Shown here: positions 1 to 64,000 of the stretch, in pieces
How positions within the stretch are numbered: the stretch's first letter is position 1
Layout of the letters: every line of letters begins with the position of its first letter
Source: Candidatus Uhrbacteria bacterium
GTDB taxonomy: Bacteria > Patescibacteriota > Patescibacteriia > UBA9934
Direction: 5' to 3'
Assembly: GCA_943358395.1 (NCBI GenBank)
Contig: CALRGY010000001.1
Location: 8,008-72,007, forward strand
DNA: 64,000 nucleotides
The notes under the pieces: generated by a model
What the model saw: the letters and a program-made list of their open reading frames with translations, nothing else
Databases searched by the model: none
Told to the model about the DNA's origin: nothing
Made by a program: the position numbers and the translations under genes

Positions 1-113
1 TCGCATCCATCGAGGCGCAACGCACTCGCGTCATCGATCGCTGCAATTGCGGGAATCGATGCAGGAAACTCTTCGATCGCATCCGTGAGAAATTTCACCG
101 CTAATCGCTTTCT

Positions 114-926
114 ATGTTGAACGCTCTTCTTTCCATTATTCACGTCGATCTCTTACTCTGGTGTGAAGCCGCACTCATCGGCATTCTCCTCATCGGTGCA
201 TTCCTTACGAGTTTGGGCACATCGATGAAGAAGATGACGATCGCCTCAGGCGTTCTTCAGTCGGCGCTTCCCGTTATTCTCTTCATTGCTGCATTACGTG
301 TTCTTCGTTCTCTTGATGTCGATGCAGAACAATTTTTCCAGTATTTCGGCATCCTGCTTTTGCTTTCAGCCATTACGGGATTCATTTGGAAAACATCACG
401 AAAGAGTACGCTAGAACTTTCTCGCCTTCAGCACATCGGTCTCGTCGCATTCATGATCGGTGCTGGCCCTGCTGGGGCGATTCCTGCAATGATTCATCTC
501 TTCGGGCAAGCGATTGGTCACTCGGCGTTGTGGTACGCCATGCAGCGCAAGGAATCGATCGCGGCACATCGGGGAATTCGATTCTCTGTCATTGCGCTCA
601 TCGCAGCAATGTTCGGCGCACCGTTTTCAATGCTGTTTGTGAGCGAGCTTGTCGGAATCGGCTATGCATTGCAAGCGCATACCGCTCTTGCACTTGGCGT
701 GTTTGCAGCAGTCGTCGTTATGAATATTCTTGTGATGCGAAGGGTGTTGAATTTCTTCGCCGAGCCACGGTCGGAATCTGTATTACCGATGACAAAAAAT
801 GAAAAGGTCTTTACCGGTGTACTTGCTGCTCATGCGGTAATCCTCTTTGGCGCTGGAACATATCTCCTTACACAGCCCGGTATTCAATTCGCTGTTACCG
901 TTGCACAGAATATTGCAGCGCTCTAG
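114..926 (+). CDS. hypothetical polytopic membrane protein
   Basis: 270-aa ORF with several hydrophobic segments and no recognisable catalytic motif. Confidence 0.4.
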   Translation: MLNALLSIIHVDLLLWCEAALIGILLIGAFLTSLGTSMKKMTIASGVLQSALPVILFIAALRVLRSLDVDAEQFFQYFGILLLLSAITGFIWKTSRKSTLELSRLQHIGLVAFMIGAGPAGAIPAMIHLFGQAIGHSALWYAMQRKESIAAHRGIRFSVIALIAAMFGAPFSMLFVSELVGIGYALQAHTALALGVFAAVVVMNILVMRRVLNFFAEPRSESVLPMTKNEKVFTGVLAAHAVILFGAGTYLLTQPGIQFAVTVAQNIAAL

Positions 927-930
927 CCCC

Positions 931-3867
931 ATGTCGTCCCTCCTCGATAATCTCAATGCCGAGCAGCAGGCGGCAGTCACGCATGGCGAAGGGCCACTCA
1001 TGATTATTGCTGGCGCAGGAACAGGGAAGACGACGGTGATTACCAAGCGCATCGCGTGGCTCGTCGAACAGGGGAAAGCAATGCCTGAGAATATTCTTGC
1101 CCTTACCTTCACCGATAAAGCAGCGAATGAAATGGAAGAGCGTGTTGATGTGTTGTTACCAATGGGATACGTCGACCTTTCTATTTCCACATTTCATGCG
1201 TTTTGTGAAAAGGTTTTGCGCGAACACGGCGTCGATATCGGCATTCCGCAAGATTTTACTGTGGCATCGGAAGTGGACGGTTGGCTGTTCATGCGTCGTC
1301 ATCTTGCCGATTTCGCCCTCGATTACTATAAACCACGAGGAACACCAACGAAGTTTTTTAAGGTGTTATTGTCACATTTTTCACGAGCAAAAGATGAAGG
1401 CATTACGCCGGAGCACTACATTGACCACGTTGAAGCTCAGATTTCGGCGATCACTTCCGGATCGGAAGAAGCGTTCGATGCATTGCCAGAGGAAGAGCGA
1501 CTAGAGTGGATGAAACACAGGGAGGTCGGGCGTGCCTACAAAACGTATCAAGACATTCTCATTGCCGAAGACGCGCTCGATTTCGGTGATCTTCTCGCGT
1601 ACACCGTTGAACTTTTCAAAACACGCCCCAACATTCTTGCAGAATATCGCAAACGTTTTACCTATATCGTCGTTGACGAGTTTCAAGACACGAATAGCGT
1701 GCAGTACGAGCTCGTAAAGCTTCTTGCATCGCCAAGAAATAATCTGACGATCGTGGGTGACGATGATCAGGCGATTTACAAGTTCCGCGGAGCAGCACTC
1801 GCAAACATTCTTACGTTCCGATCAGATTTCCCAGATACAACAAAGATCGTGCTCGTTCATAATTATCGGAGCGGTCGAAGTATTCTTGATGCTGCATATG
1901 CATCGATTACCAAGAATAATCCGCATCGGCTTGAAGTGTCGGAAGGATTATCGAAACAATTGATTTCGAATATCGAACACGCTGGAAACGTGCATCACAT
2001 TCATGCGGCGACATTGGAAGATGAGGTTGCTACTGTCGTCGAAACGATCACGAAGCTTCACGATGAGTCTGGAGCGAACTGGAAAGACTTCGCGATCCTT
2101 GCGCGTGGCAATGATCACGTCGATCCGTTTCTTGAAGCATTGGAACGTGCTGGCATTCCGTACCGTTTCATGGCGCTTTCCGGCTTGTACACCATGCCGA
2201 TTATTCTGGATGCCATCAGCTATCTTCGTGTCATCGCTGCACCGCACGACTCACCATCGTTGTACCGCATTCTCTCTCATCCCCGATTGGGATTATCGCA
2301 AGAAGATCTCACGGCGCTCATGTTCTATGCTCGTCGGAAGGGAATGAGTCTCTTCGATTTGCTGACGTATGCCGACGCTGCACGCATTTCGATGACCGGT
2401 CGAAACACCATCATCGATCTCCAACAGAAACTTGCCGAGCTCCGAAACAAAGCAAAGCGATTACCGATCACTGAATTATTCGTGGTGATGATGAAAGAGA
2501 CGGGATTGCTTGGCGATTGCCAGCACGCTTCGGAAATGGAGCAGCAAGAATTGTATCGATTCCTTGAACGTTTCTTTAATCGCCTGAAGCGATTCGTTGC
2601 GATGAATGATGACGCAACGTTGCCGCGATTCATCGAGGAGTTTGATGCAGAGCGCGCGGCAGGGGAAAGTGGCGCCGTGGCGCAAGATCCAGAAGAAGGA
2701 CCTGACGTTGTATCGGTCATGACCGTTCATGGATCGAAAGGCTTAGAGTTCCGATACGTTTTTGTGATCAATCTCGTCGAACAACGTTTTCCATCGGTAT
2801 CACGATCACAAGCGATTGATTTTCCTCCGGGATTAATGGGTGAGGAAATCGAAGGGAATGATCATGTCGCCGAAGAGCGTCGGTTGCTGTATGTAGCGAT
2901 GACGCGGGCAAAAGAGGGGTTGTACCTGATGAGCGCTGAAGATTACGGCGGTTCACGAAAGCGAAAAGTTTCGCGATTCCTCGACGAGCTTGGATACACG
3001 AATACGGTGACGATGACGCGACCGAGCAGTATCGCCGATGCACTCGCTTTGGAAATCGGGAAAAAGAAAACCGGTGATGCGAATATTCATATTCCTGACA
3101 AAATCAGTTTTTCGCAGATTGCGGCATTCAGTACATGTCCGTTGCAATACAAGTATGCACATATCATTGGTGTGCCGTCGTACGGCAAGCATCAGATGAG
3201 CTTTGGAAAGTCGATGCACAACGCGTTGCAAGCCTTCATGGAGCGCATTGTTGCCTCGAGTGCAGCGCATCAGGTGACATTGTTTAACGCATCAAGTGAT
3301 ACCGTGGCTCTTCCGACTCTGCACGATCTTCTGGAGATGTATGCTCGATCGTGGATCGATGAATGGTACCCGGACGATGCTACGCGGGATGAATATCGGA
3401 ATCGTGGTACAGAGATCATGAAAGAATATTATCGCGTTGTTACTGAAAATCCTCCTTCACCGAAATTTATCGAGAAAGGATTCACGCTGAAGATCGATGG
3501 TATCTTGGTGAAGGGGAGAATCGATCGCATCGACGACGTGGAGGGTGGTATCGAAATCATCGATTACAAAACTGGTCAACCAAAAGAAAAACTCGATTGG
3601 GACGACAGGCGGCAGTTAATTCTCTACGCGATTGCTGCAGAAGAAAGCTTCGTTCCACCCCTCGTCGTCAAAAAGCTTACGTACTATTATCTCGAATCGA
3701 ATACTGCGGTGAGTTTTGAGCCGAAAGACGCGGAAAAGGAAAAGCTGAAGCTCCAGATTCGGGAAAGTATGGCAAAGATTCGTGAATCAACATTTTCTGC
3801 CACGCCGGGGCCACACTGCCAATATTGTGATTTTAAAGACATTTGCCCGTATGCAAGAGCCGGTTAA
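931..3867 (+). CDS. UvrD/PcrA-family helicase fused to a C-terminal Cas4/AddB-type PD-(D/E)xK Fe-S nuclease domain
   Basis: Walker A GAGTGKTT, motif II VDEFQDTN, TVHGSKGLEF, LLYVAMTRAKE; C-terminus carries GRIDRIDD, IIDYKTG and a Cys cluster C(x)n...CQYCDFKDIC. Start taken at ATG 931 (MSSLLDNLNAEQQ) inside the longer ORF 847..3867. Confidence 0.8.
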   Translation: MSSLLDNLNAEQQAAVTHGEGPLMIIAGAGTGKTTVITKRIAWLVEQGKAMPENILALTFTDKAANEMEERVDVLLPMGYVDLSISTFHAFCEKVLREHGVDIGIPQDFTVASEVDGWLFMRRHLADFALDYYKPRGTPTKFFKVLLSHFSRAKDEGITPEHYIDHVEAQISAITSGSEEAFDALPEEERLEWMKHREVGRAYKTYQDILIAEDALDFGDLLAYTVELFKTRPNILAEYRKRFTYIVVDEFQDTNSVQYELVKLLASPRNNLTIVGDDDQAIYKFRGAALANILTFRSDFPDTTKIVLVHNYRSGRSILDAAYASITKNNPHRLEVSEGLSKQLISNIEHAGNVHHIHAATLEDEVATVVETITKLHDESGANWKDFAILARGNDHVDPFLEALERAGIPYRFMALSGLYTMPIILDAISYLRVIAAPHDSPSLYRILSHPRLGLSQEDLTALMFYARRKGMSLFDLLTYADAARISMTGRNTIIDLQQKLAELRNKAKRLPITELFVVMMKETGLLGDCQHASEMEQQELYRFLERFFNRLKRFVAMNDDATLPRFIEEFDAERAAGESGAVAQDPEEGPDVVSVMTVHGSKGLEFRYVFVINLVEQRFPSVSRSQAIDFPPGLMGEEIEGNDHVAEERRLLYVAMTRAKEGLYLMSAEDYGGSRKRKVSRFLDELGYTNTVTMTRPSSIADALALEIGKKKTGDANIHIPDKISFSQIAAFSTCPLQYKYAHIIGVPSYGKHQMSFGKSMHNALQAFMERIVASSAAHQVTLFNASSDTVALPTLHDLLEMYARSWIDEWYPDDATRDEYRNRGTEIMKEYYRVVTENPPSPKFIEKGFTLKIDGILVKGRIDRIDDVEGGIEIIDYKTGQPKEKLDWDDRRQLILYAIAAEESFVPPLVVKKLTYYYLESNTAVSFEPKDAEKEKLKLQIRESMAKIRESTFSATPGPHCQYCDFKDICPYARAG

Positions 3868-4198
3868 ACGTCGCAGAAGTTCACTCACGCAAATAAGCAA
3901 AATGCTGGAAGGCACGCTAAAACGCCACGGCATTACGAAGCAAGTCACCGCGGCGATCATTGTAGACCGGGCAAAAGAAATTCTTGCGGAAATGGTTGCC
4001 GGCTCACCGCTCGCGCAAGATGTCCGCGTTTCCAGCTACGCCTCTGGCATTCTTATTCTTGGCTGTGACAACGCTGCCGCAACCTTCGACATCGACGGCA
4101 TGATCCCAACGTTGCTCTCCCGCATCCAATCAGAAATCCCCGAAGCCGATATCACAAAAATCATCGCACGGGTACAAAAGGAGAAGGGGAATTTTTGA
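3851..4198 (+). CDS. DUF721/DciA-like protein (putative replicative-helicase loader)
   Basis: About 115 aa matching the DUF721 pattern (RAKEILAEMVAGSPLAQDVRVSSYASGILILGCDNAAATFDI...); lies directly downstream of the helicase-nuclease gene; the start could instead be ATG 3902. Confidence 0.45.
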   Translation: MQEPVKRRRSSLTQISKMLEGTLKRHGITKQVTAAIIVDRAKEILAEMVAGSPLAQDVRVSSYASGILILGCDNAAATFDIDGMIPTLLSRIQSEIPEADITKIIARVQKEKGNF

Positions 4199-4596
4199 TG
4201 CTATACTTTCCCTGTATGTCTCTTCGTCAATATGTGGTGATGCTTGCGCTGGGAACGGCGATTAGTATTTCGGCGTGGTGTATTGTGATGATTTCTATTG
4301 ATCCAAGCACGGCAGGCGTGTTTGCGTTCTTTGTGTTCTACCTTACGCTTGGGGCAGGTATTGCGGGGCTTTTCACCATTGGTGGCACAATGATTCGGGC
4401 AAGAAAGTATGCGGAAGAGGAGGTTCATGCTGCCGTGGCACGTTCTTTTCGCCAAGGGGTGATGTTGTCTCTGCTGTTTCTCACATGCCTGTTTTTGCTG
4501 TCCCGTAATCTGTTTTCCCTCGGTACCATGGTGCTGCTTATCGTATTAGTAGGACTGATTGAGTTTTTGATGATGAGTGTGAGGAGGGAAACGTGA
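4198..4596 (+). CDS. small hydrophobic membrane protein (hypothetical)
   Basis: 133 aa with 3-4 predicted TM segments; its ATG overlaps the upstream stop (TGATG). Confidence 0.4.
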   Translation: MLYFPCMSLRQYVVMLALGTAISISAWCIVMISIDPSTAGVFAFFVFYLTLGAGIAGLFTIGGTMIRARKYAEEEVHAAVARSFRQGVMLSLLFLTCLFLLSRNLFSLGTMVLLIVLVGLIEFLMMSVRRET

Positions 4597-4597
4597 G

Positions 4598-4672
4598 GGG
4601 AATCTTTGGAGGGTGTTGGGAATGGGATGTGAAGGTGAAGTGATTTTTGAGGGTCGATGAGGGTGTTCATTA
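4598..4672. repeat. solo fragment of the G-rich arm motif of the 0.9-kb composite element
   Basis: The 21-mer ctttggagggtgttgggaatg is exactly shared with the reverse complement of 48519-48539; the sequence is G-tract rich. Confidence 0.6.
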
Positions 4673-4685
4673 TGCAATATCTGAG

Positions 4686-4761
4686 ATGTTAGATCGACCT
4701 AACATTTTGTATGCAAAAAATCCAATGATTTGATGAGTTTAATGTTAGATGGACGTAACAT
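4686..4761. promoter_or_regulatory. two near-identical 20-bp palindromic sites upstream of mreB (candidate operator pair)
   Basis: atgttagATCGACctaacat at 4686-4705 and atgttagATGGACgtaacat at 4742-4761, 36 nt apart, about 180 nt upstream of the mreB start. Confidence 0.4.
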
Positions 4762-4935
4762 CTTCAGAATCGCACATTGAAGTATCGGATCGGTACATAA
4801 AGATCGCCGACAACCCACATCCCGTCATTTCCCTCATTCACAACCTCTCCAAGACTCCCTCCCCATCATTTCTCATCTCACGTCAGTTGTGGATAGATCC
4901 ATTTCGAATATTCCCAATCCCTGGCAACATCATGG

Positions 4936-5997
4936 TTGCCTATGTTGAATCGCTTCTTTGGTCGATTTTCGGAAGATATCGGCATCGACCTTGGTACATC
5001 ACATACTCGTGTATTCGTGAAGGACAAGGGCATCGTCATGAACGAGCCTTCTATTGTTGCGATTAACACGCGCACAAACCATATCCTTGCCGTGGGAAAA
5101 ACGGCAAAAGACATGGTGGGAAAGACTCCCCCTCATATTCAAATTACTCGCCCCTTAACCAAGGGGGTTATTTCCGACTTTGAAGTAACGGAAAAAATGC
5201 TCAAGTACTTCATCGACAAAATCCATGACGATGCCTTTACGCTCGTCCCACGCCCCCGCATCGTGATGTCCGTTCCCATGGAAATTACGGAAGTTGAGCG
5301 CAAGGCAGTTGAAGATGCCGCGCTTGCGGCAGGGGCACGGCAAGCACTGTTGGTGGAAGCACCGCTTGCTGCGGCACTGGGCGCAGGTTTACCCATTGAA
5401 GAATCCTTGGGCAGCATGATTGTGGATATTGGCGGAGGAACGACCGAAATTGCAGTGATTGCGCTTTCTGGCATTGTGACATGGAAGTCGCTTACCGTGG
5501 CAGGCGACGAAATGACGAAACATATTCTGCAGTACACGCGCGACGTGTTTAACCTTCTTCTTGGTGAACGGGTCGCCGAAGAAGTGAAGTGCCACATTGG
5601 GAGCAGCTTGGATACGGGAGAAGGGTTGCGTATGACCATGCGGGGAAGGGATTTAATCACAGGCCTTCCAAAAGAAGTCACGGTAAACGACGGGCAAATT
5701 CGTGAAGCATTACACAAATCAGTTCGTGCAATTATTGAAAGCATTAAAGCGACGATTGAAATAACGCCACCGGAATTGGTGGCAGACATTTACGAACGAG
5801 GAATTGTTCTTGTTGGTGGAGGCAGCCTGTTGCGCGGCTTAGAACGCTCAATTTCCAAAGAAACCGATATTCCTGTGCGTTGTGCAGAAGATCCTCATAC
5901 CGCCGTGGTACGGGGCTGTGGGTTGCTGCTTAGTGATCAGAATCTGCTGAATACCATCGTGTTACCAGCAACAGGAGGAAACGATAATCATCGCTAA
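4936..5997 (+). CDS. mreB: rod-shape determining protein MreB
   Basis: Actin-fold motifs DLGTSHTRV, VDIGGGTTE and GIVLVGGGSLLRGL. Confidence 0.93.
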   Translation: MPMLNRFFGRFSEDIGIDLGTSHTRVFVKDKGIVMNEPSIVAINTRTNHILAVGKTAKDMVGKTPPHIQITRPLTKGVISDFEVTEKMLKYFIDKIHDDAFTLVPRPRIVMSVPMEITEVERKAVEDAALAAGARQALLVEAPLAAALGAGLPIEESLGSMIVDIGGGTTEIAVIALSGIVTWKSLTVAGDEMTKHILQYTRDVFNLLLGERVAEEVKCHIGSSLDTGEGLRMTMRGRDLITGLPKEVTVNDGQIREALHKSVRAIIESIKATIEITPPELVADIYERGIVLVGGGSLLRGLERSISKETDIPVRCAEDPHTAVVRGCGLLLSDQNLLNTIVLPATGGNDNHR

Positions 5998-6000
5998 TGT

Positions 6001-6819
6001 ATGCCAAGAGCGTGGTACACCGCTGATCGTATCCGTGTACGCACCAAGCGTATTGGTATCTTTTTCGGTGTGCTGGTTTTGGTATGGCTCCTGTCACACA
6101 CCACGGCGGGAGCAAACGTATTCCACGGAATTCAAGAGCGTCTGTATCGCGCGGGTGCTGCAATTGGCCGCGTAACGTCACGCATGTTCACCTCGGAAGA
6201 CTCACTCTCTGCCCAGCTGAACATCTGCACGAACAGGCTTGGCGCAGCCGTCGCCCAGTCTGCAGATGCATTTGCATATCAGCGGGAAACAACGGAATGG
6301 AGAGCGCTTGTGCACTATAAAGAGCGAACCGCACAGCAAGGCGTGGCAGCGCATATTATTGCCAGAGATACCCCAGAAGAAGCCATCGTTACTATTAACC
6401 GCGGTTCCCAAGATGGTATTGGGGAAGGTGCTGCGGTGGTGGTGGGGGACGGCATGTTATTTGGCGTGATTGATACCGTTACAGAAACATCGTCTACTGT
6501 ACGGCTTACCGCACACGCCGCGAGCGCAATTCCAGGAGCTATTTTGGGCACAGAAACCACAATCGGTTTAGTGATTGGTAAAGAAGGTGTATTGCTTTCC
6601 ATGGAATACATCCCACAAAGCACTGTTCTTGCTACACATGACATTGTGGTCACTAGCGGACTTGGCGGAAAGATTCAAAGCGGAATTGTGATTGGCACCG
6701 TTGACGACGTCATTGCTGCCCCAAGCGCTCCATTTCTTCGCGCCGCAATTCGTCCGGTACACGACTCTCGTGTATGGACAACGGTGCTTGTGATGCCGTA
6801 CCCAGAACAAGGACTATGA
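6001..6819 (+). CDS. mreC: rod-shape determining protein MreC
   Basis: N-terminal TM helix followed by a beta-rich periplasmic domain; sits between mreB and mreD. Confidence 0.75.
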   Translation: MPRAWYTADRIRVRTKRIGIFFGVLVLVWLLSHTTAGANVFHGIQERLYRAGAAIGRVTSRMFTSEDSLSAQLNICTNRLGAAVAQSADAFAYQRETTEWRALVHYKERTAQQGVAAHIIARDTPEEAIVTINRGSQDGIGEGAAVVVGDGMLFGVIDTVTETSSTVRLTAHAASAIPGAILGTETTIGLVIGKEGVLLSMEYIPQSTVLATHDIVVTSGLGGKIQSGIVIGTVDDVIAAPSAPFLRAAIRPVHDSRVWTTVLVMPYPEQGL

Positions 6820-7271
6820 AAACCGGGAGCATTCTTGCATGCCTGTTTCTTCTCTTTCTTCTTGGAGAAGCATCTTTTATTCACGCATTTCCAGGCATTC
6901 TTTCCCATATCCCTCTCATGACGATTGCAGGTATGATTGTGATGCAGCGTGTTGGTATGGAAGAGGGGGCAGCATGGTTTCTGGCGCTTGCACTCTTTCA
7001 TAGCGATATTTCTGCCTTGTGTATTGCAATCATTGGGCCGATACTGATCACTCGCTTATTCACCACACGTTCTGTGTATGCACTGATAGGGTTCGGTATC
7101 AGCGCATACAGTGCTGTGCTCCTTATTGCTCTGATATTCCCACCCCATTCCGTTACGGCAGCACTTCAGTCTGAACTGTTACTTCTTCCAGGATTGTTGA
7201 TTGGTATCAGTATGGTGCGCTTTTGTGAACGTTCTCTTTTTACTCGAATTGCCTTACGTCCCTCGTCATGA
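6816..7271 (+). CDS. mreD: rod-shape determining protein MreD
   Basis: Small polytopic membrane protein; its ATG overlaps the mreC stop (ATGA); operon position supports the call. Confidence 0.6.
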   Translation: MKTGSILACLFLLFLLGEASFIHAFPGILSHIPLMTIAGMIVMQRVGMEEGAAWFLALALFHSDISALCIAIIGPILITRLFTTRSVYALIGFGISAYSAVLLIALIFPPHSVTAALQSELLLLPGLLIGISMVRFCERSLFTRIALRPSS

Positions 7272-9184
7272 TGTTTCGCAAAAAACCACATGATCAGCGC
7301 GTATTCTTTCTCCACGATGACGGTACCATCGGGGATATTTCTCGTCATACCGATGACGCAACGTTCGACGATGCGTTGTCACAACGGTCATCGGATACGT
7401 TGTTTACTGGAACATTTGTGGGGAATTTTGCTGCACGGCGCATGCAATGGCTGGCGGGTGCGCTGGTACTTGTGCTGTTTGGAGGAGCGTTGTTTCGCAT
7501 TGGATATTGGCAGGTGATACACGGAGATACGTATCGCGCTATTGCAGACAATAACCGCACTCGCACAAAAACAATTATCCCGGATCGTGGCATTATTGCA
7601 GACAGAAACGGAGTAACACTTGCGTGGAATACTCCCGTCTTTCATGTGCTTGCGCATCGTGCTGACCTTCCAGAAGCAGGAGAAGATCGAAGAAGCTTGT
7701 TTCAAGCCATCGGTGAATCGCTCGGCATTGCATTCGAGGATTTTGAAACACGATACCAAAATTCTGGAACAGATCAAACAATCTTACTCGCTGAAACCGT
7801 TCCGTATGCTGCCGCACTTGCATTCGAGGCAGGTCATCAACCGTTTCCCGGAATCACCATGGAGCTTGCCTCAGCACGAACATACGCCACGAATGCAATG
7901 CCAACGCTTTCGCATGTATTGGGCTTTACGGGATCAATTCCAGAAACATCGTATGACGAGCTGAAATCATTAGGGTACCGCCGTTTTGACAGCATTGGTA
8001 AGCAGGGAACGGAGCAGCAATATGAATCATTGTTGCGGGGAACGCCTGGTGTGGAAATTACGGAGGTTGATTCGGAAGGAAGAGCATTGCGTACCCTGGA
8101 GAAAACAGACGTGATTCATGGCGAGAACCTTACGCTCACCATCGATGCAGGGCTCACGGCGGCTATTGAGGGCATCGTGGAACGTAAGCTCGCCAACGCA
8201 AAAGTAAAGAAGGCGGCCGTTGTGGTAAGTAATCCAAAAAATGGGGAAGTGCTCGCGGTGGTATCGTACCCAGCATACGACGTGAATCTCTTTGCTCGTG
8301 GCATTACGCAGGCAGAATATTCGGCGCTGCTTGCAGACCCGAATGCCCCACTTTTTCCACGAGCGACTCAAGGAGAATATCCATGCGGCTCCACCATGAA
8401 ACCAATCTACGCTGCTGCTGCACTCATCGAGCACATCATTACGCCGTCAACCAGCGTTCTTTCTACTGGTGGCATCTGGCTTGGGAATCGTCTTTTTCCG
8501 GATTGGCGCAGAAATGGCCATGGCTATACCAACGTGTATCACGCCATTGCGGATTCTGTGAACACGTTTTTTTACACCATCGGCGGGGGAACAGAGGCAT
8601 TTGAGGGGCTGGGGGTCGATCGTTTAATGCGTTATGCAAGTATGTTCGGCTTTGGGGCAACCAGCGGGCTTGGGTTCCCGAATGAAGCCGATGGCTTTCT
8701 TCCGTCGAAGGCATGGAAAGAGGCAACCAAAGGCGAGCCATGGTACGTCGGCGACACGTACAACGTTTCTATCGGCCAAGGCGACGTTCTCGTCACACCG
8801 CTCCAAATGAATCGTGCCACGGCAGTATTTGCAAACGGGGGAATGTTGATAACGCCGCATCTGCTGAAAGATACCCCTCAAGACGCAAAAAAGATTATTC
8901 CCGACGATGTCGCAGCAGTCATAAAAGATGCCATGCGCGAAACCGTCACAAACGGAAGCTCTGTTGCACTGAATACACTTTCGCAGCCGGTAGCAGGTAA
9001 AACAGGAACAGCGCAATGGGCAACAGGCAGAGATGAACACACTTGGTTCACCGGATTCGGTCCGTTCGATGACCCAACGCTCACCATTACCGTTGTGGTT
9101 GAAGAAGGCGGAGCAAATTATTATGCAACTCCGATAGCGGGAGAGATCTTTGAATGGTATTTCCAAAACCGTGACGTGAAATAA
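7268..9184 (+). CDS. mrdA: penicillin-binding protein 2 (elongasome transpeptidase)
   Basis: PBP dimerisation domain plus transpeptidase motifs STMKP, SVN and KTGTA; overlaps the mreD stop. Confidence 0.88.
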   Translation: MMFRKKPHDQRVFFLHDDGTIGDISRHTDDATFDDALSQRSSDTLFTGTFVGNFAARRMQWLAGALVLVLFGGALFRIGYWQVIHGDTYRAIADNNRTRTKTIIPDRGIIADRNGVTLAWNTPVFHVLAHRADLPEAGEDRRSLFQAIGESLGIAFEDFETRYQNSGTDQTILLAETVPYAAALAFEAGHQPFPGITMELASARTYATNAMPTLSHVLGFTGSIPETSYDELKSLGYRRFDSIGKQGTEQQYESLLRGTPGVEITEVDSEGRALRTLEKTDVIHGENLTLTIDAGLTAAIEGIVERKLANAKVKKAAVVVSNPKNGEVLAVVSYPAYDVNLFARGITQAEYSALLADPNAPLFPRATQGEYPCGSTMKPIYAAAALIEHIITPSTSVLSTGGIWLGNRLFPDWRRNGHGYTNVYHAIADSVNTFFYTIGGGTEAFEGLGVDRLMRYASMFGFGATSGLGFPNEADGFLPSKAWKEATKGEPWYVGDTYNVSIGQGDVLVTPLQMNRATAVFANGGMLITPHLLKDTPQDAKKIIPDDVAAVIKDAMRETVTNGSSVALNTLSQPVAGKTGTAQWATGRDEHTWFTGFGPFDDPTLTITVVVEEGGANYYATPIAGEIFEWYFQNRDVK

Positions 9185-9309
9185 TAGGACTGCAACATTT
9201 TCGACCAGTTTCGGTGCGCATCGAGCAAATTTCGTGAGACGTACTTCACGGTACGTTGAACGAATTTGCGATGATGCAAGCCGAAAATGGGCAAAATGCT
9301 GCAGTCCTA
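9185..9309. repeat. 125-bp palindromic dispersed element, copy 1
   Basis: Ends taggactgcaacatttt and aaaatgctgcagtccta; central cgtgagacgtacttcacggtacgttgaacg; starts immediately after the PBP2 stop codon. Confidence 0.85.
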
Positions 9310-9361
9310 CACGGTTGACCCTCATTGGTCGTCATGGGATACTGTTCGATGAACCCGCCGG

Positions 9362-9883
9362 ATGCATTCGGCGGAATTGTTTTTAGAGAATGCTGACATT
9401 CTCAACGTATTACGATTTCTTATGGACAATACACAAACATACATTTCTGCACTCGGATTACAAAAGATCAAAGACGAGCTTGTACACCGCATCAAAGTGT
9501 TGCGCCCAGAAATTGCTCAAAAGATTAGTGATGCAAAGGAAATGGGGGACTTGAGCGAAAACTTTGCATACCACGAGGCAAAGGAACAACAAGCACAAAA
9601 TGAAATGCGCATTGTTGATATTCAAGACATGGTTGTGAGTGCGGTGGTGGTAGAGGAAAAAATAGGCGGCGCCATTGGGCTTGGCTCTACATTCGTTGTG
9701 CGAGTGAACAATGCAGAAAAAACATACGAAATTGTGGGAGAGAACGAGGCAGACCCTATGGCAGGGAAAATTAGCAACATGTCGCCGCTCGGCAGTGCTT
9801 TCATGGGAAAGAAGATCGGTGACGCAGTGCATGCCGAAGTACCATCGGGAACTATCGAGTATAGTATTGTTGACGTGAAATAA
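9362..9883 (+). CDS. greA: transcription elongation factor GreA
   Basis: Coiled-coil N-terminal domain and FKBP-like C-terminal domain; the true start may be ATG 9422. Confidence 0.8.
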   Translation: MHSAELFLENADILNVLRFLMDNTQTYISALGLQKIKDELVHRIKVLRPEIAQKISDAKEMGDLSENFAYHEAKEQQAQNEMRIVDIQDMVVSAVVVEEKIGGAIGLGSTFVVRVNNAEKTYEIVGENEADPMAGKISNMSPLGSAFMGKKIGDAVHAEVPSGTIEYSIVDVK

Positions 9884-9893
9884 TGACTCACAT

Positions 9894-11387
9894 ATGACCA
9901 ATGAAGAAGTGGTACGGCGAGAACGATTAACGGCGATCGAGGCACGCGGCATTGATGCGTACCCTGCGGGAAGCACACGCACCGCAATGATCGCTGAAGT
10001 GCTTACAGCGTTCGATCAGCATCTTTCCGCAAGCGACACATGCACGATTGCCGGAAGAATTACGGCGATGCGCCATATTGGTGCCCTTTCTTTTGTGCGT
10101 ATTTTGGACGGCTCTGCACATATGCAGGCCGTTTTGCGTAAAGAAGACCTTGGTGAACAATATACATTTTGCGTGGATCATCTCGACGTCGGTGATATTG
10201 TTGAAGTGACAGGAATTGCGTACCTCACAAAAACTCAAGAGAAGTCGATTCTTGCTCAATCGGTTATTGTCGCCGCAAAAGCACTACAGCCGTTGCCGGA
10301 AAAGTGGCACGGACTTCAGGACGTAGAGATTCGCTATCGTCATCGAGAGCTTGACCTTATTACCAATCCAGAAGTGCGTGATCGTTTCGTGATGCGTTCA
10401 AAGTTCATTGCCGCAATGCGCCGGTTCCTTGACGATTCTGGCTACTTAGAAGTGGAAACGCCTATCCTTCAAGCTATTCCTGGCGGAGCAAGTGCGCGAC
10501 CGTTCATTACCCACCACAATGCACTCGATGCACAATTTTATTTACGGATTGCTACAGAACTCTATTTGAAACGTTTAGTCGTTGGTGGCATGGAAAAGGT
10601 GTACGAAATCGGGCGATGCTTCCGCAATGAAGGCATCGATTACTCCCACAATCCTGAATTCACGATGCTGGAGCTTTATTGCGCATACGCTAAAAAAGAA
10701 GAATTTATTACATTCAACGAAGAGATTCTCCGCAAGTCACTGCATGGAGCAACGGGATCGATGATTGTAACGATCGATGGAGTTGCTGTGGATTTTGCAC
10801 AGGCCTTTCCACGAATGACGTTCCGTGAATCTATTCTTCGTGCGTGCGACATCGACATCGACACATTGCACACCGAAGATGATGTGATGCGTGCTGCAAA
10901 AGATCGTGGGCTTTCCGTCGATTGTACTGGATGTCTTGGGTTCGGCGAATTCCTCGACGCGCTCTATAAAAAAACCGGTCGTGCTGCCATTACTACGCCA
11001 ACATGGATTTTCGACTATCCCGTTGAACTCAAGCCCCTTGCACGCCAGAATCCAGAAGATGCGTCAAAGAGCGCATGCGCACAGCTTGTTATTCTTGGTG
11101 CAGAAATCGTGAATCTCTATTATCACGAGCTGAATAATCCTATTGATCAGCGTGCGCGATTCGAGGTACAGGAATCGCTCCGTGAACAGGGAAGTGAAGA
11201 GGCGCAATTCATGGATGAAGACTTTTTGGCTGCGCTCGAGCACGGCATGCCACCAACCAGCGGAGTAGGGATCGGCATTGATCGCCTCATTGCGATTCTC
11301 ACTGGTGCGCCGAATTTGAAAGAGGTGATTGCGTTCCCTACGCTCAAGCCAAAAAACGAGCATGGCGGCGCTACCGATCAATCGTGA
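9894..11387 (+). CDS. lysS: lysyl-tRNA synthetase (class II)
   Basis: OB anticodon-binding domain, class II motifs FRNEGID and GIGIDRL. Confidence 0.92.
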   Translation: MTNEEVVRRERLTAIEARGIDAYPAGSTRTAMIAEVLTAFDQHLSASDTCTIAGRITAMRHIGALSFVRILDGSAHMQAVLRKEDLGEQYTFCVDHLDVGDIVEVTGIAYLTKTQEKSILAQSVIVAAKALQPLPEKWHGLQDVEIRYRHRELDLITNPEVRDRFVMRSKFIAAMRRFLDDSGYLEVETPILQAIPGGASARPFITHHNALDAQFYLRIATELYLKRLVVGGMEKVYEIGRCFRNEGIDYSHNPEFTMLELYCAYAKKEEFITFNEEILRKSLHGATGSMIVTIDGVAVDFAQAFPRMTFRESILRACDIDIDTLHTEDDVMRAAKDRGLSVDCTGCLGFGEFLDALYKKTGRAAITTPTWIFDYPVELKPLARQNPEDASKSACAQLVILGAEIVNLYYHELNNPIDQRARFEVQESLREQGSEEAQFMDEDFLAALEHGMPPTSGVGIGIDRLIAILTGAPNLKEVIAFPTLKPKNEHGGATDQS

Positions 11388-11806
11388 ATATAAATATGAC
11401 CACCGGTTTACTTTTTGGCACATTTGATGGTCTTCACGAAGGGCATATCGCTATGCTTACCGAGGCTCGAACACATGCACCGCGAATCATCATCGCCTTA
11501 CCAAAAGACACAAACGTTCTTGCCGCAAAAGGCCACCTTCCAATGTTTTCATGGAACGAACGTGCATCGGGATTACAGGAATCGGGACTCGTGCACGATA
11601 TTTACGCCGGCGATGACGTGCTCGGCGAGTATCATATCCTCGACCAGGTGAAGCCTGATGTCATCCTGCTCGGATACGATCAAACCGAGCTTTCTCTCAG
11701 CCTAAAGCAATACTTCGTTCTGCATCCAGAATCCACACTTCCGATGATTACTCTCGCCCCCCATCAGCCCGATCGCTATAAATCATCACTTTTAAACCCC
11801 GTATGA
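11384..11806 (+). CDS. HxGH cytidylyltransferase-like nucleotidyltransferase
   Basis: GTFDGLHEGH motif; 140 aa; overlaps both the lysS end and the serS start. Confidence 0.55.
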   Translation: MNINMTTGLLFGTFDGLHEGHIAMLTEARTHAPRIIIALPKDTNVLAAKGHLPMFSWNERASGLQESGLVHDIYAGDDVLGEYHILDQVKPDVILLGYDQTELSLSLKQYFVLHPESTLPMITLAPHQPDRYKSSLLNPV

Positions 11807-13065
11807 TCGACATCAAACTCCTCCGCGAACACCCTGAAGTCATCCGCAATGCCGCAAAGGCAAAAGGCGTCACCATCGACACCGATCGCATTCTCGAATT
11901 AGATCGCGGTGCGCGATTACTTCTTAGAGAAATCGAATCAACAAAGGCAAAGAAGAATGCGGCATCGGATGCTATCGCGAAGGCGAATCCAGAGGAACGA
12001 AAGGCGCTCATCGAGGCAATGCGTGCCGTGGACCAAGAATCTCAAGGGAAAGATGCGGAATACGCCGTAATTGATTCTGAGCTGCAAAGCCTGCTGCTTC
12101 GTATCCCTAATCCAGCACTTGCCGATGTCATCATCGGCGCATCGGATGAAGAAAACACTGTTCTTCGTACGGTTGGCGAGCCACCAAAGTTTGATTTCGA
12201 GCCTAAAGATCATCAAACACTCGGCGAGAACCTCGGTATTATCGACATGAAGCGTGCCGCAAAAGTGAGTGGCGCGCGGTTTGTCTATTACGTTGGCGAC
12301 GGGGCATTGCTTGAGCTGGCATTAGTCGATTTTGGCCTTCGCTTAGCCATGAAGCACGGTTTTATTCCCGTCACCGTTCCGCACCTCATTAACTCACGAT
12401 CGATGGCTGCCATGGGCTACCTTGAACATGGTGGACAGGATGAAATTTATTATCTTCAAAAAGACGATCTTTATCTCATCGGCACGTCAGAACAAGCTAT
12501 CGGTCCCATGCACATGGACGAAATTCTCGACGTTGCGAAGCTTCCACTTCGATATGTCGGTGTATCACCATGCTACCGCCGGGAATCGGGGAGCGCAGGA
12601 AAAGATACGAAGGGTGTGATTCGCGTTCACCAATTTACCAAGGTGGAAATGTTCGGCTTCTGTAAGGCGGAAGATTCTGTTGCAGAGCACGAAGCAATTC
12701 TGGCTATCGAAGAAGAGCTCCTCAAAGCCCTGGGTTTGCCCTATCACGTTCTCAATATTTGTACCGGTGACCTTGGTCTTCCTGCGGCAAAAAAGTGGGA
12801 CACCGAAGTATGGTTCCCGGCGCAGAATCGTTATCGAGAAGTCACGTCGACAAGCAACTGTACTGACTTCCAGGGTCGTCGCCTGAATACCCGATACCGA
12901 ACAGGGGAGGGAACTGAGGTGATTCACACCGTGAATGGCACCGCATTCTCTGGAAGACCAATCGCGGCGATTCTTGAAAACTTCCAAAATGCCGACGGCA
13001 GCGTAACCATTCCCGAAGTTCTTCGGCCATTCATGGGCGGAAAGGAACGCATTATTGCTGCGTAA
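11803..13065 (+). CDS. serS: seryl-tRNA synthetase
   Basis: N-terminal coiled-coil arm and class II core (RRESGSAGKDTKG, GTAFSGRPIAA). Confidence 0.92.
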   Translation: MIDIKLLREHPEVIRNAAKAKGVTIDTDRILELDRGARLLLREIESTKAKKNAASDAIAKANPEERKALIEAMRAVDQESQGKDAEYAVIDSELQSLLLRIPNPALADVIIGASDEENTVLRTVGEPPKFDFEPKDHQTLGENLGIIDMKRAAKVSGARFVYYVGDGALLELALVDFGLRLAMKHGFIPVTVPHLINSRSMAAMGYLEHGGQDEIYYLQKDDLYLIGTSEQAIGPMHMDEILDVAKLPLRYVGVSPCYRRESGSAGKDTKGVIRVHQFTKVEMFGFCKAEDSVAEHEAILAIEEELLKALGLPYHVLNICTGDLGLPAAKKWDTEVWFPAQNRYREVTSTSNCTDFQGRRLNTRYRTGEGTEVIHTVNGTAFSGRPIAAILENFQNADGSVTIPEVLRPFMGGKERIIAA

Positions 13066-13067
13066 AT

Positions 13068-14213
13068 ATGGCAGTACATGGGGCAAAAACATGGGTAGAA
13101 GTTTCGCGAAGCGCCATGGCGCAGAATATCGCGGCATTGCGAACATTCTTAAAACCGGAATCCGTGTTTTGCGCCGTTGTGAAGGCGAATGCCTATGGAT
13201 GCGGTGTACGCGAGGCATCAGGTATCGCCTCAGATTGCACCGTCGACACGTTTGCCGTTGATAGCATCGACGAGGCAGTCGTCCTTCGCGAAATATTGCC
13301 ACATGCAACGATCTTTATTTTGGGATATACCGTTCCCGAGAGACTATGCGATGTTGTGAGTATCGATGCCATTCAAACCGTATACGACACAGAAACCATT
13401 CTTGAAATCACGAAACACGCGCATCGGTTCAATAGGCCGGCGCGTGTTTCGTTGAAAGTTGAAACCGGTTTGCATCGGCAAGGCGCAACAGCGCGAGGGC
13501 TCACCGCAATGCTTGATGCGATTCGCGCCGCAGGGCAATCGGTTGTTGTTGAAGGAGTTGGCTCTCATTTTGCAAGTGCAGAGGAACCAACTGATCCTAT
13601 GAATACGTTTCAATTGGAGCATTTCGCTCACGCCATACACACGGTTCGCGCCGCAGGGCATACACCACGCTATGAACACATTGCCTGCTCTGCTGCAGGA
13701 ATTGCACACAGTGCCGCACAAGGAACGATGACCAGGTTTGGCATTGCGCTTTATGGGTTATGGTCGAGCAAGAATTTGAAACGTCATGTGATGCTTGGTC
13801 GTCAAAACATTGAATTGCATCCAGTGCTCAGCTGGAAAACACGTATCGCGCAAATCAAAGACATTCCAGCCGGTGCTGCAATTGGATACGGGGGAACGCA
13901 TGTAACCAATCGACCGATCCGCATCGCGGTGCTTCCGGTAGGGTATTATGATGGATACGATCGTGGGCTTTCAGGAAAAGGTGAAGTGCTCATTCGTGGG
14001 AAAAAGTGCGCAGTGCTTGGAAGGGTGTGTATGAATATGATTATGGTAGACGTTTCTGGAGTGCCTGCGCTTTCAGTGAATGACTGCGCAACACTCATCG
14101 GAAAAGACGGCATGCACACCGTTACGGCAGACGACATCGCCACCATACTCGGCACCATCAATTACGAGGTTGTTTCCCGCATCAATCCATTGTTGCCACG
14201 AGTGATATGCTAA
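13068..14213 (+). CDS. alr: alanine racemase
   Basis: PLP-site VVKANAYGCG and an alanine-racemase-type C-terminal domain. Confidence 0.85.
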   Translation: MAVHGAKTWVEVSRSAMAQNIAALRTFLKPESVFCAVVKANAYGCGVREASGIASDCTVDTFAVDSIDEAVVLREILPHATIFILGYTVPERLCDVVSIDAIQTVYDTETILEITKHAHRFNRPARVSLKVETGLHRQGATARGLTAMLDAIRAAGQSVVVEGVGSHFASAEEPTDPMNTFQLEHFAHAIHTVRAAGHTPRYEHIACSAAGIAHSAAQGTMTRFGIALYGLWSSKNLKRHVMLGRQNIELHPVLSWKTRIAQIKDIPAGAAIGYGGTHVTNRPIRIAVLPVGYYDGYDRGLSGKGEVLIRGKKCAVLGRVCMNMIMVDVSGVPALSVNDCATLIGKDGMHTVTADDIATILGTINYEVVSRINPLLPRVIC

Positions 14214-15088
14214 AAAAACAACGTGATTTTCTTCGGCTATGGCATGCGAAAGAGCACGGAAACGGCATTCGAAAAAACCCCTTCTTTTTTAGAGCACCTC
14301 CTAAAAAGTGGCTTATCATCACCGGTATCGTTCTTGGTATAGTAGGGATCATCGGCGGCTGTATTGGCACAACCTATCTTTCATATTTTCGCATAACAGG
14401 AATAACCGTACAGGGCGCAACCATCACCCGCGCTGAAGATATTCAACAGAACGCATGGGAAACGATCACCACTCACTCGTACCCCTTTATTGCAAAAGAA
14501 AACGTCTTTCTCATCCGTGTCCAACGTATCGAACAGGAGCTCATGAAACGTTTTGCTCTTGAATCAGCGGTAGTGAGCCGTTCCGGGCGCACGTTGAATA
14601 TTGCTCTGGTTGAAAAAGTAACCACTCTTGCTCTTCGCACACAAGAAAAAACCGTGTTCCTTGATCTCTCCGGAACATATATTCGAGATGCTACTGCAGA
14701 AGAATCCCGAGCAATTGATGTTCGCATCGGCACAGCCGTTCCCACAGAAGGGGAAGTGATCGCACCATTACATGCCGAAATGCCAATCATTCTTGATACG
14801 CAAACAGATCCAGCCACATCGCTCCCCATACAAAGCGTCGAACACATTCTTGCGCTCACATCATCACTGCATAATCAGGGAATAACCGTAAAGACATATA
14901 CGCTAAACGGAGTGCATGCTCCTTTTGTTCGCCTTGATACCAATCAGCCGTACAGTCTCTTCTTTGACCTCAACCGCCCCGTCAATGAACAGATCAGCGC
15001 ACTGACCACCATCACTTCCTCACCATCCTTCATTCCTCCCGCAGAATACATCGATCTCCGCTTTGGAGCGTATGTGTATATGAAATAG
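14207..15088 (+). CDS. FtsQ/DivIB-like cell-division protein (POTRA domain)
   Basis: Short cytoplasmic N-terminus, single TM helix and a POTRA-like segment ITGITVQG...; follows alr. Confidence 0.45.
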   Translation: MLKKQRDFLRLWHAKEHGNGIRKNPFFFRAPPKKWLIITGIVLGIVGIIGGCIGTTYLSYFRITGITVQGATITRAEDIQQNAWETITTHSYPFIAKENVFLIRVQRIEQELMKRFALESAVVSRSGRTLNIALVEKVTTLALRTQEKTVFLDLSGTYIRDATAEESRAIDVRIGTAVPTEGEVIAPLHAEMPIILDTQTDPATSLPIQSVEHILALTSSLHNQGITVKTYTLNGVHAPFVRLDTNQPYSLFFDLNRPVNEQISALTTITSSPSFIPPAEYIDLRFGAYVYMK

Positions 15089-15210
15089 GACTTCCTCATT
15101 TTGTCTATTTTCGACTCAGATCATCGGAAAATCGTTCAACGTACCATAAAGTACGTCTCACGAATTTTCCTCGATCTTCATCGAAACTAGCCTAAAATGA
15201 GAAAGTCCTA
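15086..15210. repeat. 125-bp palindromic dispersed element, copy 2
   Basis: Its first three bases TAG are the stop codon of the FtsQ-like gene; its right end aaaatgagaaagtccta creates the apparent MRKSY start of the next ORF. Confidence 0.85.
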
Positions 15211-16150
15211 CAAAATAAGTATGATCATCCTCTCCGCAGGAAAAGCGTTTAATGACATCGATGCGTTTGCATGCGCCCTGGCGTATCGCGAACTTCTCAT
15301 CAAAGAAGGGAAGGAATGCTGCGTTGTTTTTCCTGGTCCACTCAACCATTCTGTTACACCTCTCGCAAAACAACAGGATACGGATTTCATCATTGATTAT
15401 GAACTGAAAACCGATGATCGTATCGTATACGTCGATCTTTCTGATCCAGAACACTTTGCGTTCGGGAAAGAAAATGAATCACGGATCGATGAGCTCTACG
15501 ATCATCACTACGGATTCGAGGAATACTGGCGCGATCGACTTGGCGACCGATCACATATTGAACGGCTTGGTGCAGCGGCAACATTAATTTGGGAAGAATA
15601 TATAAAACGGGGTTTCGCTGATTCGATTTCAGCAGAATCCGCAAATCTTCTTTCAATCGCGATTCTTCAGAACACCCTCAACTTTACCTCAACCGAAACG
15701 CACAATCGCGATCGAACCGCGTACTCCGAGCTCGCAAACCATCGATCGATGGCTGATGGATGGGAGACGCAGTATTTCCGAGAATGTGCGGAGGGGATGG
15801 AAGAAAGCTTCGATGACGCACTCCGAAACGATACAAAAAAGATCGAACATCTCTTTGATGGCGCACTTCTCGTCTTTTCGCAGCTCGAGATCACCGAAGA
15901 TCCAAAGGATTTTCTTGAGAAATACTCGAAAAATATCCTTGCGTATTGGTCCGAATTCCCGCGGGAACACTGTATACTTAATATCGCCGATATATCATCA
16001 AAGACATCGCTGATATTCTCCAATGATGATCAATGGCTTACAGAAACCATTATTCCGCTTTTCTCGTCGATGATTGAAAAAGGCGCGGGATGGATCAGGA
16101 TACCAATTCACCAAAGAAAGCAGATTCTCAAACTCATTCAACAACGATAA
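15197..16150 (+). CDS. DHH-family phosphoesterase (NrnA-like)
   Basis: DHH motif YDHHYG and a DHHA1-like C-terminus; the real start is probably the internal ATG near 15224, because the first codons come from the repeat. Confidence 0.65.
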   Translation: MRKSYKISMIILSAGKAFNDIDAFACALAYRELLIKEGKECCVVFPGPLNHSVTPLAKQQDTDFIIDYELKTDDRIVYVDLSDPEHFAFGKENESRIDELYDHHYGFEEYWRDRLGDRSHIERLGAAATLIWEEYIKRGFADSISAESANLLSIAILQNTLNFTSTETHNRDRTAYSELANHRSMADGWETQYFRECAEGMEESFDDALRNDTKKIEHLFDGALLVFSQLEITEDPKDFLEKYSKNILAYWSEFPREHCILNIADISSKTSLIFSNDDQWLTETIIPLFSSMIEKGAGWIRIPIHQRKQILKLIQQR

Positions 16151-16160
16151 TCATCTATAT

Positions 16161-16628
16161 ATGAAAGCAGCTCATTTCACATTGAACGATCAGGTGGGGA
16201 AGGTGCATGAACTGAAGAGTTATGAGGGGAAGTGGGTGATTCTGTACTTTTATCCGAAGGACATGACCCCGGGGTGTACGCAGGAGGCGTGTGATTTTCG
16301 GGATAATATCAATCGTTTAGCATCTGCGAACGTTGTAGTGTTTGGCATTTCGGCAGATGATGAGAAGCGACATGCGAAATTTGCACAAAAAGAATCGTTA
16401 ACGTTTCCATTGCTTGCTGATACCGATCATGCGGTATGTACAGCGTATGGCGTGTGGCAGAAAAAGAAATTCATGGGGCGTGAATACGACGGCATTGTTC
16501 GCACGACGCTCATCATCGATCCAGAAGGGAACATAGCGAAGCGATATGACGAAGTGAAGGTCGGCGGGCACGTCGAAGAGGTACTGAAGGATCTTACAGA
16601 GCTTCAGAAAGGCATTCACCAATCATAA
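16161..16628 (+). CDS. bcp: thiol peroxidase Bcp/PrxQ (peroxiredoxin)
   Basis: PKDMTPGCTQEAC active-site motif. Confidence 0.85.
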   Translation: MKAAHFTLNDQVGKVHELKSYEGKWVILYFYPKDMTPGCTQEACDFRDNINRLASANVVVFGISADDEKRHAKFAQKESLTFPLLADTDHAVCTAYGVWQKKKFMGREYDGIVRTTLIIDPEGNIAKRYDEVKVGGHVEEVLKDLTELQKGIHQS

Positions 16629-16708
16629 AACTGGTCACAAACGAGAAACGTTCTAATAACAAATCCAATAACGCATCCTCGAGCAGAATCGATTGTGAGC
16701 GGAGAAGG

Positions 16709-16737
16709 GCACAGAGCTTTCGCACTCTGTGCTTTTT
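16709..16737 (+). terminator. rho-independent terminator after bcp
   Basis: Perfect 8-bp stem gcacagag/ctctgtgc followed by TTTTT. Confidence 0.7.
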
Positions 16738-17069
16738 GCTTTGCAGTCATCAATGATGAGTGTATTCTGGGGTGTCGTACAATATATCATTTACGAACCT
16801 TAACTACTTTTTCCTACAATACCTCATCACTATCACAATCAAATACCTCATCATAAACCCCCATACAAGTGAATCTTTGCACTTTAATGAGTGCACTCAT
16901 CATCGGAACCTCCTCAGCGATCTTCGGCTATCCTCGATAATCTTCAACTGAACGATATGCAATGCGCCGAATGAACTGCTAAAGCCCTTTATTCTCCGAG
17001 CCATTTAAACGCCCCAGGTTAAAATAGACCTAGTCTAGTGGCTCTAAAACTCAACAGAATGAAGAGAAG

Positions 17070-18281
17070 TTATTCCGTGGGCAAATACGGTAGCGGATTT
17101 ACTGGTATACCATTCAGGCGTACTTCAAAGTGGGTATGCGGCCCTGTTGAAAAACCAGCTCCCACGGTACCTGGCCTTCCGCCTGAGAGCCCTATAACTT
17201 GGCCACGGGAAACGTATTGGTCTTGTTCGACGTCAATGCGAGACATGTGAGCATACAATGTTGCAAAACCATTCGCATGAATCAGTAAAACATAATAGCC
17301 ATACTGTTGACCCTTGTAGACTCGTCCAACATATCCAGGAGCCGCTGCTTCAATTGCAGTACCTTGAGGAACGGCGATATCTAAACCGGGATGTTCAAAG
17401 AGATTACGGAAAGGATACGAAGGGTCGTGAAATAATGCGGTGATAACCCCGTGTACTGGCCAAGAAATAACCGTGTCGCCAACTTGGTCGCCATCTCGGG
17501 CCCTTAGCTTATCTTGCAGTGTGTCCTGCAGCCCGGAAACCTCGCTCGTAATTGATTGCTGCTCCGTACGAAGCTCACTCATGAGCGTTCGATATTGATT
17601 CTCCGACTCTTCCGTGGCGTTCACAAGTACGAGCTTTGCATTCTTCCGCATGTCCAAATCATTTGCCTTCTTTTGGAGAATCTTCGCTGTATCCCCCAAA
17701 TCTACCACCTTTTCTTCATGAAGTGCTTTATGCGCATACAAGGTATCTTTCGTCATTTTTGTCGCTTCCAGAGCAGATTTCATGTCGTCATTCACCCGTG
17801 TTAATTGTGCTGTGGCATCAAAAACATCGAACATGTTTTCCGCGTTAGCAACAAAGCTCAACACCCCCTGATTATCGTTCCGCTGTAACGCAACAAGAAG
17901 ATCGGCAAGCATGGCACGACGACGAGCAAGTTCATCTTCCGTTGTTTGAATACGGCTATCAAGAATACGGAGCTCTAGCGTTTCTTCATCCATGGCATTC
18001 TGTGTTGCAGCAAGGTCTAAAGTGGCAAGCGCAGTTTCGTTCTCTAAAAGAGCAACGTCGTTCTGCAAGGAAGCCCCCTTCCCTGCCAAGGCACGAATCT
18101 TTTCACGATACGCATCAAGTTGCGCATTCAACGTTGCGATCGATGCTTTTTTCTCTGCAATAGATTGCTGCAGCTGTGCAACATCAGTATTCGCCGCGAA
18201 GACAGATGCAGGAACGCAAAACGCAAAGAAAGTGAAGATAAAAACTCCAGTAACGATGATGCGCACCCCCCTTCTCTCCAT
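17070..18281 (-). CDS. secreted M23 (LytM) peptidase with N-terminal coiled-coil (EnvC-like)
   Basis: Signal peptide, a long coiled-coil region and a C-terminal HxxxD...HxH M23 domain (HPGLDIAV...HTHFEV). Confidence 0.8.
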   Translation of the reverse strand: MERRGVRIIVTGVFIFTFFAFCVPASVFAANTDVAQLQQSIAEKKASIATLNAQLDAYREKIRALAGKGASLQNDVALLENETALATLDLAATQNAMDEETLELRILDSRIQTTEDELARRRAMLADLLVALQRNDNQGVLSFVANAENMFDVFDATAQLTRVNDDMKSALEATKMTKDTLYAHKALHEEKVVDLGDTAKILQKKANDLDMRKNAKLVLVNATEESENQYRTLMSELRTEQQSITSEVSGLQDTLQDKLRARDGDQVGDTVISWPVHGVITALFHDPSYPFRNLFEHPGLDIAVPQGTAIEAAAPGYVGRVYKGQQYGYYVLLIHANGFATLYAHMSRIDVEQDQYVSRGQVIGLSGGRPGTVGAGFSTGPHTHFEVRLNGIPVNPLPYLPTE

Positions 18282-18293
18282 ATAACAGACGCG

Positions 18294-19751
18294 TTACTGC
18301 AACACCGCGATAGCATGCTCTATGCGACGAAGCGATTCTTCTTTTCCTAATACCCACAACACTTCAAACGGAGTTGCCGACTTTTCTTGCCCAGAAAGTG
18401 CAACGCGCAGCGGCCACAACGTGTTCCCATTCTGCATGCCTTCACGAGTAATATACTCCTTTATTGCCGCTTCGAGGAGATCAACTGTGCCAAAAATATT
18501 CTCATCGATGTCCGTAAGCAACGTCAGTATTCGCTGAAGATGCGCCGAAGCATCTGCGGCATCCGCCTTTTTCCACACCAAAATCGACGCATCGTACGGC
18601 AACAATGCCAAATATGGCGCAATCGCGACATCAAAGTCCGTTAATCGCGATACTCTTGAGCGCTCCACAAACAACGCCCGTTGCACAAGGATATTAGTAA
18701 GATCCGCCGATACGAATCCTTGTGCTCGTTCTGCCAGCTGCTCAATCGAGAGCGCCATCAAATAATGACGATTCATCCAATCTAACTTTTCCATGTTCAG
18801 AATTGCTCCCGCACTATTCACCTTCGACAAATCAAACTTCTCAATCAACTCTTCGATGGTAAAAATTTCTTGGTCAGCCGATGGGTTGAAGCCAAGAGTT
18901 CCCACAAAGTTTATGAGCGCTTCCTTCAAATACCCATGATTAAAATACTCTTCAACAGCAGTATCACCCGTTCGTTTCGAGAGTTTTTTCTTATCCGATC
19001 CAAGAAGAAGTGGAACGTGCGCAAAGATTGGCGCCTTCCAACCAAACATCTTGCACAACAGTAAAGATTTTGGAGTAGAAGAAATCCATTCCTCGCCACG
19101 CAAAACGTGAGAAATGCTCATGAGCTGATCGTCAACTGTCGCGGCAAGATAGTACGTTGGGAACCCGTCCGATTTCAAAATAATACAGTCATCAACTTCC
19201 GAATTATCAAACGTAATATCGCCGCGAATCGCATCACAAAACGTCGTCGATCCTTCTGGAACCTTGATGCGAATAACGCACCCCTCTCCACCCATCATGC
19301 GTTCCTCGGCTTCGGTCTTCGTGAGACTCAAACATTTACGATCATACTTCGTCGTCTGCTTCAACGCCGTTTGCGCTTTACGCATCTCATCCAATCGCTC
19401 AACCGTACAAAAACACGGATACGCCAAGCCTTTTTCTACCAGTTCCTTGGCATGTTGCTTATAAATATCCAGGCGAGCGGACTGATAGTACGGCCCACAA
19501 GAGCCAACTTCAGTAATTGTGCCGTCCTCTTGAAGAACCGGTCCCTCGTCCGGTGTGATACCGAGAGCCTTAAACATGCGCAGAAGATACTCAATGGCTC
19601 CTGGGACTAAGCGTTCTTGATCTGTATCTTCAATGCGCAACAAAAACTGACCACCACTTTGACGGGCGAGAAAGTAATCAAAAAGTGCCGTTCGGAAATT
19701 CCCAATGTGCACTTTTCCGGTCGGTGACGGTGCTAAACGAGTACGAACCAT
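18294..19751 (-). CDS. gltX: glutamyl-tRNA synthetase
   Basis: HIGH-type motif PSPTGKVHIGN and KLSKR (KMSKS). Confidence 0.9.
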   Translation of the reverse strand: MVRTRLAPSPTGKVHIGNFRTALFDYFLARQSGGQFLLRIEDTDQERLVPGAIEYLLRMFKALGITPDEGPVLQEDGTITEVGSCGPYYQSARLDIYKQHAKELVEKGLAYPCFCTVERLDEMRKAQTALKQTTKYDRKCLSLTKTEAEERMMGGEGCVIRIKVPEGSTTFCDAIRGDITFDNSEVDDCIILKSDGFPTYYLAATVDDQLMSISHVLRGEEWISSTPKSLLLCKMFGWKAPIFAHVPLLLGSDKKKLSKRTGDTAVEEYFNHGYLKEALINFVGTLGFNPSADQEIFTIEELIEKFDLSKVNSAGAILNMEKLDWMNRHYLMALSIEQLAERAQGFVSADLTNILVQRALFVERSRVSRLTDFDVAIAPYLALLPYDASILVWKKADAADASAHLQRILTLLTDIDENIFGTVDLLEAAIKEYITREGMQNGNTLWPLRVALSGQEKSATPFEVLWVLGKEESLRRIEHAIAVLQ

Positions 19752-19760
19752 AGAGAAAGA

Positions 19761-20621
19761 TTAGGATCGAGAAAGGAAATGAGAGCGTAATTCTTGAAAC
19801 ACACTCACAAGAGCTCGAAGAAAGCGTTGCTTCGCCATTGTATCGCGCGCGACAACGATTGGAAAGATGAACGCCGCGGAAAAAATACGCCGAAAACGCC
19901 ATGGCTCCATGCACAATCGCCATGCCCATTCAAATCCAAAACGTCGGAATATCATCGGGGCACGGCGAATACGCCCAGAAAGCACGTTAAATGCCCCACC
20001 AACACCGATGACGATTCGAGCATTTGGTACAGAGGATGCGATCTGCGATGCAACGAATTCTTGTTTTCCTTGCGATGCCCCACTTCCCTGCCCGAGCGCA
20101 ACGGCAATCACGCAAGGGCCAAACCCGCGCATTCGTTCAATGATTCCCTCTTCAATACAAGGATTCTGGTGAGAAATACTTCCAGGATTGATGGCGATGA
20201 TTTTTATCCCTTGGAATAGTGTCGTAAAATACAGTTGAATTTGCACCAAAATATCATCGGTGCCGCCGAGCAACACCAGTGGCACTTCTCGATCACGGCA
20301 GATTTCTGCCAACATCGGTAATACATCAATTCCCGGATATCGATGAAGATCATGGAGATCGTGCAGAGCTGCCGCGGCAAAACGCAGCGCTACCCCATCT
20401 GGCAGCGAAAGCGCACTCGAATTCAACACCGTTCGAAACTCCGGGCTCGATCGTGCTGCCAGAAGAAATTCCGGATTCGGCGTTACCACTAAGCTTGGCT
20501 CTGATCGATGAAACAAATCCAAAAAACGAGCAGAAAGCTCGTTTGGTGATAGATCGTCAATTCGTACCCCGAGCAGAGAAATCGAGCGCATACTTACGCA
20601 ATCTTCCTCCACGACAACCAC
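19761..20621 (-). CDS. WecB/TagA/CpsF-family glycosyltransferase
   Basis: ILGVRIDDL, VVTPNPEF and LPDGVALRFAA conserved blocks. Confidence 0.7.
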   Translation of the reverse strand: MVVVEEDCVSMRSISLLGVRIDDLSPNELSARFLDLFHRSEPSLVVTPNPEFLLAARSSPEFRTVLNSSALSLPDGVALRFAAAALHDLHDLHRYPGIDVLPMLAEICRDREVPLVLLGGTDDILVQIQLYFTTLFQGIKIIAINPGSISHQNPCIEEGIIERMRGFGPCVIAVALGQGSGASQGKQEFVASQIASSVPNARIVIGVGGAFNVLSGRIRRAPMIFRRFGFEWAWRLCMEPWRFRRIFSAAFIFPIVVARDTMAKQRFLRALVSVFQELRSHFLSRS

Positions 20622-21025
20622 GCAACCAAAGCCCCAAGTGAATCATTCAACAAATCATCCATCGTATCAGGCAAGCCCATTTGCGCCTGACCAAATTCAG
20701 CAACAATTCTCATGGCGAATTGATCAAAAAGAAACTCATACCACTCCCACGCCACGCCAACAGCAAGCACAACACCAAGAACGAAGACGCCTTCAAGAAG
20801 CACAAGGGCTCGTCCAGCTCCATCAACACGCTTACCTTGAATACTCACCCGTTCGCTCACCCAGCCGTACAACGCCATGCCCAGCAACGCAATCACATAC
20901 CCACCCAAAAAGTGCATCATCACGTCAAACCATGAAATTTGATAATAGAGCCCATGAAACACTGCAACTGCGTGCACCAAAAGCACAATACCAATTCCCA
21001 GAAATCCGTAGCGAAATTTCATCAT
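20594..21025 (-). CDS. VanZ-like small membrane protein
   Basis: FDVMMHFLGGY and DTMDDLLNDSLGALVAW resemble the VanZ motifs. Confidence 0.45.
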   Translation of the reverse strand: MMKFRYGFLGIGIVLLVHAVAVFHGLYYQISWFDVMMHFLGGYVIALLGMALYGWVSERVSIQGKRVDGAGRALVLLEGVFVLGVVLAVGVAWEWYEFLFDQFAMRIVAEFGQAQMGLPDTMDDLLNDSLGALVAWLSWRKIA

Positions 21026-21116
21026 ACTGTGCCAATCTTAGCACAATTTTATACACAAGGAAACCACATTTTCTTTTGACAGTGCAAAATTAGCACTCTA
21101 TAATAGAGACTGCTAA

Positions 21117-21243
21117 TGTCGGACTTCCCCATTTTGCCCATTTTCGGCTTGCATCATCGGAAACTTCTTCAACGTACCAAGAAGTACGTCTCAGAAGATT
21201 TCCTCGACGCGCACCGAAACTGGTCGAAAATGAGAAAGTCCTA
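21117..21243. repeat. 125-bp palindromic dispersed element, copy 3 (inverted orientation)
   Basis: Ends gtcggacttccccatttt and aaaatgagaaagtccta; internal gtacgtctca; produces the artefactual N-terminal extension of the clpB ORF. Confidence 0.85.
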
Positions 21244-21262
21244 CCGTCCCCTTTCTTCTCCT

Positions 21263-23893
21263 ATGATCCCCAATAATTTCACCAGCAAATCTCAAGAAGC
21301 CATTCAAAATGCCCAAGCCTTCTCCGAGGAACACGGTCAGCACGGTATTGAACCCATTCATCTTTTAGCGGCGCTTACCCGTCAGGAAGGCGGGTTTGTG
21401 GTAACAATCTTTCAAAAAATGGCAACAAGTTTGCCGGCATTGCTGGGCGACGTTGACCGTATGTGTGATGCACTCCCCAAGCATGGCAACCCCGAACGTG
21501 GCGGCATTGGCCAGATTATCCTTACCCCTGCTCTTGCCGCCGTGCTCCAGGCCTCTGCAAAAGTCTCCAAACACTTCGGTGACGAATACATTTCAACAGA
21601 ACATCTTTTACTCGGACTTCTCGTCGACCGCCCCATTGCTGCCATGCTTGCAGAACACGCAGTAACAGAGGCTGCCATTCTTGCCGCACTCAAAGATCTT
21701 CGGGGCAGCCAACGCGTTGACTCTCAAGACCCAGAAACCAAATATCAAGCCATCGAAAAATACAGCATGAACCTTACGGAACGTGCTCGCCACGGCAAGC
21801 TCGACCCGGTGATCGGTCGCGATGAAGAAATTCGGCGCGTCATGCAAGTACTTTCCCGTCGTACGAAAAATAATCCAGTGCTTATTGGCGAAGCGGGCGT
21901 TGGAAAAACAGCGATTGTTGAAGGCTTGGCTATTCGCATTGTTGCCGGCGATGTACCGGAAACGCTCAAGAACAAAGAAGTTGTTTCGCTCGACTTAGGA
22001 TCGCTTATTGCGGGAACCAAATTCCGTGGCGAATTTGAAGAGCGACTCAAGGCGGTAATGCGTGAAGTTTCTCAGTCCGATGGCAAGTACATTCTTTTCA
22101 TCGACGAGCTTCATATGCTGGTTGGTGCCGGGAAAGGCGATGAATCGCCCATGGATGCAAGCAATTTGCTCAAACCCGCCCTTGCCCGGGGCGAGCTTCG
22201 GGTGATTGGCGCCACCACCACAAAGGAATATCAACGACATATTGAAAAAGACCAAGCGCTCGAACGTCGCTTTCAGCCCATTATGGTTGAAGAGCCTTCG
22301 GTTGACGACGCAATCGCCATCCTTCGCGGCATTAAAGAACGCTACGAAATTCATCACGGCGTACGCATTTCAGACAACGCTATTGTTGCCGCCGTTACCC
22401 TTTCTGCACGGTATATTCCCGACCGCCAGCTCCCCGATAAAGCTATTGATCTCATCGATGAAGCCGCCGCCGGACTTCGATTACAGATCGATTCCATGCC
22501 TGAAGAGCTCGATCGCATGAATCGCGAAGAAATGCGCCTACAGATTGAACGCCAAGCCCTACTCAAAGAAGATGATCGTGCATCGAAAGAACGCCTGAAA
22601 GAAATCGAGAAGCTCATTGCAGACAGCAAGGAGCAATCATCGGAATTGACATTGCGATGGACGAACGAAAAAAACCTTATTGCCGCAATTCGGGAAAGCA
22701 AAAGCGCCATCGATAAACTCATGAACGAAGCAGAATACGAAGAACGTCGTGGCAATCTGGAACGCGTTGCCGAAATTCGGTACAGCGAGCTTCCGCACCA
22801 ACGGGAAGCACTCCAAGCAAAAGAAGGCGAATTAAAGCAATTTCAAACAGAACGTGGCTTGCTCAAAGAAGTGATCGCCGAAGAAGATATTGCAAGCGTC
22901 GTGGGCAGATGGACGCATATTCCCGTCTCCAAAATGCTGGAAAGCGACATGGTAAAGCTCGCCCGTATGGAGGAAGAGTTGCAACAGCGTGTAGTGGGGC
23001 AACAAGAAGCCATCACCGCCGTCAGCAATGCGTTGCGCCGTTCACGAGCCGGATTGTCAGAGGAAAAACGTCCGATTGGTTCCTTCATGTTCCTAGGGCC
23101 AACGGGTGTGGGGAAAACCGAACTTGCCCGTGCGCTGGCAACGTTTATGTTTAACGACGAAAAGGCACTGATTCGCTTAGACATGAGCGAATACATGGAA
23201 AAGCACAGCGTAAGCAAAATGATCGGTTCCCCGCCGGGGTATGTGGGATACGAAGAAGGCGGGCAGCTCTCCGAAAAAATTCGAAAGCATCCGTACTCGG
23301 TCATACTCCTCGATGAGATCGAAAAGGCGCACCCAGACGTGTTTAACATGCTGCTGCAAATTTTAGACGACGGCAGGCTTACCGATTCCAAAGGTCGCAC
23401 CGTCAACTTCAAAAATACCATCGTTATCATGACGAGCAACATCGGTAGTGACATCATTCTGAACAGCGGGCGCCGTATTGGATTCATTGAAAGTGAAGGG
23501 GTCAAAACAGATGCCACCCGTGAAAAGGTGCTCGAAATGCTTCGCGATCACTTCCGCCCAGAATTCTTGAACCGCATCGATGAAACCATTGTGTTCCACG
23601 CACTCGATGCAGAGCATATTGCCGCAATCGTGCATCTTCAGCTTGCCCTTGTCACCAATCGTCTGAAAGAAGCGCGCAATATCGCTGTAACCTTTACGGC
23701 ACGGGCAAAGAAGTACATCGCCGAACATGGATACGACCCTCTGTACGGCGCTCGCCCGTTAAAGCGAATTATTCAATCAAAAGTCCTCGACCCCTTGGCA
23801 CTCGAAATCGTCAAAGGTACAATTGGCATAGATTCGGCTGTAACGGTTGATGTCAAAAAAGACGCCGTATTCTTCACCACCACAACCCCATGA
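21263..23893 (+). CDS. clpB: ATP-dependent chaperone ClpB
   Basis: N-domain, two AAA+ modules ([16 protein letters not shown]), a long middle coiled-coil and a C-terminal D2 small domain; start chosen at [14 protein letters not shown]. Confidence 0.92.
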
Positions 23894-24576
23894 CCACTTC
23901 GGCAAAACACATCTTCCTCCTTGATAGCATCGCGATCCTGATCTTTGGTGGGTATTTCGCTTTTCTCTCTGTGAGTCTTGCAACGATGCATCTTCATCCC
24001 GTCACCACGCTCATCGCTGCCCTTCTAGGCTACGTTCTCGCCGACCTTATCTCTGGACTTGTCCACTTTCTTGGCGACACCTTTGGCAGCAAGAATACCC
24101 CCATTGTTGGCGCAGCGTTTATTGAACCGTTTCGCTATCATCACATTGATCCCGAAGACATCACCAAACACGGATTCGTTGAAACCAATGGGCATAATTG
24201 TCTGGTCTCGATTCCGATCCTGATGATCATGACGCATATTCTTCTGAAATACGTTGCCACATCTGCACTTGCTGGGTTTGCCCTTGCCACATCATATTTC
24301 CTTGTGCTCGGCGTATTCCTCACCAACCAATTCCACAAATGGGCACACACCCCAACGCCACCACGATTCATTCAGTTCCTTCAGCACCATCGCATTATTC
24401 TCTCCCCCAACCATCACCGCATCCACCACACCTCCCCCTTCACCCGCTATTTCTGCATCACCACCGGCTGGCTGAACAGCCTCCTCGACTCCCTCAACTT
24501 CTTCCCCCTCACCAAATCCCTCCTCCGCAAAATCCCCTTCATGTTGAAACCCGCGGAGGAGTACGAGGCACGGTAA
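23890..24576 (+). CDS. CarF/TMEM189/FAD4-like membrane lipid desaturase family protein
   Basis: Four TM segments and His-boxes [20 protein letters not shown] and HHRIHH; the start overlaps the clpB stop (ATGA). Confidence 0.45.
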
Positions 24577-24588
24577 CTTCAAAAATCT

Positions 24589-25296
24589 ATGTCTCTTGCA
24601 GAAGAAGCGATCCTCTTCGCAAAGCACAACAAAAAAGAAATCTCCCGCCGGCTGACGAGTCTGGAAGAATACCCACCCAGCGATTCACCCGTCACCATAT
24701 TCATGGCCGGTTCGCCAGGGGCAGGAAAAACAGAGTATTCAAAAAGTTTACTCGCCTACCTCATAAAAAACACAAGTGATCGACCTATTCGTATTGATAG
24801 CGACGAGCTTCGCGGGGAAATTCCCGGATACACAGGGGAAAATTCATCGGAAATGCAGGGGGCTGTCTCCATTCTCCTGAGCGAAATGTACGACCGTGCA
24901 TTAAAGAACCGACAAACCGCTATTATCGACGGGACGTTATCACATTACGGAAAGGCTAAAGAGAACATCGAACGGTCTCTCAAGCGCAATCGGCAAGTGC
25001 TTATTTTCTACATCTACCAGCATCCAGAAGTCGCATGGCAGTTTACCGTTGCACGAGAGCACATTGAGGGACGAAACATTCCAAAACGTGCGTTTATTGA
25101 AAAATTTCTCGGCTCAAAAGCAACCGTCAATCAGATTTATCGGGAATTCAGCGACCGCATAACGCTCTTCTTGGCAAGAAAAAACTTCCAAACGCACGCC
25201 ATTGAAACAGTAGAAATCGTGAGTCCTCAACATTCGGGATTGGACGCATATCTCCCGGAAACATATACTGAAGAGGAATTAGCAAAATTACTATGA
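24589..25296 (+). CDS. zeta-toxin-like P-loop kinase (Zeta_toxin/AAA_33 family)
   Basis: Walker A GSPGAGKTE with following DxD-type motifs; length and architecture resemble zeta/PezT UNAG-kinase toxins. Confidence 0.4.
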   Translation: MSLAEEAILFAKHNKKEISRRLTSLEEYPPSDSPVTIFMAGSPGAGKTEYSKSLLAYLIKNTSDRPIRIDSDELRGEIPGYTGENSSEMQGAVSILLSEMYDRALKNRQTAIIDGTLSHYGKAKENIERSLKRNRQVLIFYIYQHPEVAWQFTVAREHIEGRNIPKRAFIEKFLGSKATVNQIYREFSDRITLFLARKNFQTHAIETVEIVSPQHSGLDAYLPETYTEEELAKLL

Positions 25297-25466
25297 AAAT
25301 CCTATACTTTTTGAAAAAGTCTCTCAAAAAGAATCGTGGAGCTGCCGATTTCTTTCTTCACACTTCAAAGAAAAAGAAGATCAAAATTTTGAATGAAATC
25401 GGTCAAGAAGCAAACACAGCTCAATGGGAGTTGGTCAAACAAAGCGAAGCTCTCAAGTCAGCATAA
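25293..25466 (+). CDS. small basic ORF (57 aa) coupled to the zeta-like gene
   Basis: Its ATG overlaps the zeta-like stop (ATGA); protein MKILYFLKKSLKKNRGAADFFLH...; followed by a terminator; not in the ORF track because it is under 60 aa. Confidence 0.25.
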   Translation: MKILYFLKKSLKKNRGAADFFLHTSKKKKIKILNEIGQEANTAQWELVKQSEALKSA

Positions 25467-25474
25467 TCTCAAAA

Positions 25475-25499
25475 ATCCCCAGGAAAACCTGGGGATTTT
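25475..25499 (+). terminator. rho-independent terminator
   Basis: atccccagg-aaaa-cctggggat hairpin followed by TTTT. Confidence 0.7.
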
Positions 25500-25557
25500 G
25501 TTATAGTCCAGAATTTTCTCTCAAAACCCATTTCTCCCACTTTTCCCCATACCCCAA

Positions 25558-25623
25558 TCGACAAAACCCCATTTTTATGCTAATATTAGCGGTTCCTCTA
25601 CCTGTACGGACACATTGTCCGTA
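25558..25623 (+). promoter_or_regulatory. sigma70-like promoter (TCGACA-N17-TGcTAATAT) plus downstream 8-bp-stem palindrome, copy A
   Basis: TCGACA 25558-63, extended -10 TGcTAATAT 25578-86, hairpin tacggaca-cat-tgtccgta 25605-23; duplicated at 27226-27287. Confidence 0.6.
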
Positions 25624-25657
25624 GGCAAGAACATCACAAAAAACACTGGAGGAGCGG

Positions 25658-27098
25658 ATGCCGCTCACCCTTTTCTGGCTCATTGCCAGTTTCTTCCTTG
25701 GGTGTTCGCAAGAACCCCAAACCATCGTGTACGTCATCGCGGGTGCCCCCCCCTTCTGCGGTTATTTCGCAGGAGGAAGGAGCATTTGCCGAGGACGCAC
25801 CGGTGGAAACTCTCACCGACGCCCCCGCTGCCTATGATGGCGGCAACGGAGACGCATGCGATCTCGACGGGATCGATCCCTATGATCCCGAAAAAGTCAT
25901 CGCTTACGAGATCGTGAATCTCACCGACGAGCAGATCGCAGAGCTCGAGAGCATTGGATACTCATGGTGGGATACCTATTCGCAAATCCCAGAAGCTACT
26001 GTCAATGTCGACATCAACATAACAGTGAGTGAATGCGAAACAGTTTCCTTCACCGATGTAAACCTCGAGATCGGGCGGGAAATGGGTTATGTCGCCCCCT
26101 CTGCCAGCGGAGAAACAAGCTGGCGAGTGGACTATAACGACAGTAATTCCGCTCAAAAAATCGGTGGGTACGACAACGCGAGATGGTGGGCAGAAATCTA
26201 CAGCGGTCCGGTAGCGGAACCGTTTCTGTACCAATACGCCATCAAGTACTTACCGGAAACGCGTGGTCGACGATCTGCGTGGATGACGCTCTCAACGAAT
26301 TATTGGCCTGCGAATTTCGCGGCTGCCTATAACGCGTTTGAACCGTACAGTGAAGACATGATGGATCGGGATTACGGGAAAAACGGGTGGATCTCCATGT
26401 ACGAAGGCGACCCCGCGTACATGACCTGCCAAGTCGGAACCTGCGACGACACGCGCCTCAATGCGTGTTTGACCAAAGTTTACGACATCGAAGCCCTGGA
26501 TGCATCCGATTCACTCGTCGCAGAAACCGGTGACTGCTTCGACTGGTCCAACATCGCAGCAACATACGCTTGGGAGGTCTACTTCAGCCACTGGGACGGA
26601 TTCATGAGTCCGCACAATGGCTACGTAGAAGAATTGGGAGATTCGGCTTCGCCGGACACATCTCGATTCAGCCTCCGAATCGCAGGCGTGGATCTGGTAA
26701 ACCCCAACTGGGTAAGTGTTGAGGAGGTCACGTTTTACTCGTGGTCGACTCTCTACCCACCCTGCTGGAAGGATCAGTCTGAAGGTGGTTGCAGAGCGAT
26801 GCTCGTCGCCGATCTGCAGATCCTAATCGAAGCAGGACGAAGCGGAAAGATGGCGAGTGACCTCGACAAGGTTGCTGCATCCCGCCAAGCCCTCGGGCTC
26901 TGGTGGGAAGGGGTCGACGAGGGCTGGTACAACGACGAACGGGACTGGCTCACCGCCAGACCCGATTACGTCGAAATGGCCCTCACCGATGCTCTCGACC
27001 CCTGCAACGACTGGACTGCCGCAGGGTACAACCCCTGGGACACCGGTCTTGCAGGAGAATGTGGGGACACCGGGTTCATCGATACCGGAAAACCGTAA
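25658..27098 (+). CDS. secreted, possibly lipid-anchored W/Y/D-rich protein, frameshifted at a C8 tract (phase-OFF or sequencing error)
   Basis: ATG 25658 encodes the signal peptide MPLTLFWLIASFFLGC in frame 2. The long ORF continues in frame 0 (25683..27098). Deleting one C from the C8 run at 25746-25753 joins them: ...AGAPPSAVISQEEGAFAED... Confidence 0.55.
25746..25753 (+). repeat. C8 homopolymer tract inside the coding region
   Basis: Eight consecutive C at the signal-peptide/mature-protein junction; the same C8 tract is found at 27329-27336 upstream of the paralogue. Confidence 0.9.
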
Positions 27099-27131
27099 AA
27101 GGCTCAAAAAAAGCGAGGTAGAACAACGAAG

Positions 27132-27170
27132 CCCCCGAGCTGCTATTACGCTGCAGCCCGGGGGTTTTCT
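27132..27170 (+). terminator. rho-independent terminator after lipoprotein gene 1
   Basis: cccccgagctgc...gcagcccggggg stem followed by TTTTCT. Confidence 0.65.
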
Positions 27171-27225
27171 ATTTCAACAACCCTTTCTCCAAACTCCCCC
27201 ATTTCTCTTTTCCACACCCCCCTCG

Positions 27226-27287
27226 TCGACAAAACCCCATTTTTATGCTAATATTAACGGTTCCTCTGCCTGTACGGATGTTCCGTA
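27226..27287 (+). promoter_or_regulatory. sigma70-like promoter plus hairpin, copy B
   Basis: TCGACA 27226-31, TGcTAATAT 27247-54, hairpin tacgga-tgt-tccgta 27273-87; near-identical to 25558-25623. Confidence 0.6.
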
Positions 27288-27328
27288 AACAGACATGAAG
27301 AACCCAACAATTCGTGTCCTCGCGTATG

Positions 27329-27336
27329 CCCCCCCC
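27329..27336 (+). repeat. C8 homopolymer tract in leader/uORF of lipoprotein gene 2
   Basis: Eight C inside a 19-codon uORF (MKNPTIRVLAYAPPFCISA, 27295-27354) that ends 33 nt before the main ATG. Confidence 0.85.
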
Positions 27337-27387
27337 TTCTGCATTTCAGCATGAGGACGGAGCATTTGCCGAGGACGTGGAGAAGTC

Positions 27388-28092
27388 ATGAAGATTTTGA
27401 TTTTTTTGTTTACGCTTCTGGTCGGTGCCTCCTGCACCAACAAGGGTGCCGTCGACCGCACCCCCGACACCGAAACCTTCGACACGGGGGTGGCAGCGTC
27501 TGCCACCCCCGACGACGATGGCGACGGCTACACCGACGACGAGGACTGTGACGACACCGACCCCGCCGTCAACCCGGGAGCCACCGAGATCTGCGACAAT
27601 GTCGACAACGATTGTAACAGCCTCATCGACGATGCCGATCCCGACCTCGATCTCAGTACCGGCACCACCTGGTACGCGGACACCGACCGTGATGGGTACG
27701 GCCAGGGCACCGACCGCCCCACAAGCACCACCACCGCCTGCGACCAACCCGGCGGCTATGTCGCCGACAACACCGACTGCTACGACAACGACCCAGGAAA
27801 TTTTCCCGGGGCTACGGAAGCTTGTGACGGCATCGACAATGACTGCGATGGGGTGGTGGACGAGGGTTTCACGTATTACTACGCCACCCTCGACGAGGAT
27901 GGCGATGGCTGGGGCGGCAACGCCGACGCCGCTTCCGGTTGCCCGGGAACAAAGCCCCCGGACTACTCGGAGAACGTCGGCGACTGCGACGACACCGACC
28001 CCACCGTCAACCCAGAGGCCACCGAGATCTGTAACAACATTGACGATGACTGCGACACCCTCATCGACGAGGAGGAGATCTGCGTGCCATAG
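27388..28092 (+). CDS. secreted, possibly lipid-anchored protein with three MopE-type putative metal-binding repeats
   Basis: Signal peptide MKILIFLFTLLVGASC; three repeats of DxDGDG(Y/W)...C(D/Y)D(T/N)DP.VNP.ATE(I/A)C(D/N).(V/I)D(N/D)DC(N/D).(L/V)(I/V)D(D/E), the Pfam Cu-binding_MopE-like motif. Confidence 0.7.
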   Translation: MKILIFLFTLLVGASCTNKGAVDRTPDTETFDTGVAASATPDDDGDGYTDDEDCDDTDPAVNPGATEICDNVDNDCNSLIDDADPDLDLSTGTTWYADTDRDGYGQGTDRPTSTTTACDQPGGYVADNTDCYDNDPGNFPGATEACDGIDNDCDGVVDEGFTYYYATLDEDGDGWGGNADAASGCPGTKPPDYSENVGDCDDTDPTVNPEATEICNNIDDDCDTLIDEEEICVP

Positions 28093-28117
28093 GAGGCGGT
28101 GCGCAGCAAAAACGAAA

Positions 28118-28160
28118 CCCCCGAGCTGCAATACGGCAAGCTCGGGGGTCTTCAGTTTTA
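28118..28160. terminator. hairpin terminator, possibly bidirectional (lipoprotein 2 / ppa)
   Basis: 9-bp stem cccccgagc...gctcggggg placed between convergent genes. Confidence 0.55.
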
Positions 28161-28166
28161 CGGACA

Positions 28167-28754
28167 TTAGTCTTTGATCTTGGGCAGAATCTCTTTTTGG
28201 TATCTCTCAATACACTCTTCGATCACATTCACTGCTTCGTCCGCGTCGTAGAAGCCGAGGACTTTGCAGGTGCCTGGCTTTTTCAGGTGTTTGTAGAATT
28301 CGAAGTAGTGTGCGGTTTCTTTTGCCCAGTGCTCGCCGAGGTCTGTATATGACGTGATGTGATCAGCGCGCTTGTCGTCGGAAAGCACGCAAATTACTTT
28401 GTCGTCGGTTTCTCCCCCGTCTTCAAATTTCATGATGCCGATGACGCGGACTTCCACGAGCGATCCTGGAATAAGTGGCTCGACAACATTCGCGACGAGA
28501 ATATCCAGCATGTCGTTATCCTGATCCCACGTTTGAGGGATTAAGCCGTACACCGTTGGATACGCTAACGAAGAATACCCCACGCGGTCGAGCTTCAAGT
28601 GACCCGTTTCCGTAATAAACTCGTATTTATTAATACTGCCAGCATTGATTTCCACCAATCCGTTCAACACACGCTTTTCCTTATCTGCCCATGGAGAGAG
28701 CAAGTGCAGCAAGTTCGGCATGAATTTGTGAATCGGCACATCAAGATTTGCCAT
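28167..28754 (-). CDS. ppa: inorganic pyrophosphatase (family I)
   Basis: YPTVYGLIPQTWDQDNDMLDILV and DDKVI blocks typical of soluble PPase. Confidence 0.85.
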   Translation of the reverse strand: MANLDVPIHKFMPNLLHLLSPWADKEKRVLNGLVEINAGSINKYEFITETGHLKLDRVGYSSLAYPTVYGLIPQTWDQDNDMLDILVANVVEPLIPGSLVEVRVIGIMKFEDGGETDDKVICVLSDDKRADHITSYTDLGEHWAKETAHYFEFYKHLKKPGTCKVLGFYDADEAVNVIEECIERYQKEILPKIKD

Positions 28755-28850
28755 AGTTTTCGAAAAAAGAATGAAGAATTCCTACCAGGAATGATGCGTC
28801 CCCAACTCTTTCGTGTCAACGAGGCAGTTTTTCGATATACTGGGAGGCAT

Positions 28851-30221
28851 ATGAAGCATCGCTATTCTTTGTTCATTCTTCCTGCTGTTCTTGCGGCATT
28901 CCTTCTTCCATCCTCATCCCTCGCCTTCGACCCCAACTACATCCTTTCCGACGAAGACCTGACCGATGCGCAATCGATGGATCTGAATCAGATCCAAGCT
29001 TTTCTGGAACGCGGAACATTGGCGACGTACCAAGCCCCAGACTGGGAAGGGAGAACACGCTATGCTGCAGAAATTATTTGGCGCACAGCGCAAGCACACA
29101 ACATCAATCCTCGATTCCTTTTAGTGCTCCTGCAAAAAGAACAAAGCCTTATTGAAGATGCAGACCCAACCCAGAAACAATATGACTGGGCGACGGGATA
29201 CGGTGTGTGTGACAGCTGCTCGATGAACGATGGAGCATTGGCGCGCTGGCAAGGATTTGGAAAACAAGTGAATTCTGCAGCGATGCAATTTACGGAAGGC
29301 TACATGGTGGACATCGAAAAAAACGGTGTGACCGCAGGGAAATACGGCCCAAACATTCCAGTGACCATCGACAAAACCACCGTTACTCCAGAAAACGCTG
29401 CCACTGCCGCAATGTACGCCTACACGCCGCACATTCACGGCAATAAAAACTTTGTCGCGATTTGGGACAAATGGTTTGGCAAAGAATATCCAAACGGAAC
29501 CCTTCTCCAAGCTGCGGGTGATGAAGGCGTTTGGCGCATTGAACAGGGGTATCGCCGCCCTATTACCAGCAAAGCTGCACTCACATCCCGCTATAACAGC
29601 GCATTCATCATTACCGTTTCAAAAACCACTCTTGAGCAATACCCCACCGGCACACCAATCTCGTTACCGAATTATTCCCTTGTGGAAGACGAAAACGGGA
29701 ATCGATATCTTTTAGTGGACGACGGCATGCGCCACATTGCAAGCCTGGAAGCATTTCGCAACATCGGCTTTTCTGAAGATGAACTCGTGGAAATTACCGC
29801 AGCCGAAGTTGCGGAATATGCCGTCGGAACCCCCATTACCATTGCAACACAAGACCCAACGGGAAAAGTCGTCAAACTCTCTACGAATGGCGCAATGTTT
29901 TACCTGAAAGACGGCATTCGCCAAGCTATTCTTGACGAAGCGGTGCTCACAGCGAACTTTCCAAATGCCACCGTGGAGAAAGCTCTGCCCGTGGAAATCG
30001 AACAATATCGCGAAGGTGCATTCCTCAAGCTTCCCGATGGAACCCTCGTTCGATCCATCGAAAACCCAACCGTGTACGTTGTTGCCGACGGGGAACGCCA
30101 CGCCATTCCCAGCGAATCGATATTTCTTGATTACGGCTACGAATGGCCAAACATCATCTTCGTTCAAGACGACGTGCTGAACCTCCATAAAGTCGGCACC
30201 GACCTTGGAACATCGGCATAG
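28851..30221 (+). CDS. secreted hypothetical protein
   Basis: Signal peptide MKHRYSLFILPAVLAAFLLPSSSLA; no recognisable domain; start taken at ATG 28851 with GGGAGG upstream, inside ORF 28599..30221. Confidence 0.5.
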   Translation: MKHRYSLFILPAVLAAFLLPSSSLAFDPNYILSDEDLTDAQSMDLNQIQAFLERGTLATYQAPDWEGRTRYAAEIIWRTAQAHNINPRFLLVLLQKEQSLIEDADPTQKQYDWATGYGVCDSCSMNDGALARWQGFGKQVNSAAMQFTEGYMVDIEKNGVTAGKYGPNIPVTIDKTTVTPENAATAAMYAYTPHIHGNKNFVAIWDKWFGKEYPNGTLLQAAGDEGVWRIEQGYRRPITSKAALTSRYNSAFIITVSKTTLEQYPTGTPISLPNYSLVEDENGNRYLLVDDGMRHIASLEAFRNIGFSEDELVEITAAEVAEYAVGTPITIATQDPTGKVVKLSTNGAMFYLKDGIRQAILDEAVLTANFPNATVEKALPVEIEQYREGAFLKLPDGTLVRSIENPTVYVVADGERHAIPSESIFLDYGYEWPNIIFVQDDVLNLHKVGTDLGTSA

Positions 30222-30240
30222 TATATAACCTATCTTATCG

Positions 30241-30364
30241 AGGACTTTCTCATTTTAGGCTAGTTTCGATGAAGATCGAGGAAAATTCGTGAGACGTACT
30301 TCATGGTACGTTGAACGATTTTCCGATGATCTGAGTCGAAAATAGACAAAATGAGGAAGGACTA
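30241..30364. repeat. 125-bp palindromic dispersed element, copy 4
   Basis: aggactttctcatttt...cgtgagacgtacttcatggtacgttgaacg...aaaatgaggaaggacta. Confidence 0.85.
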
Positions 30365-31163
30365 CATTTCTATGATCGTTTTTGCTGGAATTGTGCCATG
30401 CTCACCGCTACTTCTTCCATCGGTAAACCCCGAACGAGTTGGGCTACTTGAAAAAACGCGCAACGCCATGCGTGAACTGTCTGAAGAGCTTTTCGCTGCG
30501 CATCCCGACACCATCGTGCTCTTTTGTGAACACACGCAATCCCCTGCAGACGCATTCGCCATGAATGTTGCAGACCCATATACCGCAAGCCTCGCAGCGT
30601 TTGGAGACTTAGGCTACACGCAAACATATCACCCGGATTTCATGCTTGCAGACAAAGCTCAACGCGATCTGCGTGGCGGCGGCGTTCCTATCACAATGAT
30701 CACAGAAGACGCACTTCCCTTTGGGGCAACCGTTCCCCTGGAATTCCTTCGCGAGCATCTTCCTTCGGCTCGCATTGTACCGATCGCGCCATGTGGATTA
30801 TCCGCGAAAGAACATTTCGACTTTGGCGCAGCGTTGAACAACACGTTAGTAGAAAGCCCGAAACGCATCGCCATTATTGCAGCAGGAGATTGCTCTCACA
30901 CCCGCTCAACCGAGGCTCCCGACGGGCTCCATGCAGAAGGAAAACAATCGGACGATCTGCTCGAAACACTCATTGCCCAAAAAAATACCGCAGGGCTTTT
31001 GCAGTTCGACGCCACACTTTTGCATGAAGGAAAAGACGGAGCATACCGTCAAATCGTTATGCTCTTCGGCGCATTGGATGGATCACCCGTCGAAGCACGC
31101 ATCCTTTCTCACGAAGCGCCACTCGGAATCGGTCAGATCGTTGCCGAGCTCATTCTCCGATAA
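30351..31163 (+). CDS. MEMO1 / AmmeMemoRadiSam-B-like (class III extradiol dioxygenase fold) protein
   Basis: About 265 aa with conserved His, Asp and Cys positions (…CEHTQSP…, …AAGDCSHTRS…); the true start is probably ATG 30372 (MIVFAGIV) because the first codons lie in the repeat. Confidence 0.4.
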   Translation: MRKDYISMIVFAGIVPCSPLLLPSVNPERVGLLEKTRNAMRELSEELFAAHPDTIVLFCEHTQSPADAFAMNVADPYTASLAAFGDLGYTQTYHPDFMLADKAQRDLRGGGVPITMITEDALPFGATVPLEFLREHLPSARIVPIAPCGLSAKEHFDFGAALNNTLVESPKRIAIIAAGDCSHTRSTEAPDGLHAEGKQSDDLLETLIAQKNTAGLLQFDATLLHEGKDGAYRQIVMLFGALDGSPVEARILSHEAPLGIGQIVAELILR

Positions 31164-31169
31164 TCCACT

Positions 31170-32918
31170 GTGTTCGCTCACGTCTATCCCCTCATAAAGC
31201 TCCCCCGCCGTTTTGGGGTATTCGATTATCGCATCCCAGAACATCTTGTCGTGCAGGTTGGCGACGTCATTCAGATTCCTTTTCGCCATCGGACGATTCT
31301 GGGCGTTGTGAAATCGATCACTGCATCATCGAACGAGCCACGAATTCTCGAGATCGCATCAGGTTCGATCGGCTTCAGCATGCCAGACATCGATCTCAAG
31401 CGCATAGAGTCCATCGCATCAGGGCTCGGGCAATCCGTCTCATCGATTCTTGCCGTTGCCTACGAAGGCCTCAGCCCCTTCCCCGCATCGGCAGAATCTT
31501 TGCATCGGCAGACCAATACCGCAACGTCATCACCAAGGATCGATAAAGAAACAATCACCACAGTGCACCATCTCCTCGAACGGCTCAAAATCGATCGCAT
31601 GATGAATGTGATGTGTGACGACGAGACATTCTGCGTGCTTGCACATGCACTGTGTAAAACAATCACCGATCAGATCCTCATTATTGTTCCCAGGGAACGT
31701 GATGCGCGAATCATTGCAAACATCCTCACCTCATTCTCCCCAATGATTCTGACGGGGAAAGTACCCCCCCGCGATCGAAATCGCATCATCCGATCCTGGA
31801 GCAAAGGCTCAATTCGATTCCTCATCAGCACACGGCAAGGAGCATTGATCACGCCCCAATCCCTGGGCGCCGTTCTCGTCTACCAATCCGGGTGCAGCGA
31901 TCATCACAGCCCTCTTCGCAACCCTCACATTCATGCCGTACGCGCCGCAGAAGCATTAGCAACATCAGCAGAATCAATCTGTATTCTTGCGGATGCTCTT
32001 CCGCCACCACACGCATCACTGCCACTGTGCGCTCATCACGATGGGGCAAACGTGCAGATCATCGACGTCATGCACAAAGGCGAACGCTCGCCATATCCCC
32101 TCATCAGTACTACGCTCCTTACCGCAATCGAAACCGCCCTCTCCGATCATCGGAAAGTGCTTCTCTCGTTTAATCGTAAGGGCGTGGCAAAGCGCATAGA
32201 ATGCAAAGCGTGTGGCCACGTTCCCTTTTGCGGAACGTGTGGCAGCTTACCAGTGGTACGCATCGATGATTTGCTCTGTGCAGCATGCGGAACGGAAATG
32301 TGGAAGCCAACAACGTGCCCAGCATGTGGCTCTCCAAAAATCGGATTAAAGTCCATTGGCGGCGCCAAAATCGCTGATGATCTCAAGAAAGCATTTCCTT
32401 ATGCAATCATCGGACATATTGAAAAAGGACGTATCGACCGCACTGCCGACATTCTCCTAGCAACAGAATATTTCTTTTCCAGCGTCATCGAACCTTTTGC
32501 TCCATGGGGGTTTGGCGTGGTAGCAGAAATTCTTGGCGACCTTGCATTTACCCCGGGCGACTATCGCGGCGCCGAAAACGCCGCCCGCCAGATTGCCCGC
32601 CTGCGCAACTATGCCAAACACGAAGGCGCGGAATGCATTATTCAAACGCTCACTCGTGACCGCATGCAATCACTCCTTGGCGCCGAATACGTCAACGCCA
32701 CAGAGCTCAACACACGAAAAACGTATTCCCTCCCACCATTTGGCGTCATCATCGAATTTGAAGGGGGCACAAAAGCGGATTTCCCCCAAGAAATCGCATC
32801 ACAAATCATAGAAAAGGACGGTCTTTTCATCGCAAAAATTGATCATCTTCTCTTTACGCATTGGCAAACCCTCTTCCCGATCATCCCGGATTCGATTAAA
32901 ATACGGATATACGAATAA
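31170..32918 (+). CDS. priA: PriA-like primosomal protein lacking recognisable helicase motifs
   Basis: PriA N-terminal 3'-DNA-binding domain (FDYRIP...VGDVIQIPFRHRTILGVV) and the Zn-ribbon CxxC...CxxC...CxxC...CxxC; no Walker A (GxGKT) or DExH motif; 582 aa. Confidence 0.55.
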   Translation: MFAHVYPLIKLPRRFGVFDYRIPEHLVVQVGDVIQIPFRHRTILGVVKSITASSNEPRILEIASGSIGFSMPDIDLKRIESIASGLGQSVSSILAVAYEGLSPFPASAESLHRQTNTATSSPRIDKETITTVHHLLERLKIDRMMNVMCDDETFCVLAHALCKTITDQILIIVPRERDARIIANILTSFSPMILTGKVPPRDRNRIIRSWSKGSIRFLISTRQGALITPQSLGAVLVYQSGCSDHHSPLRNPHIHAVRAAEALATSAESICILADALPPPHASLPLCAHHDGANVQIIDVMHKGERSPYPLISTTLLTAIETALSDHRKVLLSFNRKGVAKRIECKACGHVPFCGTCGSLPVVRIDDLLCAACGTEMWKPTTCPACGSPKIGLKSIGGAKIADDLKKAFPYAIIGHIEKGRIDRTADILLATEYFFSSVIEPFAPWGFGVVAEILGDLAFTPGDYRGAENAARQIARLRNYAKHEGAECIIQTLTRDRMQSLLGAEYVNATELNTRKTYSLPPFGVIIEFEGGTKADFPQEIASQIIEKDGLFIAKIDHLLFTHWQTLFPIIPDSIKIRIYE

Positions 32919-33085
32919 ATCGAGTTCATAAAGCATTGTTGGACTTGGCGACTCGGGTGCATGTTTTTCCGCTGTGCTCAAGGACGCCACGCTGCGACGT
33001 CTCGCTATCGCTCGACTGCAGCTGGGCATCCGGTGAGCTCGCTGCAAAACATGCACCCTCGTCCCCTAACGTCCAACACAGATAT

Positions 33086-33556
33086 ATGCCAAGACCCGTT
33101 CTCCATAACCCAGATCCAAAGCTTCGTATCAAAAGCGAACCGGTTTCGGCTGAACGCATCAATACGCCGGAAATGACGTTGCTCATTCAAGAGCTCAAAG
33201 AAACGATGGTAAAAGAAAACGGGGTAGGAATTGCTGCGCCGCAAATTGGAGTACACGATCGAGTCATCATCGCCGAAATCGATGACGTTGCTACGGCATT
33301 CATCAATCCCGTTATTACGGAGCGATCGTTCCGAAAGATTGATAGTGAGGAGGGTTGCTTATCTGTGCCAGGAACCTGGGGCGTCGTAGAACGCTGCCGT
33401 TCGGTTACCGTAACGGCACTCAATGAATCTGGCGAGCCGGTGACAATTAAAGCTCAAGGATTTGATGCGACGATTTTTCAGCATGAAATTGATCACTTGG
33501 ACGGTATTCTTTTCATCGACCGTGCAGAAGATATTCAAAAAGCATCGCGCCTCTAA
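33086..33556 (+). CDS. def: peptide deformylase
   Basis: GIAAPQIG, EGCLSVPG and HEIDHLDG motifs; start at MPRPVLHNPDPKLR. Confidence 0.9.
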   Translation: MPRPVLHNPDPKLRIKSEPVSAERINTPEMTLLIQELKETMVKENGVGIAAPQIGVHDRVIIAEIDDVATAFINPVITERSFRKIDSEEGCLSVPGTWGVVERCRSVTVTALNESGEPVTIKAQGFDATIFQHEIDHLDGILFIDRAEDIQKASRL

Positions 33557-33559
33557 ACT

Positions 33560-34483
33560 ATGCGCGTTCTTTTTTTTGGTACTCCAACCCTTGCCTGCGC
33601 CATTCTTGAAGCCCTCATCGCCGATCATGACATCGACGTCGTTGGCGTGGTGTGCCAGCCCGATGAGCCCGTTGGACGAAAAGCGATTCTTACCGCTCCA
33701 CCCACAAAGCACGTTGCGATGACTCATGGAATTCCCGTGTTCCAACCAATAAAACTGAAAGACGAATCTTTTCTTGCCGCCATCGACTCCCTTCACGCTG
33801 ATGTCGCTGTCGTACTGGCATACGGCAGAATTCTGCCGTCGGCACTCCTTAATCGTATCCCTCACGGCTTCGTGAATGTTCACCCATCATTACTACCCAA
33901 ATATCGTGGTCCCTCTCCAATTCAATCGGCGATTCTTGCTGGGGATTCCGTCACTGGAGTTTCGATTATGGTACTCGACACCGGAATGGACACCGGCGCA
34001 CTCCTTACACAATCAGTGATCGACATCGCTTCAGACGAGACATCAGAAACACTCACAGAAAAAGTGATCGATGTAAGCGCTCCCCTCCTGATCACAACGC
34101 TCAAAGGATTCTTCGCAGGATCGATCACGCCGATTCCCCAAAGCACCGAAGGCGTTTCGGTCTGCAACATGCTTTCTCGCGAGGATGGGAAAATATCGTG
34201 GAATGAATCTGTGCACGTCATTGATCGAAAGATTCGTGCATTGAATCCTTGGCCGGGTACGTCAACAACGTGGATTATCGGAGAGAAAGAAATCGGAGTG
34301 AAGATTCTGAAGGTGGCATTGATGGAGGGATCGAGGGGGGCTCACATCGGAATCCCTCGATTCGAATCTGGGGTACTACTCATCGACGCTGCCGATGGGA
34401 CACTGGAGATTCTGGAGCTTCAACCCGCTGGAGGAAACCGAATGAACGGAAGCAGTTTTGCGCGCGGGTATTTGAAATCGTAA
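33560..34483 (+). CDS. fmt: methionyl-tRNA formyltransferase
   Basis: Formyltransferase N-terminal domain (HPSLLPKYRGPSPIQ) and the C-terminal tRNA-binding domain. Confidence 0.88.
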   Translation: MRVLFFGTPTLACAILEALIADHDIDVVGVVCQPDEPVGRKAILTAPPTKHVAMTHGIPVFQPIKLKDESFLAAIDSLHADVAVVLAYGRILPSALLNRIPHGFVNVHPSLLPKYRGPSPIQSAILAGDSVTGVSIMVLDTGMDTGALLTQSVIDIASDETSETLTEKVIDVSAPLLITTLKGFFAGSITPIPQSTEGVSVCNMLSREDGKISWNESVHVIDRKIRALNPWPGTSTTWIIGEKEIGVKILKVALMEGSRGAHIGIPRFESGVLLIDAADGTLEILELQPAGGNRMNGSSFARGYLKS

Positions 34484-36013
34484 AATATTCTCCGATGCCA
34501 CTGCAGTCAACGGTTCCTGCTTCCATGGGAAAAACGGAAGCACAAACACCATGAACCCTAATCCGATCGGGTGATTCAAATACGGGGAAAACACGTGCGC
34601 CACAAAAAGCGCAAGAACACCACAGGCTAAACCAATCGAAAGCCAGCGCGTTTCTTCTTGTGCAATAATAGATCGGCGCCCAGCACGGAAGATGGTGAAG
34701 AAATAAAAGCCAAAGGCAAGAAGACCGGGAATCCCCATCTTGAGCCAAATGTCTTGATAGCCCCATTCAAATCGATACGTGGTGTATTCGCCGGTGCCAT
34801 TCATTGCCCGAATACGAGGGTCGTCCGAAATATACGTCACCGGTGTGCCAAACCCGCTTCCCCATAACGGATTTTCGCCAATCTTTTCCATCATTGGTGG
34901 AAGCAAATTCCATCGGCTCGATACCGCAAGCTCCCGCGTATCGTCATTCTTTCCTTTATAATATTGGCTACCCGTGAGATCTGGTCGTGAAGGAATTGGA
35001 AAAACAACGAGCGCCCATACTCCAAGAAGGGCAATGCCCAATGCAACAATTCCTGTTACCTTTAAACGAATAATTTCTTTCACCGATGTTCTTTGCCAAA
35101 GCGTTACTATCGCCATCACTCCTCCTGCCGCAATCAATCCCAACCAAAAGCTTCTTGACTGCCCAGACACATCAACCGCAAGCATCAACGCCAAGGGCAA
35201 GAGCAACGACGCACGCTCTTTCCACGTCTTTGCAACAAAAATCATGGCAGCCATTATCACCAGCGTAAAAATCATCACCGTAAACTGCCCCTGTTCAAAC
35301 ACACGGAAATACCATGGACCATTCGGGAAAAGATTCATCAGCCATTCCGGATTCGAAAGAATAGTCACCTCCGCTAATCGGGCATCGCGCACAAAGCCAT
35401 ACAATGCCCAAATGCCTTCCACGGGAAGATGCGTAAAAAGAAATACAAGGAAAAGAGAGGAACCAGCAACCCACGTTGCCCCAAGAGCAAGCGTCCAGAT
35501 CAGGACACGTTTCGCTTCTTGCGTCCATACAATCATGGCAACAGGAAGAAGATACGCCAACGTTGCATACCCGTTCATGTCGTCAAACGCCGCACTCATG
35601 CTGTTTCGCGCAAAGCCAGTAATTGTTCCTAATGCAATCGCGATCAAAAGCACAACAAACGGAAGATCACGTTCCTGAAGAAACCGGGGGCGCACATGGT
35701 GAACAACGATGTGATACACCGTGCCCAGCATCACTGCTACAAAAATTCCCTGCCGAATACCTAAAGCAAACCCACCAAGCGATACATCAATACAATGACC
35801 ATGGCCGCCAATGAATATCTCAAGCATCGCAAATGCCAATCCCCACACCAACGATCGCCGTGTCACGATGAATGCAGCAAGAACGATCGCGAAAAATGGA
35901 ATTGCGCTCCAGACGGTATGTTGCGTAAGCCATGCAACAATGTGAAGGGAAAGAATCCCCCCAAGACCATACAGCGTATTGCGATCAAAGAATTGTTTGA
36001 GGACTGGAATCAT
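34376..36013 (-). CDS. large polytopic membrane protein (O-antigen ligase/polymerase-like?)
   Basis: 545 aa with at least 10 TM helices and one large extracytoplasmic loop; adjacent to glycosyltransferases; the stop overlaps the fmt 3' end by 107 bp. Confidence 0.3.
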   Translation of the reverse strand: MIPVLKQFFDRNTLYGLGGILSLHIVAWLTQHTVWSAIPFFAIVLAAFIVTRRSLVWGLAFAMLEIFIGGHGHCIDVSLGGFALGIRQGIFVAVMLGTVYHIVVHHVRPRFLQERDLPFVVLLIAIALGTITGFARNSMSAAFDDMNGYATLAYLLPVAMIVWTQEAKRVLIWTLALGATWVAGSSLFLVFLFTHLPVEGIWALYGFVRDARLAEVTILSNPEWLMNLFPNGPWYFRVFEQGQFTVMIFTLVIMAAMIFVAKTWKERASLLLPLALMLAVDVSGQSRSFWLGLIAAGGVMAIVTLWQRTSVKEIIRLKVTGIVALGIALLGVWALVVFPIPSRPDLTGSQYYKGKNDDTRELAVSSRWNLLPPMMEKIGENPLWGSGFGTPVTYISDDPRIRAMNGTGEYTTYRFEWGYQDIWLKMGIPGLLAFGFYFFTIFRAGRRSIIAQEETRWLSIGLACGVLALFVAHVFSPYLNHPIGLGFMVFVLPFFPWKQEPLTAVASENILRFQIPARKTASVHSVSSSGLKLQNLQCPIGSVDE

Positions 36014-36016
36014 ATT

Positions 36017-37735
36017 TTATAATCGATGTTTCTTCATAATCACTTCCCGTGCCGCTTCATATTTTGCTACACGCTTGGGCTTCCATCCCACATATTTCCA
36101 GGGCAAGCGATACACGAACGACGGCAGCCACGATGACCCAATTCGTGATTCCCCATCGATCAGCACACGGCACCACACGCCGGGAACCAATACACCGATG
36201 TGCTGCTGCTCAAGCATAGTGAGCCACACATCCCAATCTTGAAAACGTTTCATGTGAGGGTCGAAACCAGGGAAATCCTTTCGACGAACCAGAGATGTGG
36301 TGTGCACAAAATTCATCTGTCGTAATCGGTCAGCATGAAATGCAACACCACGAAATACTTTCCACCCAAATCGGAATCCTCCATAGGCATAGCTTGCCCG
36401 TGAATTACTGTTCAATTGCTGAACGAATCGTTCAATCATGCTTGGCTTCATCACCACATCTGCATCGCAAAACATCACAAACTCCCCTGTTGCCTCGGCA
36501 AGCCCTCGATTCCGTGCCGCATTCGCTCCAGCATTTTCTTGATGAATGGCTCGAATCTTCCCCGCAAATTCCTTCAACACTATCGCAGTATCATCAGTCG
36601 ACCCATCATCAACCACAATGATTTCGATTGGTGCGTATGTTTGATGCAGAATCGATGTGATGCATCGTCGAATCGTTTTCGCGTGCTGATACGTTGGGAT
36701 CACAATGGAAACACGTGATGATCCACGGAAAGCGCGCTCAGTGAATCCGGTCATTGTTTTCTCCCTCGTGAATTCCCTCATTACTCGTTCACGACCGTTT
36801 TTTCCCAATCGGTTGCGCAATGATGCATCGGTAGCGAGTGCAGTGATCGCATGCACAAGATCATGAAGCGTATCCTCGATAAGCAATCCTGTTTCTTCAT
36901 GAATCACCGCCTCATCAACTCCCGGTTGATTCGTTGCAATCACCGGAAGTCCAAACAACGCAGCCTCAATGGCAACAATCCCGAAACCCTCACGATCGGT
37001 ATCCAGTTTTGTTGACGGCATTAAAAAGATATCGTGTGTTGTATACATTTCTGGAAGCTTTCCATCAGAAACATGTTGAAGAACGGTAACCCGAGATTCG
37101 AGATCGAGCGCCGTGATCGCATCGAGAATCTCCTTCTTCATCGGTCCATCACCCACAATCGTGTACGTAGAATTCGGAATCTGCTTCATCGCCTCTACAA
37201 CTTTCATGTGCCCCTTCCGAGGAACAAGCCTGCCAACCGTCAACAATCGAATCACGTCCGGATTCGGAGCACGAACAAGAACATCAGCAGCCTCCACAAA
37301 CTCATCGGTCACACACGGGTACATGACGTTGCACGATCGATGAGAAAAAGTAGACACTTCATTAGCTAATGATCGTGAATTTGCAAAAACACGCCGCGCA
37401 AAGAAAAGAACGATTCTCATCGCGAAGCGTTTACGAGGCACCGATCGTGCTGCATCAAAATCTAATCCATGCAGGATCACATCGTACGGCTTCCCTGTCA
37501 TGCATCGAAACATACATGCCGCGGTACCAACCGGAAGCACATGGCTCGTCAACACCACATCATACTCTTTTCGACGAGACCAAAACTCTCTCATCATCTC
37601 CCGATATGACGGAAACGATTTCCAAAGCAACGGCTGAATCGATTCCGGGAATGTGGAAACAAGCGCAGAAAGATACCGCGCAACCCCTCCTCGCTTTGGC
37701 GGATAATCAGGTGTTGGAAGAAGGAATCGCTCCAT
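36017..37735 (-). CDS. bifunctional glycosyltransferase (N-terminal GT4/group-1 + C-terminal GT2)
   Basis: GT4 block TVGRLVPRKGH...EGFGIVAIEA and GT2 block SIVIPTYQHAKTI...VVDDGSTDDT...DADV. Confidence 0.75.
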   Translation of the reverse strand: MERFLLPTPDYPPKRGGVARYLSALVSTFPESIQPLLWKSFPSYREMMREFWSRRKEYDVVLTSHVLPVGTAACMFRCMTGKPYDVILHGLDFDAARSVPRKRFAMRIVLFFARRVFANSRSLANEVSTFSHRSCNVMYPCVTDEFVEAADVLVRAPNPDVIRLLTVGRLVPRKGHMKVVEAMKQIPNSTYTIVGDGPMKKEILDAITALDLESRVTVLQHVSDGKLPEMYTTHDIFLMPSTKLDTDREGFGIVAIEAALFGLPVIATNQPGVDEAVIHEETGLLIEDTLHDLVHAITALATDASLRNRLGKNGRERVMREFTREKTMTGFTERAFRGSSRVSIVIPTYQHAKTIRRCITSILHQTYAPIEIIVVDDGSTDDTAIVLKEFAGKIRAIHQENAGANAARNRGLAEATGEFVMFCDADVVMKPSMIERFVQQLNSNSRASYAYGGFRFGWKVFRGVAFHADRLRQMNFVHTTSLVRRKDFPGFDPHMKRFQDWDVWLTMLEQQHIGVLVPGVWCRVLIDGESRIGSSWLPSFVYRLPWKYVGWKPKRVAKYEAAREVIMKKHRL

Positions 37736-39164
37736 ACGTTTTTCGTTGCATCAATGCTTTTGCCTGAACCCAGTGGCTTTTTGTAAGCGATCGCGTCCCA
37801 ATCGACGTTCCAATAAAGATCATCGCCCCAATGGGAATCGTTATCATCCACGGCATCATCTGCTTCAACACAAGAACCACAATCATCATAGTAAAACCAG
37901 CACAAATAAATCCGCCAACTGCTCGCATCCACTCGTTCACCGTCACGTGGATGGTAGAACGCAATGCCCATACGCCCATACCGAACATCGCCACAAAACT
38001 TATTATCGCCGAAACACTTGCTCCAGGAATGCTCATCCACGGAATAAGCACCATATTTGCAGCAACATTGATGATCATCGTCATGCCCATGATTTTTGTT
38101 TTCGTCATTTGACGACCTGTTGCATTGAGCAATGCACCGATCGGGAAATCACAAAAAATTGGGAGCAATACAAAAATGAGAAGCATTAAGGAAAGAATCG
38201 AAGCGCCATAGTCGTTTCCATACACCGTCTGCACAATTTCTGGCGCAAGGGCAGCAATACCGAACACGATGGGCGAAGCTAAGAGTGCAAGATACCATTG
38301 TGCATGAAGGAAAACGCTCTTGAGCTCATCGGGATTTTTCGCAAGAAGAGACATCCGCGGATACAGCGCACCAATAAAGGCGAGTGGCAAGAATTGAAAC
38401 GCGTATGTCAGCTTATACGCAACGCTATACAAGCCAACCGCAGCATCACCGATTACTGTCTTCAATGTAAACGAATCAACGTACGAGTAAATCTTCACAA
38501 AGACCGCAGCAAGGAAAAACGGGAATGCTGCAGCGAGCACTGGTCGAGCATTTTGCATGCTCGGAACCAACGATCGTACGCCAAGGCGACGAACAACCTG
38601 CACGCCCGAGAAAATCGCGTTCCAAATACTTCCAGTCACAAGTGCGAGAATCAGAAGCGCGATCGATTTCATCGGCGAGAAGATGACGATGATCCCGACA
38701 ATGCTCGAGAGCGATTGACCGACAAAGATACCGAACGATTCATATCGCAATTCCTCCATCCCACGCAGCACACCATAGAATGTTAACGACAACGAATCCG
38801 CAATCATGATGGGAATCGCGAGCCAGATAAGAACGATATTCGATGAATCGAATCCGAGCACCGCTGGAAACGCCGCAGCAATGCCGATTGCGAGCAGGAT
38901 CGCGATCCACTTCACACCAAGGGTTTTCTGCAAAATCGATCGTGCTTCAGATCGATTCGCGGCCACGTCACGAATAAGCACCGATGTCACGCCAAGATCA
39001 GCGAACACCGCAACAGATGTAATGACAGCAAGGGTAAGAAAGTACACACCCGTATCTTCCACACCAAGAAATCGCGCCAAAATGGCAAAATATACAAACG
39101 CCACCACCTTCTGGAGAATGCTCGCGCCCGTCAAAAAAACAGTATTTTTCACAAGTGTCGACAT
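37707..39164 (-). CDS. Wzx-like polysaccharide/oligosaccharide flippase (MOP superfamily)
   Basis: 485 aa, about 14 TM helices, with the typical N-terminal LQKVVAFVYFAILARFLG signature. Confidence 0.6.
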   Translation of the reverse strand: MSTLVKNTVFLTGASILQKVVAFVYFAILARFLGVEDTGVYFLTLAVITSVAVFADLGVTSVLIRDVAANRSEARSILQKTLGVKWIAILLAIGIAAAFPAVLGFDSSNIVLIWLAIPIMIADSLSLTFYGVLRGMEELRYESFGIFVGQSLSSIVGIIVIFSPMKSIALLILALVTGSIWNAIFSGVQVVRRLGVRSLVPSMQNARPVLAAAFPFFLAAVFVKIYSYVDSFTLKTVIGDAAVGLYSVAYKLTYAFQFLPLAFIGALYPRMSLLAKNPDELKSVFLHAQWYLALLASPIVFGIAALAPEIVQTVYGNDYGASILSLMLLIFVLLPIFCDFPIGALLNATGRQMTKTKIMGMTMIINVAANMVLIPWMSIPGASVSAIISFVAMFGMGVWALRSTIHVTVNEWMRAVGGFICAGFTMMIVVLVLKQMMPWMITIPIGAMIFIGTSIGTRSLTKSHWVQAKALMQRKTYGAIPSSNT

Positions 39165-39449
39165 GGCACTATATTACGCTCTTTTTTCTACAGATACAAC
39201 GTCTTTCCAACCCAAAAGTATTGATTTCTTGGCTAATATATGCTATTATTTCCGGTTCACTTTCTTCACCGTCGTATGACCAATCTCCAACCAAGCCTCG
39301 ATTATCGTATTGCCGCCGGTATAACCAAAATCCTCGTCGCACTGCTTTTAGCATTGAACATTGCCTCAGTAATCCCTGCCCGATAAGTGCCTGCCTGAAT
39401 CTGCCCTCATCGAATCACGATCCCGAATAAAGGATCGTGATTTTTTATG

Positions 39450-39574
39450 TAGGACTTTCTCATTTTAGGCTAGTTTCGATGAAGATCGAGGAAAATTCGT
39501 GAGACGTACTTCATGGTACGTTGAACGATTTTCTGATGATCTGAGTCGAAAATAGACAAAATGAGAACGTCCTA
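39450..39574. repeat. 125-bp palindromic dispersed element, copy 5
   Basis: Near-identical to copy 4; ends exactly at the stop codon of the DUF218 gene. Confidence 0.85.
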
Positions 39575-40279
39575 TTATTGACGAATCAACCCCGGATGAT
39601 CCGGCATCAATTCAGCGATCATGCCTGACGCTTGGCGATACCATTCAGCAACGGCATCGACGTGGGACATGCCAGAAGATTCAAGCGACCGAAGAAGGGC
39701 AAATTTTCTCTCGAAAAGCTCGTGATGTTTTGCGAGGCGATCGGGGGATTCAAGAGCCCAAAGTGATCCTTGAATCTCAACCTGCTCTTTGCGATCGATA
39801 ATCGCTTCATCCAGATAGCGATTCACTGAAACATCAAAATCAATCGGCTCAACAGTAATTGAACCCGAACCATCAAAAACAGCGGCAGAAACACGTTGAA
39901 TCCGTTGATCCCGCGTTGCTTCACAAAAGATTGTAACCGATTCTCCGTCGTCTTCTCTATCGATGATCTCCTTAGCGAACATAAGATTCTCTAGCGTTGA
40001 AAGCGATCGATCTTCAAGCGTAATCAACCAATCCTTACATCGATTCCCCATCACGGAGCGATCGACGAGCTTCTGCATATACTCACCGATGACTGCTGCC
40101 TCGGTTCCCTCATACGGCGGTGCGCAATTCGTTGGGCCGCCACAAGGGATGATCAACGCCTTTTCACCTTTAGCAGAGGCATAGATGCGATTAAACGCGA
40201 CGTGAAGGTACGTAAGATAGTTCTGATCCCGCTCAATGAATTCTGGAATGCCGTAGCCGGGAATGATGAAAACCTTCAT
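39575..40279 (-). CDS. DUF218 (YdcF/ElyC/SanA-like) protein
   Basis: VFIIPGYG, CGG and TLENL blocks; start at MKVFIIPG, overlapping the upstream stop as ATGA. Confidence 0.6.
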   Translation of the reverse strand: MKVFIIPGYGIPEFIERDQNYLTYLHVAFNRIYASAKGEKALIIPCGGPTNCAPPYEGTEAAVIGEYMQKLVDRSVMGNRCKDWLITLEDRSLSTLENLMFAKEIIDREDDGESVTIFCEATRDQRIQRVSAAVFDGSGSITVEPIDFDVSVNRYLDEAIIDRKEQVEIQGSLWALESPDRLAKHHELFERKFALLRSLESSGMSHVDAVAEWYRQASGMIAELMPDHPGLIRQ

Positions 40280-40761
40280 ACTTTTTTGATTTCGATCGCA
40301 CGCTGACGAATATGTTTTCCAATTATTCCCCAATGAATATACTCATCCCACTCTTCGAGATCGATCAGTGTAATCTTCGTAATAGAGCCAGCGGGATCGC
40401 TTACAAAATCACCTAAAGGCTCAACGATGCAACACGAACGCAATTGGATTATCGATGAACCATCTTCGGAAAAGATTTCTTGATAACCGATTGGAACGCG
40501 CATAACGATCGTCATATTCGATTCCTCTCGAACTTCACGAACCAATGCATCATTTATCAATTCCCCAGACTCTACGGTTCCGCCAGGAAGGCTCCACGCC
40601 TTTCTTCGTTCATCCCAACATATCACGATTTTTTCTCCTACAAAACAAACGCCATAATGCTGACGGATCTTTTCGTACGGCAATCCATCGAATGTATCGC
40701 AGTCGTGATACACGACGTGATATGGGACGTCACTCCACACGACATCTTCCTCCATCTTCAT
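40276..40761 (-). CDS. NUDIX hydrolase
   Basis: Nudix box GGTVESGELINDALVREVREESNM. Confidence 0.8.
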   Translation of the reverse strand: MKMEEDVVWSDVPYHVVYHDCDTFDGLPYEKIRQHYGVCFVGEKIVICWDERRKAWSLPGGTVESGELINDALVREVREESNMTIVMRVPIGYQEIFSEDGSSIIQLRSCCIVEPLGDFVSDPAGSITKITLIDLEEWDEYIHWGIIGKHIRQRAIEIKKV

Positions 40762-41258
40762 AGTCTTTTTGATTTACAGAACACTACAATCGCCCAAACG
40801 ATGATCGCGAGCTCAGCAAGAAACGACCAATGTGTGATGAAGCTGAACACCCAAAAGGCGTGAGTCGCGGGAACGGTTACCAAAGAAATACTCTGCGAGC
40901 TCCAAGGATACAACCAGGAGATTCCTCCAGCGAATGTATCGAGAATGAGGTGAAGAAAAATGTTCGAGAAGAAGATGAGAGCGATCGTAGAAACGATGCG
41001 GCTTTTGTAATACAGATTTCCGATCGTGACCGTCACCCATAGCGTGATCCAAAAAATTGGAAGGTGCGTCCAATATTCGTGATGGGGCGTCTGGCGGTGA
41101 TCAATAAAATAAAAATAGAACAAATCAATGTCCGGCAACACACTCGCCACCAAACCAATCCAAAAATACTTCGTTTGGCGGATTCGATCTTGAATTCCCT
41201 TCGTCAAAAGATATCCGGCGGGCAAGTGCGCAAGAAACATACTCAGAAGAGTGTACAC
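40758..41258 (-). CDS. DUF457/YdjM-like membrane-bound metal-dependent hydrolase
   Basis: HLPAGYLL, PDIDLFY and HHEYWTH motifs. Confidence 0.55.
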   Translation of the reverse strand: MYTLLSMFLAHLPAGYLLTKGIQDRIRQTKYFWIGLVASVLPDIDLFYFYFIDHRQTPHHEYWTHLPIFWITLWVTVTIGNLYYKSRIVSTIALIFFSNIFLHLILDTFAGGISWLYPWSSQSISLVTVPATHAFWVFSFITHWSFLAELAIIVWAIVVFCKSKRL

Positions 41259-41360
41259 GAAATCTGAAGAAACCGACCATCCGATCCACCCCTACTGTAA
41301 GTGTCGTAAAACTTATACAGTATGCCATCATCCCCTCACGATCATGTATACTTTTCCTAT

Positions 41361-41630
41361 ATGAAGAGAAGAACACTTGGAATACTGTGTTTGGTAGTTC
41401 CTATTTCACTTATTGTTTGCACACTCTCACTATACGCAATCCTCAGCTTCATTCTTGCAAGCGTCATGGGTTCATCGGGTGAGGCTTCTTCCGCCACAGT
41501 TCTTTTTGGAGGAATTGTGAAAGCTATTCTTAGCGCACTCGGATTGATAGCAGTTTTCGGTATTCCGCTCGGCATTCCTATAGGAATATATCTTCTGTGC
41601 ACACCAGAAAAATTAAAGGGAACTAAATAG
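41361..41630 (+). CDS. small membrane protein (hypothetical)
   Basis: About 90 aa with two TM segments. Confidence 0.35.
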   Translation: MKRRTLGILCLVVPISLIVCTLSLYAILSFILASVMGSSGEASSATVLFGGIVKAILSALGLIAVFGIPLGIPIGIYLLCTPEKLKGTK

Positions 41631-41633
41631 AAT

Positions 41634-41758
41634 TAGGACTTTCTCATTTTAGACCAGTTTCGATGAAGATCGAGGAAATCGTCTGAGACGTACTTCATGG
41701 TACGTTGAAGACGTTTCCGATGATCTGAGTCGAAAATGGGCAAAATGAGGAAGTCCTA
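41634..41758. repeat. 125-bp palindromic dispersed element, copy 6
   Basis: taggactttctcattttagaccag...gagacgtacttcatggtacgttgaag...gaggaagtccta. Confidence 0.85.
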
Positions 41759-41804
41759 AAGTACAAAAAATACCTCACCAATATGATGAGGTATTTTCTT
41801 CTGC

Positions 41805-42203
41805 TTAACGCTTGCGCCACTGTGGTGAACGGCGGGCACCGCGCTTTCCGAACTTCTTACGTTCCTTTTTGCGAGGATCGCGGGTCATGAGACCAGCTGC
41901 TTTGAGCGCTGTTTTCAATTCCACTTCGGAAAGAACGAGCGCACGAGCAATACCGAGACGGGCGGCATCGGCCTGACCGATCGATCCCCCGCCGCTTGTT
42001 TTGATTGTAACGTCGAATTTTTCAGTTGCACCAACTTCTTTCAATGGGCGCATGACCATCCGTTGCAATTCTGCCGTTGGGAAGAAAACCTCAAATGGCT
42101 TTTCGTTCACCGTCATTTTTCCAGAACCCGATGGGTAGAGGCGTACCTGAGCGGTTGCCGTCTTTCTGCGACCGAGAGCCTGAATATATTTCGTGGTTGC
42201 CAT
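41805..42203 (-). CDS. rpsI: 30S ribosomal protein S9
   Basis: C-terminal PQWRKR and a conserved core. Confidence 0.93.
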   Translation of the reverse strand: MATTKYIQALGRRKTATAQVRLYPSGSGKMTVNEKPFEVFFPTAELQRMVMRPLKEVGATEKFDVTIKTSGGGSIGQADAARLGIARALVLSEVELKTALKAAGLMTRDPRKKERKKFGKRGARRSPQWRKR

Positions 42204-42205
42204 AA

Positions 42206-42565
42206 TTACTTGGAAATGGTGAGGCGGAGCATGCGTGCCGTGCGATGCTTATTCTTTGGAAGCATGCGACTTACTGCAGCTTTGAGAACTTCGCGAGGGT
42301 CTTTCTCCCACATTTGGCGCATGGTCTTCGTCTTCAATCCACCTGGGTATCCAGAGTGATGATGATATTCCTTCTCCTCGTACTTCTTTCCTGTGACGAG
42401 AATCTTTTCACAGTTCGTCACAATCACGTCGTCTCCAGCATCGATGTTCGATTGGAAATTTGCATTCGTCTTGCCCATGAGGTGCATGGCAATATCGGTT
42501 GCAAGACGCCCAAGAATTTTTCCGGAAGCATCGACCGAGTAGGTTTTTCGAGTAATGATTGCCAT
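42206..42565 (-). CDS. rplM: 50S ribosomal protein L13
   Basis: GKILGRLATDIA and HHHSGYPGG blocks; start at MAIITRK. Confidence 0.9.
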   Translation of the reverse strand: MAIITRKTYSVDASGKILGRLATDIAMHLMGKTNANFQSNIDAGDDVIVTNCEKILVTGKKYEEKEYHHHSGYPGGLKTKTMRQMWEKDPREVLKAAVSRMLPKNKHRTARMLRLTISK

Positions 42566-42566
42566 A

Positions 42567-42950
42567 TTAGACGAATTCAATAACAGCGACTTCTGCGGCA
42601 TCACCCTGACGAATACCCATCTTTGTCAGACGAGTGTATCCACCATTGCGATCCTTAAACCGTGGCGCAAGAACTTCGATAAGCTTTTTCACCGGCTGCT
42701 CTGTTGAGAAGTAGGCTAAAAGCTGACGACGAGATGCAAGAGTATTGGTTTTTGCTACCGTAATCATCTTTTCGACGACTGGACGAAAAACCTTTGCCTT
42801 GCCAGCGGTGACTTCAATACGCTCATATGTAACCATCGCCGTAACGAGGTCACGAATGAGAGCTTTGCGAGCCGAGGACTTTCGCCCTAATGTTTTTGTA
42901 GTATTTCTGTGGCGCATACAATTATTCTTGTGGTGCGTCTTCCGCAGCAC
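42567..42950 (-). CDS. rplQ: 50S ribosomal protein L17
   Basis: [19 protein letters not shown] and FEVTAGKA blocks. Confidence 0.9.
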
Positions 42951-43668
42951 GAGTAATTTGTTCCGTAAGACTTGCGTGGCTCAACTGACCTTGAATCCAC
43001 GTAAAATGGTTCAATAAAATTTTCGTTGTCTGTTCAACCGCTTCCTGAGGAGTAACGGTTCCGTCGGTGGTGATATTCATGATGAGCTTATCGTAGTTGG
43101 TGATTTCTCCAACGCGAGTATTCTCCACACGGAATCCTACGTTCCGCACTGGGCTAAACATTGCATCAACAGCGATGACGCCAATTTCCGTTGGCGCGCT
43201 GTCACGTTCTTCCGTGGGAACGTACCCACGACCACGAGAAACAGTGATTTCCATATCGAACGGTGTCTTTGCATCTGTAATGGTTGCAATTTCAAGTTCT
43301 GGATTTGCGATATCGACATCGGCATTCTTTTCAATTGCCGCAGCAGTCACAACACCAACTTTATTTGTTACAAGTTTGAGAACAACTGGTTCTTCGCTGT
43401 GCACACGCATGCGAAGCTTCTTGATATTGAGCATGATGTCGAGCACATCTTCTTTCACCCCAGGAACCGTAGAAAACTCGTGTTGAACGCCTTTGATTTT
43501 CATTGCCGTAACAGCCGCACCAGGAAGTGATGACAAAAGAACACGACGGAGCGAATTCCCAACCGTTGTTCCGTATCCGTGATGGAGCGGTTCAATGGTT
43601 AAAATTGATTCGTTTGCAACAACGCCGGGGGCGAAGTGCATCTTTGACGGAAGAAAAATGGTCTCCAT
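42922..43668 (-). CDS. rpoA: DNA-directed RNA polymerase alpha subunit, N-terminal domain only (no alpha-CTD apparent)
   Basis: Alpha N-terminal domain ([17 protein letters not shown]); 248 aa ending shortly after the N-terminal domain; overlaps rplQ by 29 nt. Confidence 0.85.
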
Positions 43669-43693
43669 AGGGAAGGTTATGAGACGAATGCGA

Positions 43694-44314
43694 TTACCGC
43701 ATTGAGTAAAACTCGATAATGAGCTTTGGATCGTATGCTTCCTTCAAATCATCCCCCATTGGAAGACTCACCACTTTACCAACCAAATCGTCACGATGTA
43801 ACCAACCAGCAACACGATGCGTCTTCAAACGCTCTTCAAGATCTGTAAACACTTTCTTCTCTTTCTTGCTTGCCTTAATTTCAATCACGTCATTCACCTG
43901 CACAGTATACGATGGAATGTTTAATTTCTTTCCATTCACAAAGAACATGCAGTGGCTTACCATTTGACGCGCCTGAGGACGAGTCTTTGCAAAGCCAAGG
44001 CGATATACCGTGTTATCCAATCGCTGCTCAAGCAAACGACCAAGATTTTCCCCGGTGTTCCCTTCCATGCGTGTTGCCTTGACGAAATAATTACGGAACT
44101 GTCGCTCCATAATACCGTACAATCGCTTTGCCTTCTGCTTTTCGCGCAATTGAGTGCCGAAAACAGAAACTTTCGCTGGACGACCGCCCGCTTTTCCGTG
44201 AACGCCAGGAGCGTACGGACGCTTTTGCATGACCTTAAGCACGCTCGTAGATGCCGACAATGCGACACCCTCACGACGGCTCATCTTTCCCATTGGAATA
44301 AGAGTCTTTCCCAT
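43694..44314 (-). CDS. rpsD: 30S ribosomal protein S4
   Basis: S4 N-terminal region and the S4 RNA-binding domain. Confidence 0.92.
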   Translation of the reverse strand: MGKTLIPMGKMSRREGVALSASTSVLKVMQKRPYAPGVHGKAGGRPAKVSVFGTQLREKQKAKRLYGIMERQFRNYFVKATRMEGNTGENLGRLLEQRLDNTVYRLGFAKTRPQARQMVSHCMFFVNGKKLNIPSYTVQVNDVIEIKASKKEKKVFTDLEERLKTHRVAGWLHRDDLVGKVVSLPMGDDLKEAYDPKLIIEFYSMR

Positions 44315-44317
44315 AGA

Positions 44318-44776
44318 TTACATGCGACGAGCACGACGTGGACGGCAGCCATTGTGTGGCACCGGTGTCGTGTCTTTAATGGAGAGAACGTTGAATCCCA
44401 CTGTGTTGAGTGCGCGTACTGCAGCATCTCGGCCGTTACCGATACCCGTCACAAATACATGCACATCCTTCAAGCCAAACTGTTCCACTTTCTCAAACAC
44501 CTTCTTCACAATAACGCTTGCTGCGAAAGGCGTTGCCTTCTTTGGACCTTTAAAGCCACAATTTCCAGCACTGGACCACGCAACAATGTTTCCGTTCGGA
44601 TCAGTCAACGATACAATGGTGTTGTTGAAACTTGCATGAACGTACGCGCGGCCTTGAGGAATCTGACGCACCGCCTTTTTCTTCCCTTTTACCGCTCCAC
44701 GTGCCGGCTTTCCAGCTACCGTCTTTGCGTCGCCGTCAGTTACAGCAGCAGGAGTAATGATTTCTTCTTCAGTCAT
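44318..44776 (-). CDS. rpsK: 30S ribosomal protein S11
   Basis: Conserved S11 core (GRAYVHASFNNTIV, TGIGNGRDAA). Confidence 0.93.
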   Translation of the reverse strand: MTEEEIITPAAVTDGDAKTVAGKPARGAVKGKKKAVRQIPQGRAYVHASFNNTIVSLTDPNGNIVAWSSAGNCGFKGPKKATPFAASVIVKKVFEKVEQFGLKDVHVFVTGIGNGRDAAVRALNTVGFNVLSIKDTTPVPHNGCRPRRARRM

Positions 44777-44779
44777 AGC

Positions 44780-45166
44780 TTAGGTCTTAGCAAGAGTACG
44801 ACGACCACTTCCAGCAGTCTTACGAACATTCCCACGAACAGTACGGGAATTAGACTTTGTTCGCTGACCACGAACCGGCAAGCCACGCGTGTGACGGGTT
44901 CCGCGGTATGACGCGATGTCTTTTAATCGCTTAATGTTCGAAAGAACATCTCGACGAAGCTCGCCTTCAACGCGATATTCCTTTTCCACAATCACACGAA
45001 CTGCATTTTCTTGATCCAATGTGAGGTCCTTCACTCGAAGGTTACCATCAACACCGGAGCGAGTGAGAACATCTGCGGATCGCTTTTCGCCGATACCGTA
45101 AATATACTGCAATGCAACGTATAATTTCTTCTGCGTTGGTAATGTAACACCAGCAATACGTGCCAT
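44780..45166 (-). CDS. rpsM: 30S ribosomal protein S13
   Basis: MARIAGV... and ...RGLPVRGQRTK. Confidence 0.93.
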   Translation of the reverse strand: MARIAGVTLPTQKKLYVALQYIYGIGEKRSADVLTRSGVDGNLRVKDLTLDQENAVRVIVEKEYRVEGELRRDVLSNIKRLKDIASYRGTRHTRGLPVRGQRTKSNSRTVRGNVRKTAGSGRRTLAKT

Positions 45167-45170
45167 AGAT

Positions 45171-45284
45171 TTAGCCTTGACGTTGCTTATGCTTAGGAGT
45201 CTTACAAATCACCCGTACCCGACCCTCACGACGGATCGTCTGGCAATCACGACACATTTTCTTCACGGAAGCGCGAACCTTCAT
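45171..45284 (-). CDS. rpmJ: 50S ribosomal protein L36
   Basis: Reverse-complement translation [37 protein letters not shown] (37 aa, C-x2-C...C zinc ribbon); missing from the ORF track because it is under 60 aa. Confidence 0.9.
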
Positions 45285-45384
45285 AAGGAGGTACTAATTA
45301 CGTTACGCAGTGATAAAAGACAAAATCATCTGAAACAACTTCAAGATGATTGTGAATGAGGCTCGAGATTCCGTCTCAGATGAG

Positions 45385-45509
45385 TTAAACGGTTCCAGTT
45401 TAGGCGAGTTTCGATGCGCATCGAGCAAAGCTTCCGAGACGTACTTCACGGTACGTTGAGGAAGTTTGCGATGATGCAAGTCGAAAATCAACAAACTGGG
45501 GCCGTTTAA
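45385..45509. repeat. 125-bp palindromic dispersed element, copy 7 (divergent termini)
   Basis: Termini ttaaacggttccagttt and aaactggggccgtttaa around the conserved centre cgagacgtacttcacggtacgttgagg. Confidence 0.8.
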
Positions 45510-45721
45510 AATCTGAACGTGATTCGTGCTTTCGTGAGATCATACGGACTGATCTCAACTTTGACGTCGTCACCAGGAAGGACTCGAATGCGATTTTTTC
45601 GCAACTTCCCTGCCAAGTGACCAACAACTTCGCGGTCATTTTCGAGCTTTACCCGGAAGCTTCCACCAGGAAGGCTTTCCAGAATCTCACCGCGCATTTC
45701 AATAAAATCTTTTTCTGCCAT
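45506..45721 (-). CDS. infA: translation initiation factor IF-1
   Basis: 71 aa S1-like fold ([18 protein letters not shown]). Confidence 0.92.
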
Positions 45722-45818
45722 AACTAGCGAGAGTATACCACATTCGCTTTGCAGCGAGCGCGGTACTACCGCGAAAGTAAAGCACGAAAAGTATAAGATA
45801 CCCCCACCGAAGTGTCAA

Positions 45819-47744
45819 TCATTTACCCCCATATTCACTCTTTCTTCCCAAAATTGCCTTTATTCTACGTACTCCCGCAGAAACTGCCTCTTCCTTCACA
45901 AGAGTAATTCCACCAAGTTCTCCCGTGTGCTCTACATGAGGTCCCCCGCAAATTTCTTTACTAAAATCCCCAACAGAATACACCTTAATCTTGTCACCGA
46001 TCGTCGCGTACTTGTCGCCGAAGAGCCCAATAGCGCCACGATCCTTCGCCTCATCCACCGTGAGCATCTCAAATTTCACCGGAAGATCCTTCGTGATCTG
46101 TTCATTGATGATCTTTTCAACCTCAGTAACCTGTTCAGGAGTCATCTTTTCACCGTGGCTAAAGTCAAACCGCAGTCGTTCCGCCGTGATATTACTGCCT
46201 TTTTGGGCGACATGATTACCGAGCACCGTCCGCAACGCCTGATGCAAAAGATGCGTCGCTGTATGCAATTTCGTGGTTTCCACGGAATGATCGGCTAATC
46301 CCCCGGCGAACTTCTGCTCCGATCCGGCACGAGACAAATCTTGGTGTTTCTTAAAATCAACCGCGAATTGATCGGCGTCGACGTTGAGACTATACGATCG
46401 CTGCAACTCTTCCGTTGTCAGTTCCAACGGAAAACCAAAGCTTTGATACAGGTTAAACGCATCCGTCCCCGTCACCCCGTTCCCGCGATCCACAATCTTC
46501 TTCAGCTCACGAAGCCCCTGCTCAATAGTCTTCGCAAACTTTGTTTCCTCGGTTTCGATGGCACCCAGGATCGCTTCTCGCTTTTCATCGAGATTCGGAT
46601 ACGCCTCCTTATACATCTCGATGTAGGCCTCAGAAACCGATCGCACGATGGCATTCGCGACTCCGAGCTTCCGGGCAAAACGCACAGCTCTTCGAAGCAA
46701 ACGGCGAACGAAATACCCCTGATCCTTATTCCCCGGCAACACCCCGTCACCAATAAGGAATGTTGCAGCACGAATATGATCAAGAATCACCCGGAATGCG
46801 TAGGTATCCTCGTCATTCGACCCATAAGTCTTATTTGTCGAATGTTCGAGTGCTGCTCGTGCTGATGAAAACGCATCAATCAAAAACACATCCGGATTCC
46901 CATTCACCGCAGCCGCAATACGCTCTAATCCCCCACCGAAATCAACATTTCTCTGTGGCAATGCCTTAAATCCTTCTGCCGTTTTCACGTACTGCATGAA
47001 CACGTTGTTGCCGATCTCCATGAATCGGCCGCAATCACAGTTCACATGACACACAGGATCGGCGAGTGGAGACTGTTCATGAAGACCAAGTTCTACGCCA
47101 AAATCCCAAAACATTTCTGTATCTGGACCACCGGGTTCACCAATTGGCATGTTCGCTGGAACTCCAGCACGGCTCCACCAGTTTTTCTTTTCAGGGTACG
47201 TAAAAATACGACCACCCTGTAATCCGTTCGTATCCGCATCTTCGATAACAGACGTATCGATTCCAGAATCCGCGAAACATTTCGTCCAAAGCGCAATCGC
47301 CTCGTCATCACGACCCACTCCGATGTCGGAGTTTCCGCGAAACACCGTCACGTACAAATTCTTCGGCTCGAGTTTCAATTCGCCGATCAAAAACTCATAC
47401 ATCCACGGAATCTGTTCGTTCTTGAAGTAGTCGCCCAGACTCCAGTTGCCGAGCATTTCAAAGAATGTGGTGTGGCGGTTGTCGCCGACTTCTTCGATGT
47501 CTCCAGAACGGAAGCACTTCTGACTATCGGCAATACGGGTTCCCGCGGCGTGTTTCTCGCCAAGAAGATACTGAATCATCGGCTGCATCCCCGATCCCGT
47601 AAAAAGGGTTGTTGGATCATTTTCCGGCAATAATGACGACGACGGGATAACGGCATGCCCGTGTTTTTTAAAGAAATCAAGGTATTTTTGACGAATGTCG
47701 TTGGTGGTAAGCATAGAAAGATGAAGGAATTGTAGCCGAAGCAT
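45819..47744 (-). CDS. alaS: alanyl-tRNA synthetase (short form: catalytic, tRNA-recognition and editing domains, no C-Ala domain)
   Basis: FFKKHGH, SLLP.NDPTTLFT, the editing HxxxH motif (HTATHLLH) and the GGPHV region; only 641 aa. Confidence 0.88.
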   Translation of the reverse strand: MLRLQFLHLSMLTTNDIRQKYLDFFKKHGHAVIPSSSLLPENDPTTLFTGSGMQPMIQYLLGEKHAAGTRIADSQKCFRSGDIEEVGDNRHTTFFEMLGNWSLGDYFKNEQIPWMYEFLIGELKLEPKNLYVTVFRGNSDIGVGRDDEAIALWTKCFADSGIDTSVIEDADTNGLQGGRIFTYPEKKNWWSRAGVPANMPIGEPGGPDTEMFWDFGVELGLHEQSPLADPVCHVNCDCGRFMEIGNNVFMQYVKTAEGFKALPQRNVDFGGGLERIAAAVNGNPDVFLIDAFSSARAALEHSTNKTYGSNDEDTYAFRVILDHIRAATFLIGDGVLPGNKDQGYFVRRLLRRAVRFARKLGVANAIVRSVSEAYIEMYKEAYPNLDEKREAILGAIETEETKFAKTIEQGLRELKKIVDRGNGVTGTDAFNLYQSFGFPLELTTEELQRSYSLNVDADQFAVDFKKHQDLSRAGSEQKFAGGLADHSVETTKLHTATHLLHQALRTVLGNHVAQKGSNITAERLRFDFSHGEKMTPEQVTEVEKIINEQITKDLPVKFEMLTVDEAKDRGAIGLFGDKYATIGDKIKVYSVGDFSKEICGGPHVEHTGELGGITLVKEEAVSAGVRRIKAILGRKSEYGGK

Positions 47745-48600
47745 TGATGGGATGGAAGGGAATCGGAGGAAAAGTGTGTGAAAGTGAAGGGAGTCTTTGG
47801 AGGGGGTTGGGAAGAAGTGAGTCTTGGAATGGGCTGTGAACGGGGAGTCGGAGGGGGTGGGGCTTGCGTTTTCAAAAGGGGCATCCTACTAATGCAACTG
47901 AGTTGCATGTAGGGGATGGGATAGCGATTGGGATTCGATGAGGATCGATTGTGTTTATCGAGAATGATCGAGATTCTGATGGAGACGGTCGATGTGATGT
48001 TTCATAGGTTTTTTTGCGTACCATCGATCGTGTTGATCGATTTTCACCATCGGAATCTGACCATATGCTTTGAAAAAAGAGTGCTCTCGCTAACGCGAAT
48101 GATTCGCGATAAGGAAACGGTCATCGATATTCGGTGCCCCGATGAGGTACGGCGACAAGGCGTAGAATCGACGATTCATGATCGTGAGCATTACAGTCGT
48201 CTTTCGCTGATTTCACTGTTACGCCGTGTTCAGATGGAAAGTTTTTCAACCCTCAAAAGCGAGGGCGCCTTCACAAAACGCGATACCCAAGCTGCCGAAT
48301 ATACCCGTCGATAGCACCTATCGCATCACGTTCGCTTCCTAATCTCAAACCCATTCCAAAGATTCCCATCACTTCACGATCCCTCACCCTCTCCAACTCC
48401 CCCTTCCCACTTCGCTCTTCGAGCTTCGAGGGACAAGTGGCAGGAGGAGGGTTCTCATCCAACTCTCACAACCCACCCCAAAGACTCACATCACTTCCCA
48501 TTTCACGTTCCCGTCACCACATTCCCAACACCCTCCAAAGACTCACCTCACTTCCCATTCCCAACCCCTTCAAAAGATCACTCTCACGTCCCCTCATCCC
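47745..48600. repeat. 0.9-kb composite element A: G-rich tandem-repeat arm / ~400-bp non-coding core / C-rich arm
   Basis: G-arm 47750-47930 carries repeated gtgagtctttggaggggttggg units; the core begins ctaatgcaactgagttgcat and contains gcgaatgattcgc; the C-arm 48330-48600 is the inverted complement of the G-arm motifs; homologous but inverted relative to 56022-56950. Confidence 0.75.
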
Positions 48601-49246
48601 ACGTCACCCTCCCATCCCCAGCACTATCAATATCCTCCCCCAATACTCGTGGCGACGCATGCGTTATCACATCAATCATCGCTTTTACATTCGCGAATAT
48701 TTCGCGTGCGGTATACCGAACAATGCCCCGATATGTTCGACGATCTGCCGCAACACCTTGCGCCTCAATCCCGAATGCATTCGCAAGATACAGTGCTCTG
48801 GGAAGATGGTACGCCTGCGTGACAATAATCGCCTTCGTCACACCAAAGACGTTCTTTGCCCGAATCATCGAATCGTACGTATCAAACCCAGCGTGGTCGA
48901 GAAAAATGTCGTCAGGGTCAACATTCGCTCCAAGCAAATACAGACGCATCGCATTCACTTCATCGTATTCGATTTGCCCATCATCGCCACTCACCAAAAT
49001 CTTCTCAATGAATCCTGCACGATACAAATCAACTGCCGTCACCAAACGATCCCGTAAAATGTCCGACGGCTCACCATTCGCTCTCACACTTGCCCCAAGC
49101 ACAATAGCAATTGGCGCATAGCTCACCTGATCTATTGGTACAATCGCCGATCGGAACTGAAAAATAATCACATTCATTCCCAACGCCACACACGCCCAAA
49201 AGGCTACAATACACCCCAAAAAGACCAATACTCGTCTTTTCCTCAT
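48584..49246 (-). CDS. DUF218 (SanA/YdcF-like) protein, second paralogue
   Basis: N-terminal TM anchor, then IVLGASV...DGQIEYDE... blocks; start at MRKRRVLVFLG; the C-terminal 19 aa are encoded by the end of the C-rich repeat arm. Confidence 0.55.
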   Translation of the reverse strand: MRKRRVLVFLGCIVAFWACVALGMNVIIFQFRSAIVPIDQVSYAPIAIVLGASVRANGEPSDILRDRLVTAVDLYRAGFIEKILVSGDDGQIEYDEVNAMRLYLLGANVDPDDIFLDHAGFDTYDSMIRAKNVFGVTKAIIVTQAYHLPRALYLANAFGIEAQGVAADRRTYRGIVRYTAREIFANVKAMIDVITHASPRVLGEDIDSAGDGRVTWDEGT

Positions 49247-50850
49247 ACCACCGTACTTACTACCTCTACCGGCGCTGAACGCCGAAACATCTTTCGATGA
49301 ATGCTGCGAGTAAACGCTGTCATATCTTCGTTGCGTAGCACGAGACCGCACGCAATGTATGCCGCAAAACCTAAGCCCCCAGCGAATGCCGTCTGCACAA
49401 ACACGCTTATCCATGAATTTAACGGAATCAACCCCACCACCGCATATTTCACACCTTGAGTAACGACGCCGCCGATCACTGCGGCAATTGAAATGATGAA
49501 TGTTGTTCGGAGAATACGTTTTTCATCCAACGCCCCCACTTTGTGCCGCAAACACACCCACAACAGCGCGATCTGAACAATCGCTGAAATACTGAATGCT
49601 GCACTCAACCCAATAACACCAAAATGCGGAGCCAACACCGAGCCAAGCCCGATGTTCACCACTGTCGAAATTATCGCCACGACAAACGGCGTTTTTGCAT
49701 CTTCAAGGGCAAAGAATGCACGCACCAAAATAGTCACCAATGCCTGTGCTGCAAAGCTCATGGTAAATAATGCCAAGGTATCCGCGGTGGTCACCGTGGC
49801 AGCCCAATCAAAGTTCTTTCCCCCAAACGCCAAACGTACCAGCTGTGCACGCAGAAGCAAAAACATCACCGTTGCCGGCACAATCCAGAGCAAAACATTT
49901 CGAACAGCACTGGAAAACGTCTGCACAAACCCAAGCATATCTTTTGCAGCGACTCGCTCACAAAGCATAGGAAACGATGCCACGGCATACGCCATTGCAA
50001 TCACGCCAATCGGAAACGAATTGAGGTTATACGCCAGCTTAAACACTGTTGTTGACCCAGCAAGAAGCACGCTTGCCATTGCCGTCATCACCACAAAATT
50101 CCCCTGGCTCACCGCAAGCCCCAGTACCCGAGGAATCATTTGAATCGCGGTGGTGCGGAGGTCAGGATCTCGCAGATTAAACACAGGGCGATAGGTATAC
50201 CCCAAGGCATACACGCCAATCCCCTGAAGAAGCGCGTGCATCATCGCGCCAAGAACACTCCCCCACGCCAAACCAATCGGACCAAGTACTGGAACAAAAA
50301 TGATGACACCGACGATGATGCCGATATTGTTGACGATGGGGGCAAGAGCATACAAGAAGAACCGACGGGTTCCCTGCAGCACCGAACCAAACACCATCGA
50401 TGCCGCAAAGAATAGCTCCGCGATATACATCACACGGCTCATCGAAACCGTCATTGCCATCTTCTCTACACCGTATCCTGGCGCAATAATCGGCACCGTC
50501 CATGGAGCAGTCAGTATTGCAAGCCCTGCTGCCACCGCAAACACCACACCAAACACATTGAAAATAGTATTCGTAAACCGCCACGCTTTCTCAGCATCAT
50601 GATGATAATGCTTGGCAAAAATGGGAATAAAGCTTGCAGAAAGGGCGCCAAGAATGAGCAACTGCAGGAGCAAATCGGGAATAAGGAACGCGCTGGTATA
50701 CGCATCAAGTGTATCCCCTGCTCCAAACGTTCCTGCCAAAATATAATCCCGCAATGCGCCAAAGAGTCGCGACACCATCGATAGCCCACCGATGATGAAG
50801 GCAGCACTCGTAATGCTTCCAGCTTTACTCGTGAAAAGCTTCTTGATCAT
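49243..50850 (-). CDS. murJ: lipid II flippase MurJ (MviN)
   Basis: 535 aa, 14 TM segments, N-terminal SRLFGALRDYILAGTFGAG...DAY..AF.IP signature. Confidence 0.8.
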   Translation of the reverse strand: MIKKLFTSKAGSITSAAFIIGGLSMVSRLFGALRDYILAGTFGAGDTLDAYTSAFLIPDLLLQLLILGALSASFIPIFAKHYHHDAEKAWRFTNTIFNVFGVVFAVAAGLAILTAPWTVPIIAPGYGVEKMAMTVSMSRVMYIAELFFAASMVFGSVLQGTRRFFLYALAPIVNNIGIIVGVIIFVPVLGPIGLAWGSVLGAMMHALLQGIGVYALGYTYRPVFNLRDPDLRTTAIQMIPRVLGLAVSQGNFVVMTAMASVLLAGSTTVFKLAYNLNSFPIGVIAMAYAVASFPMLCERVAAKDMLGFVQTFSSAVRNVLLWIVPATVMFLLLRAQLVRLAFGGKNFDWAATVTTADTLALFTMSFAAQALVTILVRAFFALEDAKTPFVVAIISTVVNIGLGSVLAPHFGVIGLSAAFSISAIVQIALLWVCLRHKVGALDEKRILRTTFIISIAAVIGGVVTQGVKYAVVGLIPLNSWISVFVQTAFAGGLGFAAYIACGLVLRNEDMTAFTRSIHRKMFRRSAPVEVVSTVV

Positions 50851-51976
50851 ACCGTCGGCGAAGAGCGAAATATGCCCAAACGCAACCGCACACTACCGCA
50901 AGCAGTAGCCCGATCACGCATAAAACCAACGGATTCTCTAAGTGAAAAAATGAAACGTCAATCACCTGCGCATCGGAAAGCACACTGCCATCTGCGTTCA
51001 CAATAGCGAGTGTGACGGTATACGTTCCTGGCCCGGAAAAGGCGTGGGTAATATGCGGCTGCACGCTGGTGGCGCCATCACCAAAATCCCAGCTCAACTG
51101 CACACCACTTTTCGGCTGCTCCACTACCGTAAATTCATACGTCCGCCAATCAGTCTGCCACGTGGTAAACCGGGCAAACGGTGATACAACAAGCTTCGAA
51201 ATCGATGCAAAAGGATTAAACTTTGATGCCTCGACAGCAGCCGATGACGGAGCGGTGGTTTGCGAAGTCACCGTAGCCGGATTCGATGATGCAGAGGCGG
51301 TGCTCGGAGTTTGCGATGAAACGGTTGGTGCTGATGACGCTGGTATCGGCGTTGCCGGCGTTGGGGAAACAGCAGGCGTTGGCACAACAATCCCAGTCAC
51401 CGTTGCATCTTCCGGCGCAGGGTCGTCGCCATCTATTACGCCATCATTGTCGTCATCCACATCGCACACGTCACCCTTCCCATCACCGTCTGCATCACGC
51501 TGATCTGCATTCGCGTCATTCACACACGTATCTTGTTCATCGATGATGCCGTCCCGATCTGCATCAGAAATTGCGGTGTACAAGGGCGTAATCGCCGAAT
51601 CATTCTCCGCATTCACATCCTGGGGCGTAGAGCCCTGCAGCACCGCGCGAATGTTAAATGTGCCAGTAGGCACTGTAAAATCAACAAAAACATCGTCTGG
51701 GTTCCCATTCGCACGCAAGGAAACCGCCTGCGATTGCCCAATAACCATTCCCCCCTGGTAAAACAGCACCGATGCCGTGGTATCAACATCCCCCACATTC
51801 CGTATCCTGGCATAAATCCGAATCGTATCGCCGGCATAAAGCGTCGGCACCGAAAAGGAAATATGATTCGCATCGAGCGCAAGATCGGGGGACGAAGCCC
51901 GTGCACCAAGCGGAATCGTAAGAACGATCATGGAAACGCCGATGATCCAAGAACGAAATCGATGAGATTGAAGCAT
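50825..51976 (-). CDS. membrane-anchored surface protein (CARDB-like domain, TSP3 Ca-binding repeats, T/P/S linker, PKD domain, C-terminal TM)
   Basis: Signal peptide MLQSHRFRSWIIGVSMIVLTIPLGARA; D.D.DGI.D.QD repeats; PKD motif WDFGDG; C-terminal hydrophobic anchor followed by RRR. Confidence 0.6.
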   Translation of the reverse strand: MLQSHRFRSWIIGVSMIVLTIPLGARASSPDLALDANHISFSVPTLYAGDTIRIYARIRNVGDVDTTASVLFYQGGMVIGQSQAVSLRANGNPDDVFVDFTVPTGTFNIRAVLQGSTPQDVNAENDSAITPLYTAISDADRDGIIDEQDTCVNDANADQRDADGDGKGDVCDVDDDNDGVIDGDDPAPEDATVTGIVVPTPAVSPTPATPIPASSAPTVSSQTPSTASASSNPATVTSQTTAPSSAAVEASKFNPFASISKLVVSPFARFTTWQTDWRTYEFTVVEQPKSGVQLSWDFGDGATSVQPHITHAFSGPGTYTVTLAIVNADGSVLSDAQVIDVSFFHLENPLVLCVIGLLLAVVCGCVWAYFALRRRYDQEAFHE

Positions 51977-51997
51977 AGTAAAGAAATGAAAATCGTC

Positions 51998-52122
51998 TAG
52001 AAACAGATTATTTTCGACCAGTTTCGGTGCGCATCGAGGAAATGTCGTGAGACGTACTTCATGGTACGTTGAACGACTTTCCGATGATGCAAGCCGAAAA
52101 TGGGCAAAATAATCCGTTTCTA
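51998..52122. repeat. 125-bp palindromic dispersed element, copy 8
   Basis: Termini tagaaacagattatttt and aaaataatccgtttcta; the terminal cta (52120-52122) is the stop codon of pduL on the minus strand. Confidence 0.85.
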
Positions 52123-52719
52123 GTGTTGAATATCCCTGATTCGAACATGCGCACCGGAATGCAGCCACATCTCACGAGCAAGATCCTGATGAATATGCAA
52201 ACGAGCACGATACGTTGGATGCACCCGAACAATCACCCCCTCGATGACGCACGTGGCATCCCCAACCACGTCCACCCGCACCACCGCACCATGTGCAAGC
52301 CGCAACGCCGTTGCTTCACTATCGGAAAGATGCAAATGCGGTTTTGGAACAATCACCGATGCCTGAGCATCAACAGTGCCATGCGCAGTACGCAAACGGC
52401 AGGGCTTCGCTGCAGCCAAGTCGCCAGACTTTGCCAGCGGCGCATCAATCCCCAGGAGTCGCGCTTCCGTAGGCGTAAGCTCTACCTGCGTTGCTTTCCG
52501 GTGCGGCCCCAGCACCCGCAACGTCACACACTCTCCATTCGCCCCAATCACATCCACCATTTCCGCATACGCAAACTGCCCAGCCTGCGAAAGCTCGTAC
52601 CGCACCGTCCCCGCATTCCCCTCACCAAAAAGCACCTCATGATGCGCCGCCGAAACATGCACATGCGACGGAATAACTTCTACAGGAATAGGACGAGACA
52701 TACCGGAAAAGTATATCAC
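52120..52719 (-). CDS. pduL: PduL-type phosphate acyltransferase (phosphotransacetylase/propanoyltransferase)
   Basis: Two PduL half-domains: PIPVEVIPSHVHVS, VLGPHRKATQVELTPTEARLLGIDAPLAKSGDL and SVIVPKPHLHLS, RLHIHQD; aligns closely with Salmonella PduL from memory. Confidence 0.75.
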   Translation of the reverse strand: MIYFSGMSRPIPVEVIPSHVHVSAAHHEVLFGEGNAGTVRYELSQAGQFAYAEMVDVIGANGECVTLRVLGPHRKATQVELTPTEARLLGIDAPLAKSGDLAAAKPCRLRTAHGTVDAQASVIVPKPHLHLSDSEATALRLAHGAVVRVDVVGDATCVIEGVIVRVHPTYRARLHIHQDLAREMWLHSGAHVRIRDIQH

Positions 52720-52727
52720 GGCATGGA

Positions 52728-53441
52728 CTACTTCTTCTCCTCATACCCAAACCCATATTTAAACTTGTCTCCACGGATAGGGCCGAGGAAGATGAGATGA
52801 AGTTCGGCGAGAATGTATTTGATGCCCATGGAAAAGCGGCCGTCGCGCTCTTGACGACGAGTGGTGACGAAAATTTTCACCGAATCAAGGAATCCAAAGG
52901 TGCTGATCTTTGCCGCTCTGCCGGCATATTCATGGTCTTCACAAAACATAATGGATTCATCGAAACCGCCAATCTTCTCATGCACCGATCGCTGAACAAA
53001 AATGCAAAAGCCCGGGGCATGGGGGTGAAACGCGCCAAGCAGCCGGGCATACCTATTATAAAATTTGTGCACAAACACATCGTACGTATTGCCATCAATC
53101 ACCCCCAAATTACAGGAAGCAATGCCAAATCCTCGTTTATGAAACTCTGCCAACGCCTTCTCCAAAAATTGATCGTCTTGAATAACCACGTCAGCGTCGA
53201 AGAAAAAAATCACCTCCCCCGTCGCAACCTTCGCCCCTCTGTTCCGTCCGGTACTCGGTAAACCCCCATCGACCACTCGAGCACCGTGCTGTTCTGCGAT
53301 CACCCGTGTGTCATCCGTCGAATGCGCATCTGCCACAATAATCTCTTGTGGCTGAAGCGTTTGACGACGTATTGCCTCAAGCACGCCAGGCAAATAGCGC
53401 TGTTCGTTTTTGGTGGGGATGACAATGGAAAGTGTAGGCAT
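52728..53441 (-). CDS. family 2 glycosyltransferase
   Basis: LSIVIPTKNE and DAD motifs; start at MPTLSIV, so the upstream extension that would overlap the tRNA is rejected. Confidence 0.75.
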   Translation of the reverse strand: MPTLSIVIPTKNEQRYLPGVLEAIRRQTLQPQEIIVADAHSTDDTRVIAEQHGARVVDGGLPSTGRNRGAKVATGEVIFFFDADVVIQDDQFLEKALAEFHKRGFGIASCNLGVIDGNTYDVFVHKFYNRYARLLGAFHPHAPGFCIFVQRSVHEKIGGFDESIMFCEDHEYAGRAAKISTFGFLDSVKIFVTTRRQERDGRFSMGIKYILAELHLIFLGPIRGDKFKYGFGYEEKK

Positions 53442-53460
53442 AGCAACGTTGTGCATACTG

Positions 53461-53534
53461 TGCGTCTGGCGTGATTCGAACACACGACCTCTTCCTTCGG
53501 AGGGAAGCGCTCTATCCAGCTGAGCTACAAACGC
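53461..53534 (-). tRNA. tRNA-Arg (anticodon CCG)
   Basis: Reverse complement GCGTTTGTAGCTCAGCTGGATAGAGCGCTTCCCTCCGAAGGAAGAGGTCGTGTGTTCGAATCACGCCAGACGCA folds with a 7-bp acceptor stem, D-arm GCTC/GAGC, anticodon stem CTTCC/GGAAG with loop CTCCGAA, and a GTTCGAATC T-loop; CCA is not encoded. Confidence 0.85.
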
Positions 53535-53556
53535 ACGGTCGGCACAACGTCACAGG

Positions 53557-53681
53557 TAGGACTTCCTCATTTTGTCTATTTTCGACTCAGATCATCGGAA
53601 AATTGTTCAACGTACCAGGTAGTACGTCTCACGAATTTTCCTCGATCTTCATCGAAACTAGCCTAAAATGAGAAAGTCCTA
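53557..53681. repeat. 125-bp palindromic dispersed element, copy 9
   Basis: Near-identical to copy 2; its terminal cta (53679-53681) is the stop codon of the TrmH-like gene. Confidence 0.85.
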
Positions 53682-54116
53682 TTCTTTTCTACTACAGAGA
53701 TACATCGCCACACCGCTTGCGACGGAAACATTCAACGACCGCTTCTTATCCATCGGAATCTCCACAATCCCATCAAGCATAGCACGGGTTGCTGCATCGA
53801 TTCCCTCAACTTCGCTCCCCAGAACCAATGCAAGCTTTTTCACCCCACATTCTGTAATTGGCACTGCGCCCTCTCCGGTTTCCAAGCCCCACACAGCATA
53901 CCCCTCTGCCCGCACCTCGTCGATCACCTCCCGAATCTCCTCCGCCTCCCACGGCACCAAATCCTCTGCTCCTAAAGAAACCTTCGCAATCTCCTTTCGT
54001 GGCGGCACCCCCGTAATTCCCGTCAAATACACCTTTTCCACCCCAAACGCCGCCGCATTCCGCAAAATAGACCCCACATTGTGCAAACTTCGAATATTGT
54101 GCGCGATGATGATCAT
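53679..54116 (-). CDS. SpoU/TrmH-family RNA 2'-O-methyltransferase (TrmL-like)
   Basis: SPOUT blocks IIIAHNIRSLHNVGSILRNAAAFG, LVLGSEVEGI and EIPM...SLNVSVA. Confidence 0.75.
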   Translation of the reverse strand: MIIIAHNIRSLHNVGSILRNAAAFGVEKVYLTGITGVPPRKEIAKVSLGAEDLVPWEAEEIREVIDEVRAEGYAVWGLETGEGAVPITECGVKKLALVLGSEVEGIDAATRAMLDGIVEIPMDKKRSLNVSVASGVAMYLCSRKE

Positions 54117-54119
54117 AAT

Positions 54120-54368
54120 CTACGTAATATGCTCATCAAATTCCTCCTGCGTGCATACACCCCCCTTCACCAACCAATCGCGAAATCCCTTCACGATATA
54201 TTTATTCACCTCTCGGTGACTCAAAGGCAATGGAAACGCCGATCCGGTCGATGCTTGTACTTTGATGTTATGCCGACCTCCCGGGTCAAGAGTGATTCCA
54301 GGCTTCCTCGAAAGCCACTGAAGAAACTGGGAAAGCTTTTTCGATGAAATATTTGCGTATTCCCCCAT
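54120..54368 (-). CDS. HicA-like (YcfA family) toxin candidate
   Basis: 82 aa; L..WLSRKPGITLDPGGRHNIKV resembles the HicA dsRBD-like fold with a conserved His. Confidence 0.35.
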   Translation of the reverse strand: MGEYANISSKKLSQFLQWLSRKPGITLDPGGRHNIKVQASTGSAFPLPLSHREVNKYIVKGFRDWLVKGGVCTQEEFDEHIT

Positions 54369-54370
54369 AT

Positions 54371-54784
54371 TTACGCTGCCGTCACCATTTCAGACGGGAA
54401 TGACAATAATCCAAAATTCGACTGCAATACGTCGGAATTCTCCAATTTTTCTCGTTCGATTCGGGAGGGAGCGAAAAGCCCATTCGCAAGAATCACCGTG
54501 GAATATTCTATTGGAACGTTCAGGACAACCAACAATCCTTCGTTGATCATCCGAATAAAATCCTCTGCATTTTTGCCTTGAGTCGGAAATGTTAACGCAC
54601 CAGCCTCGACGTTTCCAACAATATATCCGTCATCTCGCCACCAAGAAACCTGAATATTCGAAGGAAGCTTTTGATAATACGCCACCAAAACCTCTGGAAT
54701 AATTTCCGGAGGCACTACCTTCGATCGAACATGTTTGAACCACGTTTGTATGCGTAAAACGGTTAAAAACATAAAATTCAGCAA
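54371..54784 (-). CDS. HicB-like (UPF0150) antitoxin candidate
   Basis: WWRDDGYIVGNVEAGALTFPTQGKNAEDFIRMINEGL matches the HicB N-terminal RNase-H-like fold; sits 2 nt upstream of the HicA-like ORF. Confidence 0.35.
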   Translation of the reverse strand: MLNFMFLTVLRIQTWFKHVRSKVVPPEIIPEVLVAYYQKLPSNIQVSWWRDDGYIVGNVEAGALTFPTQGKNAEDFIRMINEGLLVVLNVPIEYSTVILANGLFAPSRIEREKLENSDVLQSNFGLLSFPSEMVTAA

Positions 54785-54842
54785 TATATCTTATGTGAAC
54801 CATATCAAAAAAACCGCTTTTCGGCTATCCTCACTGCCATCT

Positions 54843-56021
54843 ATGAACACCCTTTGCCCAAAGCCTGATGTGTGCGGTTCGTGTGGTTGGAGCCATATTC
54901 CGTACGAAAAGCAGTTGCAGCAAAAGCTTTCAGACATTAATGGTTCATTTGCCATCAAAAAGCTTAAGCTCCACGTTGACGACATCTTCGCTTCCCCAAA
55001 AACGTCGCATTATCGCAATCGAATGGACTTTGTTATTAACTTCAAGGGCGAAATGGGGCTACGAGAAAAGGGAAAGTGGTGGAAGGTCATCGACGATCAT
55101 ACGTGCTTTTTGGGCGACGAAAAGATCGAAGCATTGTTCCCCATTGTTCGCGAATGGGTGCAGTCGTCTGGACTTTCATTCTTCGATCGGAAGTCCAACA
55201 TCGGTACCCTTCGCTACGCAGTGATTCGTTCAACAAGCATTGGCGAAACCATGATTATCATCGTCACCAGCGCGCCAAATGGTGAATCGCAAACTGGCGA
55301 GGGGAATGTTTCAATGATCGTAGAAACAAATGATGATACGGTGAAAATCGAGGCTGCACTCGCCGATCTTGCATCCAAGGCCAATACAACAACCCTTGTT
55401 TGGTCGATTAATCACACCATTTCCGACGTCTCCTTTGGTGATGATCTTCGCGTGATCAGTGGCGCAGGCGCGATCAACGAAATCATCGACGGAAAGAAAT
55501 TCCGTATTTCGCCCAACGCGTTCTTCCAAACAAATTCGTACGCTGCGCCGATGCTCCTCTCAACGGTACGCGAATTTGCTGGCGATCTTACGGGAAAAAC
55601 GCTTCTCGATTTGTACTGCGGCACCGGATTCTTTGCCGTGGCTCTTGCCGATGATGCCGCAAAAACCATCGGTGTCGAGCTCGTTCCTGATGCGATTCGC
55701 GACGCACGAGTCAATGCGGAGCTGAATGGAGGAGAGGTCACGTTCCATGACGCAAAGACGGAAAACTTCGACTGGATGGCGCTTGGTGCCGATGTCGTCA
55801 TTCTCGATCCCCCACGTTCCGGCATGCACGATAAAGCCCTTGCCGACGTCATTGCCGCAAAGCCCGCCCGTATTGTCTACATCTCCTGCAACTACAAAAA
55901 CTTCGCCCGCGAAATGGTAGAGCTTTCAAAATACTACACCGTCGAAGCCATCCGCGCCGTCGACATGTTCCCCCACACGCCACACGTGGAATTAGTAACG
56001 GCGTTGGTGTTGAAAAAGTGA
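54843..56021 (+). CDS. RlmD/TrmA-family (uracil-5)-RNA methyltransferase with N-terminal Fe-S Cys cluster
   Basis: CPKPDVCGSCGW...C cluster, FFQTN, SAM motif LDLYCGTGFFA and DPPRSG. Confidence 0.75.
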   Translation: MNTLCPKPDVCGSCGWSHIPYEKQLQQKLSDINGSFAIKKLKLHVDDIFASPKTSHYRNRMDFVINFKGEMGLREKGKWWKVIDDHTCFLGDEKIEALFPIVREWVQSSGLSFFDRKSNIGTLRYAVIRSTSIGETMIIIVTSAPNGESQTGEGNVSMIVETNDDTVKIEAALADLASKANTTTLVWSINHTISDVSFGDDLRVISGAGAINEIIDGKKFRISPNAFFQTNSYAAPMLLSTVREFAGDLTGKTLLDLYCGTGFFAVALADDAAKTIGVELVPDAIRDARVNAELNGGEVTFHDAKTENFDWMALGADVVILDPPRSGMHDKALADVIAAKPARIVYISCNYKNFAREMVELSKYYTVEAIRAVDMFPHTPHVELVTALVLKK

Positions 56022-56950
56022 CCTCTCCCCCATTTATGGGGGAGTCGGAGGGGGAGAGGGAAAGTGAAGTGAGTCTTTGGAGGGGTTAAGTGGTGACAGG
56101 AATCGGAGCAGCCAGATCCTGAGGCTCCGCCGAAGGACCCCGAACGAACCTACTCGTAAACAATTCGGGGCGTGAGGGATGGGAGTCTTGGAAGGGGTTG
56201 TGAGTCCGGACGTGAACCTGGACGTGAACTCTCCTCCATTTATGGGGGAGTTAGGAGGGGGCTGAATCGGAGGGGGTCTCATTTTGAAATGACACCCCCC
56301 CATTTTCGACCTTTTTCAACAGGACACTCTGCCGCGACGTGATCGTGAAATCGGCGAAAAGTGTCTTAAATGGGGACGCACGGAAATCATCAACGGCATA
56401 CGTCATCACTTACCCTGGATCGTTATCATCGGTATCGACCAACGGTTTCTTCTTGCGAATGATTCGCATTAGCAAGAAGCCTCTTTGGAAAACCACATAG
56501 TCAAATTCCGACCTCAAAAACTGATCACCTCAATCGGCTATACACAAAAGAATCAATAAAACATCACGTCGACTGTCTTCATCGGAATCCTCCTCACATA
56601 CGATGATAATAGTCCCTTCTCATCGAATCCCGATCATCATCCCGTCCTCTACATGCAACTCAGTTGCATTAGCAGGACCCCCCTTTTTAAATCGCAACCC
56701 CCTCTGGTTCAGATCCCTCCGATTCACAACCCTTTCAAAGACTCACCTCCCGAATCGTTTACCCGTCAGCTCATTTGAGGTCCTTCCCACTGCGCTAAAG
56801 CTTCGTGGGGACAGGTCGGCGTAGCCTCAGGATCTGGGACGCTCCGATTCCTGTTCTCCCTCCAACCCCATTCAAAGATCACCCTCCTCTCACCGCCTAC
56901 CCCCAACCCCTTCAAAGACTCCCCTCACTTTCGATTCTTCCGAGCCAGCG
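56022..56950. repeat. 0.9-kb composite element B (inverted copy of element A)
   Basis: G-arm 56022-56290; C-arm 56690-56950; the two arms are inverted repeats of each other (for example caggaatcggagcagccagatcctgaggctccgcc versus the reverse complement of ggcgtagcctcaggatctgggacgctccgattcctg); the core ends atgcaactcagttgcattag, the reverse complement of the start of core A; cores are roughly 70-80% identical in opposite orientation. Confidence 0.75.
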
Positions 56951-57260
56951 TCACGTGAAGCGTTGCGGCATTAAGCATGGTATTGAAACGTTCGTAATAA
57001 GGGGCATGATCTTTAGGATCAATGCCTTCTATTGTTTTCTGAAACGCTGCCCGCATAAAGTCATTTGCTCGACGAAAATCATGACCAGTGCGCTGGGCAC
57101 TGGAAACAACCTGCTCAAATCGACGAAAAAATATTTCCTCCACAAGAAAATCCTCCGCAGCCTGCATCATCGTCGGCGACTCTTTTGGAGTCAAAGCCTC
57201 AGAAAAAAATTCCTGCGAAGACGGAACACGCGAATCCTCCAATCGCCAAGGCTTTCCCAT
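56925..57260 (-). CDS. hypothetical protein (111 aa)
   Basis: ORF 3 nt downstream of the J-domain gene; no recognisable motif; its last codons run into the C-rich repeat arm. Confidence 0.35.
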   Translation of the reverse strand: MGKPWRLEDSRVPSSQEFFSEALTPKESPTMMQAAEDFLVEEIFFRRFEQVVSSAQRTGHDFRRANDFMRAAFQKTIEGIDPKDHAPYYERFNTMLNAATLHVTLARKNRK

Positions 57261-57262
57261 AT

Positions 57263-58060
57263 TTAATCGTCTTCACCAAACTCCCTCACAATCGCCCGCG
57301 CCAACATTGCTTTAAATTGCTCACGCAATGGTTCTCGAGATTTCACACTCATACCTTGAATGACCTGTTCAAACTTCCTCTGCACCTCAACGACTACTCC
57401 TATTCTGGCACCATAATTATTGCCCATGGCACGCATAAATATCTGAGCAAAAGCCTCTGGCTCAAGAAACGCTTCGACGTATTCCCGACAACACGTTTGC
57501 GCCAAATCTTCAAAACGGATCGAAAATGCTACCCGATCCCGGTACGGCACCCCCTCCAAATACGTCTCAAATTCGCCCCGTAACTTGTTCCTGGCATCAA
57601 GAGTGATGCCCTTACAGTCTTTCATCGCATCAGCAAACCGGGCAGAAAAGAAGGTGACATTCAAAAAGTTGCGCATTTGCTGTTCTTTTGGCGAAAGCGC
57701 ATCGATCCCCATCCGCTCGCGGGGTGGCGGAGGTTTCACCGCTTTCCTTGTACGAGAAACCGCCGGAGTCGTATTCTGAAGAGCATCATAAACACGTCGT
57801 TTCTTTTCATCACCGAGAACCTCATAAGCATCGGCAAACGCTCGAAATCGAGCCTCCGCCTCAGGATCATTCGGATGTCGATCGGGATGCGTTTCCATGA
57901 CCGCCTTTCTCCATGCACTTTTGATCGCTCGATCATCTGCGTCTTTTAATACGCCAAGCACAGCATAGTGATCAATCGGTGTATGCAATTCTACCGATGG
58001 CGCATTTCTTCCTCCTTCAAAACCTCTTCCCGATCGAGTCATATATTGCGACGTATTCAT
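57263..58060 (-). CDS. J-domain (DnaJ-like) protein
   Basis: J-domain with HPD motif (HYAVLGV...AWRKAVMETHPDRH...AYEVLGD...RRVYD); the C-terminal region is unrelated to DnaJ. Confidence 0.7.
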   Translation of the reverse strand: MNTSQYMTRSGRGFEGGRNAPSVELHTPIDHYAVLGVLKDADDRAIKSAWRKAVMETHPDRHPNDPEAEARFRAFADAYEVLGDEKKRRVYDALQNTTPAVSRTRKAVKPPPPRERMGIDALSPKEQQMRNFLNVTFFSARFADAMKDCKGITLDARNKLRGEFETYLEGVPYRDRVAFSIRFEDLAQTCCREYVEAFLEPEAFAQIFMRAMGNNYGARIGVVVEVQRKFEQVIQGMSVKSREPLREQFKAMLARAIVREFGEDD

Positions 58061-58135
58061 TGACCAAAACGCACTTTTCCGCTAACATAAGCCCATTATC
58101 TTTTGTTTCATCGTTCATTGCGATGAAGATCACCT

Positions 58136-58990
58136 ATGCTCAAGTCTGGAATGGTTGCGATTGTGGGACGTTCCAATGTGGGAAAATCCACGTTAATCAA
58201 TACGCTCGTTGGTACAAAGGTTGCGATTACCACACCAAAGCCACAAACAACTCGTAGACCTATACAGGGTATCATTACGCGCCAAGAGGGGCAGGTGGTG
58301 TTTGTGGATACTCCTGGCATCATGCAAAAGGCGCGCGACACATTGACGAATAAGCTCAATGCGTACGCCAAGGATTCGCTTCGTGACGTGAATGCTGTCA
58401 TGTACGTCGTCGATCCTACACGTCCCATCGGCGATGAAGAAAAGCAAGCGTTCCGACTCGTCGAAAAAATCACTACCCCAAAATTGCTCGTCATCAACAA
58501 AATCGACGACAAGGCGTCAAAAAACTTCATCGACTACTACCGCGATCTCGCAACGAAATTCGATGCATATGTGGAGGTATCGGCAATGACATCGAAAAAT
58601 ACCGATCTCATCGAGAAGTGGATTTGGGAACAGATGCCAGAAGGCGAATTTTTGTACCCTGAATTCCAACTGACCAGTATGGGCAACGAGGAATGGCTTG
58701 CGGAATTGATCCGTGAAAAACTCTTTCTCCGATTACGAGAAGAGGTTCCCTACTCAACCCACGTTGAAGTGAATAGCATCGATATTCAAGACAACGGCAC
58801 CGTGTTCGTGGACGCAACCATTTATACGCATTCCGAACGGTACAAGCCGATGATCATCGGTGCGGGCGGGCGGGGCATTAAAGAGATTGGTCAGTCGACG
58901 CGTCGGGAGCTGGAGACGGTGACGGGGAAGAAGTACTTTCTTCAGTTGCAGGTTGCGGTTGACTCTCGGTGGGTGGAGCGGATGGAGTAG
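58136..58990 (+). CDS. era: GTPase Era
   Basis: G1 GRSNVGKST, G3 DTPG, G4 NKID and a C-terminal KH domain. Confidence 0.88.
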   Translation: MLKSGMVAIVGRSNVGKSTLINTLVGTKVAITTPKPQTTRRPIQGIITRQEGQVVFVDTPGIMQKARDTLTNKLNAYAKDSLRDVNAVMYVVDPTRPIGDEEKQAFRLVEKITTPKLLVINKIDDKASKNFIDYYRDLATKFDAYVEVSAMTSKNTDLIEKWIWEQMPEGEFLYPEFQLTSMGNEEWLAELIREKLFLRLREEVPYSTHVEVNSIDIQDNGTVFVDATIYTHSERYKPMIIGAGGRGIKEIGQSTRRELETVTGKKYFLQLQVAVDSRWVERME

Positions 58991-59189
58991 GTTCAGCAGA
59001 ATCCGACTGAATAATATCGTAAATCGCCTGAACCTTTTCCATAGTCTTCTGGGCGCTTTCAATGGCTGCGGATATTTCCGCAGCTTTTGTTTTTACCGAA
59101 TCCGTCACCGCATGAATCGAAGCAACAGCATCATCCGTGCAGCCAGCACCGAGGAGAGTGAATAGAGTAATGATGAAAATGTATTTCAT
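58878..59189 (-). CDS. small lipoprotein candidate
   Basis: MKYIFIITLFTLLGAGC lipobox followed by a low-complexity P/S/T tail; overlaps the era 3' end by 112 bp convergently, so it is uncertain. Confidence 0.3.
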   Translation of the reverse strand: MKYIFIITLFTLLGAGCTDDAVASIHAVTDSVKTKAAEISAAIESAQKTMEKVQAIYDIIQSDSAEPTPSAPPTESQPQPATEESTSSPSPSPAPDASTDQSL

Positions 59190-59283
59190 AGTATTGCATC
59201 CCAGACCCTGAGCGCAGCGAAGGGTCTCGCATGGGACTACGGTATGCTCATTTGGGATCCTTCCTATCGTCAGGATCTGGGCT

Positions 59284-59574
59284 TCATGTTCTCGATTCTC
59301 CAATCCCCGCCACTTTCTCCCCCTTTGCCCAGGCCGTCACCGTTACCTCATCGCTGGAGCCACAGATAAAAGCTTTTGTTTCCGTGTTATAAAAAAATGG
59401 CACACCACCGCACAAACCATCATCAATAGCTTCAAGACGCTTGGCATTCTCCGCATTATTCCAAACCTCCAGCTTTTCAATGGTGATTCCGAGGTCGGAT
59501 TCGATCTTCTCGATCATCGGCTTCATTTCAACGCAGTGCGGACACGTGTCACCGTAGAATTCAAGGAGAGACAT
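59284..59574 (-). CDS. thioredoxin/glutaredoxin-like small redox protein
   Basis: CPHC active site in MSLLEFYGDTCPHCVEMKP; start taken at the internal ATG 59574 because the upstream codons lie in repeat copy 10. Confidence 0.65.
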   Translation of the reverse strand: MSLLEFYGDTCPHCVEMKPMIEKIESDLGITIEKLEVWNNAENAKRLEAIDDGLCGGVPFFYNTETKAFICGSSDEVTVTAWAKGEKVAGIGESRT

Positions 59575-59585
59575 AATAATTACAT

Positions 59586-59711
59586 TAAAGGTTTTTTCAT
59601 TTTGTCTCTTTTCGGCTTGCTGCGTCGCAAATTCGTTCAACGTACCGTTAAGTACGTCTCACGAACTTTGCTCCTTGCGCACCGAAAATAGCCTAAAATG
59701 AGAAAACCTCA
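59586..59711. repeat. 125-bp palindromic dispersed element, copy 10
   Basis: aggttttttcattttgtctcttttcggcttgc...cgttcaacgtaccgttaagtacgtctcacg...aaaatgagaaaacctca. Confidence 0.8.
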
Positions 59712-59715
59712 CTTC

Positions 59716-60657
59716 TCATGTCACATCACCGAATAAGAATACCTCATTTCGTCGCCGTTCCACGATCCCTTCGTCCACAAGCTTCGCAATCAGTGTTGTA
59801 AAACGCTGTTCATCGATGTCGTTCATCGGCGATCGTGCGCGTAATGCCTTCAGTGTCATCGATCCTTCACGTAATGCGTCAACGATGCGTCCGCGGAAGT
59901 AGCGATCGGTGCGTTCAAAGGGAATCGGAACCCCCTCCTTACTCCCCCTTTGCAGGGGGAGGGTACGCAACTGTTTCGGTTCCCTTCCTCCATGAAGTGG
60001 GGCTAATGGGCATAGTCCCCAGATATGACCTCGCGCCGAGCAATGCAGTGCGCCGATATCCATGAGCGCATGGTTCCATGTCCATACATCGCTGGGTCGA
60101 ATCAATTGCGCCAATTGCTGCATCGATTTCGGGTCGGATTTGTGCCGAGGAAATACTCGGCGGAAGATTCTCAGAATATTCGTATCCACCGGTGCGGCAT
60201 TGGGATTATGAAACGCAAACGCCGCAATGGCATTCGCGGTGTAGTCACCGATTCCTGGGAGCTGCTTCATCGCATGAATATCATTAGGAAGTTCTCCTCC
60301 AAGCTCGATCACCGCCTTCGCAAGCCGATGCAGCATAACGGCACGACGGTTGTACCCCAGCCCTTGCCATAATCGGAGCACATCGGCAGTGGATGCTGCG
60401 GCGAGGTCTGCCCACGTTGGAAATGCAAGTAAAAACGCTCGCCACTTTGGAATAACGCGATCGACTTGCGTTTGCTGCAGCATCATTTCTGAAAGCGCAA
60501 TAGCATACGGATCCGTGGTTCTTCGCCACGGCAAATCTCGCTTGTGTGCCGCAAACCATTCAAAGACGATGACGTAAAACCGTTCAACGCGCCCATTTGT
60601 AGAACGCTTTGACGCTTTCACTTTCCGTGTTGAATTCGATGGGTTTCGGGTTTTCAT
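59716..60657 (-). CDS. MutY/Nth-family HhH-GPD DNA glycosylase with Fe-S loop
   Basis: HhH motif LPGIGDYTANAIAAFAF, the Fe-S ligand region HCSARGHIWGLCP and a C-terminal extension. Confidence 0.7.
   Translation of the reverse strand: MKTRNPSNSTRKVKASKRSTNGRVERFYVIVFEWFAAHKRDLPWRRTTDPYAIALSEMMLQQTQVDRVIPKWRAFLLAFPTWADLAAASTADVLRLWQGLGYNRRAVMLHRLAKAVIELGGELPNDIHAMKQLPGIGDYTANAIAAFAFHNPNAAPVDTNILRIFRRVFPRHKSDPKSMQQLAQLIRPSDVWTWNHALMDIGALHCSARGHIWGLCPLAPLHGGREPKQLRTLPLQRGSKEGVPIPFERTDRYFRGRIVDALREGSMTLKALRARSPMNDIDEQRFTTLIAKLVDEGIVERRRNEVFLFGDVT
59931..59968. repeat. 36-bp G/C palindromic motif, in-frame inside the MutY-like CDS
   Basis: ccccctccttactccccctttgcagggggagggtacgc; encodes LPLQRGSKEGVP on the minus strand. 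Confidence 0.7.
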
Positions 60658-61195
60658 ACGGCGGCAGTGTGTTAAAGCTCATCGAGGAACCCGCTTCGCA
60701 CTCCTCGACCCCCTCCGACTCCCCCTTGGCAGGGGGAGGGTTCACGACGGATACGGTCGATTCCATCGCAAGGACATCAACCCGGTACAACCATCCATAA
60801 TTCACTAAGGTCATAGTTCCTGCTGTGGTGAAGTGAAGATCGCGTACGTCGATGATGACGGAACCCTTTACAACGATTCGCCCGCCATACAACGCCAGCT
60901 CCTCCTTCCCCTCACGATCATTAATCACCACCAGGCTCGTGCCGTCGTCCATCCAAATCGTTGATGAACCAAACGCCACTTTCATCATCGATGAACACGA
61001 CAAAACATTCTGCCGCGAAACATCAACGCTTTCACATCCAAGATCGGTGGATGGTGCCGTCTGACTCACAATCGTAATCACAGATCGTGGACGATACCCA
61101 TCTCCCCCGGCAAAGCGCGCATCAAAATGCCTGCCAATCAACAGTGCCATCGAAAGCACAACAATCACACCGATGATCCATCGATTAGAGTTCAT
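60584..61195 (-). CDS. membrane-anchored hypothetical protein
   Basis: N-terminal TM anchor; 203 aa; its 3' region overlaps the MutY-like start by 74 bp. Confidence 0.35.
   Translation of the reverse strand: MNSNRWIIGVIVVLSMALLIGRHFDARFAGGDGYRPRSVITIVSQTAPSTDLGCESVDVSRQNVLSCSSMMKVAFGSSTIWMDDGTSLVVINDREGKEELALYGGRIVVKGSVIIDVRDLHFTTAGTMTLVNYGWLYRVDVLAMESTVSVVNPPPAKGESEGVEECEAGSSMSFNTLPPYENPKPIEFNTESESVKAFYKWAR
60709..60746. repeat. 36-bp G/C palindromic motif, second copy, in-frame inside the hypothetical CDS
   Basis: ccccctccgactcccccttggcagggggagggttcacg; encodes NPPPAKGESEGV on the minus strand, in the same phase as copy 1. Confidence 0.7.
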
Positions 61196-62564
61196 ACGTT
61201 TGCGTCACCCGAGGAATCTCCGCTGCGATTCCGAGCTCGGTACGAAGATGCTCCGCAAACGCTTCTTTGATGCCTCCCTCACCATGCACCAGAAAAACAC
61301 GCTTCGGCAACACTCCACTCCCCCGCACAAACGTCGTTAATTTCTTTTGGTCGCCGTGGGCAGAAAACGCATCGATCGTCAGTACCTCGGCGCGTACCGT
61401 ATGTTTTTCCCCGTAAATATTCACCTCCGTTACGCCGTTCTGAATCTTTCGCCCCAACGTATGATCTGCCTGGTACCCAATAATCAGCACGCCCGATTTC
61501 TCATCGCTGATGTACCGCGCAAGATGATGCAGCACGCGCCCGCCCGTCATCATGCCGTTGCCCGCAATAATCACCTTTGGGCGAACATCGTCGTTAATCA
61601 CCTTCGATGCATCCGTGGAAAGCGTCTCAGTGAGCGATGGAAAGCGGAACCAATCATCATCCTTCCCCGGTGCAGCGGGATGGGTAAATGAAAGATAGTC
61701 ATGAAAAAATCGATACAACTCCGTGGCACGAATAGCAAGCGGGCTATCGAGGTAAATTGGTACCACTGTAATTTCGCCACGTTGGAACAGTTGATCCAGC
61801 GCAAAAAGCACTTCCTGTGTGCGCTCTACGGAAAACGCCGGAATAATCACCGTACCGTTTCTCCCAATCACCTTTTTGACGAAATCGGCAAGCATCGGCT
61901 CACGCACCGCAACCGGGTCATGATCCTTGGCACCATACGTCGATTCACAAATCAGCACATCTGCATCTGGCCGCGCCTCAGTATCTGGAAGAATCGGCAC
62001 GTCGTCGTTTCCAATGTCGCCGCTAAAAATGAACGTCTTTTGTTCCCCAGCATCTTTTACGCTTACGCGAATAAACGATGATCCCAAAATATGGCCCGCA
62101 TTGAAAAATTCAACCGTCACCCCCGGTAATACCACGGTAGGATGGTGATACGGCACCGCCACCACGCGTTCGAGCATGGCAGGAACATCTTCCTTTTCAT
62201 ACACCACAGGATCGCCGCATTTTCTTGCATTCTCTGCCATGACTCGCACCGAATCCTCAAGAACAAGTTGGGTCAGCGCCTTCGTGGGCGGTGTCATAAA
62301 AATCTTCCCCGCAAAGCCCTGCTTCACCACATCCGGCAAACGCCCCGTATGATCAAAATGTGCATGCGTCACCACCACGGCATCAACGGCATTCGGCGTA
62401 AACCCAAATGCTTCTAAATTTTTTGTGGAGCACATACGTTCCCCCTGATGCATTCCGCAGTCAATCAACAGCTTTCCCTGGGCTGTTTCGAGCAAAAAGC
62501 ACGAACCAGTCACGCTTTCTACCGCACCGTAGAATGTCAGCCTCATATACAGTGATGGTACCAT
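61185..62564 (-). CDS. beta-CASP / metallo-beta-lactamase-fold ribonuclease (RNase J / CPSF-like)
   Basis: HxHxDH motif (THAHFDHTG), then beta-CASP blocks and a C-terminal His. Confidence 0.7.
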   Translation of the reverse strand: MVPSLYMRLTFYGAVESVTGSCFLLETAQGKLLIDCGMHQGERMCSTKNLEAFGFTPNAVDAVVVTHAHFDHTGRLPDVVKQGFAGKIFMTPPTKALTQLVLEDSVRVMAENARKCGDPVVYEKEDVPAMLERVVAVPYHHPTVVLPGVTVEFFNAGHILGSSFIRVSVKDAGEQKTFIFSGDIGNDDVPILPDTEARPDADVLICESTYGAKDHDPVAVREPMLADFVKKVIGRNGTVIIPAFSVERTQEVLFALDQLFQRGEITVVPIYLDSPLAIRATELYRFFHDYLSFTHPAAPGKDDDWFRFPSLTETLSTDASKVINDDVRPKVIIAGNGMMTGGRVLHHLARYISDEKSGVLIIGYQADHTLGRKIQNGVTEVNIYGEKHTVRAEVLTIDAFSAHGDQKKLTTFVRGSGVLPKRVFLVHGEGGIKEAFAEHLRTELGIAAEIPRVTQTYEL

Positions 62565-62617
62565 GGCAGCTTTTTCCTTGCCTTCTTCTCTCCCGTCGAC
62601 TTACACTAGGCACTTCT

Positions 62618-63589
62618 ATGAGTGCTATTGATTGGAAAAGCCTTGAACGCCCCATTATCGCATTGTCGCCCATGGCAGACATGACGGATAGTGCTTTTTG
62701 CCGAACAGTACGAAAGGTTACCGGTACCCACGCGCTCATCATGTTCCGCGAAATGGTGTCTTCAGAGGCCGTGGTGCGCAAAAACGACAAAACTCTTGGC
62801 ATGACTGCCATTCACCCAGATGAACGCCCACTGGTGCAGCAAATCTTTGGCAGCGATCCGGCAACCATGGCAGAAGCAGTACGCATCATCGAAGCCGAGC
62901 ACGCACCCGAAGGCTTTGACGTGAACATGGGCTGCCCGGTGTATAAAATCGTGCATAATTTTAACGGTGCTGCACTGATGAAGGAGCCGGAACGTGCGGC
63001 TGCCATCGTGAAAGCGATGAAAAGTGCAACGCAGCTCCCGGTATCAATCAAGATCAGATTAGGATGGAGCGATCCTACGGAAGCGATCACCTTCGCAAAA
63101 GTTCTCGAAGATGCTGGCGCAGATCTCATTACCGTCCATGGAAGAACCCGCATGCAAGGATATTCCGGCGTTGCAGATTGGGATATGATTCGCAAGGTGA
63201 AACACGCCGTGTCCATTCCGGTATTATGTAATGGTGACGTCCACAAAGCAGAACTGATTCCCCAAGCCCTCGCAACATCGGAATGCGACGGCGTGCTCAT
63301 TGCCCGAGGCGCACTGGGAAACCCGTGGATCTTTAAAGACTTCCAAAGTATCGCCAAAGGAAATACACCAGATCCGATCACCATCAAAGAACGGGTTCGC
63401 GTCGTCAAACAACACCTCGCGCTTCACATCGAGCAGTACGGCGCAGAATCAGTGACCACATTTCGTAAACATCTCTCGTGGTATTTCAAAGGCATTCCCC
63501 ATGTGAAGCCACATCGTGAGAAGATGATGACGGTAAAAACGCAGGAGGAACTCGATGTCATTCTCGATGGGATCGGTATAAACATTTAA
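62618..63589 (+). CDS. tRNA-dihydrouridine synthase
   Basis: Dus blocks LSPMADMTD, FDVNMGCP and HGRTR. Confidence 0.8.
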   Translation: MSAIDWKSLERPIIALSPMADMTDSAFCRTVRKVTGTHALIMFREMVSSEAVVRKNDKTLGMTAIHPDERPLVQQIFGSDPATMAEAVRIIEAEHAPEGFDVNMGCPVYKIVHNFNGAALMKEPERAAAIVKAMKSATQLPVSIKIRLGWSDPTEAITFAKVLEDAGADLITVHGRTRMQGYSGVADWDMIRKVKHAVSIPVLCNGDVHKAELIPQALATSECDGVLIARGALGNPWIFKDFQSIAKGNTPDPITIKERVRVVKQHLALHIEQYGAESVTTFRKHLSWYFKGIPHVKPHREKMMTVKTQEELDVILDGIGINI

Positions 63590-63600
63590 CGGGCACCGTA

Positions 63601-64000
63601 TGCGAATTGGAATCTTGAGCTTCGTCACCAAAAAAGAATTTATCGCCGTAGGAACGGCAAGCATCATCGCGGAAGCAAAGCAACGGGGGCACAGTGTGAA
63701 AATGCTGTATGCGCAGAACGTTGGACTTATCTTCGGCAACGGAAAAACACTCACATACAAAGGCGACGTGCTGAACGCAGAAGATCTGGATGTGATTCTC
63801 GTTCGCCCAGGATTCACTGCCGATCCTAGCGTGAACGCCTCCATCATTAAACAATTCCAGCTTGCCGGCTTTTACGTCATCAATACATACATCGGCGTGT
63901 TCCGTGCAAAGAACAAAATTCGTACGCTCCAGATGTTGAATCATTTTGGCCTTCCGGTTCCCCGCACGCACGTGGTGGGCGACGCATCACTTTTAAAAAT
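63601..64000 (+). CDS. RimK-like ATP-grasp ligase (5' part; continues beyond the window)
   Basis: MRIGILS...; pre-ATP-grasp N-terminal domain; no stop codon before the window ends. Confidence 0.5.

Follow-up and report, generated by a model that had tools for sequence, protein, structure and literature searches.

Ten copies of a covarying hairpin of about 125 nt in a Candidatus Uhrbacteria genome: a possible ERIC/REPIN-like family of mobile elements

The bacterial MITEs tabulated together as Correia, ERIC and RUP are described by their size, an A+T bias, intergenic location and occurrence in both orientations (PMC2229807). ERIC, also known as IRU, is a 127-bp sequence forming a long imperfect hairpin, which lies intergenically within transcribed regions in both orientations and often touches stop codons; its orientation affects the mRNA, a TA duplication is listed for it, and it is restricted to enterobacteria and vibrios (PMC2229807). 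Correia elements (NEMIS) of Neisseria and the RPEs of Rickettsia are co-transcribed hairpin repeats of 100-155 bp in compact or host-associated genomes; RNase III processing has been proposed for the Correia hairpin, and RPEs are also found beside or inside RNA genes (PMC2229807). REPINs are non-autonomous hairpin repeats with compensated stem changes, for which a single-stranded intermediate has been proposed, and a single gene at another place in the genome encodes their enzyme, RAYT (PMC3116915).

The stretch of DNA analysed here (64,000 nt, hereafter the window) carries ten copies of a hairpin of comparable kind. We give about even credence to the reading that they represent an uncatalogued family of interspersed hairpin elements of ~125 nt, non-autonomous, mobile and ERIC/REPIN-like, which work as a folded sense strand, either RNA or single-stranded DNA.

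Ten hairpins between housekeeping genes

A search with a covariance model made from 57 related copies gave exactly ten copies of ~125 nt in the window, about one per 6 kb and in both orientations, scoring 116-139 bits on one strand and 42-58 bits on the other, while the next match reached 18.5 bits. The strand reading GAGACG... is taken as the sense strand. A repeat search of the window returned two families, in + and - orientation, and a 24-nt core, GAGACGTACTnnnnGGTACGTTGA, is exact in 10/10 copies, with 0 expected in shuffles. The repeat search, the model and the exact core thus all recover the ten positions proposed in an earlier reading of the letters alone (the sequence-only reading). 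The conserved centre it described stands as this 24-nt core; its longer 32-nt version does not, being found in seven copies at up to three mismatches. Folding gives a single long hairpin for every copy (MFE -52 to -70 kcal/mol, z -7 to -12), and all ten lie between housekeeping genes, none of them inside a gene.

Copy c1 (9185..9309, + strand, 138 bits) abuts the PBP2 stop codon (9182-9184) with its sense 5' end, and the GreA start lies 52 nt past its 3' end; its terminal stem is a variant, TAGGACTGCAAC/GCTGCAGTCCTA. The sense 3' end of c2 (15086..15210, - strand, 135.7 bits) provides the TAG stop (15086-15088) of an FtsQ-like ORF, with a DHH gene beyond the other end, and c3 (21117..21243, - strand, 134.5 bits) is situated directly upstream of ClpB, the mechanical ClpB ORF being open across the entire element. 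On either side of c4 (30241..30364, + strand, 125.3 bits) are a 540-aa ORF without a Pfam match and a LigB-like gene. The stop codon (39575-39577) of a convergent DUF218 gene abuts the sense 3' end of c5 (39450..39574, + strand, 130.1 bits), while c6 (41634..41758, + strand, 139.2 bits) lies 46 nt downstream of the convergent gene for ribosomal protein S9. Between infA and rpmJ, c7 (45385..45509, + strand, 132.4 bits) overlaps the infA stop (45506-45508) with its sense 3' end. The PduL stop (52120-52122) comes from the sense 3' end of c8 (51998..52122, + strand, 134 bits), and the stop of a SpoU/TrmH-like gene (53679-53681) from the sense 5' end of c9 (53557..53681, - strand, 129.6 bits), whose sense 3' end is followed after 22 nt by a tRNA-Arg gene (53461-53534, - strand). 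The most diverged of the ten, c10 (59586..59711, - strand, 116.2 bits), lies 4 nt after the stop of an HhH-GPD gene, with a thioredoxin-like ORF past its sense 3' end. The earlier claims that element ends supply the stops of the FtsQ-like, PduL and SpoU/TrmH-like genes, and that copies 1 and 5 sit exactly at a stop codon, are therefore correct. The in-frame ATG extensions of the DHH and ClpB ORFs, which had been called spurious, are best read as incidental, antisense frames often being open (14-26 of 57 copies).

Pairing, strand asymmetry and the tip

In the 57 copies 95.3% of the cells are paired, compared with 78% in shuffles and 34-45% when the partners are slid. Double changes are seen in 36 of the 52 pairs, amounting to 522 double-changed cells versus 159 in shuffles and 63-116 with slid partners, and none of 500 shuffles reaches the observed values. 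Covariation is present in every stem and not at the termini alone, where pairs 2-13/115-126 show 4-24 double changes. When copies from other phyla are aligned to the model, 86% pair, compared with 54% after shuffling, and covariation is seen at each of the 44 pairs outside the tip. Because the variation is compensatory, selection acts on a folded structure and not on a fixed terminal repeat, which upholds the main proposal of the sequence-only reading on firmer ground than it had, although part of the inner-stem covariation could stem from conversion of a contiguous central segment and not from independent double mutations. The mixing of arm sub-types noted there is real, and may partly be replacement of such a segment, carrying both sides of the inner stem together. 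The termini indeed differ between copies yet stay complementary, with the exception of c4, whose terminal stem is partly broken (GAGGAC...GGACTA).

The sense and antisense strands are not equivalent. Unpaired columns and internal loops, 1-2 nt in size, are almost exclusively G/A; there are 89 purine-purine versus 19 pyrimidine-pyrimidine mismatches and 154 G·U versus 31 A·C; the model scores the sense strand ~80 bits above the antisense strand; and in 36 of 37 non-Uhrbacteria copies it is the sense strand that has the better fold, the mean difference being 12.5 kcal/mol. Such G/A loops, together with the excess of G·U over A·C, identify the sense strand as the one with structure, irrespective of the direction of host transcription: where the host transcribes the sense strand there are 55 G·U and 14 A·C, and where it transcribes the antisense strand 57 and 8. 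Since the asymmetry is equal for both directions, it is intrinsic to the element.

In the tip, a stem of 8 bp, two of its pairs being fixed as G·U, carries a 4-nt loop, and there is an internal loop of tandem G·A / G·A; the conservation profile shows invariant columns at 53-62 and 67-76 with variable ends. The same 24-nt tip occurs in many CPR classes and also in MAGs labelled Nitrospirales, Syntrophales, Acidobacteriota, Bacillota and Gammaproteobacteria, and in every case it caps a ~125-nt hairpin with completely different arms. This combination was found in at least 81 genome stretches and 78 metagenome stretches, although the search pattern demanded the exact tip, so that the cross-phylum invariance is partly by construction; variant tips exist and are compensated, e.g., GAGCCGTAC..GTACGGAGA. 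Members of the family are numerous in Candidatus Uhrbacteria and other CPR/Patescibacteria, and MAGs assigned to several other phyla carry it too, its breadth outside CPR being less certain because taxon labels of MAGs may be binning or labelling errors. Uhrbacteria-type copies under the label Gammaproteobacteria are an example. The alignment of the 57 copies is virtually ungapped, and the length of the model match is 127-129 nt for the type in the window and mostly 123-130 nt in other phyla.

To hypothesize, an enzyme encoded elsewhere in the genome would recognise the near-invariant tip, and the ~52-bp stem of constant length would work as a ruler, so that the two ends meet. With the stem as a ruler, its sequence, termini included, would need only to pair and would be free to covary. 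No transposase, reverse transcriptase or integrase is encoded in the window, and no protein family recurs beside the element across loci. The spread across phyla with an invariant tip, the strand asymmetry and the strict polarity at tRNA genes, to which we now turn, are new beyond the sequence-only reading.

Placement, occupancy and possible routes of spread

Wherever a copy adjoins a tRNA gene, it is the sense 3' end that faces it (27/27; 20/20 and 7/7 in two independent samples), with gaps of 0-10 nt and one of 22 nt; the junction follows an encoded CCA by 0-3 nt or precedes tRNA position +1 by 0-8 nt. Among copies from other phyla, tightly placed stop codons number 30 at the sense 3' end and 7 at the 5' end, and the sequence flanking the sense 5' end fits less closely and is richer in A+T. 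In the preferred reading, integration would be directional, probably through a single-stranded intermediate, with the sense 3' end meeting a start codon, a stop codon or either end of a tRNA gene; the polarity could instead reflect selection after random insertion.

Filled and empty sites were seen in at least eight syntenic comparisons. Empty sites lack the entire hairpin together with its variable termini and hold no pre-existing palindrome, and occupancy differs between related genomes; the sites of c8 and c9, for example, are both empty in one syntenic locus (L078). Where the same site is filled in different genomes, the differences between copies are 6-16 compensated pairs and 2-5 changes on one side only. 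The site of c7 is also filled in another locus (L012), again with compensated changes between the two copies, and at the infA stop codon a change from TAA to TGA has its counterpart in the opposite arm, where A has become G. Pairing at the same site is thus kept although the flanking genes are just 65-88% identical. We suggest that, once a copy sits in one of the very short spacers of these compact genomes, pairing would be kept by purifying selection, likely because the insert has to fold away within the transcript of the operon or acts there as a hairpin for processing or stability.

Such long-term retention is no less in keeping with a role for the host than with a selfish element. The hairpin could accordingly be a host-function RNA module in the first place, an intercistronic processing or stability hairpin (an RNase III site or a 3' protective hairpin) whose spread is secondary; comparable cases are the RNase III sites of phage T7 and the way in which ERIC affects mRNA depending on its orientation. 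Copies do lie in operons of highly expressed genes (infA-rpmJ, S9, tRNAs), and also within pre-tRNA leaders that have recognisable -35/-10 boxes upstream of the copy, and in a 16S-tRNA-Ile spacer; tRNA leaders carry the sense orientation (19/19) and trailers the antisense (8/8). The right arm reads GAGGAAG, which is Shine-Dalgarno-like, with start codons 0-13 nt past it in 17 copies; the sense strand of most copies has stops in all three frames; and nusB-rnc adjoins a copy in four CPR lineages. However, the nusB-rnc copies vary in position and orientation, close relatives differ in occupancy, there is no U-tract or promoter at a fixed position, and the strand features stay on the element strand when the mRNA carries the other, so that they are not tuned to the host transcript. 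We therefore consider it unlikely that host function came first, and this is the strongest of the alternatives.

A MITE acting at the level of double-stranded DNA is less probable again. It would be a deletion derivative of an insertion sequence (e.g., IS630/Tc1-like, with a TA target), moved by cut and paste through transposase-bound terminal repeats, with the hairpin as a by-product. Size, A+T bias, intergenic location and both orientations agree with the published table (PMC2229807), the commonest variant starts and ends with TA, and presence/absence polymorphism between related genomes is as expected. However, the terminal 15 bp vary from copy to copy within one genome, which leaves no common repeat for a transposase to bind, and conservation is in the centre, not at the ends. 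Canonical copies begin and end with TA, but in variants the two positions are altered together, as a base pair (for instance GA...TC; UA 25, AU 12, GC 9 and CG 3 among the 57 copies). Of the TA or TAG target duplication suggested earlier, the terminal TA itself stands, as a covarying pair and not as a direct repeat; no duplication is detectable at the empty sites, where the genomes are too diverged (65-88% flank identity) to give an exact junction. Double-stranded recognition does not predict the conserved strand-specific mismatches (G·A loops, G·U) and sits poorly with the strict orientation rule at tRNA genes. Neither an insertion sequence nor a transposase with the element's ends was found in the window or in ~1.1 Mb of flanks, and there are no split tips flanking an ORF.

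Equally improbable to us is movement as single-stranded DNA by an HUH tyrosine transposase of the RAYT or IS200-IS605 type. Strand-specific hairpins, absence of target duplication, polar placement and compensated stem changes are all properties of IS200/IS605. Here too the hairpin is strand-specific, placement beside the neighbouring sequence is polar, stem changes are compensated and no target duplication is seen. REPINs are described in like terms (PMC3116915). Against this, the architecture is inverted, with a conserved centre and variable ends, there is no GTAG/CGTC tag with the defined stem features, and the junction has no conserved tetranucleotide target. A tblastn search with IS200, IS608 and RAYT proteins (three query sequences) gave no match in the window or 159 loci, which is weak evidence because the gene could lie anywhere in the genome.

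The least probable route, and in our view a very doubtful one, is SINE-like spread, in which a reverse transcriptase copies the sense RNA from its 3' end, primed by or switched to abundant RNA ends or nicks at gene edges, and the cDNA is fixed: the junctions at the sense 3' end at RNA-end positions, the looser 5' flank, and the fixed G·U pairs and tandem G·A typical of RNA would suit it, but neither the window nor the surroundings of copies show a reverse transcriptase gene, almost every tRNA gene in these genomes encodes its CCA, which is then not usable as a retro-signature, the hairpins are full-length everywhere with no 5'-truncated copies or A-tails, and the 5' junction needs a second, unexplained step.

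Returning to the preferred reading of a mobile hairpin family, a bolder form of it would make the element a novel structured class, in which a cross-phylum enzyme reads the apical motif alone, the ends are set by distance from the tip, and the 3' end is joined to gene or RNA boundaries, possibly via an RNA intermediate. We hold this to be improbable as a whole; if true, it would mean that the ends of a bacterial transposon can be defined by structure and not by sequence, and that the element is a major shaper of CPR intergenic space.

Comparison with described elements

In Rfam searches of the window tRNA alone reaches the gathering score; the best match to the element is an archaeal C/D-box RNA (E=4.2), and eight loci from other phyla gave no match on it. 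Searches with blastn found nothing in plasmids, phages and viral contigs, or, at word size 11, in 5,426 complete E. coli genomes, which carry ERIC and REP. Together with the REP definition considered below, these results agree with the earlier opinion that the element fits none that is known.

TIGR-Tas arrays are built of tandem units with two 8-12-nt loop spacers and box C/D flanks beside a Tas (Nop-domain) gene, while the units here are dispersed, have internal loops of 1-2 nt and lack a Tas-like neighbour. Integron attC sites are recognised by structure as one folded strand, are imperfect palindromes of 57-141 bp and lie directly after the stop of the upstream ORF; they have conserved ends (RYYYAAC / GTTRRRY) and a variable centre, and stand in same-orientation cassette arrays beside an integrase. 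The likeness is an analogy only, since here the centre is conserved and the ends vary, and copies of either orientation are dispersed between housekeeping genes with no integrase near. A REP unit is a palindrome of 20-40 bp tagged GTAG or CGTC, the CGTC units having an 8-9-bp stem, first A-T pairs and a CCA tail; the tip here does contain GACG, but with an ACGTAC stem and no CCA tail, in a 125-nt element with a single central hairpin. REPINs join two conserved REP ends by a variable middle, the reverse of the conserved middle and variable ends found here.

Correia elements have fixed terminal repeats of 24-26 bp and a TA duplication, unlike the ends here, which are not fixed, and RPEs are often in frame inside genes, where none of the ten copies lies. 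As in bacterial MITEs in general, the element is below 200 bp, non-coding, multi-copy and intergenic with a long stem-loop (125 nt, 10 copies per 64 kb), but MITEs have fixed terminal inverted repeats common to their copies, whereas the ends here are inverted only within each copy. ERIC has a conserved central inverted repeat. The present element resembles ERIC in its nearly equal size, in the pairing of its 5' and 3' ends into one hairpin, in its intergenic location in both orientations and in touching stop codons, and it differs from ERIC in that no duplication is seen, its termini are copy-specific, its tip is shared across phyla and its polarity at tRNA genes is strict.

Hairpin copies in the window and their surroundings

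A repeat search of the window returned two direct-repeat families, mutually inverted, and bore out the ten copies of a ~125-nt dispersed hairpin that the sequence-only reading had claimed, namely c1 (9185-9309), c2 (15086-15210), c3 (21117-21243), c4 (30241-30364), c5 (39450-39574), c6 (41634-41758), c7 (45385-45509), c8 (51998-52122), c9 (53557-53681) and c10 (59586-59711). When the copies are aligned with their flanks, the homology begins and ends sharply over ~125 nt, and ~2% of the window is element sequence. The same reading had described a 32-nt conserved centre in every copy; this is found in seven copies only (at most 3 mismatches), and what is common to all is a shorter core, GAGACGTACTnnnnGGTACGTTGA, exact in 10/10 copies where chance expectation is none. 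We call this near-invariant 24-nt core at the hairpin apex the tip, and the better-folding strand the sense strand. Each copy can indeed fold, as a single long hairpin of -52 to -70 kcal/mol (z -7 to -12), the complementary strand folding consistently more poorly (-39 to -61 kcal/mol), and both orientations do occur (sense + for c1 and c4-c8, - for c2, c3, c9 and c10). The covariance model R1, built from copies with window-like arms only (U-type), recovers exactly these ten copies, with 116-139 bits on one strand vs. 42-58 bits on the other. Its only other window match (18.5 bits, E 0.03) lies between priA and def at 32955-33057 (+), where a ~105-nt long hairpin (MFE -60.8 kcal/mol, z -6.1) has a different tip and, in its 5' arm, a CAAGG motif like that of X-type arms (X-type being the copies with arms unlike those of the window); this hairpin may be related to the family, either remotely or as a decayed member.

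All identifiable ORFs of the window are housekeeping genes, with gene starts mechanically inferred: an AddA-like helicase-nuclease, MreB/MreC, PBP2, GreA, several aminoacyl-tRNA synthetases, Alr, ClpB, PriA, Def, Fmt, cell-envelope genes, ribosomal proteins S9, S13 and L36, IF-1, MurJ, PduL, a SpoU/TrmH methylase, an Era-like GTPase, DnaJ, an HhH-GPD glycosylase, a beta-CASP RNase and Dus. The stops of the FtsQ-like, PduL and TrmH-like genes fall within element termini, as had been proposed, and the PBP2, DUF218 and infA stops border on or overlap one. The orientation of the element relative to flanking genes is mixed. Cumulative GC skew has its maximum near 12 kb and gene strand switches near 34 kb; element orientation matches neither, and a replication-strand bias was rejected since the copies do not track the skew switch. 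The sole clear intrinsic-terminator match adjoining a copy is a hairpin with a T-run at 39412-39443 (+), ending 6 nt before c5.

Other repeats are also present. A second family consists of purine-rich units of 30-37 nt (pyrimidine-rich on the other strand), e.g., GTGAAGGGAGTCTTTGGAGGGGGTTGGGAA, at 4590-4632, 43741-43774, 47745-47860, 48344-48590, 56018-56100 and 56716-56936, with a large inverted pair at 47859-48071 / 56490-56702; its units flank two ~850-bp regions that are 74% mutually complementary and whose ORFs gave no Pfam match. Short hairpins with G/C runs (CCCCTCC..CCCCCTTTGCAGGGGGAGGG type) occur four times (56018-56054, 56224-56260, 59932-59980 and 60709-60757), two of them flanking the HhH-GPD gene region beside c10. 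Two nearly identical 53-nt upstream segments (25558-25610 / 27226-27278, 96%) precede two ORFs that lack a Pfam match and contain internal repeats rich in Cys/Asp, which suggests that a gene was duplicated together with its leader; further direct repeats lie at 25749-25797 / 27329-27377 and 27536-27632 / 27974-28070. A zeta-toxin family gene (24589-25296 (+), Pfam E 1.7e-36) stands amid the housekeeping genes.

Distribution and shared fold of the family

With one genome scanned per GTDB species, the 24-nt core was placed in at least 81 stretches, and a metagenome scan added 78 further core-bearing stretches; viral contigs scanned with the core had none. Several Candidatus Uhrbacteria MAGs are carriers with many copies each, and it is these that the window resembles, two of their loci being syntenic with it at 70-78% identity. 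The Parcubacteria chromosome OY970378.1 and the Hainich H41 bin JBBTSM are further examples of carriers. Other Patescibacteria carriers are Parcubacteria, Saccharibacteria, Kaiserbacteria and Peribacteria, and, with the exact tip as the cross-phylum search pattern and taxonomy as recorded in the MAG labels (some of which may be wrong), carriers are also labelled Nitrospirales, Syntrophales/Deltaproteobacteria, Acidobacteriota, Bacillota, Methylococcaceae and Gammaproteobacteria. In every carrier the core forms the apex of an imperfect hairpin of ~125 nt, and arm sequences are completely different between lineages; copies were accordingly divided into U-type (57 at first) and X-type (38). R1 picks up X-type copies at 30-71 bits on the sense strand only, and finds additional copies with slightly different, compensated tips. 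In other CPR classes, X-type copies number two or three per 8 kb. One Uhrbacteria locus, L081, is densely packed at 4040-4830 (element / tRNA-Ala / element / parS / X-type element / tRNA-Arg / element), so that both types occur together in one genome and almost all spacers are occupied; its parS at 4426-4441 is a perfect consensus (TGTTTCACGTGAAACA), and the X-type element after it has a compensated variant tip. The Rfam search that the sequence-only reading had advised gave no match in Rfam 15, plasmids, phages and E. coli genomes gave none either, and literature searches brought up no described CPR repeat of this kind.

The compensatory variation noticed earlier holds in the nearly ungapped alignment of the 57 U-type copies, where standard pairs fill 95.3% of cells vs. 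78.4% when shuffled and 34-45% with slid partners. Both sides change at 36/52 pairs, and double-changed cells number 522 vs. 159 in shuffles, none of which attains the observed values. The eight tip pairs are invariant; among them, a fixed G·U starts the tip stem at its base, and a fixed U·G closes the loop. Unpaired columns consist almost entirely of G and A, namely G53A54/G75A76 beside the tip, G33·A96 with either C34·A95 or A34·G95, A41 vs. G87A88, and G25·A104. In the X-type alignment, which was fitted to the model, 44/44 pairs outside the tip covary (paired 86% vs. 54% shuffled). Length is 127-129 model-aligned nt in U-type and mostly 123-130 nt in X-type copies; the exception to this constancy is a family member of 182 nt (L050, 6923-7104, 88 bits), in which either an internal insertion of ~54 nt is present or the left arm is disrupted. 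The right arm of the element contains GAGGAAG.

The two strands are not equivalent. Mismatches in U-type copies are purine-purine in 89 cases vs. pyrimidine-pyrimidine in 19, G·U numbers 154 vs. A·C 31, and the sense strand is the better fold in 36/37 X-type copies (mean difference 12.5 kcal/mol). The G·U:A·C ratio is 55:14 in copies that the host reads in sense and 57:8 in those read in antisense; since the asymmetry is the same whichever strand is transcribed, being structured is a property of the element's own sense strand. Between RNA and ssDNA we lean towards RNA, given that the G·U pairs and the tandem G·A loops are fixed. Stops occur in all three sense-strand frames of most copies, and antisense frames are often open.

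Several identities were tried and set aside. An own promoter in the left flank (consensus TGATATTAT) was rejected, as this flank is AT-rich but its -10-like hexamers have no positional peak; a sigma-70 scan found nothing at the window copies. An intrinsic terminator was rejected because, in window-type copies with flanks also inspected visually, no U-tract follows the hairpin, whichever way it is read. A TIGR-Tas or box C/D guide, to which a 12-bit Rfam hit and GAUGA/CUGA strings had pointed, was rejected by comparison with PMC12045711. Clustering of ORFs within 2.5 kb of 97 copies for an associated protein gave housekeeping synteny only, one 8-locus cluster appearing to be the element's own antisense translation; nusB-rnc adjoins copies in four CPR lineages, with inconsistent position and orientation.

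Polarity at neighbouring genes and change in place

With tRNA adjacencies called by ARAGORN at all loci, the sense 3' end faces the tRNA gene in 27/27 cases (20/20 in the first sample, 7/7 in an independent metagenome sample), so that copies upstream of a tRNA are in sense (19/19) and those downstream in antisense (8/8). The gap is 0-10 nt, except for c9 (22 nt), and the only tRNAs near a sense 5' end are those of a second, back-to-back element (tRNA / element ... element / tRNA). At protein genes, convergent stops are tight on the sense 3' end vs. the 5' end in 30 vs. 7 X-type and 17 vs. 12 U-type cases; start codons are found at distances of 0-13 nt on the 3' side and mostly 8-24 nt on the 5' side, and the flank at the sense 5' end is the more AT-rich (0.62 vs. 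0.50). This polarity may come from directional integration or from selection after insertion.

Between genomes, copies that share a site differ mostly by compensated double changes, with 6-16 compensated pairs vs. 2-5 single-side changes (the c7/L012 set between infA and rpmJ, and the locus sets L052/L061, L068/L080, L044/L029 and L001/L005/L075). Between c7 and L012 there are 3 single-side changes and 6 compensated pairs, where independent change at ~18% divergence is estimated to give ~15 and <1. Their terminal stem includes an A-T to G-C change, one side of which is the infA stop codon (TAA to TGA), and as no other site has this stem, the change cannot be explained by conversion from copies elsewhere.

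Competing explanations and related systems

We exclude a chance origin of the pattern. An invariant tip, constant length, a stem and ends that are free but paired, strand-specific features and directional placement are read most simply as a folded single strand. The element would be recognised through its tip in this folded form, its ends would be set by distance from the tip and not by sequence, and its pairing would be maintained by selection after insertion, since an insert of 125 nt, placed in spacers only a few bases long, has to fold out of the way or act as a processing or stability hairpin. Our confidence in this account is evenly balanced. A mobilisation mechanism that is genuinely new and defined by structure is a further proposal, which we consider unlikely.

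A purely host-functional RNA module is likewise improbable in our estimate. Several tRNA-leader copies have recognisable -35/-10 boxes upstream at variable distance, and one copy sits in a 16S-tRNA-Ile spacer, so such copies are part of precursor transcripts. On the other side stand the empty sites: those of c8 and c9 are empty in L078, which bears its own copy on the opposite side of the tRNA by c9, where the window is empty, and the loci hold six more filled/empty pairs. In all comparisons the whole hairpin is absent, its copy-specific terminal stem included; an origin in a pre-existing palindrome or terminator, or in an inverted target duplication, was rejected as the empty sites have neither arm and no palindrome.

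We give a small chance to a classical MITE. Filled and empty sites would suit it, and we argue against an ordinary terminal-repeat MITE, as against an attC site, a TIGR array, a defined-sense REP/REPIN and any Rfam family. Terminal dinucleotides vary as a base pair and not as a direct repeat, thus no target duplication is seen; the spacers of the empty sites are too diverged for reading the exact junction, and near-identical empty sites (at least 85% on both flanks; 159 loci and the window) were only the known L015 pairs. No conserved flanking motif was found at the element ends, and the window has no transposase, reverse transcriptase or integrase. The prospects of a RAYT-type ssDNA element are similarly slim; it would share the folded single strand, and a CGTC-tagged REP was rejected. 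A SINE-like retro-insertion at RNA ends, which the tRNA adjacencies would fit, is the most doubtful, and encoded CCA is uninformative as its signature since hardly any tRNA gene of these genomes lacks it (the tRNA-Arg of the window, 53461-53534 (-), does).

CPR/Patescibacteria genomes are ~1 Mb with almost no spare DNA, and the element nonetheless lies between essential genes, within ribosomal-protein operons and flush with tRNA genes. Should the tip-recognised folded strand be correct, it would be a rare dispersed repeat with a full structured-nucleic-acid signature (deep covariation, fixed G·A loops, wobble pairs and length) across phyla, the 24-nt tip would be a handle for finding the putative enzyme, and the 27/27 adjacencies at one end would be a clean, experimentally testable rule. 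In practice, the element, absent from Rfam and repeat libraries, can break MAG assemblies, extend ORFs spuriously and lead to miscalled stops or starts.

Among known systems, ERIC, Correia, RPE and REPINs are the closest in behaviour, although the element is none of these by sequence or defining features. New in it are the inverse conservation profile, with a fixed centre and free ends, the spread of a single tip motif across phyla (with MAG labels partly uncertain), the intrinsic strand asymmetry and the tRNA polarity rule.

Follow-up and report, generated by a model that had tools for sequence, protein, structure and literature searches.

A CarF/PEDS1-type membrane desaturase gene directly behind a CIRCE-preceded clpB in a Uhrbacteria-like member of the Patescibacteria

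Introduction

What does a gene for a membrane-bound lipid desaturase do in a bacterium of the CPR, for which the absence of lipid synthesis has been stated in general (PMC12577380, PMC9166423), and does its position directly behind clpB carry a regulatory meaning? The locus raising this question is located on a 64-kb stretch of DNA, which will be referred to as the window. The nearest relatives of both its ClpB and its desaturase are encoded in Patescibacteria/Uhrbacteria MAGs, and the gene content of the window agrees with this. The presumed Patescibacteria origin is thus supported, with a Uhrbacteria-like member as the probable source genome.

CarF/PEDS1 homologues have been reported mainly from myxobacteria, a few Leptospira and Alphaproteobacteria (PMC9131029), and the aerobic bacterial plasmalogen pathway is considered essentially myxobacterial (PMC13012113). 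No pertinent publication emerged when the literature was searched for plasmalogen, CarF or desaturase in combination with Patescibacteria or CPR; the supplement of PMC13012113, which may contain GTDB hits from Patescibacteria, was outside the scope of these searches.

Results and Discussion

The Desaturase Gene and Its Product

The gene is located on the plus strand at 23890..24576 and encodes a protein of 228 amino acids, which we assign below to the CarF/PEDS1-type membrane diiron lipid desaturases. Both the open reading frame and the overlap of its start codon with the stop codon of clpB were present as described in the first-pass annotation, the ATG (23890-23892) and the TGA (23891-23893) forming an ATGA. 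The start codon is supported by the fact that 20 or more homologues align from residue 1. All four His boxes quoted for the protein were detected (HFLGD, residues 59-63; YHHID, 83-87; NQFHKWAH, 146-153; HHRIHH, 175-180), and a 19-residue hydropathy scan recovered the four predicted transmembrane (TM) segments at approximately residues 7-34, 37-62, 104-124, and 124-145, which appear as long helices in an AlphaFold2 model (pLDDT 88.6, pTM 0.85). Four TM helices, His boxes that all lie on one side (the cytoplasmic one), and the fold known from membrane diiron desaturases/hydroxylases characterise the protein. A sequence search of the PDB yielded no solved relative, the sole match, a transketolase with E = 0.51, being noise.

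Family Membership and Subtype

The protein had been placed in the TMEM189/CarF/FAD4 family on the basis of motif patterns, and this guess proved correct. Positions 1-163 of the 175 in the PF10520 profile (Lipid_desat) aligned to residues 48-211, with a score of 178.3 bits (cut-off 26.4; E = 1.8e-52). The CarF model NF045946 gave 213.8 bits (E = 2.9e-63), which is below its curated equivalog cut-off of 500; by the NCBI rule the desaturase is only a 'CarF family' protein, and its close relatives bear the NCBI name 'fatty acid desaturase CarF family protein'.

As anticipated, the His residues coincide with the metal-binding positions of the family. All eight universal His residues are aligned (H59, H84, H85, H149, H153, H176, H179, and H180) and were invariant in 22 sequences from CPR, Leptospira, myxobacteria, metazoa, and plants; in murine numbering they are H96, H121, H122, H187, H191, H215, H218, and H219 (PMC7149458). 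A ninth His, H94, is part of ITKHGF, which aligns with ITRHDF of PEDS1/CarF. This residue corresponds to CarF H113 and murine H131 and is found in functional PEDS1 (PMC9131029, PMC7149458), whereas the position is occupied by Arg in 5/5 plant FAD4/FAD4-like sequences. In addition, D63 and F81 align with the essential murine residues D100 and F118 (PMC8960569). The numbering was verified through the rodent sequence P0248 (murine positions 96, 100, 118, 121, 122, 131, 187, 191, 215, 218, and 219). Mutagenesis has demonstrated that the nine His, the Asp, and the Phe are needed for PEDS1/CarF activity (PMC7149458, PMC8960569, PMC9131029), and none of the 11 catalytic residues varied among 28 homologues, 17 of which were CPR-clade proteins.

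The desaturase further retains the PEDS1-type motifs ETNGxNC and TNQFHKW together with one 10-residue motif, and carries neither the two-residue deletion of FAD4 nor its SQQFHAW and NYCIVSGAWN variants. Sequence identity was 42-46% to Leptospira/myxobacterial CarF (44% Leptospira, 42% myxobacterial), 36-39% to animal PEDS1 (37% metazoan), and 26-27% to FAD4, the FAD4 and TMEM189 references being database proteins 92% and 98% identical to the FAD4 and human TMEM189 queries. In a neighbour-joining tree, from which (as from the alignment) alphaproteobacterial homologues were left out and in which supports refer to unrooted bipartitions, FAD4 was split off with 100% support. The CPR proteins formed a monophyletic clade (87.5%) among the bacterial and animal PEDS1-type sequences, with a sister-group support of at most 47%. 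An identity as FAD4-type enzyme was rejected on the basis of the ninth His, the motifs, the identity values, and the tree; these comparisons support assignment of the predicted protein to the CarF/PEDS1 (TMEM189) type rather than to the plant FAD4 type.

A member of the same family using the same diiron/O2 chemistry might nevertheless act on another substrate or with another regiochemistry, for example as an acyl desaturase on scavenged diacyl- or lyso-phospholipids, introducing a FAD4-like Δ3-trans or otherwise placed double bond and thereby tuning the fluidity of lipids that the cell cannot synthesise. PF10520 includes FAD4, which acts on the sn-2 acyl chain of phosphatidylglycerol, as well as an alphaproteobacterial homologue (PMC9131029, PMC13012113). 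Leptospira, M. xanthus, and animal homologues have been functionally validated, whereas those of plants and Alphaproteobacteria are not PEDS1 (PMC9131029); as the alphaproteobacterial family member is without PEDS1 activity (PMC9131029), bacterial homologues can therefore do something else. The score under the CarF equivalog cut-off and the absence of ether-lipid genes from the window point in the same direction, and a gene for a Bcp/PrxQ-type peroxiredoxin lies 7 kb upstream. PrxQ stimulates the activity of plant FAD4. These points have to be weighed against an identity of just 26-27% to FAD4 compared to 42-46% to validated bacterial PEDS1, against the PEDS1-specific H94, and against the missing FAD4 deletion and motif variants; moreover, a heat-induced fluidising acyl desaturase would oppose the usual direction of homeoviscous adaptation. 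We consider such a different substrate or regiochemistry possible but rather unlikely.

The clpB Gene, Its Promoter, and CIRCE

The gene encoding the ATP-dependent disaggregase ClpB is located at 21263..23893 on the plus strand. The mechanically called ORF begins at 21116, comprises 925 amino acids, and contains the Pfam domains AAA_2, AAA_lid_9, ClpB_D2-small, and Clp_N. Since the ClpB model TIGR03346 (1235 bits, cut-off 1232) aligned only from residue 55 onwards, and in view of the starts of ClpB in relatives, the ATG at 21263 is the likely true start. The 925-aa ORF thus probably begins too far upstream, and 21116-21262 would represent a leader.

A sigma-70-type promoter at 21076..21104 (plus strand) matches the consensus in 12/12 positions (TTGACA, 17-nt spacer, TATAAT) and is the only perfect one between 20500 and 26000. 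Its −10 box sits within the spacer of a CIRCE inverted repeat, the HrcA operator, at 21090..21116 on the plus strand (TTAGCACTC-N9-GACTGCTAA), which deviates by one mismatch from the consensus used, TTAGCACTC-N9-GAGTGCTAA. With up to two mismatches allowed, no other copy occurred in the 64-kb window, and none was obtained in 100 shuffles. The perfect repeat was present at the same place upstream of clpB in 8/8 relatives with upstream sequence (L002, L003, L005, L007, L009, L013, L054, and L070), and eight related loci showed the same layout with TATAAT or TATACT within the CIRCE spacer. The ORFs scanned in the window did not include an hrcA gene. Rfam detected no riboswitch or leader RNA near the operon and, in total, one tRNA in the window.

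The clpB-Desaturase Junction

The desaturase gene had been described as translationally coupled to clpB and co-expressed with it. The co-expression is supported, whereas the literal ATGA overlap, and with it translational coupling, is found only in this genome: the distance from the clpB stop to the desaturase ATG is −4 nt here, and relatives (L002-L006, L009, L070, L082, and L083) show small positive gaps of 1-8 nt. The short conserved junction, the shared upstream promoter and CIRCE, and the lack of a conserved internal promoter support co-expression indirectly but strongly, and from this arrangement we infer that clpB and the desaturase gene are co-transcribed under the control of HrcA. A promoter-like site with 10/12 matches is located inside clpB at 23795-23823, 95 nt before the desaturase ATG. 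As relatives do not carry this site, it is unlikely to be a conserved route of expression.

Examination of synteny in related genomes revealed that the order gltX–wecG–DUF2238–clpB–desaturase is kept in at least 12 related contigs, most of them with a clpB-desaturase distance between −4 and +8 nt. However, the entire neighbourhood from the M23 peptidase through fmt is collinear in related genomes, which makes the adjacency to clpB weaker evidence of functional coupling. Relatives L090, L098/L099, and L111 carry ppa directly after clpB and no desaturase, and in L097 an unrelated 214-aa gene occupies the slot. Since these relatives share the gene order and lack the desaturase at that exact junction, it is an accessory, dispensable gene. 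Contigs L085, L088, L091, and L104 possess the desaturase gene, and L105 is a further syntenic contig without it.

The position behind clpB might therefore be without regulatory meaning, the gene having entered a permissive slot at the clpB 3′ end by horizontal transfer and being carried along by general synteny, with expression from passive read-through or a weak promoter of its own. The variable content of the slot, to which an extra 3.6-kb insertion after the desaturase in the window adds, the inherited adjacency within a collinear region, and the promoter-like site inside clpB would all agree with this. Yet a junction of −4 to +8 nt, as seen with nine relatives, cannot accommodate a terminator or promoter, and the internal site is not conserved. 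The pairing persists while identity to the window proteins falls to 70% for ClpB and to 46-50% for the desaturase, the two identities co-varying (Spearman 0.78), and in the rearranged, high-GC locus L054 the desaturase gene is still at most 2.3 kb away from a CIRCE-clpB gene. A merely permissive location is in our view quite improbable.

Downstream, a gene for a zeta-toxin-family kinase-like protein (24589..25296, plus strand; PF06414, E = 1.7e-36) starts 12 nt after the desaturase gene. Elsewhere it was found only in the identical contig L001; in none of the relatives does it follow the desaturase gene. Joint transcription is probable for this genome alone, and the gene lies outside the conserved unit; as a genome-specific gene, it was rejected as an operon partner. 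Behind the clpB-desaturase-zeta-orf57 string, the first terminator-like hairpin with a T-run (GAGCGGATGCCGCTC + ACCCTTTTCT) is located at 25652..25676 on the plus strand; it is a pattern match only. The region contained 11 terminator-like matches, not clearly more than the 7.8 ± 2.6 expected from shuffled sequence.

Proposed Function

We regard it as moderately probable that the product is a functional, membrane-bound diiron enzyme of the CarF/PEDS1 type, desaturating lipids with O2, and that its gene represents the distal cistron of an HrcA/CIRCE-controlled clpB operon. The enzyme would be anchored by its four TM helices. Its N-terminus, C-terminal region, and central loop (residues 58-100) would face the cytoplasm and carry the nine His, Asp63, and Phe81 that build the dimetal centre. 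Judged by the myxobacterial, Leptospira, and animal enzymes, whose activity has been validated experimentally, the likeliest reaction would be 1′-desaturation of the sn-1 alkyl chain of an ether glycerophospholipid, converting a plasmanyl into a plasmenyl lipid (plasmalogen) with the help of a putative electron donor. Since lipid synthesis is not known from Patescibacteria, the cell would have to obtain the substrate lipid from a host or from its surroundings. No ether-lipid precursor genes (AGPS, FAR, GNPAT, or ElbD type) were detected among the ~56 ORFs of the 64-kb window. The full ether-lipid pathway is present in only 73 bacterial genomes, and most bacteria with a PEDS1 homologue are without it (PMC13012113); for these two reasons the plasmanyl substrate is hypothetical.

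Transcription of the operon would be driven by the consensus sigma-70 promoter with its −10 box inside CIRCE, so that the desaturase would be repressed by HrcA and induced together with ClpB under heat or proteotoxic stress. Its role may be membrane remodelling, possibly the remodelling of acquired lipids under stress suggested by the first-pass annotation, or the supply of sacrificial antioxidant vinyl-ether lipids.

The desaturase-bearing CPR lineage stems from oxic groundwater and lakes; three of the relatives with the gene come from Hainich well H41, for which 5.0 mg/L dissolved O2 has been reported (PMC12577380). The far-reaching proposal that a lineage of Patescibacteria in oxic groundwater and lakes turns ether lipids stolen from its hosts into plasmalogens with O2, as part of an HrcA-controlled heat and proteotoxic stress response, is one we would call unlikely.

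Comparison with Known Systems

CarF of Myxococcus xanthus and Leptospira shares with the window protein the PF10520 domain, four TM helices, the identical nine His, Asp, and Phe, the ETNGxNC, TNQFHKW, and 10-residue motifs, and its 42-46% identity over nearly the full length. In contrast, myxobacterial CarF possesses N- and C-terminal extensions, both of which are missing in the shorter protein of 228 amino acids. The latter also differs in scoring under the NCBIfam equivalog cut-off, in its Patescibacteria host without an evident ether-lipid pathway, and in its setting, a predicted CIRCE-controlled clpB operon instead of the light-response regulon of CarF. No clpB was found within 10 kb of the CarF gene at the Leptospira and myxobacterial loci.

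Animal PEDS1/TMEM189 has the nine His, the Asp, and the Phe in common with the window protein (36-39% identity), but resides in the eukaryotic ER and uses plasmanylethanolamine from the peroxisomal pathway (PMC13012113), whereas the CPR protein is without a known donor or substrate supply. Plant FAD4, a palmitoyl-[glycerolipid] 3-(E)-desaturase, matches the window protein in its Pfam domain, in the conserved Asp, and in all eight universal His. The ninth His, however, is replaced by Arg in FAD4, the ETNG motif is shortened by two residues, the third and C-terminal motifs are different, identity is only 26-27%, and FAD4 falls into a separate clade with 100% support.

With respect to regulation, the locus resembles the HrcA/CIRCE clpB of reduced genomes such as those of Mollicutes, in which CIRCE likewise overlaps the clpB promoter; in Spiroplasma and Mycoplasma, few promoters are under HrcA control, that of clpB being one of them (PMC5138195). 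The operon in the window is unlike these in having a lipid desaturase as second cistron, and no published description of a CIRCE-clpB-desaturase arrangement was found in the literature.

Conclusions

The enzyme family is already known; neither its occurrence in such a host nor the predicted regulation has a published description. A recent inventory of O2-using CPR enzymes does not include a desaturase (PMC12577380), and the candidate presented here, with its intact catalytic residues in an ultra-small and presumably lipid-auxotrophic host, would add a directly O2-consuming membrane enzyme to a short list. It offers a clean test case for the role of 'orphan' PEDS1 homologues in hosts that are unable to produce the ether precursor. 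The CIRCE-clpB-desaturase operon leads to a testable prediction, namely heat-inducible lipid desaturation, and the presence/absence polymorphism at a fixed junction provides natural controls for comparative lipidomics.

If the protein were an ordinary family member expressed by passive read-through, the locus would amount to routine annotation. If plasmalogen formation under stress is the true reading, a bacterium without lipid synthesis would be forming plasmalogens aerobically, lipid remodelling would join the class I (HrcA) heat-shock regulon, and many of the 'orphan' bacterial PEDS1 homologues without the rest of the pathway would be accounted for.

Identity of the putative desaturase

The ORF behind clpB (23890-24576, + strand, 228 codons) begins with an ATG that overlaps the clpB TGA (...CCCATGACC...), as the first-pass annotation had read from the ATGA, and its start codon is supported because homologues align from residue 1. 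The annotation had further described a four-TM protein with four histidine-containing motifs. A hydropathy scan indeed revealed four hydrophobic segments (about 7-34, 37-62, 104-124 and 124-145), with which the long helices of a confident AlphaFold2 model coincide (mean pLDDT 88.6, pTM 0.85; 28-sequence alignment as input), and all four motifs were found, HFLGD (59-63), YHHID (83-87), NQFHKWAH (146-153) and HHRIHH (175-180). A PDB sequence search yielded no solved structure for any relative.

The guess that the protein belongs to the TMEM189/CarF/FAD4 family was confirmed by the HMM search proposed for it, in which Pfam PF10520 (Lipid_desat) matched at E=1.8e-52 (178.3 bits; gathering score 26.4). 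The NCBIfam CarF equivalog model NF045946 gave E=2.9e-63 and 213.8 bits, which lies under its curated cut-off of 500; NCBI's rule thus counts the protein as a family member, not as an equivalog. Plasmanylethanolamine desaturase function has been demonstrated for M. xanthus CarF, Leptospira and animal TMEM189/PEDS1, and neither plant FAD4 nor an alphaproteobacterial homologue complements (PMC9131029). Eight histidines are universal and essential in the family, and a ninth (CarF H113, murine H131), which PEDS1-type proteins keep, is replaced by Arg in plants (PMC7149458, PMC9131029). In the murine enzyme, D100 is indispensable, and activity drops to 6% on F118A mutation (PMC8960569).

We aligned the desaturase with database proteins from plants (A. 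thaliana FAD4 and paralogues, other plant FAD4), animals (PEDS1 of primate, rodent, frog, fish, Lingula and amphioxus) and bacteria (myxobacterial CarF, Leptospira homologues); the published murine numbering was exactly recovered via the rodent PEDS1 protein P0248. All 11 required residues are kept (H59, D63, F81, H84, H85, H94, H149, H153, H176, H179 and H180), so that the histidines, on whose position the first-pass reading depended, fall on all eight universal sites and on the ninth (H94), which is Arg in 5/5 plant proteins. The PEDS1-type motifs ETNGxNC and TNQFHKW plus a further 10-residue motif are likewise kept, whereas plant FAD4-type proteins show a two-residue deletion, SQQFHAW and NYCIVSGAWN at those motifs. 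Mean identity to the window protein over trimmed alignment columns was 60% for the Patescibacteria (CPR) clade, 44% for Leptospira, 42% for myxobacterial CarF, 37% for metazoan PEDS1 and 26% for FAD4. Neighbour-joining analysis (200 bootstraps) split off FAD4 with 100% support and recovered the CPR desaturases as a monophyletic clade (87.5%) with no well-supported sister group. Taken together, residues, motifs, identities and tree mark the protein as a predicted CarF/PEDS1-type desaturase by every sequence criterion tested. The main alternative, that it performs the same chemistry on another lipid, we regard as rather unlikely: non-PEDS1 bacterial homologues exist and the equivalog score is below threshold, but the PEDS1-type residue signature and the identity pattern speak against it.

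Linkage to clpB and predicted heat-shock control

A synteny check, also suggested by the first-pass annotation, found the clpB–desaturase order to be common to related loci. The order M23 peptidase–gltX–wecG–DUF2238–clpB–desaturase is kept in nine of them (L002, L003, L005, L007, L009, L013, L082, L083, L084) and visible in part in L004, L006 and L070. Across the syntenic loci, identity to the window falls from 92% to 70% for ClpB and from 65% to 46% for the desaturase, with the two identities correlated (Spearman 0.78). Spacing between clpB stop and desaturase ATG is -4 nt (overlap) in the window, 1-8 nt in L002, L003, L004, L005, L006, L009, L070, L082 and L083, about 30 nt in L084 and L007, and about 90 nt in L013; thus the ATGA overlap is peculiar to the window genome, while the tight junction is general. 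The hairpin-forming spacer of L007 (about 9868-9896) contains a perfect palindrome with 12-bp arms (AAGGCACGGAAATTTCCGTGCCTT) and without a T-run, which might represent an RNA-processing or attenuation hairpin; such a spacer palindrome is absent from the window.

Upstream of clpB we identified a perfect promoter, TTGACA-17-TATAAT (21076-21104), whose -10 box is enclosed by a CIRCE element (TTAGCACTC-N9-GACTGCTAA, 21090-21116), the operator of the heat-shock repressor HrcA. It is the sole match in the window at <=2 mismatches (0 in 100 shuffles), and a perfect CIRCE with TATAAT or TATACT in its spacer occurs at the same position in 8/8 relatives with upstream sequence. Mollicutes have few HrcA-controlled promoters, clpB among them (PMC5138195). 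A promoter-like site inside the clpB 3' end (23795-23823, 10/12 matches) was not conserved among relatives. The simplest interpretation is a predicted bicistronic clpB–desaturase operon under HrcA repression. Since the ClpB model does not align before ORF residue 55, where relatives have their N-terminal 11-residue sequence, the true clpB start is probably ATG 21263, the 925-aa ORF being over-extended by 49 codons. The first ATG of that ORF overlaps the CIRCE end; a start at 21263 would give a leader of ~150 nt (21116-21262).

Variability behind clpB

Using the divergent DUF2238 neighbour as seed for a metagenome scan, we recovered syntenic contigs with the desaturase (L085, L088, L091/L092, L104) and without it. 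In L090 (ClpB 87% identical), a convergent pyrophosphatase gene comes 42 nt after clpB, and the same arrangement is seen in L098/L099 and L111; L105 carries neither gene, and in L097 an unrelated 214-aa ORF occupies the desaturase slot. Hence this lineage can dispense with the desaturase, and the junction at which it lies is variable. This polymorphism and the general collinearity of the region speak for a second alternative, namely that the gene came to lie behind clpB by historical accident, at a permissive insertion slot. We consider this improbable, as the clpB–desaturase junction is conserved without promoter or terminator and the pairing has been retained despite strong divergence of both proteins.

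The neighbouring pyrophosphatase gene is 81-90% identical to the window ppa (28167-28754) in metagenome loci with the desaturase (L085, L088, L091, L104), even where ClpB is only 72% identical, compared to 40-42% in those without (L090, L097-L099, L111). Desaturase and pyrophosphatase gene may be exchanged as a block. In relatives the convergent ppa directly follows the desaturase; in the window 3.6 kb have been inserted between them (24577-28166). The insert holds a kinase-like gene of the zeta-toxin family (24589-25296; PF06414, E=1.7e-36), a 57-aa ORF that overlaps it (25293-25466), a 471-aa ORF that matches no family (25683-27098) and, at 27388-28092, the gene for a Cys/Asp-rich protein with the MopE 'putative metal-binding motif' (PF11617). 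Part of this insertion is atypical in GC (0.56-0.62, GC3 0.80, versus 0.49 for the window), which suggests a recent horizontal acquisition.

Organism, lipids and oxygen

The nearest desaturase homologues (55-66% identity) belong to MAGs labelled Patescibacteria group or Candidatus Uhrbacteria, with ClpB 90-92% identical. The window's gene content is typical of such genomes (aminoacyl-tRNA synthetases, MreBC/PBP2, MurJ, glycosyltransferases, ribosomal proteins, DnaJ, Era, GreA). A scan of about 56 window ORFs detected no lipid-biosynthesis domain, and lipid synthesis is generally absent from CPR (PMC12577380, PMC9166423). Several MAG records titled 'uncultured Gammaproteobacteria bacterium' (L003, L004, L007, L009, L013; ClpB 70-84% identical) have the order gltX–wecG–DUF2238–clpB–desaturase in common with Patescibacteria MAGs, and their organism names appear to be wrong. 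The window also encodes a short RpoA (248 aa, 42922-43668, - strand) with matches to the N-terminal and insert domains only.

Diiron desaturases require O2. Of the relatives with the desaturase, three bear Hainich H41 labels (H41-bin182_1, H41-bin101_1, H41-bin180_1) and are matched by ERZ12926xx contigs; another is a lake MAG labelled Uhrbacteria. Dissolved O2 in well H41 is 5.0 ± 1.55 mg/L, and the same paper's inventory of CPR enzymes that use O2 mentions no desaturase (PMC12577380). A LigB-family, class III extradiol dioxygenase-like protein (30351-31163, + strand; PF02900, E=1.2e-24) may be a further CPR enzyme that uses O2; relatives keep its gene in the same syntenic block, flanked by priA and by a conserved ~460-aa ORF of no known family (window 28599-30221). 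An oxidative-stress enzyme, a Bcp/PrxQ-type thioredoxin-dependent thiol peroxidase (16074-16628, + strand; NF006960, 171.7 bits, cut-off 140; PF00578), is encoded 7 kb upstream of the desaturase; plant FAD4 reportedly depends on PrxQ. A fermentative acyl-phosphate enzyme, PduL-type phosphate propanoyltransferase, is present at 52120-52719 (- strand; PF06130, E=1.4e-45).

Proposed function

We favour, with slightly better than even confidence, a PEDS1-type desaturase that would take scavenged ether lipids as substrate, yield vinyl-ether lipids and be induced together with ClpB. Weak links are the substrate, as no ether-lipid precursor pathway was seen among the ORFs scanned, and the electron donor, for which no candidate lies nearby.

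Family, chemistry and required residues are already known, and the NCBI pipeline labels close relatives 'fatty acid desaturase CarF family protein [Patescibacteria group bacterium]'. In the searchable literature we found nothing that ties CPR/Patescibacteria to CarF/PEDS1 or plasmalogen synthesis, and no description of an HrcA/CIRCE clpB operon that includes a lipid desaturase. Host and predicted regulon of this desaturase are unusual. The most far-reaching reading would be stress-induced aerobic formation of plasmalogens from host lipids, which we consider rather unlikely.

What the first reader, a model, noticed from the sequence alone, without database searches (positions are those of the whole stretch)
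25558..27098. Surface-protein gene interrupted by a C8 homopolymer exactly between its signal peptide and mature domain: candidate phase-variable gene
ATG 25658 opens a 59-codon frame encoding a classical signal peptide (MPLTLFWLIASFFLGC...). The 471-codon body is in the +1 frame and has no start codon of its own until about 26080. The two frames meet at a run of eight C (25746-25753). Removing one C gives a continuous 480-aa precursor (...VIAGAPPSAVISQEEGAFAED...). Homopolymer tracts at this position are the classical slipped-strand phase-variation switch for surface proteins in host-associated bacteria; alternatively it is a homopolymer sequencing error. The gene is driven by a near-consensus promoter (TCGACA-N17-TGcTAATAT) followed by an 8-bp-stem palindrome at +10 to +30.
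Basis: partly seen in the sequence, partly recalled or inferred. Interest (0 to 1): 0.7.

Follow-up and report, generated by a model that had tools for sequence, protein, structure and literature searches.

The report
Frameshifted lipoprotein gene at inherited C8 run
A surface lipoprotein gene of an uncultured ultrasmall bacterium really is split by a run of eight C's between its export signal and its body, but that run is a conserved piece of a reused promoter-leader hairpin and shows no length variation, so a phase-variation switch remains unproven.

Summary
C8 lies at 25746-25753. ATG 25658 has a strong Shine-Dalgarno sequence and opens a 59-codon lipoprotein signal-peptide frame. An intact 451-codon body follows in the +1 frame. 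Deleting one C gives a 479-aa precursor collinear with its homologues.

All six other members of this rare family carry an in-frame lipobox signal peptide. The body is a divergent CotH-kinase-like fold.

New finding: the C8 run is not a stand-alone switch. It is the 5' arm of a ~65-nt hairpin (H2) in a promoter-leader cassette. That cassette recurs, always with exactly C8, upstream of the next lipoprotein gene (27226-27387) and upstream of the orthologue in a sister species. In this gene H2 and the SD-ATG-signal-peptide block appear to have swapped order, so H2 is now read as the disordered linker.

An independent assembly reproduces C8, and no full-length "on" protein was found in the protein database searched. 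The body shows no decay, so the frameshift is young, reversible or compensated.

Verdict: a real frameshift at an inherited slippery run. Phase variation is possible but unsupported, and read-level data would decide. Interest is moderate to low.

The parts
25471..25500 (+). Terminator-like hairpin with a T-run closing the upstream zeta-toxin/57-aa operon. It marks gene 1 as its own transcription unit.
   Evidence: Sequence. The palindrome is conserved in L003 (match 4268-4299). The terminator scan did not list it.
25558..25586 (+). Sigma-70-type promoter TCGACA-N17-TAATAT with TG before the -10 hexamer. It is the first part of the repeated cassette.
   Evidence: The 31-mer is identical at 27226-27256 and the 19-mer CCATTTTTATGCTAATATT recurs in L003-L006.
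25601..25625 (+). Hairpin H1 near the predicted 5' end of the transcript (cctgtacggacacattgtccgtagg).
   Evidence: Fold. A homologous hairpin is present in locus 2 and L003 with a different loop and bulge.
25648..25654 (+). Shine-Dalgarno sequence GGAGGAG, ending 3 nt before ATG 25658.
   Evidence: Duplex energy with the anti-SD is -9.3 kcal/mol, against a background mean of -2.1; 3% of background windows reach -8.
25658..25837 (+). 59-codon ORF. Codons 1-16 form a lipoprotein signal peptide with lipobox FFLGC (Cys codon 25703-25705). After the C8 run the frame is out of register and ends at TGA 25835-25837.
   Evidence: All six other family members have an N-terminal lipobox signal peptide.
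25732..25797 (+). Hairpin H2 (copy U'), about 65 nt and 25 predicted pairs. It is homologous to the leader hairpin of locus 2 and of L003. Here it lies inside the CDS and, in the body frame, encodes the linker PPPSAVISQEEGAFAED.
   Evidence: covariance model 93 bits. AF2 residues 1-38 are disordered.
25746..25753 (+). The C8 run, lying in the 5' arm of H2. Five of the eight C's pair with G's of the purine-rich 3' arm. C7 or C10 would restore the frame.
25743..27098 (+). Body ORF: 451 codons from GTG 25743, the start of the protein in the public collection. It encodes a Cys-rich, CotH-kinase-like extracellular domain and is intact.
   Evidence: hhalign to a Pfam-CotH protein gives probability 99.2% and E 2e-19. 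Foldseek top hits are 5JDA/5JD9, E 6.6e-11. It has the fewest unique substitutions of the three close homologues.
27126..27170 (+). GC-rich terminator-like hairpin of gene 1. It resembles the one after gene 2 (around 28108-28132).
   Evidence: palindrome 27126-27170; repeats D7, D8, I1.
27226..27387 (+). Second full copy of the cassette. It holds the promoter (27226-27254), H1 (about 27269-27293), and H2 (27315-27377) with its own C8 (27329-27336). All of it lies upstream of the SD and ATG of gene 2.
   Evidence: 87.5 bits. It is 91.8% identical to the L003 leader.
27388..28092 (+). Gene 2, a MopE-motif lipoprotein (MKILIFLFTLLVGASC...) driven by the duplicated cassette. It is absent from the syntenic locus of the sister species.
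   Evidence: Pfam PF11617, E 1.6e-28. Synteny. No close homologue was found.

Best explanation
Gene 1 encodes a membrane-anchored lipoprotein whose body is a divergent CotH-like (atypical kinase fold) extracellular domain. It is transcribed from a strong promoter and translated from ATG 25658.

As it stands in the DNA it is frameshifted. The signal-peptide frame runs into a C8 tract and stops 28 codons after it. The intact body lies in the +1 frame.

The C8 tract is not a dedicated switch. It is the C-rich 5' arm of hairpin H2, a conserved part of a promoter-H1-H2 leader cassette. This lineage places that cassette in front of lipoprotein genes. Every other known copy has exactly C8 and lies upstream of the start codon.

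In gene 1 the H2 block and the SD-ATG-signal-peptide block appear to have swapped order. One route would be tandem duplication followed by reciprocal loss. H2 has therefore been taken into the coding sequence as the disordered linker after the lipobox.

I consider the present state most likely a genuine, evolutionarily young DNA-level 'off' allele. It would come from a one-base length change (functional C7 or C10 to C8) at this slippage-prone run. It is reversible in principle, but nothing here shows that it toggles at high frequency.

Shown: the frameshift, the signal peptide, the homology, the cassette and hairpin, the C8 invariance across assemblies, and the intact body. Inferred: the swap mechanism, the youth of the allele, and slippage as its cause.
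For: - Frames and the C7 rescue.
- An in-frame lipobox signal peptide in all 6 other family members.
- SD strength: -9.3 kcal/mol at ATG 25658 against -1.9 at GTG 25743.
- An independent Logan contig, listed for two samples, matches exactly and carries C8.
- Cassette duplication and the orthologous leader with C8.
- Synteny with the sister species.
- H2 folds the same way in all three versions, with z-scores of -3.6 to -4.4 for the H2-centred segments and 25 predicted pairs.
- The body is not decaying. It has no stops and all 10 conserved Cys. It has 24 unique substitutions against 47 and 67 for the other two homologues.
- Under neutral drift the chance of staying stop-free is 0.27 at 2% substitutions, 0.04 at 5% and 0.0025 at 10%. 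By comparison, U' differs from the other H2 copies by 11-13% and the flanks differ between species by 9-16.5%.
- The H2-encoded segment is disordered in the model, as a linker would be.
Against: - Only consensus assemblies were available, so minority C7 or C10 reads cannot be seen or excluded.
- C8 is the length of the tract in every other copy. The simplest history is that U' always had C8, which fits constitutive recoding or an out-of-frame junction better than a C7-to-C8 slip.
- The age of the rearrangement is inferred from U' divergence. A recent copy from an unseen diverged cassette elsewhere in the genome would make the whole event recent and the gene simply a new pseudogene.
- Only three distinct cassette copies are known, with one compensatory pair in H2. 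Selection on H2 as an RNA structure is therefore weakly supported.
Confidence: 0.45

Rival explanations
1. A bona fide contingency locus. The C8 tract changes length at high frequency by slipped-strand mispairing during replication. This would switch the lipoprotein on (C7 or C10) and off (C8 or C9) within the population, as an adaptive way to vary the cell surface.
For: - The tract is at the classical position, the 5' CDS just after the signal peptide, and a change of -1 or +2 restores a full precursor.
- The body is intact and constrained, as expected if the gene is regularly on.
- The CDS is a fast-evolving surface protein: 64% nt identity against 83.5-91% for the flanks.
Against: - No length polymorphism is seen in any assembly. 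C8 occurs three times in two species and in four or more samples.
- No 'on' protein was found in the database.
- Homopolymer tracts are not enriched, and the only two C8 runs belong to one repeated element.
- The tract is inherited from a non-coding hairpin.
- The library search for the two phrases returned four papers. The one I read concerns a tripeptide-repeat locus, not a homopolymer switch.
Confidence: 0.2
2. Constitutive recoding. The DNA is always C8 and the full-length protein is made in one of two ways. Either ribosomes slip +1 with tRNA-Pro on CCC_CCC_C, or RNA polymerase slips on the C run and makes some C7 transcripts.
For: - The required shift is +1, and CC[C/U]-[C/U] is the classic +1-slippery motif for tRNA-Pro. 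It gives about 1% frameshifting at AUG-CCC-C in E. coli, against less than 0.003% for typical non-programmed events (PMC4519876).
- Compensatory frameshifting and transcriptional slippage at homopolymers are documented, for example in endosymbionts (PMC5009743).
- C8 is the ancestral length of the element and the body is constrained.
- U' keeps the H2 pairing through pair-preserving changes.
Against: - There is no slow A-site codon: TTC is 42% of Phe codons and CCC is 19% of Pro codons.
- The only SD-like stretch just upstream of the run is a weak GCGGGUG, as read from the sequence.
- The run lies inside the 5' arm of H2, so H2 cannot act as a downstream stimulator.
- The frameshift is not conserved. 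The homologues are in frame and the two close ones have no C run in their 5' CDS.
- Documented bacterial transcriptional slippage involves runs of about 9 A's or T's (PMC5009743). I know of no case at C8.
Confidence: 0.15
3. Sequencing or assembly artefact. The organism really has C7 and the gene is simply intact.
For: Homopolymers are typical sites of consensus errors, and one base fewer gives a perfect gene.
Against: - The same C8 appears in a separately built Logan contig listed for two samples, and the public MAG encodes the identical 451-aa body.
- The paralogous and orthologous copies of the element also have C8, so C8 is the native length of this sequence.
- Locus 1 shares no stretch longer than 19 nt with locus 2 inside H2, so a k=31 repeat collapse is not possible there.
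Confidence: 0.08
4. An old, fixed pseudogene, or a signal-peptide-less cytoplasmic protein made from GTG 25743 as in the public gene call.
For: - The public collection holds the 451-aa protein that starts at GTG 25743.
- A rearranged 5' end could have been out of frame from the start.
Against: - The body shows no decay and has the shortest terminal branch of the family.
- GTG 25743 has no SD (-1.9 kcal/mol) and lies inside the H2 stem.
- Every homologue is a lipoprotein, and the domain has 10 conserved Cys, typical of an extracytoplasmic protein.
Confidence: 0.1

Closest known systems
Slipped-strand-mispairing phase variation at poly-G/C tracts in 5' coding regions of surface-protein genes (Neisseria, Campylobacter, Helicobacter, Bordetella; e.g. 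PMC5084427, PMC8355987, PMC1891110)
   Same: A run of 8 C's early in the CDS of a surface lipoprotein. A -1 or +2 change restores a full-length precursor, and the rest of the gene is intact.
   Different: - No tract-length variation is seen between copies, species or samples.
- The tract is part of a conserved RNA hairpin inherited from a 5' leader.
- The window shows no genome-wide enrichment of such tracts.
- The organism is a CPR/Patescibacteria-like bacterium, and I found no published homopolymer switch for that group.
Variable surface lipoprotein families of Mycoplasma (vlp, vsp, vsa) with a conserved promoter, 5' UTR and signal-peptide cassette in front of divergent lipoprotein bodies (from my own knowledge; not checked in papers here)
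   Same: A nearly identical promoter plus leader is reused in front of unrelated, fast-evolving lipoprotein genes lying in tandem.
   Different: - There are only two tandem genes.
- There is no poly-A promoter spacer tract.
- No invertible segment or recombinase was found among the 17 neighbouring proteins scanned, which are mostly housekeeping.
- The signal peptides are not shared.
+1 ribosomal frameshifting by tRNA-Pro at CCC-C (E. coli CCC-C errors, Listeria phage PSA CCC_UGA; PMC4519876, PMC5009743)
   Same: The shift needed is +1. The site, CCC_CCC_C, lets tRNA-Pro re-pair perfectly in the +1 frame. The product would equal the C7 protein.
   Different: No stop or rare codon follows the site, no clear SD-like stimulator precedes it, and the frameshift is not conserved in homologues.
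Corrective transcriptional slippage at homopolymers in reduced genomes (Buchnera and Blochmannia poly-A runs; PMC5009743)
   Same: A small-genome symbiont-like bacterium with a frameshifted but otherwise conserved envelope gene carrying a homopolymer at the frameshift.
   Different: The run is C8, not A10 or longer. C/G runs of this length are not known to slip efficiently during transcription.
CotH atypical protein kinase family (Pfam PF08757; B. cereus CotH 5JDA/5JD9; PMC7821199)
   Same: The fold matches (Foldseek E 6.6e-11, TM 0.55/0.67). Profile homology to a Pfam-CotH protein is strong (99.2%). The family invariantly keeps W-D-G, an N six residues later, and D-L. I did not map these onto the CotH catalytic residues.
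   Different: - No direct Pfam hit for the window protein or its two closest homologues.
- About 12% sequence identity to CotH.
- It is lipoprotein-anchored, Cys-rich and has a DTG-rich tail.
- The family is very rare: 7 representatives in 1.8e9 proteins.

Membership tests
SSR-mediated phase-variable (contingency) gene | Homopolymer of at least 7-8 nt inside the CDS or promoter | tested here: met
   C8 at 25746-25753, 30 codons into the ORF.
SSR-mediated phase-variable (contingency) gene | A change of one repeat unit toggles between a truncated and a full-length product | tested here: met
   C7 gives a 479-aa precursor collinear with the homologues. C8 and C9 both truncate.
SSR-mediated phase-variable (contingency) gene | Tract length differs between cells, strains, samples or related copies | tested here: inconclusive
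   Every consensus sequence has C8: the window twice, the Logan contig listed for 2 samples, and 4 sister-species assemblies. No 'on' protein is in the database. Read-level heterogeneity could not be examined.
SSR-mediated phase-variable (contingency) gene | The genome carries an excess of such tracts in surface or modification genes | tested here: not met
   Over 64 kb there are two C8 runs against 0.95 expected, and the C7 pattern matches 6 times against 3.7 expected. Neither is significant, and both C8 runs are in the same repeated element.
Programmed +1 ribosomal frameshift | A slippery P-site codon that allows re-pairing in the +1 frame | tested here: met
   CCC_CCC_C, and the direction needed is +1 (PMC4519876).
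Programmed +1 ribosomal frameshift | Stimulators: a slow or stop codon in the A site, an upstream SD-like element, or a downstream structure | tested here: not met
   The A-site codon TTC is common (42% of Phe). The slip site lies inside the 5' arm of H2, not upstream of it. Only a weak GCGGGUG lies just upstream of the run (sequence).
Programmed +1 ribosomal frameshift | The frameshift is conserved in orthologues | tested here: not met
   The orthologue P0003 and the five other full-length homologues are single in-frame ORFs. The DNA read for L003 and L002 shows no C run in the 5' CDS.
Bacterial lipoprotein (signal peptidase II substrate) | N-terminal hydrophobic signal peptide ending in a lipobox with an invariant Cys | tested here: met
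   MPLTLFWLIASFFLGC fits the PROSITE PS51257 pattern (pattern recalled from memory). The lipobox Cys is present in all six other members. No dedicated predictor was available.
CotH kinase family (PF08757) | A match to the Pfam model at its gathering score | tested here: not met
   No Pfam hit for P0001, P0002 or P0003, even at E up to 1.
CotH kinase family (PF08757) | Remote homology and a shared fold with solved CotH | tested here: met
   hhalign of the family profile against a Pfam-CotH protein gives probability 99.2% and E 2e-19 over 293 columns. The AF2 model (pLDDT 69.6, pTM 0.75) has 5JDA/5JD9 as its top Foldseek hits, E 6.6e-11.
Known cis-regulatory RNA (Rfam) | A match of the leader or H2 to any Rfam covariance model | tested here: not met
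   Nothing reached the gathering score. The best matches, at E of 0.03 or above, lie on terminator hairpins outside the leader.

The most novel reading that the evidence does not exclude
The promoter-H1-H2 unit may be a lineage-specific expression and regulatory cassette for surface lipoproteins in an Uhrbacteria-like Patescibacteria genus. In gene 1 its C-rich hairpin arm would then have been co-opted into the coding sequence. There it could act as a true slippage or recoding site between signal peptide and mature domain. That would be the first homopolymer on/off or recoding switch described in the CPR, controlling a secreted CotH-like kinase.
Probability: 0.12. Interest if true: 0.6.

Novelty: new member of a known kind. 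Interest (0 to 1): 0.35.

Why it matters
If the tract really toggles or is recoded, episymbiotic CPR bacteria would be shown to vary or tune a surface enzyme by the same simple-repeat logic as classical pathogens. The locus would also give a testable case of a 5'-leader hairpin being taken into a coding sequence as a linker.

As it stands, the practical value is more modest:
- The public gene call (GTG 25743, no signal peptide) is probably wrong.
- The gene is a frameshifted lipoprotein.
- Its body belongs to a very rare, divergent CotH-like family.
- A conserved promoter-leader cassette is reused in front of unrelated lipoprotein genes.

Tried and rejected
1. Looking for more copies of the cassette.
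   - The genome-contig scan with GGAGCATTTGCCGAGGAC gave 17 hits, about the number I expected by chance. None carries the C8 block or the promoter.
   - The metagenome-contig scan with the promoter 21-mer gave 0 hits. The scan with a C-run...GGAGCATTTGCC pattern gave 2 unrelated hits.
   - Viral-contig scans gave 0 hits, or only 15-mer matches lacking the 3'-arm motif.
   - blastn-short and a covariance model of H2 over the window and relatives' loci found no further copy.

2. Reaching more relatives by synteny. Homologues of the zeta-toxin neighbour at 60-65% identity lie in different contexts and have no cassette.

3. Homologues of gene 2. None is close, so they add no leaders.

4. Rfam. There is no family for H1 or H2.

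5. The uORF reading of H2 (ATG-C8..., MPPPSA...). I set this aside as unsupported. Its ATG has no SD (-1.9 kcal/mol) and lies in the stem.

6. Origin of the rearrangement.
   - An 84-nt tandem duplication inside locus 1 is only weakly supported (17 of 500 shuffles reach the score).
   - Nucleotide-level homology between the signal-peptide blocks is not significant.
   - Two alignments of the 5' end are both possible: the locus 1 ATG aligned to the ATG inside H2, or to the main ATG. This is not resolved.

7. The first AF2 model, from 3 sequences, was useless (pLDDT 35).

8. PDB sequence search with the family profile found nothing.

9. Run accession ERR3719152 is not mentioned in the paper library.
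Full report
**1. The observation**

The window has a run of eight C's at 25746-25753. ATG 25658 opens a 59-codon frame, MPLTLFWLIASFFLGCSQEPQTIVYVIAGAPPFCG..., which ends at TGA 25835-25837. A long frame, +1 relative to it, is open from 25683 to 27098.

Deleting one C joins the two into a 479-aa protein. Adding one C gives a third frame that stops after 86 codons. The promoter TCGACA-N17-TAATAT, with TG before the second hexamer, is at 25558-25586, and a hairpin follows at about 25601-25625.

Two details need correcting. First, the body frame does contain in-frame TTG (25683) and GTG (25743) codons. Second, the 451-aa protein P0001 in the public collection (NCBI, ENA, Logan) starts at GTG 25743.

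**2. What the gene is**

A word-indexed search of 5.8e9 protein clusters found only P0001 and two homologues, at 58% and 53% identity. An exhaustive HMM search of 1.8e9 representatives found seven proteins in all. One of those seven, P0252, is a bona fide CotH protein and not a family member.

Every full-length family member other than the window's begins with a short hydrophobic signal peptide ending in a lipobox Cys, in frame with the body. The window's C7 product aligns with them from Met1.

- ATG 25658 has GGAGGAG ending 3 nt upstream. The duplex energy with the anti-SD is -9.3 kcal/mol, in the top 3% of background.
- GTG 25743 has none (-1.9 kcal/mol).

ATG 25658 is therefore the real start, and the gene as assembled is frameshifted.

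Pfam and NCBIfam give nothing for the body. Other evidence places it near CotH:

- The family profile matches P0252 (Pfam CotH 1e-36, with a lamin-tail domain) with hhalign probability 99.2% and E 2e-19.
- An AF2 model built on seven sequences (pLDDT 69.6, pTM 0.75) has B. cereus CotH kinase 5JDA/5JD9 as its only strong PDB matches, at E 6.6e-11 and TM 0.55/0.67.

It is a lipoprotein-anchored, Cys-rich, CotH-like extracellular protein. Its first 38 residues are disordered in the model.

**3. The surroundings change the picture**

The 31-nt promoter block recurs exactly at 27226-27256, and a second C8 lies at 27329-27336. Alignment shows that the whole unit is duplicated in front of the next gene, 27388-28092, a MopE-motif lipoprotein. 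The unit consists of the promoter, the 5' hairpin H1, a spacer, and a ~65-nt block GTCCTCGCGTATG-C8-TTCTGC...GGAGCATTTGCCGAGGAC. The two genes also have similar terminators.

The orthologous gene in a sister species lies in the same neighbourhood: ClpB, lipid desaturase, zeta-toxin-like kinase, a 60-aa ORF, X, then inorganic pyrophosphatase on the opposite strand. Its flanks are 83.5-91% identical at the nucleotide level, but the X coding sequence is only 64% identical.

That orthologue carries the same unit, including exactly C8, entirely upstream of its SD and start codon. The unit is 100% identical in four sample assemblies and 91.8% identical to the window's second copy.

The ~65-nt block folds into one long hairpin, H2, in all three versions. 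Folding z-scores for the H2-centred segments are -3.6 to -4.4. The consensus structure has 25 pairs. Five of the eight C's pair with G's of a purine-rich 3' arm, and most substitutions fall in the loop or preserve pairing, with one compensatory pair.

Rfam has no matching family. An ATG immediately precedes the C8 in the two leader copies. It has no SD and lies in the stem, so I treat H2 as RNA structure and not as a translated uORF.

**4. Anatomy of locus 1**

Compared with the other copies, locus 1 keeps the promoter and H1. Its H2 copy, U' (25732-25797), differs from the other copies by 11-13%. It lies after the signal-peptide block instead of before the SD.

In the body frame, U' encodes PPPSAVISQEEGAFAED. 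This is an acidic stretch like the linkers of other family members, and it is disordered in the model. The H2 block and the SD-ATG-signal-peptide block have thus exchanged order, and the leader hairpin has become linker-coding sequence.

I could not resolve how this happened. An internal 84-nt duplication is only weakly supported, and two alignments of the 5' end are both possible.

Two consequences follow. The C8 run was inherited with the hairpin and did not evolve at this junction as a switch. Its position next to the frame change could also reflect the rearrangement junction itself.

**5. Is the frameshift real, and how old is it?**

A separately built Logan contig (L001), listed for two samples, matches window 25559-27255 exactly, with C8. 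Inside H2 the two window copies share no stretch longer than 19 nt, so repeat collapse is excluded. C8 is also the native length of the element elsewhere. An artefact is therefore unlikely.

The body is fully intact. It has no stops in 451 codons, keeps all 10 conserved Cys, and has the fewest lineage-specific substitutions of the three close homologues: 24 against 47 and 67.

A neutral-drift simulation gives a probability of remaining stop-free of 0.27 at 2% substitutions, 0.04 at 5% and 0.0025 at 10%. U' and the genome flanks have diverged by about 9-16.5%. Either the frameshift is much younger than the rearrangement, or it is reversed or compensated often enough for selection to keep acting on the body.

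**6. Mechanism**

I consider three readings.

*A young DNA-level 'off' allele.* This is my preferred reading: a one-base slip in an inherited slippage-prone run, reversible in principle (confidence 0.45).

*A genuine high-frequency switch.* This remains possible (0.2), but it has no positive evidence.
- All consensus sequences show C8.
- No 'on' protein was found in the database.
- Tracts are not enriched in the window.
- I found no homopolymer switch described for CPR bacteria. The phrase search returned four papers, and the one I read concerns a repeat locus of a different kind.

*Constitutive recoding.* This is the most interesting rival (0.15).
- The needed shift is +1, and CCC_CCC_C is the textbook +1-slippery context for tRNA-Pro (PMC4519876).
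- Corrective slippage is known in reduced genomes (PMC5009743).
- Against it, the usual stimulators are absent and the shift is not conserved.

Artefact (0.08) and old pseudogene or signal-peptide-less protein (0.1) are less likely.

**7. Organism and context**

The named best matches of the neighbouring zeta-toxin-like protein are Candidatus Uhrbacteria and other Patescibacteria. One relative's contig comes from a groundwater metagenome. The surrounding genes are housekeeping (SerRS, alanine racemase, GluRS, ClpB, Def, Fmt; PriA by synteny with L003), with no recombinase among those scanned.

**8. Verdict**

- The finding is a new member of a known kind, a homopolymer frameshift in a surface-protein gene. 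Its added twist is the origin of the tract in a reused leader hairpin.
- Read-level tract counts would settle the question.

Noticed in passing
window 27388-28092: Gene 2 is a 234-aa lipoprotein with three MopE-type putative metal-binding motifs (PF11617). It has no close homologue anywhere; the best is 47%, and the named hits are mostly from Myxococcota and Alphaproteobacteria MAGs. It is absent from the syntenic locus of the sister species. It looks like an acquired CDS placed under a copy of the local promoter-leader, with a similar terminator.
   Followed up: partly
window 27122-27146 and 28108-28132: The terminator regions after gene 1 and gene 2 share a similar sequence (AACAACGAAGCCCCCGAGCTGCTAT and AAAAACGAAACCCCCGAGCTGCAAT). 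Both ends of the expression unit are therefore reused, not only the promoter.
   Followed up: no
L003 4387-4485: In the sister species an upstream ATG (4387) is in frame with the main start, and by my manual translation of the sequence the frame stays open right through hairpin H2. The same frame has a stop in the window's second copy, so this is probably accidental.
   Followed up: partly
window 23890-24576: A CarF-like lipid desaturase lies directly after clpB in what looks like a Patescibacteria genome (NCBIfam plasmanylethanolamine desaturase model, E 2.9e-63 but below its cutoff; Pfam Lipid_desat 1.8e-52). It is conserved in the sister species.
   Followed up: no
window 24589-25296: The collection's NCBI/ENA entry for the zeta-toxin-like kinase is 197 aa (P0006). 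The full 235-aa ORF is the form conserved in relatives. This is a second likely start-site miscall in this record.
   Followed up: no
window 28599-30221: This 540-codon ORF overlaps the start of the opposite-strand pyrophosphatase gene (28167-28754). The sister-species orthologue is 456 aa, so the true start is probably about 250 nt further downstream. It has no Pfam family.
   Followed up: no
L029 6961-8363 (Ca. Uhrbacteria GCA_016209325.1): A reverse transcriptase (RVT_1) and a bAvd accessory gene lie immediately after the zeta-toxin-like gene. The pair suggests a diversity-generating retroelement, a different route to surface variation in a relative.
   Followed up: no
C-termini of P0001-P0003 and P0248-P0251: All members of the CotH-like lipoprotein family end in low-complexity tails rich in the tripeptide D-T-G (WDTGG...DTG...DTG). 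Their function is unknown.
   Followed up: no
L002 2720-2840: The 58%-identical homologue has a promoter of similar layout (TTGACAAAAGCTCCATTTTTTGATATTTT) followed by a GC-rich hairpin. It has no H2 and no C8. H2 is therefore specific to the window species and its sister species.
   Followed up: partly
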